From contig RSEE01000001.1 of assembly GCA_003971905.1 (NCBI GenBank), positions 744,001-808,000 on the forward strand: a stretch of DNA of 64,000 nt. The letters run 5' to 3'. The stretch comes from Moniliella sp. 'wahieum'. Its lineage: Eukaryota. Positions within the stretch are counted from its first letter, which is position 1. Every line of letters begins with the position of its first letter. The position numbers and the translations under genes are program-made. Below, piece after piece: positions 1 to 64,000 of the stretch. The notes under the pieces were generated by a model. It was not told where the DNA came from, did no database searches, and worked only from the letters and a program-made list of their open reading frames with translations.

Positions 1-84
1 CCTAGGCACTCGGCAGGGCCATGTCCAGCCCAGCACGATGCATGATGTGTGATGTGTGATGCATGATAGCCAACCTTCAAGCTT

Positions 85-1175
85 CAAGCTTCAACCTGGG
101 TCTCTGCTCCGGCTTCATCGCCGGGAAGGCGAGGACTTCGGCGATCCGGTTTGAGTAGGTCAGGAACATGGTCAGCCGGTCAATCCCCAGCCCCCAGCCC
201 GCTGTGGGCGGCAAGCCGTGCTCGAGCGCGCCGCAAACACCTCGTCAATCCCTTGCGCCTCGTCGTCGCCGGCGGCCGCTTGGCGCGACTGCTTTCGAAC
301 CGCTCCCGCTGGTCAAAGGGATCGTTGAGCTCCGTATACGCATTGGCAATCTCCTTTGATGCCACAAGGCTCGAACCGTTCGGGCAGACCCGGGATGGAG
401 CGGTGGTACTTGGCCAGCCAGCGGGCTCATCACCTCAAGGTGGCCCATGATAAAGGAAGGATTGATGCGCTGAGGCTCAATGTACTCGCCCACAAACTTG
501 TCCACCAACCGGGCCGATATGCGGGGCGCACTGCACTCCACCCTGTGCTACACTGCCAACTCATCCAGCCACTTACGCGCAGCCTCGGTGGAGCTGTTTG
601 GCAGGCGGGAAAGTGACATTGAGCTGCGCCTCGAGCTCCTTGATCATGTCGAATCGCCTCCAGGGGGTAGCAAAGTCAATCTCGTACACGGGGCCATCGG
701 GCTTATTCTTGCCGACATGATCCGAGGCAGAGACCATGATCAAGACCTTCTGACCCTCCGAGTGAAGATCATAAAAATGCAACTTGGCACCCTGCGCGCG
801 CACCGTGTGGATGCGGCCGGTAATGGACACTTTCTCCTCCAGCGTAGCTCCAGGGTCGGTGGTGGGGCCGTACTTGTCGATAAAGGCACCAAGGGAGGTG
901 TTTACATGGAACCTGTGAGGATACGGGTTGGACGCCTTGCTCTCACGCAGAGCCTTGATCGTGCGCGAGCGCTGCTCGTACTATTGCTGTGGGCTCAGTT
1001 CCCCCTCGTCCGTAGCGGACTTCGGCTTGGTCGCAGCCACGGGAGCAGCAGCCATCTTTGCCGCCTATTTTTCGGCGGACTGGCGCTCCTTCTGACGCCG
1101 CTTCAGTTCGCTCTTGCTGACCTTCTCGCCCATGACGGGGTCGAGGTGTGGGGCAGCGGCAGTAGCCTCAGACAT
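85..1175 (-). pseudogene. KRS1: Cytosolic lysyl-tRNA synthetase pseudogene (in-frame stops, large internal deletion)
   Basis: Reads MSEATAAAPHLDPVMGEKVSKSELKRRQK..PYPHRFHV..ITGRIHTVRAQGAKLHFYDL, then jumps to [48 protein letters not shown](T)[14 protein letters not shown]. In-frame TAG at 1065-1067 and 981-983. The class II motif 1/2 region is missing at a junction near 715. Confidence 0.9.
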
Positions 1176-2089
1176 GGTTATGGTGGTTCAAGCTTCAAGC
1201 TTCGAGGTGAATGGACGCCGGACTGAACCAACAGGTTGTGGAAAAGAAAAACAGGGGCCTACAGACACTGGCGCTGTGCCGTTCTTTAGACATATTCGCC
1301 CGGTCCGTGCATGTTAGGTTATAGCCCTAGGAGAGGATCTGTATCGTTTACGCCGGTAAACCCAATGGAATGCGGGGGCGGATGCACTATTAGTGCGAAC
1401 TCTTCCCCCCCCTTGTACTCCAACTCACTAACATTACCCACCCCCTCAAGTTCAACAGCCCCAAAGGATCGCGATGATTGGGTATCGTCAGGCTACATAG
1501 GAATGTCTCCTACATATGATACTAGTTTATTCACGTTCAACCCCCCCCCTCGGGCCTTGCAAAGCAGAGGAAAAGAGTGTAAGTGTGGCCCGAACGTCTC
1601 TGCCGACATTATAGCCAACCACACACCGGTCAGGCAATGCTGAGAACATATCCCGCCCGCCTCTCGTCACAAATGAAAGTCATTTATAATTCCCACACCT
1701 GTAGCAACTGCACACTCTTCACGACCTGCTCAGGCTGAGCCTTCGCATATAGGTGAGAGGCCCGATCGCTACTCTCCTGGCAACAGTCAACGCTCTACCT
1801 CCTCCCCTCTCACAGAGGCCACCATTTCGAGCATGCCAGACAACTCATCTCCGCATGTCCCATGGGCCCGGCTCCGGGAAAGGCTGTAAGTCCCGCCTCT
1901 CTCGGCTACAACTTTTGTGTGGCACAGCTTCGGCGGCGTGTTCCGACCGTTGCCGAACTGCATCAGTTGCTCATGTCCGCTCGTTCATTTTCCCTTTCGC
2001 ATATCCTCTCCTCCGCTAGCTTCCACCTGGATGAGATACTGACGGACTGTGTGCGGCTGCGATTATCCATCTACTACAGTCGCATCGGT

Positions 2090-3498
2090 ATGGTACAAAT
2101 GCGAGAACCGTTCCTGGACGGCCATCCGTTTTATGAGCCCAACAATAATACCCAACACGCTGCCCCCCATCCCGAGCACTTGGCTGGACATCCCCCCGGT
2201 CCTTGGTACATCCCCTTTGCTGATCAGCCTCCCTTTTCTCCGCCACTGAGCTTGCGAAGTGTCGAAACACGTTCAGCTTCTGGTACGACTTTAGCCCTGT
2301 GCCTTTTTCCCGCCCCCAAGCCGATGGGGGCGCGTTGCTGGCCCGCTCGGTCCTCCCGAGTACCGCGATGTCCAGGTCCGTTTTGACCACCCACCCGGTG
2401 GGATGATGGAGGACGGAGGGCGGTACGAGTACAGCACGATGACGGGCAAGCGCAAGGCCCTGCTGATTGGCATCAACTATGTTGGCTCCAGAGCGGAGCT
2501 CGGCGGATGTTGGAAGGATGTGGTAAACATGCGCAGCTTTCTCCTCACCTGCGGATTCCATGCGGAGGACATGGTTGTCTTGACCGATCAAACACCCGAT
2601 CCATGGGGACACCCTACCAGGGCCAACATCTCCGCGGCCATGCAGTGGCTCATCAGGGACGCTCAACCGGGTGATTCCCTCTTTTTCCATTATTCGGGCC
2701 ATGGCGCGCAGGCCAAGGCGACTCAAGGTGATCACGGTGCGTGTATGTCACCCTTCCTGTATGACTAGTGACTCCCCTCTGCCCCTCCCTCCTTCCTAGC
2801 ATGTTCCTGGTCTGACTCTCGCCTGCACCCACAGCGGACGGATTGAACGAGTATATCGTTCCTGTGGATTACCTTACCAATGGCATGATGGCGGATGACG
2901 AGCTGCATGACATGCTAGTGACCCCCTTGCCGGTCGGGTGTCGCTTGACCGCCTTGTTTGATTCGTGCTACAGTGGCACCGTGCTGGACCTGCCCTATGT
3001 CTACGCAACCAGTGGCCAACTTTTTGAACTCACCGTGGGGGCCAACATGGGCTGTGGAATGCGCAAAGCCATCCAATTGGCTGGCAAGATCACGGGGGAC
3101 TTTTCCACCGTACCTTCCGATAGTAATGCCGCTGTATACCCCAAAGCGCCAAGAGAAAAGGGGCGCAGGAGGATACAATTTGTACCCAGTCTTCTGGGGC
3201 CGATGTGGTGATGTTTTCCGGTTGCAAGGATAGTGAGACGAGTGCGGACACCTACGAAGCCCACAAGGCAACGGGTGCAATGAGCTTTGCTTGGATCACC
3301 GTCTTTTCACGCTGGCCCAACATTACCTATCTTCAGCTCCTAAACGCTCTCCGTGATGAGCTGGTCAAGTGTTTGGTCAGAAGCCTCAGGTTTGTACCTT
3401 GACTTCCTCCATTAGAGTATCTGTTGACTTGGATCTGATTGTGCCTCCGCAGATGAGCAGCTCCATCCATGGGATCTGAACCCCTGTTCACCATTTGA
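2090..3498 (+). CDS. MCA1: Type I metacaspase, divergent; introns ~2737-2834 and ~3390-3452, frameshifts
   Basis: Pro-rich N-terminus, KRKALLIGINY, PTRANI..AMQWL..AQPGDSLFFHYSGHG (catalytic His), LTALFDSCYSGTVLDLPY (catalytic Cys), MFSGCKDSETSAD, TGAMS. Confidence 0.9.
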
Positions 3499-4312
3499 TC
3501 TCCGATACCCATCATATATGAGTCATGCCGGGATGGATATAACACGGGCGGACATATGTGTTGGATTGACACAATATTTTGTTTCAACATAAAACGCATC
3601 TGAAGCTTGAACCCTTGGATGTACCTGAACGTAATAGCTGAAGCTTGAACAAGCTTTGAAGTAGTACTGGCTGACATGTGTCCTTAAGCCTTAGGCCTTA
3701 TGTTAGGTCCTCATAGTACAAACTCTGAGAAGTACTTGGCACACTCAGTGCCCATATACACAGTTGCAATAACCTTTTGTAGCCCGTTGTACACCACGTA
3801 GGGCAGTGGAGTAAAGATAGTAGAGCGTCCCACAGCCGACGGATCGTACACGCGCCATAACGCTCGTCTCCGTTCCTGACGGCAAAACGTCGAAGCGCCT
3901 TTTGGGGTCATTTCCGGGCATGCCAACACAGGTCCTGCTGCATACCGTCTCTTCTGGCCTACCCGTGTATCACACGTGCATAATCTTGCCCTCATTCATA
4001 TGTGTGAGTCCCTCAAAAGCCTCTGGTGCACCCCCAATGAAAATTTCCGATAGTTTTGTGTAGTCGAATCCGAAGGAACGAGTTGGGATTGTGAGTCGGT
4101 GCGAACCATGAAGCCCATGGCGAAAAACCCTCGGGTGAATAATATTAAGGCCCGAGAGGGTATATACCCCGTTCCATACTGCTGAAAACGTACTGAACTG
4201 TGTGGCGCGCGCCAAAAGCTTCAAAAGACTGCAACACGGTACAACCCATGTAGCATCGAAGCAAAAATCAGCATGTCAATCATTAATCAATCCCAGTACC
4301 CAGTGTGTGTGG

Positions 4313-4860
4313 GTTTAACGTTTAACGTTTAATTACAAGGCGAAAAAAGGGAAGGCGAAAAGGTAATGGGACTTTTGAAGATGCATGATGGACTTGATGC
4401 ATGACATGCGACATGCGACAGCAACTATTGACATGGTGACAGTAGCGTGCGTAGCGTGGGAAGCTACCAAACACCTGCCAGGGTGTTGTGATTCGATACA
4501 TACCACCGACGGTTCATGATTTGTCCGGAGACAGACGCATCGCGAGAGCGTTTTTGTCCGGCCGGTCATACGTGTCTACCCTGCGCTATGCAGAGCAAAT
4601 GAGAGCCCGAACTGAGAAACGCAGGTTTGACACTCGATAGAATAGCATGGCTATCATATATTAAGGTCCTTAGGCCTACTAGGGCGTACTAGGGCCTGCT
4701 ATGAAGCTTAAGTCAAGTACGTTAACGCGTTAATACGAGTTTGACGTCAAGTGTCCGAGTTATCGATGCTATCGCGGGTTTCGAATTGGACACGTACCCA
4801 GAGCCAGTAAGCTTGAAGCTTGAAGCTAGCTCTTGAAGCTTAATTGAATTGATAATTCAA
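4313..4860. repeat. Patch of palindrome-based heptad microrepeats (AACGTTT, CCTTAGG, AAGCTTG, AATT)
   Basis: gtttaacgtttaacgtttaa 4313-4332; aagcttgaagcttgaagct 4809-4827; dense GTTAAC/ACGCGT/ATCGAT/GACGTC at 4660-4780. Confidence 0.8.
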
Positions 4861-6221
4861 GGCACCACGATGATGTGCGATACATATGTTGCCCAATGCA
4901 TGATGCGTGATGTTGGCGGTGGGCGTTTCCAGGAGCTCGACGCTTGGCGCTTGGAGCGTGGAGAGCCTGTGATGGACCTAGTGGGGAAGAGGGAAAAGAA
5001 ACTGTCCATTCACGCGGCGCGCAGGGCACGCCAAAAAGCGTATGGATTCCTCCGGACGGTGGACGCTGTGAGTGGTGCTCGGCAACCTTCTGCAACCCGA
5101 ACGGGCGTTGGAGGTGAGACCGGAGAGCACAAAGTGAGATGGCCAAATTGGGGGTTTCAGGTTCGCGATGGCGAATCGACTAATCTCTTCGTTCGGATAT
5201 CCGCCTGTGGTACGCAGCACGGCATTCCCACCCCAAGGCCAACTAAACTCGGTGGCCCTGAGGACCTGTTGAGCACAGGCCTTCAGGTCGTCAGGGCCTC
5301 GCCGGTCACCGGCCCCGAGGAGGAAGCAGCGGCGCAAAGCCAATCCGCACCGCTGGGGAGCAGGAAGCGACGCTGTGGGCAGTGTGATGCAGTGTGCAGG
5401 CACTGCCCCCATAGGAGTCATTCGGAGATTGTGCGGGACAAGGCTGCTGCGTTCTTTTGCAGCATGCATCATGTGTGATGCAGTCACTAGTCACTAGTCA
5501 TGTCATGCACCATGCGTGTTTGCACGCGGGGGGCATGTCACACACCCATATCACCGGCCCAGGTGCGCGGGGAAATGCGCTGCCCCCGTGTGTCGCATGG
5601 GGCGAGCATCATAACCCTAATTGGCCGCAGCGCTGTCTGGCGCAGTCTCCGATTTGATCGATTCAAAAAGCCGTGTTTGGGGCCGACGCAGGCGGCAGCG
5701 CGGGGGCAGTGGGAGCACGGGGCGGGGGTCGGGTGTGCCTGAACGGGCGATTAGCATGGGACTGCCCCTGTGCGGGCATGGCCAGCAGTGCAGCCACTGC
5801 GATATCGATAATCGATAATCGGTACGTGAGATATGGCCGTGCACGCGTACGTAGGCAGGCGGGACGGGCGTGTTCCTGCAGCAGGTTTCCTTGGCCTGTA
5901 GCGCCGCCCGCACTGCGTCTGTGCTGGGCCCAGCCCCCCAGGCTGCGCTAGCACCGAGCATGGGTCGTCGCGGCTGCCCTCGTGCCTGGGCCTTTGCCAC
6001 AGTCGGCATGCTCTGCAGCAGGCTGGCCACTGCTTGGCCTGTGCCTGTTGTTCTTTGTGCTAGCTCCGTCTCATATAGTCGCACCCTCTCGCCACCACCA
6101 GTGCCTGCGGCCCCCCCGGCACCCCTCTGATTGCTACGCTCGTCAGTCCCGTCCCTCCCACGTTGCTCAGCGCCCCCCCGGCACGCCTCCTTCGTCTCTG
6201 CCGTCGTGCCCGCCGCCTCGA

Positions 6222-8011
6222 ATGCGTCCCTCCCATCCCCAGCCCCCGGCCCATGGCTACCCGCCTGCCGCTCGTATTCAGCGCACGCTCACCGTGAACC
6301 AGCCATGGCCCCTCCCCCGCTCCACTGGCCCCGCTTCCCTGCCTAAGCGCGGCTCGGACTATCATATTCCGCCGTCGTCCCTCTACTCATCCACCTCTGG
6401 TGTCTCTGTCTCTCACGGCTTCGCGCCCTCCCAACACACGGCCAACCGCCCGCGGCTGCCGCCTCTACGCGGCCTGTTCGATGCTCCCGCGGCTTCAAGT
6501 TCCAGCGTTAACCGTATGTTCTGATTTTCTATTCTCCCCTCTTTATCTTCTTCCCTGAACCGGGAATGGTGAGTGCGGGTACGGAATTACGGTGAGAAGC
6601 GAGATTGCATCTCTAGTAGGAGAGACTTGGTCTACTCTGCTTCCCGTTTTTCTGTGCTCGTGCTTGATCGCCCAAACCAAGAGTTCTCTTTCACCCTATC
6701 CTTGTGGTGTATCGGGATTTGTGCGCTGACTGATTTGGGTTTTCTCCATTCTGTTCGTCTTGGCACGACTGTGGGGATCTGGATCAAAATTGTTCAGGCT
6801 CATCCTCCTTCAGCGCTAGTTCTTATCGTGAACCCCCTGCCCCCCAAGCCTCCGAATATGGATCGCAAATGACGGGCCCTCTAGCTGCGCAACGTTCTCA
6901 TTCGGACTCCAACCCGTATTACCCTACAATATTGATGGACCCGCCTATGGCACCGTACCACCCGCTGTGCAAGCCCGTACCAGAGGTGGAAGTGCCTCGT
7001 CGGCTCCATCGGCACTGGATGTTGGTCCTGACTTTGCTCCCCCCGGCCCCGCCTCGCATCAACAGGCCCCAGGGTCAGCCGACTGGAATGCCCCCTCGCA
7101 CCCAGGTACCATGTACGGCGAGCATGGACGCCATCATTCGTTGCCTGGTTTCGGTGTTTGCGGGACCAACGTCAGCGGGCCTCTGCTCGGTATGGATGAA
7201 CCCACCCGGGCTGCCTACATCTCCAACCTGGTTAATTCCATCGACCTGCAACGTTCCCTCCGCCCACGTGTGGGTGCGCGGGAAGGTCAGCCGGCCTGTG
7301 ACGAGTGTCGTACGGAAAGTCAAGTAGGTACTCACCCTTGACGTTCTCCATGATGCCAAGGTTACTGACCCGGTATGAACGAGCAGATGCGATCGCAACA
7401 CCCGTGCGCCAGGTGTGTAGCGAGCAAACGTACCTGTACCTCCAACGATACGCTCATGCGTCGCGGGCCGTTGACGAGGGAACAGCGGGCGGTGTTTGCG
7501 TTTTCGGGCATCACGTACGAATCCCACCGGGAGCGCATGAAGAAGCGTCGGCTGCTGCAGCAAGCTCAGCAAGTCATGCCGCCCCCCACGGGCGGGGGGT
7601 GCCAACCTTTCCGCCTACCCCAGGGACTGGCGCGTCGTACCCGACCGCCATTCCGTCACTGCCCCCATCCCTATTTCCATTCAGGTCCCCCCTGCCATCC
7701 CCGACCGAGGCGTACCACGAATACAGTTACCCTGCGGGCGAACGATATGACCCGACGGCAATGGCGCAGCATTCCCATGGTGGCCCCCAGGCGTGGGGAT
7801 GAACCATGGTGGCCTGCACGCATACTCGGGTCATGCGGTGGGTCGTTCGAGCTTCAGCCATAGCGAACTTGCCGTTCACGACCGATCCGCGGTGGACATT
7901 CCACTTCGATCGGCTCCTCTGCGCCCGGGTGGCCTACCTATCCTCTGCACGGCTCTGTGCCGTCATCGTATTGAGATGGAGGGTCTTGGCTCTGGGCCTG
8001 CCTTGTTTTGA
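6222..8011 (+). CDS. Zn(II)2Cys6 transcription factor, Pro-rich with a central zinc cluster; boundaries approximate
   Basis: ACDECR-(RKVK)-intron ~7324-7387-CDR(Q)HPCARCVASKRTCT gives the six-Cys binuclear cluster, followed by RRGP. GTATGT donor at 6514. Confidence 0.7.
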
Positions 8012-10115
8012 GCACACGATGCTTCTTGTGCCCCCCTTTTTTTCTTGCGCTGATGCTTTTCAGCGCCACGGCCTTCGTACCCCTCCCCTACCGAGGAGGG
8101 AGGTGCTCTCTGCCCAATGGGCTCACCCTATATCTGCAAGTCGGACGCTTGACGACCCATTGACGACCCTTTTGCTGACGAATCTCCTATGGGGCACTAC
8201 GGTTGGGCCCACCACTTTTGTTTTATTGTTCTCATCAGGCTTGTCTAGCAAGCTGCCGACTTGGTTTGCCCACGCCTTGAACCCCCCTCCCGTTCCACCC
8301 TGCCCCCCGCCTATCCAAGCCCTGCACCTCTGTTTCCTGATGTTTGTACTTGTATTTGTACCTTTCGCTGAAAAGATGATGGCGTGACTATCGAGACTAC
8401 CGAGCGTGAGGACTATTGATCGCCACCGTCTACCCATAGCTACCTTCCCCTTGGTCCTCTCATGCCCGCGTGCACTGGACGTGTGGGAGTGGAGCGAGAG
8501 ACGTTTGAGCGCTACAGCTGGGGAAAGAGGTGGGATTCTCACCGTAAAAATGTACTGATGAACTACTGTGCTGCAATGGATGCAATCGTATGGGGGGTAG
8601 GGAGATCAAGGGGATCTTGTCGAGAAGACATATGGGGAGGTTCCCACATGTTGGCCACGGTGCTTTCGGCTCTCTCTTCTCTGGGCGTAGGAACCCCGAG
8701 CTCTGAGAGCGCCTAAAGCCCTGAGAGGCAGTCTGGCGACGACCCGAAGCGTTCTTCTCAGGCTTGGTTGTTCCGCAGCCACAGGCCCAGTGGCGCTTTC
8801 TTGGCGTGTTGTCATTAATCATTTGTCGGTACTGAACTCAATCTTCATTCGCGTCATTAGTACACTTGGATCACCGTGCTCCCACCACCACTACTACTAT
8901 GGTAGTGCGATGATTGACGGCGTTCCTCTAGACGGCCGTTAGGGCCTTACGGGCGTGCCACTAATAGGCTTCTTCCACAGGTCGCATTGATCAGATAGAA
9001 TGTGGAGACGCTTGGGGGTGAGGCTGGTGACGCTGGGGCACAGGAGAGGATGGGATGGGACGAGGGGTCGGGCAGGCGGGGTAGTTCGTGCTGGCGACGA
9101 GAGGCCCCGTTTGGGTTGGGGCAGCACAACCGAGGTGCTTCGGCGCGTCTGGTCTGGTCCGCTTGGGCCGCGCAGCACCCAGCTGTGGGCAGCAAGCAGG
9201 GGTGCCGGCGGGAGGCTGGGCGGCAAGTATCAAATGGCGACGGGCGGGATCGCGTGATACGTGGTGCATGCTGGCTAGCGCTGCGCCTGCATGCGCTCCC
9301 ATGTTCCCAGGCGGGCCTGCGACGGCGCTGGGCCCCGCTGTGCTGGGCGAGGCGCAGGAGCGCCGGTGCCTGTCACGCGTTGGGCTAGTGTGCGCTGTGC
9401 GCTGGACGAAGATCTGATGAAATGCAAGATTGAAGCTGCAGATGGCAGATGGCCGATGGAAGATTGGTGTTGAAGCGGACATTGACTAGCGACGTTATGC
9501 GGAAGGACTAAGTGACGATCGATGGAGATTGATCGAATTGATCTTGCCCCGGGCCCGGCATCGCCACGCCGGGCACTAGGCCGCTGCTGGTGCATCCACC
9601 GCCGCCTGGTCCGGCACAGCAACACACTGGCCACGCACGCAGGAGAGCGGGCAGGTGCCTGCCCACACATATGCATGACATGCGTCTGCTGCGCCAGCGC
9701 GGGGCTCCGCATGCGGTTATTTCCGGAGCGGGGGCGCTGTGCTGCTGGCCGCCCTCCGCCGCTGGCAGCCGCACGGGCGGGGCAGCCGGCGCAGTGCACG
9801 GCAGCAGCCCGCACAGCACACTCGCGCCCTGCCGCGTGCGGGCAGCGCATGTCCGCCTGCGCCGCCCCAGGCGGCTCCCACCGCTTTGCAGCGGCTTTCA
9901 CGGGCGGAGGGCAGAATAGCGCAGCAACTGTCGCCTGCGGCCGCAGACGGCTGCATGCGCCGCTTCCCCGCGCAGGCGCTGCCCCCCTGCCGCGCCACGC
10001 CGCCACCGCTCGTCGTCCCCGGCGGCTGCACCGGCCGCATCCGGCCCGGTGCGGCCGGTTTAAAGTCGCCGGCGCGCCTTCTTCTTGGTCCGCCACGCTT
10101 CTCCTCCCCCCCACC

Positions 10116-11775
10116 ATGGCCCGTTCGCTTGCGCTTGGCTCGTCTGTGTCTGCTGCGCTCCGCCGCCCCTTCGCCTCGGCCCGCCCCGCTGCCCCCGTCC
10201 TCGCCTCGCTTGCCCGCCCCTCCTCGGCTGCTGCCCTCGCGCCCGCGCCCGCGTCTCGCCCTCCGCCTCCGCTGCTTTCTCCTCGTCTGCCCGCACCATG
10301 GGAGCCGGCCTTGGCGCTGGGGAGGACAACGTCCGCCCCCCCCCCGACCAGGTGATGCAGGACATTGCCGACTATGTCCACAGCTACGACATCACCTCCG
10401 ATGTCGCCTACCGCACTGCCCGCCTCGACCTGCTCGACACGCTCGGCTGCGGCATTGAGGCCCTCCGCTTCCCCCAGGCCAAGGCCATCACGGGCCCCGT
10501 CGTGCCCGGCACAGTGGTGCCCAACGGTGCCCGTGTCATTGGTACCGAGTACGTGCTGGACCCCATCCGCGCTGCGTTTGAGAACGGCGCGCTGGTCCGC
10601 TGGCTCGACTTCAACGACACGTGGCTTGCCGCCGAGTGGGGCCACCCGTCGGACAACATTGGTGCCATCCTGTCGGTTGCCGACTGGATCTCGCGCGAGC
10701 GTGTGGCCAAGGGCGCCGAGCCGCTGACGGTCAAGGATGTGCTCGAAGGCGCGATCAAGGCGCACGAAATCCAGGGTGTGATTGCGATTGAAAACTCGTT
10801 CAACAAGGTCGGCCTGGACCATGTGGTGCTGGTCAAGGTGGCCTCGGCGGCGGTGGTGAGCAAGCTGCTGGGCAACACGCGCGACCAGACGGTCGACGCG
10901 ATTAGCCAGGCGTTTGTCGATGGCCAGGCGCTCCGCACCTACCGCCACGCGCCCAACGCGGGCAGCCGCAAGTCGTGGGCTGCCGGCGATGCCTGTGGCC
11001 GTGCCGTCAACCTGGCGCTGCTCGTCAAGAATGGCGAGATGGGCTACCCTTCGGTGCTGACGGCGCCCGTGTGGGGCTTTACGATGTGCTGTTCAAGGGC
11101 AAGCCGTTCAAGTTCCAGCGTGGGTACGGGCAGCTATGTGATGGAGAACGTGCTGTTCAAGCTGCCCCGGCCGAGTTCCACGCCCAGACGGCCGTCGAGG
11201 CGGCGCGCGAGTTGCACAAGCAGCTCAAGGCCCAGGGCAAGACGTCGGATGACATTGCGTCGATTAAGCTCCGTACCCAGGAGGCTGCCATCCGCATCAT
11301 CTCCAAGGCTGGCAAGCTCAACAACTATGCTGACCGTGACCACTCGCTGCAGACATGGTTGCCGTTCCCCTCATCCACGGTGTTCTGGAACCCACATGTA
11401 CACGGACGAGTTTGCCGCCGACCCCAAGATTGACGAGCTGCGCGCCAAGATGACGGTGGAGGAGGAGCCTCGCTACACGGCCGAGTACCTGGAGCCGGAG
11501 AAGCGCTCCATTGGCAACAGCGTCGAGCTCGTCCTCAAGGACGGCACCAAGTTGGGCCTGTGGCGATTGACTACCCCGTGGGCCACGCCCGCCGCCGCAC
11601 GGAGGCCATCCCGCTGATTGCCGCCAAGCTCGACAAGCACCTCGACGGCTTCTTCCCCGAAGAGACCAAGACGGCCATCAAGGACTTCTTGAAGGACGAG
11701 AACCACGACAAGCTTGCCTCGACCCCGGTGCACAAGTTTGTCGACCTCTGGGTTAAGCCCGAGGCTCGCTCCTAA
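10116..11775 (+). CDS. PDH1: 2-methylcitrate dehydratase (MmgE/PrpD family) with a mitochondrial presequence-like N-terminus
   Basis: DTLGCG, RWLDFNDTWLAAEWGHPSDNIG, AHEIQG, LDHVVLVKVAS, YRHAPNAGSRKSWAAGDA, AEFHAQTAVE, DRDHSLQ, EKRSIGN, YPVGHARRR. Ala/Arg-rich N-terminus. Several single-base frameshifts. Confidence 0.95.
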
Positions 11776-12272
11776 ATGGTGCTCCTGCTGTAGGTGCCAT
11801 GCATTCAATTCAATATGGCCTCAAATCCAACCTGATTGTATGTATAGATGCTGCATGGGGACCTTCGAACAGCTTATAGAAAGGGCCGTAGGCGTTCTGC
11901 TGGTGTCCTGATTCAGGCAGTACGGCTCAAGGGGAAGGCTTGAATTGAATCCGAATGCAAGTCCTCCAAACTGGTCCTTCAAGAGATAGGGTGGTGCTGT
12001 TCCAAGAGGAGCACAAGGGGAGGAATGGAAGACGGGGGAGTTGAAGAGAGTGTGGGGGGAACGCGTGTGGGCTAGTATATGTTGGAGTGTTCTAGAAGGT
12101 GCGCAGGCCCCTCTGGCCATGCTTGTGGCCAATCAACATGGGGCAGCAGGCAGGACCGAGACCTGCTTGGCCCACTTCCCTCTGGGCTACAGAAACCAAA
12201 AAGGGACGGGGGATCTTTCATGTAAATGCATCTTTCTCAGACTGTTGCAAAGGGGTGGAAGCGGGCGCGCGC

Positions 12273-12294
12273 GGGGGGGGGGGGGGGGGGGGGG
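12273..12294 (+). repeat. G22 homopolymer just past the CDC45 stop
   Basis: Direct read; the length is unreliable in long-read data. Confidence 0.8.
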
Positions 12295-12306
12295 AGGGGT
12301 AAACGA

Positions 12307-15017
12307 CTAAACGCGCAAGTGGAGGGCCTCGATAAAGGGCATGAGCTGTTCCGCCGGCACGTCGACCAGGTGGGTGTCGAAGCGGTCATGGACCGACTCT
12401 ACCCCAGCTTCCAACGCCGCCGACTGGAACGCCAGTCCAAACCGGTTGGCCTTGACGGCGCCCACTTGCGACCCGCCAGCCAGACGACCACGACGTACAC
12501 TTGCCGTGCCACATCCAGTGCTGCCACCACAAACGCGATTCCACGCCTGGCACTTAGCCGCTCCGCATGGTCCCGCGCCTCCTGCGCGGCCTCTGCTCCT
12601 GCGCGTCTTCCTCGCCTGTGGGGGTTGGAAGAAGAGAGGGTGGTGGGGGGTGCGGGCCGCTTGCGGTTGCGCTGGCGTTGCGCTGCCTGGACGACTTGTG
12701 GTGCGCATGGCGCCGTTCCATGTCGGCAATCGAGTCGCGCAGCGCATCTACCAGCCAATGCGCCAGGCGGGGCCAGCATGGCCGGTTGAGCAAACAAGGC
12801 AAGGTCCGGCCATCCTTGAGTACGACCAGCCGAAAGTTGCGCAGCGCCTTGATCGCGTGCTTCTCTACCAAGGCAATCCCCGTACTGAGCACCGCGCGGT
12901 GAAGCGCTTGGCCAAGACCAGCGACGATTGCAGCAGATCCAAACTGCACAGGACACAAGGCGTAGGGTACAATCAGGTCAGTCTTTGTACTGGGTCGCGC
13001 GTTGAAACGAGAGAGGGAGAGAGAGAAAAGAAAAAAACCTACCTTTGCGGCCGCGTCGCATCCAATGCACTGTAGGCAGCGAAAAAATTGCGCACCCAAG
13101 CGTCTTTGCGACGCTCATCTACTTGGATTGATCCTTGATTCGGGTCCAACTCATCCGTCCCAGTCGAAGCAGTGCCTGGGGGACCCGAGGGGAGCACTCC
13201 CGAGCCAGGCAGACGCCAGGCCGTTTGGACGCAAACCAATCTGATGTGTACGTCCCGCCGGCCGCGGCCGAGGCCGCTCGCCAGCCCTGAGCAGCGGCGG
13301 AGCGGAAAAGGCAAGACCAGGCGCATCGACGGTAACCTGTACGCCGGTCGCGGCGTGCAGCAGCGCCGCAGCGCCTTCGACCGCATCGGCCGCGGAGAGT
13401 TTGGGGCTCGAAAGCCCCGTTGGCGGGCAAAGGAGCGGAAGGTCGAGTCGCCCAGGCCATATTCTCGAGCGATCGTCTTGATGCGCGGGATGAGAGCTTT
13501 GCAAGTCCAGGTCCATGTACGCGTGCGGCTGCCGACACGCCGTCAAGCTGAACCCCATCTTGGCCAACAACCCACGCAGTTGGGCTCGGCCAGTCGCGCC
13601 ATAGGGAAAGTTTGGAGGCGACAAAGCCAGTGTGGAGCATGCTTTCCTCCAGCGACCAGTGGCGGTACAGAACAAACCGAAGTTCGGCATTGACGACGCG
13701 AATGGCGCGGCTGTCGGCACCAAGAGTGCGGGATGCATCCAAGAGCGACTTGGGAGCTTTGGATTTGGTGGTGGAGGACTGATCACACTGGCTCCATCGT
13801 CCATCGCCTTCCTCCTCATCTTGGTCCCCTTGCATCACGTCCCCGCCGCCGCCGCGATCGGGGTCGGGGTTGCGAGCAATCACCCCCTCTGCCAACTCAT
13901 CGGCTTGCTCAGCGTAGGCTGACCCAATCTGCCCACTTGTGTACTGCGATGTTACACCAGAACGGCGAGCCTGAGGCAGGGGACAAAGGGGAGGGTCGGT
14001 CAGTTGACTGTAGACAAAAAGCGATGCGGGGGAGGCAAGAGGGGGGGGGAGGTGGGGGCATACCATAAGATCTCGTTGTCTACACGGCCCAGCGCCTCAG
14101 CCAGCATCCAGAGCATAGCGGCCACGCTGCGCCCCATGGTGGTACCCGTTCGTAGTACCGGGTGAGCACGTTTTGGTAAACGGCGCGTGCGTGATCGGTT
14201 AAGCGTTTTGGCTTGGCTTGGCTTGGTGAAAGGGCAGACCATCCGGCCAATGAGGGTCTTTTTGCGGGGGCGGTCCTCGGGATCAACGTCGCTGCCATAG
14301 TCGGAAGGAGCAGCGTCGGAATCTTCCTCCGAATCGGACGCTTGGCCATCATCAAACTCGAGTTGGTCGTAGGCCTCCATCTCGCTCGACAGGTCGGCCA
14401 CGCCGCCATCGTCCCAGATGCAGATGCGGTCCATGATGTCAGACGTGGCAAAGAGACTGTCCAAGTTCCATGGGCGATGGCTGTCGATCACATGGACCGT
14501 ACAGAGGGGGGCAGGGGCAAGCGCGTTTTTCCTCCTCGTCGTCGCTGAGGGGGTGGAGCGGGCGTCAGCCTGCGAGTGGGCGTGCGAGGTACGGAAGTAG
14601 GTGGAGAGGGAGAGGACGGATCCGAGGTTGAGGAAGACGACGGTGCGGAGCGAGTGTTGGTGGCAACATGCTGCTCGAGGACCTGCTGTAAGCTGGCGTA
14701 CCCTTCCACAGGCACAATCCGGTACGGCACATCGTCGTCGGTGAGGAGACGTGCCAGAGCGGGGCGCCAGCGAGCGCGTCGACGTCGGCAGCAACCAAGA
14801 GGAGAACGGCGGTAGCAGCAGCGCCGAGACGGGCGGGGCGGGGTCAAGCCAGGCGTCGCCTTCGTGGGCGGCGGGGGCGTCGGCGCGCGGCGGAGGCCGA
14901 TGAGTTTGGCGCCGCGCGCGGCGCGGACAATGGCGCGGTAGGCGGTGGCGAAGTCGGGGCCGGGCGGGGCGGTTCTGCGCTCGGACGAGGCGGGCTGGGG
15001 GGGTAGACGAGCACCAT
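12307..15017 (-). CDS. CDC45: DNA replication initiation factor Cdc45; introns ~13971-14063 and ~12944-13042
   Basis: VAADVDAL..LLTDDDVPYRIVPVEGY, VFLNLGS, VHVIDSHRPWNL, ELRFVLYRHWSLEESMLHTGFVASKL, LLAKMGFSL..C.Q, KLSAADAVEG, C-terminal NRFGLAFQ..FD..FIEAL. Confidence 0.93.
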
Positions 15018-15112
15018 GGGGGGGGGGGGGAGGGAGGAGCGGTGGAGGAGGACTGGCGCGGATCCTGCTGGTGTGCGCATCCACTCGTGCTGCCGCTTCA
15101 CCTCCACGCTGC

Positions 15113-15156
15113 TCGGCGCGACGCGTTCCAGGCCACGCCGCGCGCGCTTTGAAATT
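15113..15156. promoter_or_regulatory. MCB-like (ACGCGT / CGCG) elements in the divergent CDC45-NDUFA12 promoter
   Basis: ACGCGT at 15121-15126 plus CGCGCGC repeats about 100-130 bp upstream of the CDC45 ATG. MCB boxes are typical of fungal replication genes. Confidence 0.45.
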
Positions 15157-15433
15157 GCAGCGCCCAGCCCAGCCGCCTCCTGTCGCGCGCTGCTTCGGGA
15201 GGTCGTCGACAAGTCGGTGGTTCGAGCCCAGGTGGGAACAGCTGCGTCGCTGCTGCCCCCAAAATACGCCCAGGGCATACGTAAGCGCCCCATTACTAAT
15301 TTCTCCCCCCGCTCCCCCTGCCCCCCTACGGGTACTGGGCACTGGCTCGAGGCGCTCTGAGCTGCAGGCCCCAGGCTGAGGCCAGCCTGCTCCTGCTCCC
15401 GCGCCTGCCCTGCCGACACCACCTGCCCCAGCC

Positions 15434-15932
15434 ATGTCTCTCCGCATCGCACAACGCGTGTACACCCTCGGGTGGAGGCAGTCCTCCGCGAACTCGTCTT
15501 CCACGACACGATCGCTGTCGGGACGCTGGTGGGCACCGACCGGAACGGAAACCGGTACTTTGAGAACACCTCGAACCGGGACCACCCGGGCTACCGCGAC
15601 CGGTGGATCGAGTACTCCCAAGGCTTCACCCGCAACGTCTCCCAGATCGACCCCGACTGGCATCCTTGGCTGCACCACATCACCCAGGTGCCCCCCACCC
15701 AAGATGCTGTGCTTCAGGCTAGCAAGCAACCATGGCAGCCCGTAAGTGTCTGCTCCTTCTCGCGCTGTTTCGGTTCCCGTGCGTGTACCCGGATAAGCTG
15801 ACTCGTCCGCGCGCTGGTCGCTGGTAGGTGGACGTGGTGGAGAACCTGACGGGCACCCGGGGCCTACAAGCCCTACCCAACCAGCGGAGGCACATCAACC
15901 CATGGGAGCCCAAGGTGGCCCCACGCGCGTAG
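15434..15932 (+). CDS. NDUFA12: NADH:ubiquinone oxidoreductase subunit NDUFA12 (B17.2/N7BM); intron 15742-15827
   Basis: GTLVGTDRNGNRYFEN..RDRWIEY..SQIDPDWHPWLHHI..PP, ENLTGT..YKPY..INPWEP. Confidence 0.9.
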
Positions 15933-17907
15933 CGCGTCCCGGATGAAACCGCAATGTGCATGACTCGGTAGGAACTAAACTTGGACCCATCCATCCCATT
16001 GCTGGCCCGCTTTTTATGGTGCAGGCTCGAGTTGTCCAGGTGGGGAAACTGCCCTTCCTATCTGTCTTGTTATGTAGCTTATGAATGGCTCGACAGCAGA
16101 AGGCCCACGCCACAGACACGTGATCGGATGATTGCCAGGCAGCAGAAACCCTCTCCGCTACAATGACCTCTTATCCAAATCCTGCAGGCCTAAGAGTGGA
16201 TCGAGACCGGTACCATGAGCAAGCTAGAGGAGGTCAAAGGTAAAGCTTTGGCTCTTAGCAAGGTTGGTAGTCACGAGGTGGGGGGGGGGGCTGCGGACGT
16301 GATGGCAAAAACAGCCGAGAGTGAAGGCATTGGACGAAGTCAGGCCCTGCAAGCCTCTCGATGCCTCCAAATCGATGGTATAGCCCGAACCTTGGCACCG
16401 CCAAAAGAAGTGCTTGGTTGAGGACGAGACCCCAATCATTGATGGTGACCCTGTCTGAACGCTTGAGCTTTCGAGGACGCTGGCTCCCAACCCACAGAAC
16501 GAGTACCATTGATAATTTCCCAGTCTCCCTTGCTGGCTAGGGAGGCAAGAATGAGGACGGCCAGTGCAAACAATTTTCCGGAGATTTACATCGTATGAGC
16601 AGTGACATCCATCGCCTCAAGAACTTCGGTGCAAAGTACTTGTGCATGGGTCTGTGTGGGTGGTGGACAGGCTGCCCCCCTACGTGCAAGGTTGTCCCTG
16701 GGCCAGAACTTCCATGGTCAGCTGCTCCAGTTGATCAACCTGAGCAACCGCAACCATCGCGCCGCGATCGCAGTATCGGCGGGGGCTGCCCCTCTGTGGA
16801 GCCGAACAATGTCCCCGACTTGATTGCATCCGTCTACTATACAACGCATCCACCTACTGGGTATCTCCACCAATGAAACCCTCGGTCCCAATGCAGTGAT
16901 GTAACCACACCTTGGAAGGCAACACGGAAGAACATGAAGGATCATTGAAGGTATCCGCCGCAGCAGATGCAGCCTTTTTGCCGGTTGAGTCGGAGCCAGA
17001 GCCGCACGGGGATAGTGTGTGACGGCCTCAGGACGCTCAGGGCGCTCAGGGAAGCCAGGACGATTTGAACTTATTCTTCAGTTGCGCTTATAACTGCCCC
17101 CGCAGCTATGTTTAGATGGCCCACACAAAGTACTTGGCGGACCAGGTCACTTCTATTCACATTGTGTAGGTGGGATGTGTTATACTTCCAACTGACCATC
17201 AGGGGGGAGCAATGAGACGCGCACAACTGGCTCGCAGCGAACAGTGCAGACTTTGTGGACAACATAGCAAGGGGCTGCCCCTCCCTTCCGAGTCGCTTCG
17301 GGCGATGCAAGCCAAGTCGCTTCGGCAGCTGCCTTCGACGGTTCGCGCAGCTTGACGATCGACGGGTCATTTTGCCAGCACCTGGAAACACGAGAAATGT
17401 CTTTCGAGTCTGTCCAGTCCAAGTGCGGTATACGCATCAGCGCATCAGCGTATCAGCGCTCTCAGTTTCAAAATTGCACGTAACATTTGAAAACGCGATC
17501 ACGTGCAAACACGTGATCGCCCACGCGGTCCCGATCACCGTGAATCCAATTCCAAACCCCAACCCTATCGCCCTCAGGTCACGCGCACGCGGCCACTCAA
17601 ACACTGCACTGAGCTCATGCGAGCGCCTTCCTCACCACGAGAGACAGAGCAGATGCCGTGGCCTATGCCAGCGCACACGCTCAGCTGAGCCTTTCTCGTT
17701 GCGCCCCAGTGGGCGCACTACTTCGTTTGCTGTATGGTGGCAACTAGCTAGGATCGATTTCAGCGTTCGCCCCCCGCCGTGCGCGACGCCAAGCCAACCG
17801 AGTCAAAACGAGTCATAGAAAATTAGATCGCCTAGGAGTACAGGAACCAGCGGCCCAAAGCCGCGCCAACGAAGTCAAACGGAAGGGGAGAGGGAAAAGG
17901 AGAGCGC

Positions 17908-18467
<560 letters not shown>

Positions 18468-20113
18468 ACTTTGGATAAGAGTACCGACGGCGGTGGGGAG
18501 GGGGAAAAAAGGCGGGTCGAGGGCGGCGGGGGACGGGGGTATTTATACGCGCGCTTCCTTGGTTGAGCGCGTGGCTGTTGGCTCAGAAACGGGGCGCTCG
18601 GGGCAGAAATGATGCGCTTGCGGACGGGCCCGGAGGGGGAAGGCAGAGGGGGACGCACGGGGGCAGTGGCATCGGTAGCCACTAGCCCTCCTCGCCGTCG
18701 CTGTGGCATCCTGGCCTGCCATTCCCCTCGCTTCCCTGCTCCGTCGCTGGCTTGCGCCGTGCCTGCCGCGGCTTGCACCCCGTCCCCTGCTCTCGATTTT
18801 TCATTGGCCGCTCTGGCACCAGGTATCACCCGCCAATCACTGTTCCCGTTTCCCCCCTCGGCCAACCCATTCAAAACGTCCAACGTGTTCGTCGCAACAA
18901 CTCCCGACAAAGACCGGGAGCTGGCAATCGCCACACCAGCAGGATCGGCATGATGCAACCGGGCAGTGTCGCGCTATTGGTGAGATGCCTGGATGATCAA
19001 TGATCGAGATCGATGATCAATTGAATATGGAATCGAGCTTCGAGGAGGCCTCAGGCTCAACTCAGCGCTGAGGCCGAGGACTGCAGGGTACTGCTTACTA
19101 GCTGCCATTGTCATTAGTACTTAGTTGTCGCTGGTTGGCCCAGTAGGGCGGGGGAGGGACTGGGGTGGGTATGTATGGCATAGTGGCAGTGTAGCCAGAC
19201 TTTGCTAGAGTGAAGGTAGTGATGGCAGGATGCCGTTTCCCTTCCAGCTTCACGCTCCAAGTCCTATTCTCTCAGTGTACTCATCTAGTCATAGTACCCA
19301 ACATCCAATAGCTACCCGGGCGTCGTAGCCCAGGGAGGAGCCCGGAAGGAGCTGAAGCCTGCGTTGCCATCCCAGCCGGCCCAGCAGAGCCTTTTAGATG
19401 GGTCCAGAGGACGAGTCCTGCTAGGTCATCGCATCCTGGTGCTATTCTGGAAGCGTCGTTAAAAACTTTCACACCTCTGTCGACTTGAGGCACTCTGCTT
19501 AGAAACCAGTCTGGCTGTATGTTGCAAGTGTTAGATTCACATTCCATCTCCCCAGGCCCTACCCGCACCCTCCTCCCACGAGGACCATATGCGTGCTTTC
19601 GCCGTGCGGATACTGATAAGCCAACCCTAGCTACCATACCCCCCGCCTGCTCCGACTGATTGGAACCTTACCTCCGCATAGTGCTTCGGCCACCACTGCG
19701 GAACAGCGCTGGCCGGGCTAGCTGCCCAGGCGTTTGGGCGGGGGAGCTGGCTACGTCACGAACAGCAGCTTCAGGGCACTGATCGAGTGATCCAGTGTGC
19801 AACAAATTAAGGCTGCAAGTTGGCCCTGGCCGCCAATGATAACCGTCTAGCGGGGTGGAGTCGGGCAGTTACTCGTCGGGCCTCAGGCACAGCGCCTCAG
19901 TCCCCAGTCTGGCCGGCGATGTGCAGGGCCTGGACCAATGCCAGAGTGCCTGCCCAAATCAACGTTCAGCAGGTCTCTGATCCGCCTCGACACATCCAGC
20001 CGATCCGCTCCCATCACGTTGGGTATCAACGGCCTGTCTGAACTCTGAACCAGGCCTCCATTAACTATCCCCGCCCCGCTTCCCTCCCGCTGCCACCGCT
20101 GCGTTTTCCCAAG

Positions 20114-21687
20114 ATGGTCAATCCGTGGGTGCAGATTGCCTGCGCCACTACCTGGTGCCTCCTCTCCGCCGGCGTTTGCTTTGGCTTTGCGGCCATCAAG
20201 CCCGTCTTTATCGCCGAGGGTGTGTACTCGGAGCTATGCCAACCTGGCAAAGCGCCTTGCCAGGCCCAAGACCTGCAGCTCAACTTTATGTGGACCGTTG
20301 CTGCCGGTAGCACCAACGCCGTCTCGCTCATTGTCGGCGCTGTGCTGGACCACAAGGGTCCACGCGCCTGCGGCTTTATCGGGGTCGTTTTCCTCACCCT
20401 TGGCGCTCTACTACTGAGTGAGCAGCCGTCGAACAGTTGGTTCGACCCTTTCATGGTTGGGTACTCGGTTCTTGCGCTCGGCGGTCCATTTGTCTTTATC
20501 TCTACCTTCCAGTTGGCCAACGCAGTGCCCGACCACTCGGGCAAGGTTCTTGCCGCCATCACGGGTGCGTTTGACACGTCCTCTGCCCTCTTTCTCTTTT
20601 ATCGACTTGCCTACCAGCATACGGTCAAGGGCATTTCCCTCTCCACCTTCTTCCGCCTCTACCTCGTTGTACCCCTCTTCATTCTGTTGTGCCAGCTGTT
20701 TCATGCCCACGAGAGTTACACCGCCGGGGGGCTAAAGCCTTCGGGTGAGATTGCCCAGGCGGTGAACGAGGCGACCGAACACGAACAGCTGCTGGAGCAG
20801 CACCAGGAGAACATGTCTTCGTTCGGTCGCATCGGTGGCAACCAAGGTGGTCTAGCAGCAGGCACGAGCGCGTTTAGCATTGTTGGCAGTGTGCCTGAAG
20901 GCGGACGCCTGGCTGCACTCCATCCAACTTGAACCTTGACGCCTCCTATCTCGCTGATGTGCATGAAGACGTGACCGAGCGTCTGATCCGCAAGACGGGC
21001 GGCATCTTTGGCATCTTGGATGGACGCAGTGCCAGCGAACAAATCTGTTCCCCTTGGTTCATGCTCATTCTCGTCATGACCTGTCTGTGCATGCTGCGCA
21101 TCAACTTTTTCATCTCGACCGTCAGTGCTCAGGAGCTCTTTTTGGTGGGGCCCTCGGGTGCCAGCACGATTGGGGGCTTGTTTGATGTCGCGCTTCCGGC
21201 GGGAGGGGTGGTGGCGATCCCGTTCATTGGGATGCTTCTGGACGAGTTGACGACGTTCCAGGTGCTGGAGGTGATGTGCACGGCGAGTGTGCTGACGGGT
21301 GTCTTGGGGTGCTTCCGTTCCTTTTGGCTCAACATTCTGGGTGTACTGATCTTGGTAGTTTACCGTCCCTTCTATTACTCGGTCACCACCGAGCTGGCTG
21401 CCAAGGTGTTTGGACCGATCACGTTTGGGCGTCTGTACGGATTGATTATGACGCTTTCGGGTGTGTTCAACATGCTGCAGGCCGTGCTGGATCGTTCGCT
21501 TCACGGGCCGCTCCACGGCAACCCCATCCCGATCAACCTGCTGCTTACGGGCGCAACAGCGGTGACGGCGTTGTCGCTGCTGGCATACACCAAACACGAG
21601 GGCGCTCGTCGGCTCAAGCAGATTGAGGCGGGCGAGGACGAGGAAGAGGAGGAAGAGGCGGTCCGCGGATCTTATGGGGCGGTATGA
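20114..21687 (+). CDS. FMP42: MFS transporter, FMP42/SLC43-like; frameshifted
   Basis: QIACATTWCLLSAGVCFGFAAIKPVFIAEGVY, G..LD..GPR, LALGGPFVFISTFQLANA, ITGAFDTSS, MLRINFFIST, YRPFYYS, FG..TFGRLYG. Confidence 0.85.
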
Positions 21688-22262
21688 TATCTCGATGAGA
21701 GCGACGTCTCTCTTCTTCTGCTGTGGTGGCAGCGTCTGCAACTGTGGCAGTGTTGTGCGAACTGCTTTCGCCTGCTCCCCTACCTCCCACTCCCTTTGTC
21801 TTTTTGCCTACTATTAATCGTGCGTGTTGTTTGGCTGTTACTATGTGATGGATGTGTGATGTGTGCTAGCCGCAGACTGGCAGCCTGAAGCACTGTGGCA
21901 GACTGGGGGTGCTTTAAAGTTTAACATTGCCACTGGCAGTGAACAACACGCAGCCTGATCGAGTGACTAGCTAGTGATCTGATCTGGCACGCACCAGTGG
22001 GGAGTTCCTGGCGCGGCACGTGCTGCGTGTGCTGGGTGAGTATGCCCTCCCCTTTCACGCAGCCCCCCCGGCCCCGCTTGGCGTCGCAGCCGGCGGGCAG
22101 CAGCGGGCAGCGAGCATCGAGCGCCGGCTTGAAAGTTGAAGCCTCAACTTCTGCCGCGCGCCTCGTTCACCTTGCCGTCCGGCGCATCGGCCCGGAACAC
22201 CTGGCCAGCAGCAAGCCGCTTGCGCTGGAAGCCTCCAGCTCCCAGGCGCACCACACCCCTGC

Positions 22263-22299
22263 CAACACCAACACCAACACCAACACCAACACCAACAAC
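22263..22299 (+). repeat. (ACCAAC)n microsatellite upstream of the TMEM135-like gene
   Basis: Direct read: caacaccaacaccaacaccaacaccaac... Confidence 0.8.
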
Positions 22300-22317
22300 A
22301 TCGCCAACCCCAACGCC

Positions 22318-24518
22318 ATGTCGACCCGCCCCCCTGTCCGCCTGCGGAACCCCCCTGGCTCCTCTCACGGCGCTCCTGTCGTCCTCGGTGCTTGCCCCCG
22401 CCACGCGCGCCTACCTCATCGGCCTTCTCGCCGATGCCATCCCAACCATCCTCAAGATCCTCGTCAAGTTTTCCCGAGCCCACATGCGCCGTGCTAGTCA
22501 AATCAGCCGTCGTCTCGCAGAAGAGCAGCTTCCATCCGTGCCCGAGAACCATACGCAGGCTGAGCGCGCTGCCGCCAAGGCCCGCACCAGCCACAAGGCT
22601 GTCCGCCGGACCATCTTCGAGGCCCTCACTGCCCTTCCATCGCTCCTCCTCACCACCCTTCGTGCCATCCTATCGGCCGCACACAATCCTCATGGCCTGG
22701 CCTTGTGTGGAGCGTTCACTGTACTTGTTTGGCGCATTCTGGAAGCTTATCTGTACCAGGCTCTGGCCCGGCTCCGGCCTGGCATGGTCAGCGCCAACGC
22801 TCAGCGTGCGCGCGTGATGGCCTCGTTTGTGTCTGCTACCGCCTCGGCGGTGGTAGCCCTGCACTATCTTGGCTCAGGGCTCGCTCCTGTTCCCCGTCGA
22901 ACCCAAGGGATGAGGGAGCGAGGTCTGGGCCGATCTCCCAGCGCCGTGCTTTTGTTCCGTAAACTCCAGACCCCCACGCCGCTTGCTCCGGGGGGGCACT
23001 TTATGTCGCGCCTCACCAACTTGAGTATCCCCGTCTCCCCCAGCGATCCAGGTGCCACATCTCCCGCACGAAAGCGCGCTTTATCAGGTACATGCGCTGG
23101 AGCCCAGGAAACGGCCTCATCCCAGCCACTGCCTGAAGAGGACAAGCCCGTGCCCAGCCCCACACTGGAGTTTACCCTCTCCCTCCTAGTCCGGGCCATT
23201 GACACGGCCACCCGGGTTGTGCCCGTCATCATGGCTGGCTCGGCGGTTGTGGCGCCACACAAGGCCGTGCCGGCGGCTGCACCGGCTCACCGCAATGCTC
23301 TGCGCCGCGCCCTGGGAGCGGTGGGTCACTGGGCTTCCGACCAACGCGATGGGCTGCTTTTTGTTGTGTGTTGTGCGGAAATTATGTACTCGTGGTTTTA
23401 TGAGCCGCAACGCTTGTCGCCCATGTACAACAAATGGTGCGTTCACCCCCATGTGCTCTGTCGTTGCGTTGGGGTGTCTTTCCCGTGTTGCTGACCCGGG
23501 ACGCTTGGTAGGATTACCAATCTGGCTTCGATGGACGAGCGCTGCCTAACGGCATTGCGGTGCCACCGAACGGGCAAGCCTTACCATTGGAAGTATGGCC
23601 AAAAGCATGACTTGGAAGTGGGATCGATCGCGCTCATGTCGGGCTTGGCCGAGTCGCTTGGGTATCCATACGAATGGGGCGACCCAACCCGCGTGCCCCA
23701 AACGGCAGCGGAGGCCAAGATGCTGCGTGACGCGGCGCGGGCGAAAAACCGCGCGCGATGCGAAAAGGAAGGGATCGACTTCGATTCACTTCCTCCCATC
23801 GAACAGGACGAAGGATACGTCCTGGCTGGCGCCGCTGGTCCTCGCGGGCGAGGGGAGATGGGGGGCGTGCCGTGCGAAGTGGTGCATTGCGGCATCACAG
23901 GGTCCAACTGTTATGCTGATGCGGGTCTGCGCTGGCTGCGTGGATTCAAAGCCAGCTTGGCCATCTACATTCCCGTTCACCTCGCCCCCGTCTCCTCTTT
24001 GCCCCACGCACTTTTTTCCGTCATCCCTTTGCCGGGCTGTGGCGTGCGCTCAAGGGGGCCTCACGCAGCAGCGCGTTCCTCGCCACGTTTATTGCTATCA
24101 TCTGGTTCTTAGTGTGCATGGTGCGCACCGAGGTGTGCCCTCGCCTGTTCCCCAATGTGTCGTTCAACGTATGGGACCATGGGTACGGAGAGATCCTTGG
24201 TTCGTGGGGTGTGGCTGGTCCGTCTTTTTGGAAGAGAAGCGCAAACGGGCCGAGATGGCGCTGTACGTGGCACCCCGTGCGCTCTTTGCTCTCATCGAGT
24301 CCTTCCGCCCCGGCTGGCTCAACGACCGGCGGCATCTGTCGGCTCGGATCACCGAACGTACCCTCTTTGGTCTCTCCACCGGCCTTCTCCTCACCACCGC
24401 CCGCTTTCGCCCCGACTTGCTGCGCGGGATTGCATCCATTCTGCCTTGGGTCGTCCGCGACCCCTCTATGCGCAAGGTCCGCATCACCGGCGACCGCGCT
24501 GTGCCCGCCCTGTTGTGA
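22318..24518 (+). CDS. TMEM135/PMP52-like membrane protein; intron 23437-23511
   Basis: TLEFTL.LLVRAID, CAEIMYSWFYEPQRL.P.YNKWI, PCEVVHC, F..SL.IY.PVHL, SVFLEEKRKRAEMALYVAPRAL. Confidence 0.75.
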
Positions 24519-26054
24519 CGCCCACCCCGCTCACCCCGCACAACCTCCCGCCCACCTCAAGCTGCTCTGTGTGAGCACGGTCGTCCCACCTTCCGATGGC
24601 AGACATGTCCTATCACTTCGTTTCCTTGCCCCCGTTTCGTCAATCTATTCGTCATCTGGATGCCCCCACTGTGGAAAAGGGTTGCTGTCAGATGGTATGC
24701 ATGTGCTCGATTGGGTCGGTGCTAGGCGGGCAATGTATATAGGAATGGCTGCCCACCACATAATAGCACCAGCGCACAGAAGCTGTACTTGCACTCGATT
24801 CGCTCGTCCTTGGCATATTCCAACAAGCGCGTCCACATACCTCCGTCCTGACTGCCGAATCAAGCAACGGCGAGAGATGACCTCGAGCAGGGCGACCAGC
24901 ATTCGCACCTGCTTCCAGGCGTAGTAGGCATGCCCGCGTCACACCCTCATTCGCTGGCACGAGGCATCAGGCCTTGCTGCGCCCGATATTGTAAAGCTTG
25001 ACCTGCAACCAGTGTGACATTCAAGTAAGAGCGCAGTCAATAGATAATGGCCGTGACAATCATGTTCCCTTGGACGCCAGGCATTACAACAGCAGCATCA
25101 AGGACCGATGCATCAACTATGGAAACGCAAGTAAATACGAGCAGAGTGGACAAGCCACGGCATGCAATTGCCAGCAACGTACAGGGAGGCATCAGAATTG
25201 GCCATCTCGCCTCCACGCCTCACGGCCCCCCGCAGCTCAGACGAGCACGCAGGAAATGGGACGAAGGGTGGCCAGGTCATCGGAAGGCGACATCGACCCC
25301 GAGAGGGGAAGGGCCTTTGCTCCTCACTGCTTAAGGGCGAGACGTACAAGAACCAAAGGATTCATCCTCTGCCCTGTAGTTTGTGGCTCAAAAATAGAGC
25401 TGGCCAGACTCGGAAGATAACTGTATGCACAGATTCTGCTGAGAATGGTCTTGGTTTGCAGACAGGGAGCGCCCACCACGCCTTTTATACCCTGCGGAGA
25501 CGCCAAAAAAAATGCTGCGGTCTGCGCTCAAAAATTGAGCACTAGGGTTTGCCCCCGTTTCTTTTCGCGCTGCCTCCACCTCCACTGCTGCCCCCAGTTC
25601 CGCTGGCGCAATTCTGGTGGAGGCAATGTGCTTCTCCGCCACACGCAGCGCTCAAATTCGGGCTTGTTAAACATTTCAGTACAAGCACACTTCCGCTGCC
25701 AGCACCAGCGGGGACATGCGATGTGACATGTGATGTGATGTATGTGTTTCATCGGGACAGCGTCTTCCAGCTTCATACCTGGGGCAGCTACGCCTCACTA
25801 CTGTTATACCCAACTCCTCATCCACCATCCACGTTAACTTCCCGCAATCACGTCTCTCTGCACGATGCACTGGTTCTGAGATCTGGAGGCTATAGTATCG
25901 ACCAGTGCCCACAAGACATGACAGATTGGTAAAGACATGATATTTACGCGACGTTGCAAAAGGTTCACACCTGCCCATCTGATAGGTCGAGATGGGAATG
26001 CCTTTCAACGCCGTTCAGCCCACAAGCGAGGCCGTGTTAACCCGCAACGCCACA

Positions 26055-27127
26055 CTAAAGCGCCGTGTTAACCTTGAGCGCGGCCTTCTGCTCTGCCGGC
26101 GTGCCAAACACATCAATGGGCCACGAGGGCTTGTAGAGGAAGGGGACGTTGTTGCGGCTCTCGCCATACTCCTTGATCAGTCCCGACACGGCATCAAACT
26201 CTTCGGGCGAGAGAGTGATCTGCTCAAAGTTGCTCTGGATGCGCGAGGGCGTGACACTCTTGACCAGCACATTGTATCCACGCTGGATACCCCAGGCAAT
26301 GAGGACCGCAGCGGGCGTGTGGTTGACGCGCTTGGCAATCGCCTCAATGCCAGCATTTTGCGTGAGCGGGGGCTTGCCAGCAACGTTGTTGCCCAGCGGG
26401 CTGTAAGCCGTGATGGCAATGTTCTTTGCCTTATGGTGGGCAACCAGCTCGTCCTGTTGCAGGAGCGGGTGCGCCTCAATCTGGTTGACAGCCGGGCGCT
26501 CCCCCGATGCCTTCTCCACCAGGTCCACCAGGTCGGTCGTGAAGTTCGACACGCCCACAGACTTGGCCTTCCCAGTCTTCTTGAGAGCCACGACCGCCTT
26601 CCACGTGTCGACCAACTTGATCGACTCGTCAATCAGGACCTCGTCCTGGTTGGTGGGGTTGCGAGGGAACAGTTCCTGAGGAGTCGTGTATTTGAACGAA
26701 ACCGGCCACTGATGAAACACAGGTGGTTAGCAAGCAGCATCCAACACGCCGAAGAGCCAAGGGCCCAAACAACGAGTCAAATAGCACGTACGTGGATCAG
26801 GTACAAGTCAAGGTAGCTCAACCCCAGCTCCTTGAGCGTCTCGTCGAGCGCGGGCTCCACCTGCTCCGGGGCGTGGCGGTTGTTCCAGAGCTTGGAGGTG
26901 ATGAAGAGGTCCTCGCGCTTGACAACGCCTTGGTCAAACAGTTCCTTGAGCGCCACGCCAATTTCCTCTTGGTTCTCATACACCTTAGCAAGGTCGAGGT
27001 GACGGTAACCAGCCTTGACAGCGAGCTTGCCCTCGCCTACCTGGCCGGGCTCCGCCAGCCAGGTGCCATAGCCCAAGGCGGGGATGGAGCGGCCATCATT
27101 GAGAGGGATCGACTTGCCGTAGGACAT
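26055..27127 (-). CDS. ER3: Aldo-keto reductase, erythrose reductase ER3-like; intron 26709-26791
   Basis: [70 protein letters not shown]; catalytic D/Y/K/H all present. Remembered high similarity to Moniliella ER3. TATA (ATATAAA) at ~27207-27213. Confidence 0.85.
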
Positions 27128-29123
27128 TTTCGAGGTGCACGGGAGCGAGGGGGGCAGGGGAAGGGAAAGAGGGGGGTACGTCTGTTGGCAAGGCGGGGGC
27201 AGGCGTTTTATATCAAGAAGGATGGGCTTTGCACTTGGCTCGTGCCGGGGTTAAGCTTGGAGCGCTATGCATCTTGCTCTTGCAGCGCGGCTCGTCAACG
27301 TCACCTAAGCTCCACACGGTCAGCGGCGGGGGGGCAGTGTGCACTGCACCGGCGCACGGGCCTCCATACGTGCTCTGTCGCAATCTGGGGTTGCCTTCGC
27401 AGCGGGCGGATGGCTGACGCACGTCGGCGGCGCGGCAGCACGCCGCTTGGGAGCTCGCAGGGATGGTGATGGATGATGTGCACGGGGCGCATCGGCTACT
27501 GCGCTGCTGCCCCGACGCAGAGCAGCGCATGAGCCGAATGCATGCTGCCCGCCGTGCTTGCTGGATGGGGCACGCAAGCGCACAAGCCATCTCCTGTGGG
27601 GCACTGGGCGGGCGGCCGTGCGCTCATCGCGCCACCCACGTTCCGGCGGCTCCACCCCCGCCATCCCTGCCACCCAGCCGCCCGGGCGCGAAACACGTCA
27701 TGCAGTGTGTGCAACGTGTGCTAGAGGAATCTCGAGGCAAGGCCACCGCTAAGCGGCAATAAAGCCTCCACACGCCGCCTGTGTGTGCGTCAGCGCAAAA
27801 AGCCCCAACAGGCAGCTCTCCTGAGATATGTAAGGCGTAATCCGACCTTCCCACCGTCAGTCGGTCCTGCAGTCCTGGGCCCATCCTGCTACTATGGTCT
27901 TACGCGCACTCGTGGTCCATCCTTTAGTGCCTGTCAGAGCAACCGCCGATCGAAGCAAAACCAAGGCCGCGCTCGGCATAGGCTCTGTGCCTGACTCCCT
28001 CTCTCGCTGACAGTAGGGCAGGACCATATGTCCCAATGCCATCCAGATGAGAGGCAGCATCTCGCCCCGTCGCAGCAGGCAAAAGCCAAATAGCAAAAGT
28101 GCCGCCTAAGGTTCAGGAGTTCCTCCCGTCCAAAGGTAGATAAGCGAGAGGGTGGGGGTGAGAGTGAGGACGAGGGCGAGGTTAGTGACTCTGCGCTTGA
28201 GTGCTGTCCAATCCACCGTTGCATGTTGAAGGTCGTTGTGCATCTATCGGACTTGTTAGCTTCATTGCCTCTTGGCAGCTGAGGTCAGATTAGTGTGTGT
28301 TCATACTATACCACAAGCCCGCCACGGCCGCGGAACGGCGTATAGTGCGTCCCAGCCGCGCCTCACGACCGTGTAAAGTGGGTGTGTCATGTGGTCGTGG
28401 TAGGTGCCACTCCAAAACGCATAGGAGCCACTGGGGTACTAGAAAAGAGTACAACAAAGACCCCCTTAGCAAGATGCCATCAATGTGACTGTATCATTAT
28501 GTGGAAGGGGAAGGGTGCCCGGTATACGCAGAGGAAACTACTAAGAGCTGTGTACGTTTCCACACAGGAACGCATTCCACTGCAAACGCGCCCCAGCCAT
28601 TCCAAGGAAGCACCCCTACTTGAAAACACCCACAGAGCCACCAGAGACAAACAAAACCGCGTATCGAGAGACGTAGCGAATTTAGCCCCCTTTTAGACCA
28701 TCCCACTCATGACTCCATCGTCCTCGTCGGTGCTTAAAGCAAACGCCCCAAGGGGGCAACATCAGTGTAAAGTTGCTTGGGCTTTTCGTGCCTGCTTTTG
28801 CCCGGGAACGGCAGAAATCGGTACATGATCCACAAAAACAATCCTGCCGAATCCTCTTGTTGTCGATCGACGTCCAACACATGTAACGCCCTTTCAGTAT
28901 TGTTGGAGCATCTACTGTTGGTGCGGTTTATTGGGTTGAAGCTTGATGACACAATGTTCCAACAAGCCGGCCTAACGACGGATAGATGGGCACCACGAGG
29001 TGAAAAGGGCACTGACATGTACGGGGTCATAGTTGATTGGATACAGCAAGAGGAACTCCTTGGGGGCATTGCATTCGTGCCGTCTATCTCCCCGCCAAGG
29101 GTCGTTTTGTTCTAGGTAAAAAG

Positions 29124-29218
29124 TGACTTCGCCCGGGATCGAACCAAGGACCTTATCCGTGAACATAGGCACAAGGCCGGTGTTAAGGATACGTGATAAC
29201 CAACTACACCACGATGCC
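29124..29218 (-). tRNA. tRNA-Val(AAC) with a ~21-nt intron
   Basis: GGCATCG TGGTGTAGTTGGTTATCAC G TATCC TT-AAC-A[intron]C GGATA AGGTC CTTGG TTCGATC CCGGG CGAAGTC A, then a TTTTT terminator. A:A mismatch at acceptor pair 4:69. Confidence 0.9.
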
Positions 29219-29608
29219 GTATGACCTACCTTTAGGAACATGTCTTTCCACGTCTATCCCTTGCCTCGGTTGGGCTTGCGTGCTGTGGCAGCGTTTCAAC
29301 GCTCCTGTTTGCATATCTCGGCTTGTTCGTTTTGCACTGTCTGTGGTGTGCTTGTCCACGGGCAGCCTCAGCTATACACGCTCCTGCCTGGCACAGAAAG
29401 ATGCCCACATAAGAAAGGGTTCTAAAGGAGAGGGTCCATTGAATTGCAGGTATAATGATCGTTTTGCTTTTTGTCTGCAACACGGCGCCGTCATGCACAG
29501 AAACACAGAGAGAGAACGAGGACCGGCACTAGGTCCTTAAAGCCCCAAGAGCAGGAAAAGAAAAGCGTGCAGAAAGGAGAGCAAGGGAGAGTGCACAGAA
29601 GATGAGCG

Positions 29609-31879
29609 TTAGTCGTGACTGGTCAGCGACCAGTCGTCCAGTGCCACGCGCTTGGGCACCTTCGTGTCGCTGGAGCCGAGGTCGTCCCACTGGGGCTGCC
29701 ACCAGGTTGTCACTGTCTGGTCCTTGCCGGGCTTGAGGGTAACGGTGATGGTCGTGACACCCTCGTTGGAGGGGTTGTTGAAAGTGTTGGAGTAAGCCGC
29801 GCCTTGGCCGGCCGGAGTGTGGACGCGGAACTTGGCGTCGGAAGGAGACAGAACGACAGCTTGAGTGTCTTCTTGGGGACCGAGATGGGTAGGTCGATGG
29901 CCGCGTTGGGGTCGTTGATGGTATCAATGGTCAATGTGGCGGTCTTGGCATCGGCCGAAAGGGCGACAGTGGCATTGGTTTGCACGCGCCATTGCACACG
30001 GCTGGACCCCACCGAGCTAGCAATCTCATCTTGCTGCAGCACTTGGCGACGGCCATTGAGAGGGAATGCCGCGCTTGACAGAGCCTTCGGTAGCGTTGTA
30101 CAAAGTGCTCAGATCCGTCACAAAAATGCCGTGTCTGCCGTGGTGGGCTTATAATCGATCGCGCCCGATTGCTTGGCTGAGCGGGCCGAACCAAAGCGGG
30201 ACGTCGGGGTGCCATCCACGTTCTGGTCTTTCCCGTCGACCAACAAGGTGTTTTGTCCGGCGGTGCGCTTGCGGAAGTAGGTCCAACGCTGGCTCTTTTG
30301 CGCCTCGGAGCTAAAGTAGCCAGGCGAAAGGTACTGGGCCGAGCCAAACTCACCCGCCCACCGCGTACCGAGGGCATCAATGACAAAGTCACCACCGTCG
30401 AGGTCACCATGCGTTTGGTGGCCTGTCAACTTGGATGCCTTCATTCCGATAAAGAGACCGTTAAAGTCGGTCCAGGAGGAGCGCATGCTCATCCAATTTC
30501 CCGCACCATTCGACTTGGAAAAGTAGTGGTCCAGGCCCTTTCCGTTCCAGTACGCACCCTTGGCCGTTTCGTCATACCAGAACAGCGCCAGCGGGTCGCC
30601 CATTGCATCGGCACGATCACGTTGGTACAGGGTGAAGACGGGGTGGCGGTACTGCTTGCCCCACCAGAGCATGCCGTTGGCGTTGGTCGAGTACTTGTTG
30701 GGGCCGTGGTCGCCGTATGCAAAGAGACCCGCGTTGCCACCAACGTACATGTGGAAGTTGCCCGTGCGCCAAAAGCGGGTGCTCAGGCCTTGGTTGGATC
30801 CGTAGCAGAGATGAGTGCCGACTCGGCGCGCGCAGCGGCGTTCGTGCCAAAGTACCAATAGTTGGGTGTTTCGGTCCAAGTGCCATCGGCATAGGGGCCT
30901 TGGAAGCAGTTGTCTTTGATGTTGCCCAGTGCCGAGTTGTACACACTGGATGCCGTCTGATGAGGGTCATCCCCGTCATCGCCCCGGATGGCCAGCGCAC
31001 CAAGCAGCATGCCCGCGTTCGACACACAGTTCCAGTTGCCAGAGCCATTGGAGTCGGTTGTCCACAGCCAGTAGCCATGTCACCATTGTACGCCTTCTTG
31101 CCCGGCTTGAGGCCGAGGGAGATGATGCTCCAGCGAATCGCCTTGCGCTGGTTCGGAGTCCAAACATCGTACAGCCAATCATAGCCAATCGCGAACGCTG
31201 TTGTCATCTCGGCCGTGTCAAGAAAGTGGGCAGGGTTCCAGTGTTGGTCTGGCAAGGGCGATGGGCCTTGGCCAAAGGGCTGGGAGGTGTTGCCGGCCGC
31301 AACATGCAGCTCGCGCCAAACACGTTTGCTCCACTTGGTGTCCTTGGTCAGACGGTAGACATAGGCCCAGGCGCGCACGCGCTGTTGCACCTGTCGCGCC
31401 CATCGAGGACGCCCGAGCCGGTGTAGCCGCCATCAATGGAATAGTTGGTAGGTGCCAGCGAGTACCACGCGGTCGCGTTAGCAAAGACAGAGGCGTTCAT
31501 GGCCTGGAGATAGGGGTCGGAGGCGATACGGTCAGGGAGACAGTCCCACATGTAGCCGGGGGCGATGAGGCGCGGGTGGGACCGAAGATGGTCAGCCGAC
31601 AAGCCCGAGGACGAATCGTGGCACTGAACGGAGGGGCTGCCGTTGCCTGAAGGGGCGGAGGTGTCGATGCCGTGCTTGAAGAGCGGATTGCCATAAGGAT
31701 CCGTGCCGTCATAATCGAGGCTGGCCGAAACGGCGGCGGCGTGGTGCTTACGGGCGCGGTTGGGGGCGAGCAGGCTGTCGATGTCGTCGTGGGTGCGGGG
31801 GACGCGGGCCAAGCTGGCGGCAGCCTGGCCGCGCGAAGGCGGCGGCGGCCAGGGCGGTAGCCACGGCGACGCTGCGCAT
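29609..31879 (-). CDS. Secreted heparinase II/III-like polysaccharide lyase family protein
   Basis: Signal-peptide-like MRSVAVATALAAAAFA; HPRLIAP, WNPAHFLDTAEM..AFAIGYDW, NWNCVSNAG, WTETPNYWYFG, HGDLDGGDFVIDALGTRWA, RKRTAGQNTL. Several frameshifts. Confidence 0.8.
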
Positions 31880-32537
31880 GCTGGGCGGAACGAGTGTGGG
31901 GGTGGGACGGGAGAGAGAGGGTGTGTGGGGGCGCAGCGGACGGGAGCAGCGGTTCTTTTTGTAGAGCGGCGCGGCCAGCGGGCAGGAGTACTGGGCGAGT
32001 CTGTCTGGGCGCAGGAGACAGCCTGAGCGCGTAAGCATTCAATATGCAGTGCCACAACGAATCACTTTAACCACTAAGCATGAATCCCCCGGGCACGGCC
32101 GCTGTAAGGCCCAAGGCGCTGGAAAAGGCCGCGGCGGCGCGGTGGTGGCGCATGGCCAGGGTGCAGGCTGTGCCGCCCACGCACTGCCTGGCACTCCCCC
32201 CGGCATGCCGCGCGTCGCCGGCAGCGGAATGGAGGCGACGCGCCCCGTGCCTGTGCCCAGCAGAGCGCCACACGCGCCGCCAGGGGCCGTCGGCCGGGCG
32301 ATCGGCAGGCGCTGCGATCGGAGCTGCTGCGCCAGTGCGCCGTCTCAGCTGCCCCCCCCGTCCCTCTCGCCCCAGCCGGGCGCTGGCACGATCGTCGCAG
32401 CTGCCAGGCACCCCGCCCGTGTAAGACGCCCGGCCGACCACCGAGCGGGCCAGTGGTGCGGTACACTCGTCCAGTGCGGCAGCGCCTGAGGTACCGCCGG
32501 CTGGGTGCCGTGTGGCCTGTGTAGCCTGGTGTGGCTT

Positions 32538-32594
32538 TGTTGCGATGCCGAGGCAGTCAGACTGGCGACAAGTACGGTCTGTGGCAGAGAGAAG
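32538..32594 (-). repeat. 3' LTR remnant (U5 end only)
   Basis: TGTTGCGATG-CCGAGGCAGTCAGACTGGCGAC-AAGTACGGTCTGT-GGCAGAGAGAAG aligns with 35365-35424; ends in ...GCAACA on the element strand. Confidence 0.8.
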
Positions 32595-35346
32595 TCTGTT
32601 ACATTGCGATTGGTCGCTTCCCCAGGCTCCGACCAGGACCAAGCGTCCACCCCGTGTCAAGGAGGGACGTATCCCGCGCCCACCACAAGGTTGCATTGCT
32701 GAAGTCGCCCCAGAAAGATATCAGGCAAATGTCGTGTTGGGAGTATCGTCGTTTGCGTGAGAAGCAAGGATCAAGCTAGTGGTCCACGTACGCCGAGCTC
32801 GGCAACGCAGAAAGACGCCAGGCCTTCTTCTTCCACAGCTTGATAAGAACGACAACCGAATGATTTGGTGGAGAAGAAAGGACAATGTTTCTCGTCGCGT
32901 CTTGGAACTGTCCGGCCTGCTCGTATGGTTTCGCCGGACACCTGTCTCCCTCCCTGACCCGGAGTGGGGAACAGAGTCCAAGGCGAGCATGTTGAGCTAG
33001 GTGGCTCGTGCTTTGGCCAATGTCCCTTCAGTTCCTCCTCAGGCCTAGGAGTTCCGCTGTTTTCTCTCTCCTGTTTTCCTCCTTGTCCTGCAGCTTAGCC
33101 CCTGATGGCGACTCGCTGCTTGATGTTCCTCTGTAGGCATTGCTGGTTGCCACACCACCACCAGTGCGATTGCATCACCCTCGAGGACCATCAGGACTCC
33201 AGGTCTCATCAGAGCAGCCGTATCGGGACACCACTACTTGAACAACATCGGACAACCCCTCGTCCTCCCTCGACATGAGGAGATGCTTCTGCACTCGCAG
33301 CCAAGAGCGTAGTAAGGGGTAGTGTCACGGGCCGATACCCCTAGCAGCCACCGGAACATTTCCTTGACACCGCTGCTGCTTATCGCACGCTCTCGGCTTC
33401 TAACCGGCGGTGATTGAGGTGGTCCGCCGCGCGATCGCGCCCGATTTACCTTCAACCCATGTGGTCTCCCAACAAACACAGCTTGGCCGCTTGCCTATCG
33501 TTTAGCTCGCGGGCCTTTGCTTGCCTATTAAAGACCCGCTCTGTACTAAGAATGCATTAGGGGGAAGCGACCAATCTTCTTGTCCTACGTCCCCCCCAAT
33601 TGGCCTCGCTTGGCCTCAACTTGGAAACGCTACCGCTAGCAAGGCAAGAGGGGCGACACCTTTTTCAGTGCGAAGCTCGTGCTTCGGGCCAACGTCTCGT
33701 CCATTGCCCGACGAGCCGAGAGGGCTGACTCCTTCTCGGTCCACGTCAGACAACGTTGTCTTCGCTCAGGAGGCCACGTCGTTTGATGCAGGGTGCACAA
33801 GGCGACGGCCGAAGAAGATCTCTTCGGGGACACCATGCGCACGGGGAGAAGTTGCGGTTCCCCCCGGAGCAAATGCGGTCGAGAAGCAAGTCAATGCCCA
33901 GCCGGGGGCGCGGGAGGATAGACACGTTCACCATATGGGTCGAGATCGCAATGCGTATTTGCTCCTTCATCGTCTTCGCCCTAGTTTCAGGCATATTAGC
34001 GCCAGAGTTGGATGGCGTGGAATAGACCGGGGTAATGCCATACGACTGGAAGAACTGCTGCAACTCTGGAGAGGTCAAGCTGGTGGCAGTGTCCACGGTG
34101 ATCGTCCTAGGTGGGCCGAACGGCTTGATCCATGTGCAATACAACGCCTCAATGACCGATCCAGACTTCATGTCCGGCATCAGACCCGCAGTAAGAAACC
34201 GAGAAGATTGGTCCCTGATGACCAGGAAATTCTGAACGCACCCGTCAGGGACGAGGTCACCGATGTATCCAAATTCGAGATTTAGATGCAAGCCAACATC
34301 CGCCCACTCCCTGTGTCCGAGACCAGCGGAGGAGCGACGCGGCGGGCGGTGGTGGCGTGGGGTGCCCTTCTTAGCCTTCTTCTTAGTGGCGGCACTCGAA
34401 CCCGGTGCACCGGAAACAAGAACAGCACTACTGGCAGACCGGTGATCCAAGACGTAGCGCCTTGCGCATGCGAAGTAGTCCATCCGCTTGGTAGCGAGAT
34501 ACTCCAAGGCGGAGGCGGGTGTGTTCCCGTCGCGGGTAGCAGCAGCCAACAGCCTGTCCGAATCACGGTCCTCAAAGCGGCTGATGATGGCATCAATGAC
34601 GTTATCAGACGTGTCCGTAAACGGCGTGTGAAGCATGCCAAGGAGCTCGAGATCGTTCCGGGCCTCACGCAGGGCCATGTCCAGCGGCATATGATTGTAA
34701 CGGGTGCCGCTGGCGATGTGCAAGCGCAAATCACGCATGGCACGGTCCCGCGGATAAGCCGTCTTGAGGGCGTCTTGCAGGTCAGACCAACCGTTAGCCT
34801 TCATGGAGTATGTGTGCGCAGCACCCTCCAGAAGGTGGCGCAGCGCGAACTTGATGTGATCCAGGAACTCGGCCGCCTCGGTGGAGTGGGATCGAGATCC
34901 GCTGGCAGATCTTTCTCCGCCTCCTCATCCAGAACCCGGAGCCATTCGTCAAGACGCCACGGCTCCGAACCATCGAAGACGTTAAGAACGCTGCTCAGCG
35001 CAGTGGGGGCGGTTAGGCGTGCCTGCTGAATGTGCGCCTTGGCAAGGGAAGCACGAAGCACGGCGAGCTGCTCGTCAAAACGGCGGCGATCGTCCTCCCG
35101 TGCTGACGATCTTCCTCGCGCTGTGCACGGAGTTCGGCTAGGGTCGAGGCCATAGTATCCTCGAGGTGTTCGACGCGAGCTTTCGTGGTACGGGCAGCGG
35201 GTTCTTGTGATGCCTGGTGGGCAGCGTAACGAACCTCGCGTTCGGCAGCATGGGTTTCCGGAGCAGAAGTTGCGGCCATTGGGAATGATGGTACTTTTGA
35301 AGGAAAGGAAGAGGGTGGGTGGGTTCAATTCAGAGAATTCGGGAAG

Positions 35347-35362
35347 ACCTTTTGGCTTCAAT
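35347..35362 (-). promoter_or_regulatory. Primer-binding site, self-priming type
   Basis: ATTGAAGCCAAAAGGT on the - strand, 2 nt after the LTR-terminal CA. It is the exact reverse complement of the LTR-internal sequence at 35523-35538. Confidence 0.75.
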
Positions 35363-35364
35363 CT

Positions 35365-35600
35365 TGTTGCGATGGCCGAGGCAGTCGGACTGGCGTCAAA
35401 GTACAGTCTGTCGGCAGAGAGAAGCACCGGGAATCAAGGCGAGGGGCAGAGAGGGAAGCAGCGAGTTACGCGAGGAGTCGAGAGGGCACGAAGCCGAGTA
35501 GGAGTCAGGGCCTCAGAGGGTAATTGAAGCCAAAAGGTGGGACAAGGAGATAAGCAACGGAGGCCGTGGAGCGCGTTGAGCTCGTTATTTCCTAACCCCA
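35365..35600 (-). repeat. 5' LTR (R/U5 portion; outer end not resolved)
   Basis: Ends ...CATCGCAACA; shares its terminal ~60 bp with 32538-32594; contains the PBS-complementary 16-mer. Confidence 0.7.
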
Positions 35601-36618
35601 AGCCTCAACCCCCTCGATGATCGATGATCAGCGCTCAGCCCACCACGTGAATTGGCCGCCCCAACCCAAAATGCTACCACCCCCAAACCTCGTCGGCCGG
35701 TGATCATAGTGACCGGTGACAGCTTAGCGTCACATGTCCCACATCACTAGCTCATCACCGCACACTGGTTGCGCCAGCCCTGGGCGATCGATGGGTAGGT
35801 AAGGGTATAGCCTTGTGTAGCTGTTGTAGTAGAGGGCATATACTTGCCTGCACCCATTGAAGCGTTCTCCCCAGTGTTGAACAGCTTCCTCCTCGATCCT
35901 ATCAACGCCGAACATATGAGCACTGCAATCTATACGGAAGGTGCAGGAGGCTCTCCGCCAGGGATCTGCGGCGCGAAGCAAGTGCTTCATGCAGTTTGTT
36001 CCACCGCGCGCGTTCTTTCTATTCACAATAATTCCCACCTCTTCATTGAAAGGTGCCGCCACGAAACCTGCAACAGCTCCAAGTCCTTCTTCTTTGCCAA
36101 CGGAAGCGAAATGAGGTTTTCTCCTCTCGTCGTCCCATTCAAGATCAAAGAAAAGCGATCAAGAATGACATTCATGCCTCGGGAGGGCCGCACTGTGCCG
36201 AGGTAGCGAACCGCCTACCGTGGGTGTTTATGGCCGAGTTTGTTGCCAATGATGCGTCCCATCATCGAGCACCTAGACATGGCTTGATTCGGTGAAGCTT
36301 GTTGGCAGCTTTGACGATAGGAGGATCTCAATCCTGGCCGTCTGCTCTTCCTGCCTCGGACTCATTCAGTAGGGAAGACTGGTGCCACCTCGACATCATT
36401 TGTTCGTCCCCAAGCAGAACCCAGCGCTGTGTGGCAGATGCCTGGGGCTCTATGCTCCTCCATTTGGATTGGAACAGGGGTTGAAAGGTTTGGAGAACTC
36501 GTTTGCAGTGCTTGATGAGGATCTTGAGTTGGGACGTCTTTTTTGAAGGAGTCCTGGCGAAACAATTCGCCCGGTAGCGAGACTGAAGGAATAATTGGCA
36601 GCAAAACTAATAAAAGTC

Positions 36619-36714
36619 TGGTCAATATGAGGCTTGAACTCATGACCTTGGCATTACCAACACTCTTAGAAAGACATATTAGTACCACGCTCTGACCAAC
36701 TGAGCTAATCGACC
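36619..36714 (-). tRNA. tRNA-Ile(AAT) with a ~22-nt intron
   Basis: GGTCGAT TAGCTCAGTTGGTCAGAGC G TGGTA CT-AAT-A[intron]A TGCCA AGGTC ATGAG TTCAAGC CTCAT ATTGACC A, then a TTTT terminator. Confidence 0.92.
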
Positions 36715-36914
36715 GATTGTCCAACTTTAAATTGTAGCAATTTTCCGCGGTTGGAAACGCGGAGTACGGTGGAGCCGATGGGCTGCTGCCGGAATCTTTG
36801 CTTCGAAGGTGGACGTTGACCACCACCATCGTCACGCTTTCCCGCTTTCGCTTAGCACGCCAGAGAAGCCTCGCATACGCATTTCCAGTGAACGTCCTGA
36901 GCAGCCCTGCTACC

Positions 36915-38762
36915 ATGCGCGCCCAAGTGGACCCCCTCTTTCGCGGACAGCTGCATGCTGGTAGCGCCTGCAGCAGCCACCTCATTGCCCAGCAGGACTC
37001 CAACATGGCCATGTACCGAAGCAAGTACCGGCATATCCTGCGCATTAACCAGGACGTTGGATTGTGTGATGTATGGTCGGGGACCCATGCAGGAGTACGA
37101 CGATACCGACGATACGGAGGAGGAGAAGAGGACGACGAGGAAGAGGAGGGGGGGTCAGCGAATGATGCGCGGTACGAAGGATCCCTTTCCCATTCATATT
37201 TCCGTGGTGCCTCGATTCGAACATTTCTAGCATCTGCTTTGACACGAGAAAAGACCCAGGTTGGCCCGCGGTCTAAGCCACGCAGTTCTCGTCCCAGCAA
37301 GCGCAACTGGATGGAGGAAGGGAGTGATGATGACGAGTACCACGACGAGGGAGACCAAGAAGAGATGGCATCAGGTTCTTCGTCCCCACATGGCCAAATA
37401 AAGAAATCGATACCCCGTCGACGTCTACGTCCATCTAACCTCGCTAAGCGCAACAGTTCGCATGCTGATGTTCAACCACCATCAAAGCCACCTACTTCAA
37501 AAACCAACAAGAACATGAAGACGTCGCATGGGCCTCCAAAACAGCGGAAGAGGACACATGAAGACACGTCCTCTACGCTTTCCCACTCTGAGCGAGAGGT
37601 ACAAGAGAGAAATCGGCATACTCGAGATCCTTCCGATTTGGAGGAAAACGCCAGCCGAGTGAGCAGCCCTGAAAAACCGGCTCGGCTAAGCAGAGTAGGA
37701 CGCAGGAGGGCATCTGCTCCCAGAGGAGTTCCCCTCTCTGCGAAGAGGATAAGAGCGCGCCAAGATGTTGTCGCGAAAGAGGTGGAAGAAGATATCGTAG
37801 GCTCTGACCACCATCGGGGTTCACTCGAAGGATTGCGCCGAAGCACGCGGAACCGGATCAGGCCATTGGAGTGGTGGCGAGGGGAGCGTGCCCAATATGG
37901 TGACCCAAGCCAGGGCGAGGCAACCCGGACTTCGGTCGATGGAGTGGTGGGCCCTACACTGCGCAAGGTTTACCGCGTTCAGCGTGTTGAGGGGGAAGGT
38001 ACCTTTTCGGGCTTGCGCATTGTTGGGCCAAAGCGCTCCAAGTCGAGCACAGCGCCTCGCGCCAAGCAAGAAACGCCCCCCTCTTCAAAGGAAGTGATGC
38101 AAGACCATGGCGTGCTACAACATGAGCCTTTGCAGGAGCAGGAGGGCGGATATGTCGAGTTGGACCCTACTGCTGACAATGTGGCAGTAGAAGACGGGAT
38201 GGACGAGAAGACGGAGCGTACGCAGCGGGTGTGGGATGCAAGCCTCGGTCGGGAAGTGGAGCGGGTGATTGTGTGCACCGCGTCTCAAGCAAGTCCACTG
38301 GTGTCGGATGGAGGCATATATTCCTCCCGAACGCTCTTATCCTCCGACGATATGTTGGTAACGGGGATCATATCGGTCCCGGTAGGCGCAAGCAAGGCCA
38401 CCAATTCAAGCGAAGGCAGCAACTATGTACGTTTTCCGTTCTTTGTTAAAACTGTGAGCTTGCAAGATACTGATATTGTATTCTGAACAAAGATCTTTTT
38501 CGTGATCCAGGGGGCGGTTTTGGCCAAGGTAGGTCGAAGCGAGTTCATCATTGCTCCGGGTGGGATGTTTCTCGTACCACGAGAGAACTACTATTCCCTT
38601 GTCAATGTGTCACAACGAGAGTTAAAGCTCTACTTTACCCAGTCCCCGATCAGTACTCCGGGGACAAAGCCCTCCCAGTCTAAATCTCGTCCTTTCTGGG
38701 AGATATATCGCCCTCGATGTCCCGCTTATATCGTTTTGCCGACAATACCCACAGTAGTGTGA
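36915..38762 (+). CDS. MIF2: Kinetochore protein Mif2/CENP-C; intron 38427-38492; start and stop approximate
   Basis: CENP-C motif GLRRSTRNRIRPLEWWRGER; C-terminal cupin IFFVIQGAV...F....GGMFLVPRENYYSL.N......LYFTQ. Confidence 0.88.
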
Positions 38763-38797
38763 CCTGTGGCCGCTTTGCCATACAACTTTCCCTCGCC

Positions 38798-39481
38798 ATG
38801 TCGGCTTCCGAGGTGCAGATTCGCCAAGTCACCGTGCAGAGCGAGGCGGGAGAGAGAAGCATTGATCGCTCACCATAGCCTTGGACACGTCTCCTGCTGA
38901 ACCTCAGGCCATCTCCATCTCAACTGGGAATGGGTTTTTGGAACACATGTTCACTACGCTCGCCAAACACGGCGGCATGTCCTTGATGCTCAAGTGCAAT
39001 GGTGACCCGTGAGTCGACGACCACCATACCGCGCTGAGGACTGTGCGATTGCCCTGGGCGATGCATTTCAGCAGGCGCTTGGTTCTGTGCGTGGCATTCC
39101 TCGATACGGCACTGGCTTGCCTCCCTCGACGTGTCCCTGTCGAGGGCTGTGCTGGACATTTCCCTGGTGCGGGCACTGCGTTCCCCGTTACCGATCTCCA
39201 CCTCCGGCGGGAAAGATTGGTGATCTGTCGACCGAAATGATCCCGCACGTATTTGCTTCGTTTGCTACAGCTGCCCATGTTACACTTGATTTGGACATTT
39301 TGCGTGGCGAGATTGGTCACTCACCGCGCCAAATCAGCCTTCAAGGTGCTTGCCCTGACCTTCAAACAGGCTACTGCTCGCACTGGATCGACCGATGTGC
39401 CTAGCCCAAAGGGTATGTTTATCTTCTTGCATCTTGTTCCTTTTCTGACCCTGTGCTGACACTTGGTCAGGTGCACGTTGA
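38798..39481 (+). pseudogene. HIS3: Imidazoleglycerol-phosphate dehydratase, degenerate copy
   Basis: STG.GFLEHM..LAKHGG, DDHHT.ED..IALG.AF.QALG, LSTEMIPH, SAFK.LA, DVPS.KG. In-frame TGA at 39010-39012, multiple indels, TLHVD->TLDLD and HHRAE->HHRAK. Confidence 0.8.
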
Positions 39482-39489
39482 ACTTGACA

Positions 39490-40917
39490 CGCCGACACCC
39501 TGAATTGCTTCGTGTCGTCGGGCGATCGGTTTACCTTGATGACGGATCCCCATGCCATCATCCACATACCCCATGCCGTCCCAGGCCGTCTCAGGCCGTA
39601 AAATGAGGGCTACTTCACCAGGGTCATATCGCCTGCACTGCAACTTATTCTTATTGTTCTTCACAAGAAATTGCCCCATGAGGAGAAATGCAAAGATAGC
39701 AAGGCCAAGAGGGAGTGGACCAGGAGAACCAATGACGGCAATGTGAAAGTGGGGTCATAAAGAAAATGCTCGAATGGAGATGGAGGTGGCGATGCGGAGG
39801 AGCGGTGCTCGGGTAGGCAGGGGAATGCCAACCCAAAGGCATCCCCTGCCATGCAAACATCAAATGATCGGTTTTGATCCGATAGGACCACTCGAAGTAG
39901 CTATTTTGGCCAGGAGGACAATCGAGGACAAGGCATATTGGGGAGCAGACATAAAGAGACACAAGCGAGGGTAACGCGAGGGCTGTTGGGCGTCCGGTTT
40001 TGGTTAGTGGAGGGAATTGGTAAAGCCCATGAGCAGGGGCCCAAAACGGATGCTAGATGCGGGTGAAGAGGCCAGCAAAGCGCACCGCATTGGAATCATA
40101 TCGAGGGGTGGGGTCCAAGGTTCATGGCAATCTCGAGTCGAAAATGGACAGTGAGGTCAGGGTTGAGGCCTAATGGAAAGGAGCGATCCTGGCAAGGCCT
40201 CTCGGTGGTCCTTGGGCCCAGAGAGGAAAGGATTTTCTTCGCCAATCCTAGGGGAAGGGGAAACGTTGTACGAAGACGGGGTGGAGGTAGGTGTGCTGAG
40301 CGGTGGGAGATCGTCTGGCTGGCAAAGGTAGACCAGGAGGTCCAGGTTGACCCAGCGCCGGGGGCTGAAGGACCAGAGTGCGCATCACCACGCACGGTAT
40401 GCACGCGGCAAAGGCACTCGTCCAGGCGGGCCAATGAGCTTGCGGTCACGCCGTCGGTTGGGTCGCGGGGAGGAAGCAGGGGGGAATGAAGAGGGGTGGG
40501 GGCACAGAGAGCACTGCGATGCAAACGCTTGCCGAGCGGCAGTGAAAAGGTAGGTTCAGGGGAAACTGCCATGGATGAGGCGCTGACGTCGTCCATATCA
40601 ACCTCGCCCAAACCGCGCTTGCGAGAGCGGACGGGATCGGGGGCAGGGGGAGTTGGAGGGGGGTCATGGATGATAGCAGGGGGGGAAAGACGCAGGAGCC
40701 GAAGTAGGGGGTCGCGACAGGGGTAGTGGCAGCAGAAGTAGGCGTAGGAGCAGAAGGAGCAGAAGCGCCACGGCCGCGGAGAGGCGCAGGGGCAGAAGAT
40801 ACGGGGTGACGAGCGAGCCCTGAGAGACGGCGGGGCGAGACAAGAGAGCAGCGTGTGGGAGGGTCGGGGAGAGCAGGTTGGTGCACCTGGCCGCTCGTCT
40901 TGGCGGGTGGGGGACAC
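39490..40917 (-). pseudogene. Decayed gene remnant, possibly Sts1/Cut8-like
   Basis: CCACC-GTG (Kozak-like context with GTG) at 40915-40917; RKRG..MAVSPEP..KR segment and KILSSL.PRTTE recall Sts1/Cut8. Reading frame is broken repeatedly. Confidence 0.3.
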
Positions 40918-40988
40918 GGTGGACGTGGACGTGATGGGAGGTAGTGTAGGTGAGCGTCACGCCGCTTTCAGTACTTGCGTCTGGGCGC

Positions 40989-41161
40989 TGACTAGTGACT
41001 AGTGACTAGTGACTACCTAGGTCACTTGCCATGCAGCGTGATGCATAAGTACGAGCCAGTGCAGGCTAGTGCCCAGCCGGAGCGCTGAGCCAGTCACACG
41101 CCACTAGTCACTTTCCCAGTGTGCCAGCCGGCCCTGGCGATGTGATCGATGATCGATGATC
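40989..41161. repeat. (ACTAGTG)n and (ATCGATG)n heptad arrays
   Basis: tgactagtgactagtgactagtgacta 40989-41015; gatcgatgatcgatgatc 41144-41161. Confidence 0.85.
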
Positions 41162-42959
41162 ATCCCCGAGATGATCGGTCGTCGCTGAGGCTGGGCGCTG
41201 ACGCTGGTCTTTCCCTGCGCCGGTAGAAGCCGCGTGGTGCAGCAGCCGCGGCGGGTAGCAGCGATGCGCTCGGAGTAACTAGCAGCGAGGAAGCGGACAA
41301 TTACGCCGTGTCGCACTGCCAAGTGCCGTTGGGCCATCGGTGCAATGGCATGGTCTGTGAGCAGATAGGGCCGTGTGAACAGGTCTGCGTTTCGTTTCGT
41401 TTGGCCTGTCGTCAATCGTTGCACTACTTCACTGGTCTCCCCACCTCCATCGACCCAGCGCAGGTGCTTAGCATGCAACATGCGCTCCTCGGCTCCAAAG
41501 CGCACTCCCATTCGACACTGAAGTTCAATACTCAGTGTACTCAGTGCTCAATGTGGGTGATGCATGATGTGACTCCTCCTCGATCATCGCAGCTCGGCGC
41601 TTGGAGCTTCTCTAGACCCTGTACAGCTATCTGTGCCACTGCTGCAACTGTGGCGCAGATATCCCCGCCAACGTCGAGATATCCCCACACGCCCGCTGTT
41701 GCAACACATGTGTTGGTTGCAAGTGAATCAGTTAACCATTGGTCATTAGTCATTGTCAACATCCAAGCAGCTTCTCTCCGCCTGCCTGGTCCACACCGTC
41801 GTTTGGTTTTGCATGGCCACACTTATGGTCAGCTGTTTCCGTTGTGCCTGCTCCTGGGCGGCCGCTGGGGGGTGAACGGAGTGAGCCTGGGTGAGTTCAT
41901 TCCGTCAAGCGTCACGCGTCACTATCGGCATTGTGGCATGTACCCATCCTCCCAACGACCCGTTATTTTACACACAACTACAGTGAGGCCCTTGTCTCTT
42001 TCCACTACCATTTGTCTGTTGGCCCGTCTTATTGACCGAGGATCAGATCGCAGAGAGAGGTCCAAGGCCAAATCCACGATGACGTACGCTGCAATGCGGA
42101 CACACGTTGGCGGCGAGCCAATGGAGCCTGTACTCTCTTCCAATTCCCCGAAGAGATGAGCGTAGGCGGGCGTGCGAACAGATACTCCCCAAGAGTCTCC
42201 TTCCGACCCCCAACAGATTGCACCCAATTTAAAACCTCTGGGACGGGCGCCCAGACTGGGAACGCCCATGTCAAGGGCCCCATAGCACGGCGCGAGTCTG
42301 ACATCACTCTTTTCTTCTTCCCCCATCCTTAGTCCGCGGGCTAGAGATATTAGATCCACAGATTCTGTCTTCTCTCTACGTCTGCATAGCAACTGCACTT
42401 TTGGGACGTTACTGCGGCAGATTGATCTCCACGCTCCAGCATGTTTGACATTTCCTATTGCGTTACGCATATATGCCCTTTTGGGTAATCCTGCACCCGT
42501 TTGCGAGCTTCTCTAACGTCTGCGCTTCTCCGCTCAAGCGTTTCAGCTGCAATGCCTTGCTTTGAATCTGGAACGTTTTGAACCCATCGAGCTCTCTTCA
42601 CTAGTCACTGCATTTCAGCTTCACAATCTTTCCATTTAATTGTAACCCTCCAATCTATAGAAGCTATGATTGAGTACAGTGAATTCTATGGGTATGCCAA
42701 TTTGCTTGCTGGGACATGTGGTTGTGGACCTGCCGCTTAGGCAGCGCTCAGCCTGAGCGCGCATGCAGCTTGCGCTACGCAAGCGCATCATGCAATCCAT
42801 CACAGATGCTTGTCATGACGACCCCGGCATTGATGTCTTGGCGATCGACTGTCTCGATGATCTCTCGGTGATCGCAATGGTTAATGTTCGAGAGCATCGG
42901 AGCGGCAGATGTGAATTTTGTGCGTGCGTGGGTATCTCACAGATGTGGCTACGACCAAC

Positions 42960-43400
42960 GTGAATAGTGACTATAGTCACATGTCACATCTAGTCACAGG
43001 AACTAGTGACTATTGATTGTCACAGTGGCCAGAAGTGACTAGTGACTAGTGCTAGTGAAGCTTGAAGCCAGTCAAGTATTATAGCGACTACAGTGAAGCT
43101 ATTTGAGCTTGAAAAGCTTGAAGCTTGAGGAGCGGTTAAGGAGAGTTCGAGAAGCTGGAACTTGGAGCTTGAAGCTGTAGTAGTTGTACGTTATCGATTA
43201 TCGACCTATGCCCCTGGTCCGCAGCATCTCAGCGCGCTGAGCCGCTTAGGCACTCCGAGGCCTCGAAGCTACCTAGCTGACGCGCTCATCCGGCTGAGGA
43301 GCCTAGTATAGTCCTCGCAGGCCATTTTTTGATGTTCAGCTTTTTAAATCACTGAAACGCCGAGGGTGCTCAGCGCGCTGAGGCTGAGGCGCTGATGGGC
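42960..43400. repeat. Serial patches of ACTAGT, AAGCTT, ATCGAT and GCTNAGC-type palindromic repeats
   Basis: agtgactagtgactagtg 43034-43051; aagcttgaagcttga 43114-43128; tatcgattatcga 43192-43204; ctcagcgcgctgag twice. Confidence 0.8.
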
Positions 43401-43514
43401 TCAGTCCGTCGCCCTTGAAACTTGAAGCGTAACCACCAGCGCTTTTAGCAACTCGACGCTTATTACCACCGTCTTGTGTGACCCTACATCCTCTCTTCCC
43501 ACCAGCTTCGCACC

Positions 43515-45018
43515 ATGGGCCAGGCCAACGGTCGCGAGGGTCGCAACCGCCTCATCCAACCGTAGCCGCAGCTCTCATGCCCGTCCCGCCAGCTCGATCT
43601 TTATCCCAAGTTCCAGCCCCAGTTCCTCCCCTGTGTCCCCCTCCCTTCCTCTCTCCCGCCCTCCCACGGACCCGATGGCCAGCGCACCTCCAATCTGAGA
43701 TCAGCTGGCCTGCCACTTTTGACTCTGGTCTTCTTGTGACGACTGGAGTGTATGCAAATACGATCCAGGACTACTCGCACGACATTGTCAAGACGCTCAT
43801 CTGTTCTCGCCGTCTTGCCCCGTTCTACCACGGTGTCGATGAGGTGGATGAACTGGCTGGCTGCTTTGCGGGGCGAGTAGTTCCGACTGAATGCCCTATC
43901 TGCATGCTCGTTTATCCTTCACCACTAAATCGTACACGTTGCTGTGCCCAGCACATCTGTACCGAATGTTTTGTCCAGTCCCGTCGTCCCGACCCATTCC
44001 AATCCATTCCGCCCACCAGCCCACCAGTGCCATGCCCCTTTTGCATGAAGGTCGACTTTGGGGTCATCTACAAACCGCCCCGTGCAGTCCTCGAAAACGT
44101 CTTGCTTCATGATCGTCCACCGGAAATTGGCCCAACCGGGCCTGTCCTTGTTCAAGATATGGATCCAATTCAACGTGGCCTTGATACTGCCAATCCGTAC
44201 GTGGTAACCGTCGATGAGATCCGCCCTATGTGGGAGGCACAGCTCGAGGCTGCCAAGGCTGCTCAAGCGCGTAAGGCAAACCCACGCATCGTTATGCGCA
44301 ACGTCGATGGCCACCTGGTACCCGTTGCCTTCAGGTCATCCCGCGTTAGTGCGTCTGCACCCTCCCGTTCGGATGGCGAGCGTGCCCCGGCTATGCGAAC
44401 GGACTCAGGATCAAGGGAGCTTCCTAGGCGGCCCAACTCCCGGCCGAGGGGGCGAGTCGCCCCGTCAGCAGGTGAACTGGAGCAGAGCATGCTGCTACAG
44501 GCCATTCGACAGTCTTTGCTTGATCATGACGAGGAGGAACGGAAGAGAGAAGAAGAACGTACGGACAGCACCGCCTCTCCCACGCCAGTCGAAATGGTAG
44601 ATCCAGCCCTTCGCAGAGGAAACCCCCCTTCCGCGCCCCGATCGCAGCCCACGCGAACTCTGGCTTGAGGGTGCCCGGACCGTTTCTTCACCTTCATCTG
44701 CTTCCAAGCCCGGTAAGGGAAACTATGACCGCAGGCTGCGCAATGCCAACACCACCCCTACTTTGCCAAGAGTCCTTTAAGCTGGCAACCCTCAGCGCAT
44801 CCTCTACCTCTACGAGGGCCAAAACCATCCCGTGCATTCCTACATCGGCCCTGAAGGTTATGATGTTCAACCAATCACCCTACCGATCCGTACCACTTGA
44901 CCCTGTATTTGAACGGGGTGTCCTCGTTGCGTTTGGGGAAGTATACACCATCCAGATCGATGGGGATGATGCTTTTGGTGTGCGATCCAGGCCACTACAT
45001 TATGACATTTACATCTGA
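43515..45018 (+). CDS. SIP5: Sip5-like RING/zinc-finger protein; C-terminus uncertain
   Basis: MG start; GVY...QDY...IV..LI..RRLAPFY.G, ECPIC.L.YP..LN.TRCC.Q.ICTECFVQ, CPFC...DFGVIY.PP, VTVDEIRP.WE, UIM-like LEQSMLLQAIRQSL. Confidence 0.85.
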
Positions 45019-45774
45019 ACCCTGCCACCTAACCCTGCGCGTTGCATCTCGCCCGTTCCATTCCTGAATGGTTTATCGTGTAATCCTCGTCATCAGTTTT
45101 CTCATCCGTCCAACCTGCGGGACTAAAGCAGAGGAGAAGGGGGGGACATATTTGCACTATTATGACCCTAGCATAAAACCGCTCTGATCTCCTGCCTCGG
45201 AGGTGTGTGGTCACGTTCCTTCTCACCTCCGCATCCGTGGTTTCGATCTCCCGCCCCTCTTCCCGCCTATTCCTCTCGACTCCTTAACACACTCCCCCTG
45301 ACCCCGCTTTCCCTCTGGGTCCATGCTTCTCATCCGCATCCTTCCATGAATGTCTTACCATCTTGTTTCGCTTTCTCCCGCGGCCTGTGTGCCACCATTC
45401 CATATGCTCATCAATGTACTTGTCAGGGGGTTTCCCCCGGCGCGTACGTAGTACCGCTCTATGTACGTTCCTGCAACCCGGGGCGCATTCCGTCTCCGCT
45501 CGGTTGGTGCGTTCTTGTCTGAGACTGCCTCTGGGCGATGGCGTGGAGGATCAGTTGCTGCAGTATACCGAGCAAGTAGCGCAACAGTAGGATGACTGGC
45601 TTTCTCCCCATCATCAGATAGTAAGCTACCCCAACGGGGCCCCTCGGCCTCGTTGCCACTACTGCGGGGACATGAACAGGTCTCAGGCTCTCCGGCTGAG
45701 GTCTCAGGAAACCCATGGCCCCAATGCCAGAATCAAACCCCTAGTTCTGGCCTATTTGCCACAGGGGCGCGTTC

Positions 45775-45950
45775 GACGTTCAACGTAACGTTAAACGTTA
45801 ACGCTAACGCGATAACGTTTAACGTTTAAGTGTTAACTGTGAACGTCACGCGTCAAGTGCCCAACGGCGATAATCGATAACGCGTAACGCGGAACGCGCA
45901 ACGGTTAAACGGAAAGCGTATAATAAGGTTTAACGTGTTTATACGTTTAT
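45775..45950. repeat. Degenerate AACGTT/GTTAAC/ACGCGT palindromic repeat patch
   Basis: aacgtaacgttaaacgttaacgctaacgcgataacgtttaacgtttaagtgttaac...gataatcgataacgcgtaacgcg. Confidence 0.85.
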
Positions 45951-47046
45951 CCATCTGATGCATTGCACAGTACTAGTACTGGTTCCTAGACGGACCAGCG
46001 CGGGGGCACGCTGGCGTTGAGACGCTGATGGCGCTGATGCACTGATGAGAGCATTAGGGTCGCGGCGCCGCCACCAAAGCCGAAGGAGGGTGAGCGGTCG
46101 AGTGGCGGCTGTAGGCCAAAGGCGATGATCGATGACATCTGAGATTGGCTGGCCGAGTCTCCTGACCGCCTGACCCTCCGGTCACCGCTGTCACCGGTCA
46201 CCAGCAGTCACGCACATGCATCATGCTACACGCTACCCCCCCAGTAATGGCCTGAGCGCCTGCAAAGAGCGCCTGAGCCCAATGCTTAGGAGCCGTTGAG
46301 CGAACATGCATGTTGCGCATCATGCTCATGTCGGTACGAGATGCGATCTGCCAACAGGCCATGCCGATCGGAGAAAGAATAGGCAGGAAACTGTGACACA
46401 ACAAAGTCAGTATGTAGAAAACTAGTGACTAGTGACTAGGATCGGCGGGAAGAGTGGTGAGAAGATTCCCCTGATTAGCTACGAGGACCGTGACAGAAAC
46501 GACAACGCGTTCAATATTCCATCTCCTGCTTCGGCGCCCAGGCCAAGACAGGCCCCCACGTGTGTTGTGCTAATCAACATGACACTTAAAGCTTAATTCA
46601 ATACCAGGGCATATACCTGCTATAGCACTGCTATATATCTTTCCGCACCAGCCGTCTGTACGTCCAATACGGCTTCCAAGTACCAAGTACTCAGACTGGG
46701 TTCTGAAAGAGTATACTGAGTACTGGTGGATATTCCCCTGCAGAGACGAGAGCGACTCTTACGAGCTCAGTATGGAATCCCCGTGTATGTGTGCCGCCTT
46801 TCCAGCGCCCCGCGAACTTCCCCACGGTTTGACCTGTGGATAGTGCATGTGCTTGGCCAAACTGGTCAGACAGTGGTCATCGGTCATCGGTCAGCGGTCA
46901 GCCGGGCAGCCGGGCAGAGGGGCAGACCTCAGCCTGAGACCAAAACTGCATATTCGTTTTTTAATGAGCGGATGCAGTGTTGGTGGAGAGCAGCAATTAA
47001 AACGTCAAACTGTGGAGCTACACAGACTCGTTGGGGCATCCTGCGC

Positions 47047-47384
47047 TGCATCATGCATCATGCATCACATGTGATGCGTGACACGTGAGGTGAGCAAGCC
47101 ATGCATACCATGCTCACCATCACCGATCACCAAAATCATTTGATCATCGGCCCAATCATCGATCATCGATCATCGCCAAGTCTGGGGCATCTGATCTCCG
47201 ATCTCCGATCTCCGATCTCAGAAAGTTCAACGTACTCTTCACCGTACTAACAACGCTCACGCCCAACACCAATGTGCTTTGCGCTCACCTCTAGCAGAGC
47301 TGCGCGCCCAAGCTCAACCGCCCAACCATCAACAGGAGTGTATAGGTGTGGGGCACCACGGAGCTTTTCAAGCTTCAAGCTTCA
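47047..47384. repeat. (ATGCATC)n, (ATCGATC)n, (GATCTCC)n and (AAGCTTC)n heptad arrays
   Basis: Direct reads at 47047-47067, 47155-47175, 47193-47219 and 47367-47384. Confidence 0.85.
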
Positions 47385-48731
47385 GGTCTCCGCCGCCGGC
47401 CCTCGGGCTTCAGCCTGAATGTGTTGGGACGCAGCGGAGAAGCAATACGATCGAAGACCACTGTTCGTTGCCACATCGTCCGCCCCCGCACCCCCCGCAG
47501 AGACAGGCGATTAAATAAGCAGCCGTTGGGGGGCACACCATTCGTTCGGCGGTCCCTGGCTGCGCTATCGCATATCGACGTCGAACACGTTCAACGTCCC
47601 ACCCTTCGCATAGCCGTCCGGCGTCAGCGTCATGACCGATGACTTGGACGACTTGATGAGCTTGATGGCCTGAGGGCCTGGGCGTGATGCCCGCGATCTG
47701 AGATGTGAGAAAGAACAGCACGCCCCATATCAAACGAGCACCAGGCGGGGCGGATGGGAGGAGCCTCGCATCAGAATCAGGCCGTGTGGGGACGAGGTGC
47801 TATGGGTGGGCAGACGGCGGACACCAGGCGGGCAGACGGCAGGCAGGGAGCATGCGAGCACTGCTGTGCCTCCATGTGGCGGCCACCCAGTGCACCCGAG
47901 CCTCGGCAGGCGGATGCACCCTCGCCATGCATCACGCGTCACCAAGGCGGCTGGGTGCGGTGACGGTGACGAGTTGACTGCGACGAGTGACTCCAGCGAC
48001 GAGTGACGAACGATGGTATAGGACGGCGACCCAGCAGGTCAGCCGGCAGGGGCGGCACTGGGGCGACGCAAGGCAGCCCCGCTGGCGTGTGTGATGCCAT
48101 GCCGATGGCGTGTCAGCTGAGGGCCACCCTCCCTCCAGGCAGCACCTGCAGCCGGAGCGCCAGAGCGCTCACTGCCCGCGGGCGTGTCGCCAGTGCGTCG
48201 CCTGCGTCGCCCTTGCTCGCCCTTGCTCGCCGCTCCAGACGGCGCCCCAGGCGCTGTCCGCCCGTCGTCCCAGTGGTGGTCGCCGTGGTCGTCCCCACGC
48301 GTAGGGGGCGCATGCGGGGTTTGAGTGCGGGCCGCCCCGTGGGGGACACTGGCGGGGTGCGTGCGGTGGCCAAGACACGTTCGGCCGCCGCGGGCTGGGG
48401 GGTGGCACAGCGCAGGCGCAGGACGGTGCTGTGCGGTACCTTGCAGCTGGCTGCGCCTGGCCGGCCGCAAGCGAACCCGCAGCCTGGGGGACACTGGCGC
48501 GGTGCTGCGGCGTTGGGCCCGCCGTGGCCTGCAGGCGGCATTGCGACTGGCAGACGCAGCTGCTGCTGCCGCGTGCCTGCCTGCTGTGTGCGGCCGGCCG
48601 CCTGCCGCTCTTTCCCGCCGCTCGGCCGGCCAGCAGCAGCGCCTGTCTGCGATAAAACTGCAACGCAGACCGCACTCAGCACACCGTCGCCCCTCCGTCC
48701 CACCACCACCACTCCCACCGCTCCCCGCGAC

Positions 48732-51612
48732 ATGGCCTCTGCCTCCGCCCCCGGCAGCACCTCCGCCTCCAGCAGAGATCTCCCCTCCCCACCGCCTCCA
48801 CCTCGCCCACCCGCACCTCACGCCCGCACCCGCCGCCCATCACTCAGCCGCCGTCAGCTCGTCCCTCAGCATCACCCCCCTTCTTCCCCGCCGCGCCTGG
48901 CCACCCGCCTAGCCGCGCTCATGCCCTTGCTTCCGCCACACCCACGGGCGCCTCCCCTTCCCCCAGCACCGTCGCCTTCCCCACCGCAGCGCAGCGGGCC
49001 AGCCGGACAAGTCCGTCGCCACCCCCTTCACGCCGCATCGCGCAAGGTGCTCGCTCTGAAAGCTGCTGCTGCACCAGGAGACGCTTCTGGTACTCTCCAG
49101 CTCGACCTCCACAACCTTCCGCCCCCCGAAGGCGTTGTCTCCAGGGATCGGTATGGTGGCCTTGCTTCGGCTTGCGCCGGCACCATCCGCAAAAAGTCGG
49201 GCGAAATAGTCAAGTCGTCGCTCAAATGGCGCCCAGCAAGCGCCCATCCTTCAATTTGCCCGGAGAATTTTGGCAGCCGCTTTGCTTCCCCCACCAAGCC
49301 CGAGGGATATACGAAAAGCATGCCTACCAGCCCGGTCGTCAAGGCTGTCCACTTCAATCACGATCTGGAACAGATCAAGGTCTTCCGCCATCGCTCCCGG
49401 CCCTCAGCTGTTAGTGCCACGACCAGTCCTGAGCACACCGAGACGGAAACTGAGACTGAGACTGAAGCTGGTGTGGCCTACCCTTACTTTGCCATGCTCC
49501 TTCCAATCACTTTTCCAACCGTCCAAGGAGGTCCCACGGGAAAGGCGATCCGTTGCGTGACGGCGGTGGCCGTGCACTGGCCAACAAATTGCGCTCGCTG
49601 GCATTGCCCAGCGGCTGGCAAAACGGTCTGGTTCTCCGTCTGCCAAACTTCCCTTCTTCGGCTCAGATTTCAGCCGACAGGCCCGTGTTCCTTGAGAGTG
49701 TTGTGCTATCGGACGATCTGCGCAGCATCAAAGGCACGGCCCAAGTAAAAAACATCGCGTTTGAAAAGTGGATTGCTGTCCGCTTCACAACAGACAATTG
49801 GGTCACCGTCAACGAAGTGGGAGGAACCTACCAGGAAACTATCAAGAATGGCCAAGCTGACCGGTTCAGCTTTTCTATCCGTCTCAACGAACTGCTGGAC
49901 TGGCCTGCTGGTCAGACCAATTCGGACACCAAGACCATGTCGCTCTGCTTGCGGTACACTACAGCTGGCCAGGAGTTTTGGGATAACAACCAAGGACAAA
50001 ACTATCAGCTCGACTTCCGCAAGCGCCCACCCCCATCCACACACCCAGCTTCTGCACCCTCTACCCCTCCGCACCGTGTGCCCGCTGCCGAGCGGGCGGC
50101 AGCGGCCGCCGCCCGTGCTAGCGCTCGTTGGTCCAATCCTCCCGCACCACACCCTACGGCGCTACCCCCGTTCTACACCGTTGGCACCGCACATTCGGGA
50201 GGACCAAGTTCCCCTTCTCTCTGGGGCGCACGGTACGACTTGCGCGATGCGCTTCGAAGTAGCACCAAGTCATCATCAAGTCCCTTGGTCCCTTCTCCGG
50301 ATGCGACTGATTACTTTTCCGGTGCCGCAAAAAAACCCTCGCCTGTCTCTAGCTCACCTGCCGTATCTCCTACTTCGTCCGAGAGGACTGTTGACCCCCT
50401 TGCAATTTTCGCCCCTGGCTCGGTTCCTACTTCGCCTCGTCTGCCCTCGGCGGTCACATCTGCCTCATCACTAGGACCTGATGTTGATGCTCCAGCTGGC
50501 ACACTAGGCACTCCACCCGAAATCCCCACATCCTTTAACAGTGTCCGGAGCTGGGGTTCTCGTCACTCGTCCCTTACCAAGCCTTCTGTACGTTGTCGTC
50601 TTCACATACTGCCACTCATTGTTCGGATCATTGACCTTTTACCCACTCATAGTCATTGGTTATGCGGAACAATCAAACTTCCATGTCCGCTCCGGATGCT
50701 TTGGCCGTTCCCATTCCTCACGCTCGTTCACCACCTACATCATCAAATTTCCCCCATTCGTTCTCGTCCACGGTGCAATCCCGTGATCGACCGTTCCCCA
50801 AGGATCTCATTCCGCCCCCGATCCACACCTCGCCCCCGATGCTGGCAGCCGCCACCGTTCCCTTGCTTAACGATGACAGCGGGTCGCCCGGGTCGACCCC
50901 GATGCTCTCGGGGGAGAGCAGTGAGGGAGATTCACCTTCCCCAGGTCCTGACCCGGCTTCGCCATCGCATAGCATTCTCTCGTTCGAGAGCTTCACTTCC
51001 TTGGTCTCTCCGATTTCTTCGCGAGACACCTCGCCCGGTGAAGTAGGGTCGAATCTGCCCTGTGTCCCCTGGTCCACTGGAGCCGATCCCCTGGAGCTGG
51101 ACCTGGGTTCGCCCCCGCTGGGAAAACATTTTTTCGCCTCGCGTGGTCGCACCCCTTCGCGCGCGAGTTCCCTCGACAGTCTAACGACCGTCTCTGTCGC
51201 CACCATTACCGAATCGGATGCGCCCCCCAACGCGACAGGGCCCCCTACACCTTGTGCCGGCGTTGTGACTGCCACCGTTCCCACCCCGCCTGTGTTGACG
51301 ACGTCTTTGCTGGGTGCGGAATATTGTTCGGGCGCCCACCCATCCGTCCCAAGCTCGGCCTCGACCACACGCACTGCCACACCAACCCCGAACCATCATG
51401 ATCTACTGCCGCCACTCTTGCGCCGAAGGGTGCGTTAAGCCTCAGTGATCTGGTTGAACGGTTTTGCTGGAACTCCGGGTCTCCAGAAACAAGCAGCCCC
51501 GGATGGACAGCGCCTCTGTCTCTGTCTACTTCGCCGGCACGTCGCCCAAACCCGCTCAAGAGCCTATGCTCATGGCTGAGTCGGCAGGTGCTGGTTTGGC
51601 TCGTGAGCATTA
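48732..51612 (+). CDS. PP1 glycogen-targeting subunit with a CBM21 domain (Gac1/Pig-like); end approximate
   Basis: IRKKSGEIVKSSLK, RVxF motif KAVHF, CBM21 VFLESV..GTAQVKNIAFEKWIAVRFTTDNW..DRFSF..RY...GQEFWDNNQGQNY; long Ser/Pro tail. Confidence 0.85.
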
Positions 51613-54600
51613 AACCTCTTCATTTCTTTTGCATCATCTGTCAAGGTACTCGTGGAAGACCTTCAGTTCCTCTCACGTCTTCTTCCTCTTTCACTGTCGA
51701 ACGTTGCTGAAGTCTACGAGCTGTTCCCCTCGGGTACGCCGCCTTCTTTTCTCATGTCCTTTCACGCCAGTGTCTTTTGTCCGGACCTCCTTTGCACGTC
51801 TCCCTTGTTCTCCCCTCCGGTTGTGAATCGCTTTGGGCCATTGGCTCGTTTCTTTCTGTCCCACGGGGTCGTTGTGCCTCTAGTCTTTGTCCTCTCTTGA
51901 TCTTCATCACGCTCTGCCATCAGTTGTTGCAGGCAACACGGCCGAGTACGACCGCATTAACCCCTCCCCCCTCTCTCACCTTTGCCCCATCTCCCTTTTG
52001 TTCGTTGTCTAGCTCTTGTTTCATCTCAGTATTGCATGTCTTCGCCCTGTCTCCGCCCATGAACTTCATGCAGTTGCGCCCCGTTGGCTAGCTCGAGCCG
52101 GAGACGGCTGCCCCTGGTGAATGACAGTTGAACGTTGATGATTGACGCGGTTGACGTGGACCGGTTATGGTGAAGGGGATGGACGGTGAGCCTACGTTGA
52201 ACGTGTTCCGTACGCTGAATGCAAAATGAACTGCTTTGAATATCTCTCTACTGTAACCAGATCGTCGACAGAGCTTTAAGGCCCGTTGGGACGAAGAAAC
52301 GCTGCGCCTACTAAACCGACATGCCCATCCGGCGTGTGTTGCTTGGTAGCGCCAAACACTCACGTTTAGGGAACCAGGGGAATCGCCACTAGGTCAGGAC
52401 CTTCTGGGGCCCGCCATCCGGTCTCATATCCGAGGTAGCGCGTGTGGATACGAATGAACGTGGTACACATCCGAGCGGGGAACCACCTCCATCGAGACTC
52501 AGTTGTAGGTAATTGGGGTCGATGGTGGACACATGGGATACGGTGGAGGAGGTGCATTGCCCAGAGGTGTCGACATCACATCTGACATGCGACATGTGAT
52601 ACGGCATGCATGTGACATGGGGCATGTGATGCGATATGTGATGTGACATGTGACGCATCCCCATGGGGAAAAGGAGACCTGCTCGCTTGGGCCGTCATGC
52701 CCAACACTGGCGCCATTGCCCACCACCATCCCCGCCACGCGGAACGACTTGGGGATGGAATGTGCGACCGGTGCGGATGGGAAGCCACGCGACGCTTTCT
52801 TGGCCGGACCCTGCATGGCCGCCTCCATCTGCCTCGCCGATTCTCCTGGGTTAGAGGCAACGGTGGATGAAAGCCCCAGCTCGGTTGCCGGCGAGCCACC
52901 AAGACCCCTTTCATGGTATACCACAAGGCCCAAGTCCACATGTCCACAGGTCCACATGTCCACTTTTCCAACCCAGGTTACCAAAAGGTACGGCGAACCG
53001 CACAGGCCAAACCCTTCTGGTTGGCGATTGTAACGTGCTAAACCAAAAGGCTATGTGTGTCTGATCGAGAAAACGTGTTTGATTCTGTAAGCGCAGACCG
53101 GAAGAACATCGATCAGCCGGAAACGGAGGAGAATGGAGGTTTTCTCTCCATCGTCAGAGAAACGGGGGAGAGGATCAGAGTACTTATGATGGTGGCGAGG
53201 AGCCCACACATGCAAAAGCCGTCAATCATCAAGGGAGACATTGTCCCCGCAGCGGAGCCTGAAAAGGGAGCGCCCGGCCTCTGGCCATCAGCCTTGGGTG
53301 CCCGGCGGGAGGCACGCTCCCGGCGTTTCTTGGGATGGGAAACTATGTGATACGAGCACGCCACGAGAGGGACCCGGCCGACCCGGTGTCGATCTAATTT
53401 GGGGATGGTAGAGGGGGTGAGGTGGCACGGACCACTTCGGTGCGGACGATCTGTTGGGGACGAGGCAAGGTGCCACTGCTAGCCGCTTCAGTGCTGGCGA
53501 TCAGAAGAGGGGTGACCGGAACTAGTCGAGGCGAGTCGGCCGATTCAGTCTCGGTTGAAGGAGGGGGCATGGTGGAACTGGGATCGACCTCAGTGCTGGC
53601 GGTCTGTGCGACGGGGGGGAGAAGAACGTCAGTGTCGGCGAAAAAAAAAAGTGCAGGTACTGTGGCGCGTACATGTTCGTCGAAGAATGTGTGCGCTGTT
53701 CAAAGTCCAACCCATGCTTTTCCTTATGTTGCGGTCAAGGTGTGTTTCATCTCTCCTCTCCTCCTGTATTGTTCCACTGATGTAACCCTTCCATTCAGAC
53801 CAGGTACCCAAAACCCAAAGGTTAGGCCATGCCCTGAGTTGTACAAGCTTTTTGCGGAACAGTGCACGAGCGAACTGCAACACCTTTGGAACGCCGGGAG
53901 AAGGAACTGCTTTGACTGTTGGAACAAAGAGAATGTGCCAAAAATGTCAAGTACCACGGGCACACCGAAGAACGCTTTTTCTCTCTGGTTATGACGACAC
54001 GAGGATACTATGCCACCAAGACGACGAACACGATGTTGGCCTCTCCTCGTCCCTAGATCCGCTCGGATCCACCACCTGGCCCAAGTCCGAAACTAATATC
54101 ACAGCTCCCGCTAAAACCTTCCTCCGACATCTGTATAGTTTCTTTTTCTTCGCAGTCGTTGCCACTCCTTTCCTCCCCCTCTTTCTCTCTCCACTCCATT
54201 CTCATCCTCTTCTCTCTCCGTTATCTGCTCTTTTCCTTGCCATGATTTCATCAATCCACTCGATCTCCTGTGGACCATTTTCTGACTCTTGACTGTGCGC
54301 TGCTCCGCTTGGGGGCATCATATCAAGAGCTGGTCGTATCTTTGGTGGCGGTGGACATGTATAGTACCATGGCCAACACGACGGACACACTCGGTTAACA
54401 CACTTGACATTCCAGCTCACGGGCTACTTATATAGCATGATCTGACGCTACAGTGATAGAATGAGTTGGGGTTGCCTTCCTTTCTCACTCTGATGATTTG
54501 CCGCCATTTCGTCGTCGCTATGAGGCCTCATAACTTGATGCTCTCTACGGTGGCCAGGCTGGTTTGGTTGATTATCTCGCTATCCGGGAACAGGGACCGG

Positions 54601-54977
54601 GAGCCATTTCGGGACCGCATATGGCAATGGGACAAAATGCAGCGGATCTTGTGATGCTGCATTCAGCCCCTCGCGCTCCGCCTCCTCTTTCTGTTCTTGT
54701 AGGATGGTGCTTGCAAGCAAGTGGGGAATTGGTGGGGGCCCAGGCGCAGAGTCGATCAGAGACACCCGCTCAAAAATCCAAGCACGGGGGCTGTGTCCAA
54801 ACAAGAGTGGCGCTGCTCGCGCGTCTGGCCATTTCTCCTGGATCCTTTTCATTACTGCGCCCGGCGTTGTCCTGCCCAGAATCCTTTCCTTCCACCACCA
54901 CCGCCTCTTCCTCCTCCTCCTCCTCCTTTTTCAACCGTTCCCCCTTCCTGGACCTTGCACACGACCCCAGCAGCACC

Positions 54978-56503
54978 ATGGATGAGCATTACGGTGCGTG
55001 GATTTCCGCCTGCTGCCTCTGCCCCTGAGGGTCCCACGCACAACACTGACCATGATGCATAACGGCCCACACGCACGTCATTTGTTTTTTCAGACGCCAT
55101 TATTCTCGGTACTGGTGTTACCGAGTGTGTCCTCTCGGCCCTACTGGCAGTTGAGGGAAAGAAGGTACTGCACATGGATCGCAACGAGTACTACGGTGGC
55201 GAAATGGCCTCCCTCACCTTGCCCCAACTCTTTGCTAAATTTCGCCCCGACGGCGAGGTGCCTGCCGACCTTGGCCGTGGCCGTGACTGGGCGATTGACT
55301 TGATCCCCAAGTTCATCCTTAGCAGTGGAGAGTTGACCAACATGCTTGTCCACACTGATGTGACTCGTTACCTTGAGTTCAAGCAGATCTCGGCCTCTTA
55401 CGTCTACCGCGATGGTAAGATCGCCAAAGTGCCCGCGACTGAGTTGGAAGCGGTCAAGTCGCCGCTGATGGGCGCTCTGGAGAAGAACCGTGCCCGAAAC
55501 TTTTTCCTTTTTGTTCAGGGTTGGCGCGATGATGACCCGGCCACCCCCAAGGTGAGTAACTTCCACCCTCTCAACCCTTCGCCTATGACTGACCCTTTCC
55601 TTCACGGGTGCACTTGTATGCAGGGTTCGACATTGATTCGGGAACGATGGAGGAACTCTACACCAAATTCGGGTTGGAGAAGGGAACTCAAGACTTTATC
55701 GGTCACGCTATGGCACTTCACCTTGACGACTCGTATCTTCATCGTCCCGCGCGGGAGACGTATGACCGGATTATTCTCTACACTACTTCGATCGCGCGTT
55801 ACGGCAAGTCGCCTTACATTTACCCCCCTACGGCTTGGGCGAGCTGCCACAGGGATTTGCTCGTCTGTCGGCCATCTACGGTGGCACATACATGCTGGCC
55901 AAACCCATCGACGAGGTTGTAGTGGACGATGAAGGAAAGTTCAAGGGTGTCACGAGCGAAGGCGAGACCGTCACGGCCGACTTGGTGATCGGTGACCCTT
56001 CCTACTTCCGCGGTCAGATTGGGGGCAAAGACAAAGTCAAGGTCACGGGTAAGGTGGTGCGAGCCATTTGCTTGCTTAAGCATCCGATCCCCAACACGGG
56101 CGATGCCGACTCGGTTCAGCTCATCCTGCCGCAGAATGAATTGGGCCGTCAAAACGACATTTACGTGACCGTGGTCAGCAAAAACCACAATGTGACCCCT
56201 GAGGGCCTCTACGTCGCTTCGGTTACCACCATTGTTGAGACGGACAGCCCTGAGGAGGAGCTCAAGCCAGGACTGGACTTGCTTGGCCCCATCTTTGACA
56301 AGTTTGTTACTGTGGCGGCGCAAGAGGAACCTGTCGAGTCGGGTGCTGAAGATAACATTTTCATCACTCGCTCCTACGACGCCACGTCTCACTTCGAGAC
56401 GGTTGCAGGTGACATTCAAGATGTATGGGCACGGGCGACCAAAGGCCAGCCTTTGGTCCTCAAGCGCCCCGAGAATGGCGGCGGGGCGCAGGTGCAGGAT
56501 TAA
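54978..56503 (+). CDS. GDI1: Rab GDP-dissociation inhibitor; introns ~54994-55093 and 55552-55623
   Basis: MDEHYD.IILGTG.TECVLS..L...GKKVLHMDRN.YYGGE, RDWAIDLIPKF, GKSPYIYP, GELPQGFARLSAIYGGTYML, SYDATSHFET. Confidence 0.97.
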
Positions 56504-56647
56504 AACATAAGGCAAGTCCAAACCACCAATACAGAGAGTTCAATCAAGGCCAAGTGCCTATAAGGATGTCCCCATTTTCCCATTAAGGATGAAATATGCG
56601 TCAAGTATACAGGACAGAGATGCATAGCACACATACCGTTCGCTCAA

Positions 56648-58496
56648 TTAAGCCCCCAATGCGAGGGCTGAGCTCAAGGATGAACCCACCAAGATCATCT
56701 CCAGGGCTCCCTTGACCTGGATGATTCTTTGTTGTGAATCGAGATCGGAATCAATCTTGTTCCAAATTCGTCCAAATGTCTCGTCCACTAAGGGCGACTG
56801 ACCCAGCATGCCCGAATACACATCAATGATCACATCCAGGGTATCAGCGACAATGTCAATGTAGGCAGGCTCAACAGCATGACGCAACAAGAAACGTAGC
56901 AACGGTTCTAGTCCCACATCATCGCGGTCCATCACAGCGATTCTGAGGGCTTCCGAGCTGCCCGTTTGAACCGTTGATACTGGACTGCGATGAATGAGCT
57001 CAAGAAGAAGAGCAAATGTCACTTCGGGTGCAACTCCTTTGCGCAGCACGGCATCCAAAGCGCCATGGTAGTTGAACGATTTGAGATACTTGTCGTATGG
57101 TTTGAGACGAGCCGAGCGAGGTCGATCGGCCCGCAAGTCATCTTGACCGCTCACGCCCGCCGTCCTGTACAGACGCCTCTCCCACCAACGCACTGCTTCG
57201 GGCCAGCTGGTTGTCCAAGCCACGGCCCAACAAAGCCGTTCTCCTATCTTGGCGTCGGGCCACCTCCGAGGCCTTGAGGTCCCGCTTTCGGATGCACATC
57301 GTCCCATCCGACATGCCCACAAGTTGGCTCTCATCTGGTGCGAGAGCCATGCAGAGAATAGGGGCAGGGTAGCGCATTGTGTGGGTAACGCGGAAATCTT
57401 GGGCAGGATCATACACCTTGACCAACTGGTCGAGCCCGCCCGTCAAGATCCGTAAGCTCTGCGATCCTTCGTCCGACGAGCCTGCCACATCACTGTCCAT
57501 GGTGATGGCCAAGCTGGTGATCGCTTTTTGGTGATTTGACACAGCCTTGAGACTGCGCCCTCCCATCATTAGATCCCATGCCCGCAGCACGGGACCGCCA
57601 ACACTGAGCGCCACGCCGCCGCCAGCAGTTGGATAGATAGTAACATCATTGACCGGGGAACGATGCTCCATCCGCATCACCTCTCCCCCGTTCTCCTCGA
57701 CGCGCGAATCCCATAGCCTCACCGTTCCATCGTAAGATCCACTGAGCACGAGAGAGGGGTTGTCGGGGCTCACGGTTGCAGCACGCACATAATCCGTGTG
57801 CCGATCAAAGATGCGAACTGCGCTCTGGTCAGGCATGTCCCATAACCGCACCGTCTGGTCATCCGAAGCAGAAAGGACTTGAGTGGGAGCGGAAGAGAAC
57901 TTCGTCACATGAACAGGACTAGAAAGGAACCGGGGTCAGCGTACGCTCCACCATCCAAAGATGGAAAAGAAGGGATGGAACATCGGACGTACTGCTTGTG
58001 GCCGCGGAAAGTCCGCAGGATGGCGCGAGAGTTGACGTCAAATACCTGAATCAGGCCCGAATCATCACCGGCAACCATGAGACGGCCATCAGAACGAATG
58101 TGGCCCGAACGAGCGACATCGGTAAAGCGCGAGACGGTCTTGACAACTTTGTCGGTGCGAGTCGAGAAAGCTGGACGCGGGGCCGGCGGTGACGGCGTAG
58201 CGTTGGATGGCCTGAGAGGGCAGGGCCCCGCTCTGGGCACCTGGAACGGAAGCAAACAGAGGGTTGGCTACCGCTCGCTCGCCAGCCAGAGCCTCGGGAC
58301 CAGTGGAAGCGAGGGGGGAGGCGGGCACATAGTGGATGGAGGTGATGGGCGCATGCTCCTTCAGAAAGACGGGGGCACGGAAGCGACGCCAGTAGGCCGT
58401 CTCACTGGAGATCGAGCTGGCAACTGCCTTGGATGCCTGCTGGGCGGTGATCGCCTTGGCTTGGACGTTGGCAATGTCGAGCTTGGCAAAGTCCAT
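56648..58496 (-). CDS. UTP15: U3 snoRNP / SSU processome WD40 protein Utp15; intron 57919-57992
   Basis: YWRRF, SRFTDVARSGHIRSDGRLMVAGDDSGLIQVFD, LSASDD.TVRLWD, HTDYVR, SNHQKAITSL, C-terminal LK.YDKYLKSF.Y..ALD..L. Confidence 0.92.
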
Positions 58497-58796
58497 CGCG
58501 CCCACGAGCCGGTTGGTAGTCTGCGGGGACGTCGAGGCGACGGGCAGGCAAGTCGATAAGCAAGTACTTGGGGCTGGTCCTGGCAAGAAAAAAAAGCGGC
58601 GCGGAAAGGGGGAACCAGGCATGCGATCCAGCATGCCACGACCGAGCAGCGGTGGGTCCAGGGTCACCGATGAGGCCCCCTCAGCGGTCAGTCAGGTGGC
58701 CGCTCAGGCCCAGGGCAGCAGCCGAGGGGCCTGCCTTCTGCTTCCTTCAGTGTGCCACCCGCCGCCCCATCGACCATCGCCACCCCCCTTCTTGCC

Positions 58797-59554
58797 ATGG
58801 CCCACGTGTATACCCCTGGCCAGGTCTCTCCGTGTATGTCCGCCTCCTCCCCATGTGCCTCTCTCGCCGCTGCCGCTGACACCTCCGCTCCTTCTCGCCC
58901 AGACGCGATTCGCGTCCAATGTGACGATGGACGTTACTACGACAGCTAGCCAAGACGTCGACACTCTATATCGGCAATCTCTCGTTCTACACGACGGAGG
59001 AGCAGATTTACCAGCTATTTAACCAGTGCTCTGTGCCCGGATTTGGGATCAAGCGTGTGATCATGGGCCTCGACCGCAACACCAAAAACGCTTGTGGCTT
59101 TTTTTGTTACTACAAGCACTCCGAGGCGTCGCATGCATGCGCTACATTAGCGGCACCAAACTCGACGAACGCTTCATTCGCTGCGACCTGGATCCTGGGT
59201 ACCGGGATGGGCGCCAGTATGGGCGCGGCCGCAGCGGGGGCCAAGTCCGCGATGAGTACCGTCAAGAGTACGACGCCGGTCGTGGCGGTTGGGGGCATGC
59301 GCGGATCCAAGAGGACGAGGATCGGAGACGGCGTGAAGAGCAGATCCGCGCCGTGTATGCGCTTCCACAATCGAGGGAGTGCCCCATGCCGAAGGGGACC
59401 AGCAACGGATCATTCCATCCGGTGCCGAGGGGGAGTATTATGAGACTATGCCCAGGCCCGTGGTCACGTTCCTGACTCGCACCTCAAGCGTGCTCGTAGT
59501 GATGAGGTGGACGAGGACGATGGTCGCAAAAATCCCAGAATGGAGGATGAGTAA
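58797..59554 (+). CDS. CBC2: Nuclear cap-binding protein subunit 2 (CBP20); divergent from UTP15
   Basis: [79 protein letters not shown]. Confidence 0.93.
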
Positions 59555-60050
59555 GGTGCGTTTCAGGTGGAATTGATTGAACCGTACAAATCATGATCCA
59601 AATGGGGGAAGTGGTATATACCGTAGGGAGCGACACAGAAACAACCTTCTGCGCTGTGTCCGCTTCACGTCTACTTTCCAAGCCTCCATCCCACCCCCTC
59701 CCCAGGTTCACTATGCTGTTTTGCGCCCTTGTAGGGCGTGGACTCTTATTTCAAAAGTTGGATGTAATAACCGCAAGGGTTTGAAGGATGTGCAATTGCT
59801 GAACATGCAATGCCTGCTCTGGCGAGCCGGTGACTTCTGTGATCAATCAGGCGATGGAAGATTGATTGATCCCCGTGGGTTGATGCAGTTGATGAGGGTC
59901 TCAGGACAAAAGCCAGGTCAATCAATTCATTGGTTGTTGTCGAGAAGAAGCCATGATCATTTGGGGTGATGAGTAAGAGGTGAGAGAGGTGATATGTGGT
60001 GCCGTGCGGCAAAAGGCGAAAAGAGTTAACCATCTGACATGGCCAATCGA

Positions 60051-63000
60051 TCAAGCGTCAACAGCATCAGGGTGAAGACCCTCAGTAACATCTTGATCAA
60101 ACAGCATCTGACTCGTTCTCAAGCAAACCTGTACTTCCTCCGCCATGGGAACAACCATGTCGTAGTGTTGGGCAAGCCGTACAAGCGTGTCATGGGCCAT
60201 GCGAACCTTGTCCCAAATGTCGACAAGCACCAACAAGCGGTCTTGCCCTGAAGGGTTTGCCAGCATCTGGTTGTGCGTGGGTTGCAGTGCAGCTGACGCC
60301 TGGGCCGATTGGAGCAGTTGTGCGATTCGTCCGAGTTGGAATTCGCCATGAGGTCGGCAATCAAATCGTTGCTTACGCTCATTACTTGCATCAGCAAGGT
60401 GTACGAGATGAGCAAGCACTGCAACGGGAACGGGTTGGCCCTCAATTCGTCGTGTCCCATAATCTCCAGTAAACGCTTGGATGCGTACACACACCGATCC
60501 AGTGAGTATCGCGCATCAAATACGCCTGGCGAAGCGCGCTGCTTCATATCCGCCTGCAACCGTATTGTCCGATCCGGACGGTGGGGCGGAGGAGCCGGGC
60601 GCCTGCAACTGCCCTGTCCTCTGGTCCAACGTAGGCAAACCAGCCATATGAAGCAACCATTCGCCGGCGGAGGTAGTCGGGGTAGTAAAGTCTTGAGCAA
60701 GGTCCATATTGCTCGTGAGCCAGTCAGTATTGTCCCCGCCCGTCGGTAGGTTCGAAGCATGACGCGACTGGTCTGAAGATGGCGGAGTAGGCGTCCGGAA
60801 TCGGTACAGGCGAAATCGGATTCCCCCCTGTGGAGCGGGAACGGACAATGCCAGAGTGGGGAGTGCCCGCCGTCAAGCTGGTGGCACTAGGCGACTTTGG
60901 AGTCTCGTCATTGACACAGCTGAGGAAGCACAACTTGCGTTCAAACAAAGAGGCTCCATGGAACGCTGAATACAGGTGAAGTGTAAGCCAGGCAGTGTAC
61001 AACTGAAGTCCACTCCCGAGTCGTTGGTAGGCCACCAATCCCGCCTCAACCTGCGACAGGTCTTTGGGCTTGTGTGGCCAATCGGGCTGGAGCCAAGGGA
61101 GGGTTGCTGTTCCAGCTGCTCAATTTGGCTAGACAAAGCCTTGTCAATCGCACCATATTTTCAATTATCTGGCGGCGCGACGAGGCGGAGGTAGTAGAGG
61201 TGCGTAGGGCCAGACTTGTATTTCGCCCAGGCGCTCCAACTTGATCCTCCTCTGAGAGGGCATCAAAGACGGGATTGGGCCAGGCCCACAATGCGTGAGG
61301 CCTCAGCGAGGGAGGTGGCCCCCAGGCGAACCCAAGGACCAGGACGGCGTAAGCGCCTCAGGGGTGGCTAGCGTCGTCCATATCAGTTGATTGGGACAAG
61401 GCCAAAACTCGGTCTGCACCAGCAACATGTTTGGAGCGTCAATATGCTATCCACCCAAGTGTTGGGGTGACTTGAACCCGACGGGAGGGCCGAGGTGACA
61501 CGGGGGTCATCAGCGCGGATGGTCAACAGCTTTCCTGTGTTATACGAGGCGTACATCAGGAGCGACCAGGTGACCCACCAGATGCGCTTGGACTCTCAAA
61601 CAGACACTCGGACGAAAAGTGCTCTGTGATGTTTGTCCCCGTGGACGAAGCAGCGCGGGCACCCACCAGGCTCTCAAACGCGCTTGGGAGGAGAGGCGGT
61701 GGAGGCCATGGGACATGGCCAACCCTAAGGCCTGGTCCGCCTTGAGCCGAGCCTTCACCGCTCGCCCCGAACCATACTCATAAATGGCCAGCACAGCGAG
61801 AGCCTGCAACACTTCGAGCAGAGCCCCAATCTGCCTTCTCTTCGATCGCCTCGAGCACTTCGTCAATCGCATCTCCGGCCTGTCGGGCATAGTATGCTGC
61901 CGTTTGGCGCCGCAGTTGACGTGCCGGTGAATTGAATGCCTCGGGCCCTTCAGTCGGCTCAAGTTCCACCTTCTCGTCCATCAGAGGAAGGATGCACTCG
62001 AGCGACAACAAAAATGCCGAACGGTGGGATCCAAATAGGTGTACAAACGTTTCAAGATACTCGGGGGGAGTAAACGGGGATGAAAGCATATAGCTTGAGG
62101 TAGAAGTCGACCAACAACTGCCGCGCCCGTGTCTGAGGGTCGGGCACACTGGCACCCACAGGGAGCTTTGAGTATCCACTCCGGGTAGAAAATTAGGAAG
62201 GGACCCAGACGCCAGAGGAATTGGCTGTCATTGGAGGCACAACGGTGCGGTGGTGCCGAGTTGAGTGGGTCCGAAAAGGGTATATCGTGTTTGATCTGGT
62301 CGGTCAGCTGGGACACAGCCTCAGCTGAAAAGCCCCCGCATTCGTGGAGGTGGTAGGCTCGACTGTCCCGCTGCCAAAAGGGCACCATTCAGCACTGGCG
62401 GCTGGGTGGTCCCTCCCATGAGCCAGGAGAGGAATTGCTGTTGCTGCTGTGCTCCGCAGCTGGCTGAGGGGCAACGTTTGTAGTCGTGTCAAAGGTGGGC
62501 TGTGCCTGATCTCCATTCATGTTCAAACGATCCAATGCAATCGAAAGGAGTGGGTTGAAGCTGGATGGGTTGGAGCCAGGCTGGGGGGAGGTCGTGTCAG
62601 GGGGTTGGACGCGGAGATAGCAGGAGAAGGGTTGAGCTCAGCAGCGGAGGCGGAGGAATCCAATGCGTTTCCCTGGCTCCGGGTACCCTCCTGGGCCGGA
62701 AGGCCTCCTGGAGGGCATTGATATCGTAGGATTGAAGGCTCAGGTCGACGGGCTGCTGGAACGAGCGCAGTTGGGGAACGAGCCCAGGGACACGGACATT
62801 GTGCGGCAAGTTGGACAGGCTGAGCAGCTCATTGAGATGGGACTGGACGGGGCGGGATCAAAGTGCTTGCGCTTAGCACCGCGGCGAGAGGCCGTGTAGA
62901 TGCACTCTTGGTCTTGCTTATGCACGTCTTGCACGGCTGCTTGCCGTCGCACTTGGACTTGCGCGCACGGCAGAAGAGGCAGGCGGCTTTGACGGGGGGG

Positions 63001-63140
63001 GCCGGGCGGGCGGCGGGCGGAGACGCGCTGGCACCGGAGCTGGCAGACTGCTTTTCTTCGCCTTCGAGTTTGATGCGCTTGGCAGCGGGGTTCGCTGGGC
63101 GCGGGCTGGATGCCGGCGGGAAGGAGGGGGGTGATGGCAT
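60051..63140 (-). CDS. Zn(II)2Cys6 transcription factor with a fungal-TF middle homology region; frameshifted
   Basis: ACLFCRARKSKCDGKQPCKTCISKDQECIYTASRRG; LQALAVLAIYEYG....KAR....AL.LAM..GLH; ANPF..C. Confidence 0.85.
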
Positions 63141-64000
63141 GGTGATGGTGGTAGGAGCTTCGGGAGTGACTTGGTGCGGTGATGGATGGCCCAACCTGCC
63201 CAGCCCAGGGAGACAAACGTCAAGGAGCCAAGACCGGGCACAAAACTGAACGTTCAGTTCAGGTGAACGGTGAGCCGAGCGCTGACTGCTGACTGTCCGC
63301 CTCCTGCGCGGCGGAATAGGCGCTCGTCCAGTCGGGCGGAATGAGTCGGGCGAACGCCCGTGCGTATAGCTTGGGCAGCCCTGCCCCACCCCAACGCAGA
63401 AACACCAACACCTCGACGCCGGCGATGCCGCTGCACGTCTGTGCGGGAGGCCTATCACCTGTACTCATGTCCAGCTACACGGCTCACTACTTGTATCTGG
63501 GAACAGTCGGGCATCCCCACTCAATACAAGATACAGATTACTCGTCCTTTTGAGCCGTCTACGCGAATCTTTCAGCGGCACTGGGCAACGCTCGAGATGC
63601 GGTATGGATTGGTCCATGGATTTATCTCCTGGGTCAGCGAGGAATGGAACAAGAGCTCGACGTCCTATCTCGAGCACGTGAAGGCGAAAACCAAGGAGGA
63701 GATCGAGGAGGCTGCTATCTTGGTAGCCGAGTCAAGCCAAGCGGGAGGGGGTAGAGCTAGCACATGCCCACCTATTTGCACGCCCAGAACTTACTCAGTT
63801 CGACTTTCATTCACTCTCGCGCCAGCTGGGCGGGATTGAGCAGATATGCGCAAAGAAGTGGGGCGCAATGCGATTGTGATGAGAAAACCCCAACAGTCTG
63901 CCTTTCAATCCTGGACGACGATGGCCACAACCGCGTGCACCAACAAAAGGCGTGGTACGCACCAACTGTCTCGATGGCCCGACCGCACCAAGGTGGTTCA

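Follow-up and report, generated by a model that had tools for sequence, protein, structure and literature searches.

Period-7 arrays in the window

The window analysed in this study is a 64-kb stretch of the genome of Moniliella sp. 'wahieum', a smut-related fungus (assembly GCA_003971905.1, contig RSEE01000001.1, positions 744,001-808,000). An initial annotation of this DNA described short tandem arrays in several motif families, with a unit consisting of a 6-bp palindrome plus one base. All 16 arrays listed there, together with a patch at 45775-45950, were recovered as perfect period-7 repeats of at least 14 bp, with coordinates agreeing to within 1 base. The window contained 42 perfect period-7 arrays, an excess over shuffled controls: 100 block-wise dinucleotide shuffles gave 4.83 +/- 2.04 and never more than 9. 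At other periods the observed and shuffled counts were 4 vs 1.4 (period 8), 52 vs 17.4 (period 6) and 7 vs 0.36 (period 9).

A 6-bp palindrome was present in 22 of the 42 arrays and in every case had the form A....T, so the "6-bp palindrome plus N" is equivalent to a TNA triplet followed by a 4-bp palindrome. The period-7 excess stems from these 22 lattice arrays, since the enrichment of the other 20-21, calculated from the shuffle counts, only about equals that of period 8. Several units recurred (AAGCTTC five times, ACTAGTC four times, ATCATCG and AAACGTT three times each).

In total, 45 TNA-palindrome-TNA loci were identified (strand not assigned), with two TNA copies at 36 loci, three at eight and four at one. 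Many lie within the arrays of the main families. The AAGCTT+N arrays are located at 75-94 (previously 76-94; TCA, two AGCT units and a closing TCA at 77..93, left flank CT matching), 1187-1203 (TCA-AGCT-TCA, 1188..1197, right flank matching), 4809-4827 (TGA-AGCT-TGA, 4814..4823, both flanks matching), 43114-43128 (TGA-AGCT-TGA, 43119..43128) and 47367-47384 (three copies of TCA with AGCT, 47368..47384). The ACTAGT+N arrays occupy 5482-5500 (three copies of TCA with CTAG, 5484..5500), 40989-41015 (27 bp, perfect; four copies of TGA with CTAG, 40989..41012), 43034-43051 (TGA-CTAG-TGA, 43036..43045) and 46421-46439 (TGA-CTAG-TGA, 46426..46435). AACGTT+T forms an array at 4313-4332 (three copies of TTA with ACGT, 4315..4331) and, inside the 45775-45950 patch, two more at 45787-45801 and 45813-45829 (TAA-ACGT-TAA, 45792..45801; TTA-ACGT-TTA, 45819..45828). 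ATCGAT+N was found at 5804-5821 (TAA-TCGA-TAA, 5809..5818), 35614-35629 (TGA-TCGA-TGA, 35618..35627), 41143-41161 (three copies of TGA with TCGA, 41143..41159), 43191-43204 (TTA-TCGA-TTA, 43191..43200) and 47155-47175 (three copies of TCA with TCGA, 47156..47172), and ATGCAT+N at 47047-47067 (three copies of TCA with TGCA, 47051..47067). A further array at 52641-52654 contains TGA-CATG-TGA (52644..52653), and a mixed three-copy locus, TAA-TCGA-TAA-CGCG-TAA (45871..45887), is followed by decayed copies (GAA, CAA); older copies decay freely, as at 45871-45910.

The other two-copy loci can be ordered by the match between the flank and the palindrome half. The left flank matches at TTA-GGCC-TTA (3691..3700), TCA-TTAA-TCA (4280..4289), TGA-CATG-TGA (25724..25733), TCA-CGCG-TCA (41912..41921 and 45846..45855), TGA-TCGA-TGA (46126..46135), TAA-AGCT-TAA (46587..46596) and TGA-ACGT-TGA (52129..52138). 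A right-flank match was seen at TGA-CTAG-TGA (2762..2771), TCA-TTAA-TCA (8812..8821), TTA-GTAC-TTA (19114..19123), TCA-GCGC-TCA (35628..35637), TGA-TGCA-TGA (41558..41567), TCA-CTAG-TCA (42598..42607), TCA-CATG-TCA (42977..42986, within a dense patch at 42960-43210), TGA-AGCT-TGA (43056..43065) and TCA-CCGG-TCA (46191..46200). Neither flank matches at TGA-TGCA-TGA (57..66 and 4395..4404), TGA-AGCT-TGA (3601..3610, 3639..3648 and 28937..28946), TCA-ACGT-TCA (19959..19968), TGA-CCGG-TGA (35710..35719) and TCA-CGCG-TCA (47932..47941).

Geometry of the repeats

The minimal event converts xyTNAzw into xyTNA-y'x'-xyTNAzw or, in the mirror form, into xyTNAzw-w'z'-TNAzw. Each event thus comprises a direct copy of 5 bases and an inverse copy of 2 flank bases, with a net gain of 7 bp; judging from the sequence, its direction was probably insertion rather than deletion. 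When strict events were counted by iterative removal, 46 were obtained (322 bp), compared with 0.47 (maximum 2) in 30 shuffles. TNA followed after 4 nt by the same TNA occurred 116 times (26-66 at the other spacers between 0 and 11), and the spacer was palindromic in 55 of these 116 pairs, where about 7 would be expected.

The flanks are informative as to how the first duplication arose. Among the 36 two-copy loci the match was on the left only in 12, on the right only in 11, on both sides in 5 and on neither in 8. The flank dinucleotide therefore equals the palindrome half in 28 of the 36 (chance about 12%; per side, binomial p of about 1e-10 to 1e-11 against 1/16). This flank-derived inverted dinucleotide excludes simple duplication of a pre-existing palindromic 7-mer, and supports the earlier view that plain slippage is not involved. 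Replication slippage or unequal exchange acting on short palindromes already present may add copies once two exist, as the distribution of two-, three- and four-copy loci would allow, and short tandem duplications of other kinds are about 3-fold enriched at all periods. It leaves the first inverted dinucleotide unexplained, however, and the excess is limited to period 7 and to TNA + palindrome units, with no more than the period-8 level of enrichment in the non-lattice arrays; we consider such an origin very improbable. Micro- or minisatellite slippage was rejected, because the unit-independent growth of direct repeats was not encountered and an inverted, flank-derived dinucleotide is present.

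The dimensions of the event are fixed. For xyTNA + k + xyTNA, a spacer of k = 2 was found 94 times versus 5.1, and was inverted in 60 cases versus 0.15 (40 shuffles); the other values of k gave counts of 4-25, peaking at multiples of 3, with no other spacer length prominent. Apart from k = 2, inverted spacers numbered 6 versus 1.1 at k = 1 and 1 at k = 3. A +3 class (TNATNA with the same N) was without enrichment (47 at spacer 0 against the 26-66 range of spacers other than 4), the four candidates for a +11 class had flanks that did not fit, and TNA-2 bp palindrome-TNA, the product expected of a symmetric 5-bp model, was found at chance level (8 of 32 pairs).

The T-N-A restriction is equally strict. 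Enrichment of triplets is limited to T...A (TGA 23, TCA 21, TTA 6 and TAA 5, every other triplet at most 6), and the end base t of the mini-palindrome was T in 73 cases and each of the other three bases in at most 5. The choice of N tracks the background of TNA sites (504/455/189/182). N was unchanged between the copies in 55 of 69 TN1A-palindrome-TN2A cases and complementary in 7 (3+3 C/G, 1+0 A/T).

The left-flank and right-flank forms were equal in frequency. In 31 reconstructed targets, C preceded T in only 3 (background 24%, p = 0.04) and G followed A in only 2 (background 26%, p = 0.007). Such a mirror-symmetric target preference would be predicted for a dimeric enzyme with N at its centre.

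The initial annotation had suggested that the arrays are written by a repeated snap-back or template-switch process, for instance by a repair polymerase that fills breaks; in the form considered here, the breaks are random and no site-specific nuclease takes part. The idea of break repair with a snap-back or hairpin component fits, given that neither one transcription factor site nor plain slippage accounts for the arrays, and snap-back synthesis gives products of this sort, with an inverted dinucleotide beside a direct copy. Generic filling of random breaks is not supported, because the events are tied to T-N-A and have a fixed size of 5 direct and 2 inverted bases, net +7. Random breaks would give no reason for the restriction of t to T, nor for a single inverted and a single direct length; among longer palindromes the excess is slight (arm 6, 22 vs 12.6; arm 7, 7 vs 2.7), and the ends would already have to share 5 bases, which those of a simple break do not. 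An origin of this kind is improbable.

Genomic placement

The proposal that the arrays are confined to non-coding DNA held for all of the loci: none of the 45 lies in Pfam-matched DNA (8,566 bp of the window) or in coding-like DNA (about 37% of the window by a crude, self-trained Markov model). The coding score was below 0 for all 22 lattice arrays and above 2 for 5 of the 20-21 other period-7 arrays. Selection would in any case remove a 7-bp insertion from a coding sequence. The loci are unevenly distributed (chi-square 47.9, 15 df, p = 3e-5) and concentrate in a small number of intergenic regions, for the most part upstream of genes. One locus (2762..2771) has an ORF piece matching Peptidase_C14 on either side and probably lies in an intron; others lie behind gene ends.

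This distribution bears on two further explanations. An artefact of an error-prone long-read assembly or of base calling would be in keeping with the many indel errors of the window (GDI is split over three overlapping frames whose domain positions are contiguous, and a similar picture is seen for PrpD and CDC45). Such errors have no reason to avoid coding DNA, though, and a rule that involves TNA and its flanks would not be expected of them; we regard this explanation as hardly credible.

Alternatively, the arrays might be functional cis-regulatory or chromatin elements, i.e. tandem sites for palindrome-reading proteins that are maintained by selection. Their intergenic position, often upstream of genes, and the recurrence of a few units would agree with this. 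On the other hand, 12 different 4-bp palindromes are in use among the loci, which bears out the earlier argument against a single transcription factor site. Moreover, N is copied unchanged, for which a palindrome reader has no need, the adjoining flank determines one half of every palindrome, the locus in the probable intron and those behind gene ends speak against such a role, and old copies decay freely. A regulatory function is thus quite improbable as the source of the pattern.

Search for a causal element

A strict search of the window for 7-bp nnTNAnn duplications that enclose a pair of terminal inverted repeats gave no matches, and a relaxed search gave 7, of which 5 were the arrays themselves (0-3 in shuffles). 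The window has 421 stop-to-stop ORFs of at least 75 aa; 415 of them were scanned (all but 6 of 75-149 aa at 62877-64000), and no cut-and-paste transposase was found. The sole mobile-element domain among the scanned ORFs was one rve integrase stretch; none of them carried a KDZ domain, and neither a hAT transposase, hAT terminal repeats nor a Transib gene was found in the 64 kb. Direct or inverted repeats of at least 30 nt with more than 77% identity were not present in the window. A dispersed repeat or MITE family, whose copies would share sequence beyond the motif, was rejected on this ground.

Origin of the arrays

The fixed geometry tied to T-N-A points to an enzyme cutting at defined positions 7 bp apart, and such cutting is typical of transposases. 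We propose that the arrays are scars of 7-bp staggered breaks around TNA, repaired through hairpins opened 2 nt from the tip, and that the most likely source of these breaks is the excision of a cut-and-paste transposon. We give this interpretation a probability of roughly 0.5; the arrays would then be mutational scars and not signals.

According to this model, a cut-and-paste DNA transposon would duplicate 7 bp of target on insertion, with TNA in the middle (nnTNAnn), and its excision would turn both flanks into hairpins placed precisely at the border of the element. Each hairpin would be opened by host nucleases 2 nt from its tip, to give 4-nt self-complementary overhangs. End joining would drop one overhang, at the cost of 2 bases of that flank itself, and keep the other, whose flank gains 2 P-nucleotides; exactly two mirror products and a constant gain of 7 bp would follow. 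The new TNA sites could be hit again, perhaps with the help of slippage, which may have produced the chained arrays. Since the element is absent from the window, it would have to be rare or extinct in the genome. The scar sequence itself appears to fit equally a symmetric 7-bp stagger with trimming and an asymmetric 5-bp duplication with one-sided P-nucleotides.

Precedents exist for the single steps. Hairpins on flanking DNA, with repair footprints, are described for hAT, Transib and Mutator-like elements and for RAG (PMC5499845), Ac/Ds footprints in fungi bear P-nucleotide palindromes (PMC5873905), and basidiomycete transposons with 7-bp target duplications include hAT7 of the Pucciniales and Kyakuja of Laccaria (PMC12730594). 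Besides the negative searches described above, three points count against excision. The scars show much less variety than hairpin footprints produced by experiment, of which 28 types were recovered from 128 Ac/Ds excisions at a single site (PMC5873905), and the +3 and +11 products expected of messy end joining were not seen. In addition, the scar rate per TNA site is, by our arithmetic, of about the same order as the point mutation rate per base, which requires a very active element, yet the 64 kb contains no copy of one.

The same chemistry might operate without a mobile element: in open chromatin, a host nuclease (e.g. a domesticated transposase of the hairpin-forming kind) or a transposase reaction that is aborted could place nicks or cuts around TNA at a distance of 7 bp. 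The scar might then derive from hairpin ends, as in excision. It could also arise from a single nick: 5 nt would be resynthesised, the new strand would change template at the self-complementary T.A, continue on the displaced flap and, having run off after 2 nt, be ligated to the flap end. A nick on either strand would then be expected to yield the left and right forms with no trimming. This explanation accounts for the lack of an element or transposase in the window, for the extreme uniformity of the products and for the clustering in certain intergenic regions. There is also a precedent in Kat1 of Kluyveromyces lactis, a domesticated hAT transposase which makes hairpin-capped breaks; this fungal host gene performs transposase-type cleavage without a mobile element, although it acts at one locus, in mating-type switching, and not genome-wide. 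Against it stand the lack of a candidate gene and, for the single nick, the weak basis for a template switch that a 2-bp T.A/A.T pairing provides; G/C-based mini-palindromes should work better and are not used, and the scars would have the same sequence as those of transposon excision. We consider an origin of this type rather unlikely. Its more specific form is less probable still: a host-encoded, probably transposase-derived nuclease would repeatedly break the open intergenic chromatin of this Ustilaginomycotina lineage, with 7-bp staggered cuts or hairpin ends centred on TNA, and stereotyped repair would steadily add promoter DNA as 7-bp lattices with A-NNNN-T palindromes and stop codons.

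Comparison with known systems

In cleavage of the RAG/Transib type, the nick is placed exactly at the border and gives rise to even P-nucleotides, and the Transib target duplication is 5 bp. The scars resemble these systems in the even-centred addition of about 2 nt, with the 2-nt inverted copy abutting its template as a hairpin would predict. They differ in that a 5-bp duplication predicts the TNA-2 bp palindrome-TNA product, which is at chance here. PIF/Harbinger elements target TNA or TWA, and Harbinger excision is mostly precise. They share the T-N-A core, but their duplications are 3 bp (PMC12730594), and a footprint of this origin was rejected, as it would give the unenriched TNATNA.

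Footprints of hAT elements (Ac/Ds, Hermes) retain both copies of the target duplication, carry short inverted flank copies at the joint, show a net insertion close to the length of the duplication and are also found in fungi, according to the data in PMC5873905. The hAT palindrome, as presented there, is centred on the complement of the element-adjacent base, whereas the scars are even (y'x' against xy) with N unchanged; hAT footprints also vary, with deletions and P-nucleotides of different length, while a single type dominates here. Two features that define classical hAT footprints, the palindrome centre and heterogeneity, are thus lacking in the scars. The hAT duplication is usually 8 bp, in contrast to the apparent 7-bp stagger, which has the length reported for hAT7 (PMC12730594), and neither of the hAT target patterns nTnnnnAn and nnnTAnnn fits nnTNAnn. 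The latter pattern, given for TcBuster-type elements in PMC10512250, is nevertheless symmetric with a central T/A core, but in 8 bp with a central TA instead of 7 bp with a central TNA.

hAT7 and Kyakuja are similar in occurring in Basidiomycota and in a duplication equal to the proposed stagger, but the account in PMC12730594 on which we draw does not report them from Ustilaginomycotina, and neither was found in the window. Kyakuja has CA..TG termini and a KDZ transposase and is comparable to the scars by duplication length alone. We found no description of the 7-base TNA scar pattern in the published literature.

Implications

If the scars result from excision, the genome would log tens of thousands of insertion-excision cycles (extrapolated from 46 events per 64 kb) by an element that left almost no copies, a rare case of transposon history legible from footprints alone. 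The biochemical prediction is a 7-bp stagger on nnTNAnn with a border-exact hairpin, opened 2 nt from its tip. If no element exists, the scars would represent an undescribed site-specific mutational process which builds promoter DNA de novo; a host nuclease would mean endogenous, sequence-specific insertional mutation at a rate per TNA site close to that of point mutation.

For annotators, such arrays are to be treated as scars rather than motifs. The scars make up a measurable share of the intergenic regions and the larger part of the patches at 42960-43210 and 45775-45950. They also yield restriction-site-like hexamers and stop codons in all frames.

Excess and distribution of period-7 arrays

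Perfect tandem arrays with a period of 7 bp and at least two units are strongly overrepresented in this DNA. We found 42 of them, against 4.83 ± 2.04 (maximum 9) in 100 shuffles preserving dinucleotides inside 500-bp blocks. For other periods the observed and shuffled counts were 4 and 1.4 (period 8), 52 and 17.4 (period 6), and 7 and 0.36 (period 9). The initial annotation had reported 7-bp palindromic microarrays at a number of places, and a perfect period-7 array is present at each one; the comparison with dinucleotide-preserving shuffles and with other periods bore out the enrichment, and the observation is thus confirmed as being far beyond chance.

A 6-bp palindrome is contained in 22 of the 42 arrays, invariably in the form A....T (22/22), which means that the repeated unit is TNA plus a 4-bp palindrome. 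For the other 20 arrays the enrichment is only about that of period 8, and the special excess of period 7 is therefore attributable to the TNA-plus-palindrome class. Perfect 7-bp duplication without inversion was rejected as a separate process, because T.A-containing units (6 of the 20, by our own count) are at chance level among these arrays.

The 45 places (loci) with a TNA-palindrome-TNA motif were, as had been claimed, confined to non-coding DNA: none lies in the Pfam-matched stretches (8,566 bp), and a self-trained coding model, which puts 37% of the window above a score of 2, rates all 45 low. The locus at 2762, between two metacaspase-domain pieces, probably belongs to an intron. The loci form clusters inside low-coding DNA (chi-square p = 3e-5), with 22 in 40-48 kb, 13 in 0-8 kb and none in 36-40 kb or 60-64 kb. 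The clusters are mostly upstream of ORFs, as judged from approximate gene models, and the only tRNA gene of the window (36619-36714, minus strand; Rfam match of 52.5 bits, missed by ARAGORN) is away from them. The 96-nt span of this gene suggests an intron.

Host DNA and quality of the assembly

The window is fungal, with a GC content of 58% and Pfam domains of CDC45, GDI, UTP15, PrpD, histone H3, CENP-C, Zn2Cys6 and others. Its PrpD protein is nearest to those of Ustilaginomycotina (60-64% identity in Ustilago, Pseudozyma, Violaceomyces, Tilletia and Malassezia), and shares 75% identity with one further contig. Conserved single-copy genes are each read in two or three frames that overlap, and their Pfam domain positions run on from one frame to the next: GDI at 55063-56503 (domain positions 6-158, 156-226 and 225-433 across frames), PrpD at 10064-11617 and CDC45 at 12310-15097. 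This contiguity indicates frequent indel errors of the assembly instead of introns. At 12273-12299, a G run of 27 nt (92% pure) adjoins the 3' end of CDC45. The assembly is error-prone; nonetheless, it is unlikely that the arrays are an assembly artefact, because coding DNA would then not be spared.

Anatomy of the TNA loci

Two TNA triplets with the same middle base flank a palindrome in 55 cases at the 45 loci (TGA 23, TCA 21, TTA 6, TAA 5), while each other triplet gave at most 6. The spacing is exact: 116 same-TNA pairs are separated by 4 bp, with a palindromic spacer in 55, compared with 26-66 pairs at spacers of 0-11. The base N is copied, not complemented (55 of 69 cases on the diagonal), which rules out the odd-centred hairpin of hAT elements, and its usage tracks how common the respective TNA sites are in non-coding DNA. 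Twelve distinct palindromes are used; the arrays are therefore not one binding site, in agreement with the earlier argument against a single transcription factor site. Longer palindromes are only mildly enriched.

The event was reconstructed from the flanks of the 36 two-copy loci. A flank was scored as matching when its 2 bases next to the motif were identical to the palindrome half adjoining the other TNA, and this was so on the left only in 12 loci, on the right only in 11, on both sides in 5 and on neither in 8 (p ~1e-10 to 1e-11, chance being 1/16 per side). Duplication of a pre-existing palindromic 7-mer would match both flanks, and is rejected on the 5 of 36. The pattern implies the event xyTNAzw -> xyTNA-y'x'-xyTNAzw (L) or its mirror, xyTNAzw-w'z'-TNAzw (R), that is, 5 bases in direct and 2 in inverted orientation. 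Accordingly, xyTNA + k + xyTNA is enriched at k = 2 alone, with 94 occurrences and an inverted spacer in 60 of them; 40 shuffled sequences gave 5.1 and 0.15, respectively. Iterative stripping of strict events removed 46 (322 bp), against 0.47 in shuffles.

An A follows the second TN in 60 of 73 cases and enrichment at the first position is limited to T, so T-N-A is a requirement of the site and not a by-product of inversion. The same A rules out a 4-bp duplication with 3 P-nucleotides, and the analysis of TNA spacers a symmetric 5-bp duplication. The view of the initial annotation that ordinary slippage was not the origin is likewise upheld.

A putative hairpin mechanism

Inverted copies lying directly beside their template are characteristic of a hairpin (P-nucleotides) or a fold-back. 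Here the inversion is centred 2 nt beyond the T of one strand or, on the other strand, 2 nt beyond the A; the two positions are separated by 7 bp, with N as the axis of symmetry. L and R products occur equally often, and the 31 reconstructed targets have a mirror-symmetric bias (avoidance of C before T, 3/31, and of G after A, 2/31); together, these features suit a dimeric enzyme that cuts with a 7-bp stagger. Such cutting is the behaviour of transposases that make 7-bp target duplications.

We propose that the scars are putative transposon-type hairpin scars. In the suggested course of events, an nnTNAnn site would receive an element, whose excision would turn both flanks into hairpins with the tip exactly at the border. 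Each hairpin would then open 2 nt from its tip to give a 4-nt palindromic overhang, one of which would be kept and the other discarded. This scheme would yield exactly the L and R products with a constant gain of 7 bp and, as each event makes a new perfect site, would allow arrays to grow. A +11 class with both overhangs kept was considered, and rejected (4 of 44 candidates, with misfitting flanks).

Hairpins on the flanks are made by hAT, Transib and Mutator-like elements and by RAG (PMC5499845), and Ac/Ds footprints in Candida carry P-nucleotides (PMC5873905). Among basidiomycete transposons, hAT7 and Kyakuja have 7-bp duplications (PMC12730594). It is a hallmark of hAT footprints that they are centred on the complement of the base next to the element. 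The scars of the window lack this hallmark, their products are uniform and other repair classes are absent, and for these reasons we do not class them with the hAT footprints. They would work like the border-exact hairpin scars of Transib and RAG, but with a stagger of 7 bp rather than 5 bp.

Weighing against excision is the fact that neither an element nor a transposase was found in the window. A strict search for terminal inverted repeats with duplications of 3, 5, 7, 8 or 9 bp returned only chance matches or the arrays themselves, and a relaxed nnTNAnn search gave 7 matches, 5 of them arrays (shuffles, 0-3). No LTR pair was present and no long repeats either, which rules out a dispersed repeat. 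Pfam revealed no DDE cut-and-paste transposase in 115 ORFs of at least 150 aa or in 300 of 306 shorter ones (75-149 aa; all but the last 6, at 62877-64000). The scars are also far more uniform than experimental footprints (28 types among 128 events; PMC5873905), and other repair classes expected of excision are absent in the window. An identical sequence would result from a host nuclease or from an abortive reaction with a single nick, which would also explain the missing element; we consider this rather improbable. The initial annotation had the arrays written by a repair polymerase filling breaks. This is partly right, in that the arrays reflect break repair with an inverted component and are not a motif; a generic polymerase is unlikely, given how site-specific and stereotyped the process is.

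A lone ORF (33746-34924, minus strand) encodes an rve integrase core (E = 2.4e-8). It has no homolog among proteins of similar length and neither an LTR pair nor another retroelement domain nearby, and is probably a decayed retroelement fragment.

Occurrence elsewhere

Searches of the open-access literature turned up nothing on 7-bp scars centred on TNA, or on heptad lattices, in Ustilaginomycotina. When metagenome contigs were scanned for (TSAAGCT)x3, three units of the most frequent array, at least 121 contigs matched, mostly with long degenerate heptad tracts of a single unit each. Of the 172 other period-7 arrays in 447 kb of this DNA, only 8 were TNA plus a palindrome with a different unit, and extra scars had a tenth of the density seen in the window (0.056 vs 0.56 per kb). 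One contig (L053), with three different units and no dense system, is a weak hint of a multi-unit system, which was otherwise not found in the scanned contigs. Runs of 3-7 tandem TCAAGCT/TGAAGCT heptads are widespread in the metagenome, in a contig with a GC content of 0.30 (L075/L076) and about 120 others of very different GC, and are often embedded in long degenerate heptad tracts.

Features adjoining the arrays

A copy of a lysyl-tRNA synthetase gene (95-1186, minus strand, ~364 codons; PDB LysRS matches, E = 8e-27) has frame breaks and in-frame stops and lacks roughly its middle third. It fits exactly between two TCAAGCT arrays in the same orientation (75-94 and 1187-1203), with TTGAA / TTCAA common to both junctions. 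Perhaps a break within a single array captured this gene fragment, in which case the array would be a place where breaks occur.

The 14-bp perfect palindrome CTCAGCGCGCTGAG occurs twice, at 43228-43241 and 43369-43382 (141 bp apart), upstream of an ORF at 43433, and the related GCGCTCAGCCTGAGCGC at 42744-42760. Short arrays that break the TNA rule share intergenic patches with the scars. GATC+TCC x3.9 (47193-47219) and CATG+CGA x2.6 (4403-4420) are each one triplet base off the rule; an ACATGTG-type patch (52571-52654) and the period-8 array GTCCACAT x3.8 (52934-52963) are outside it.
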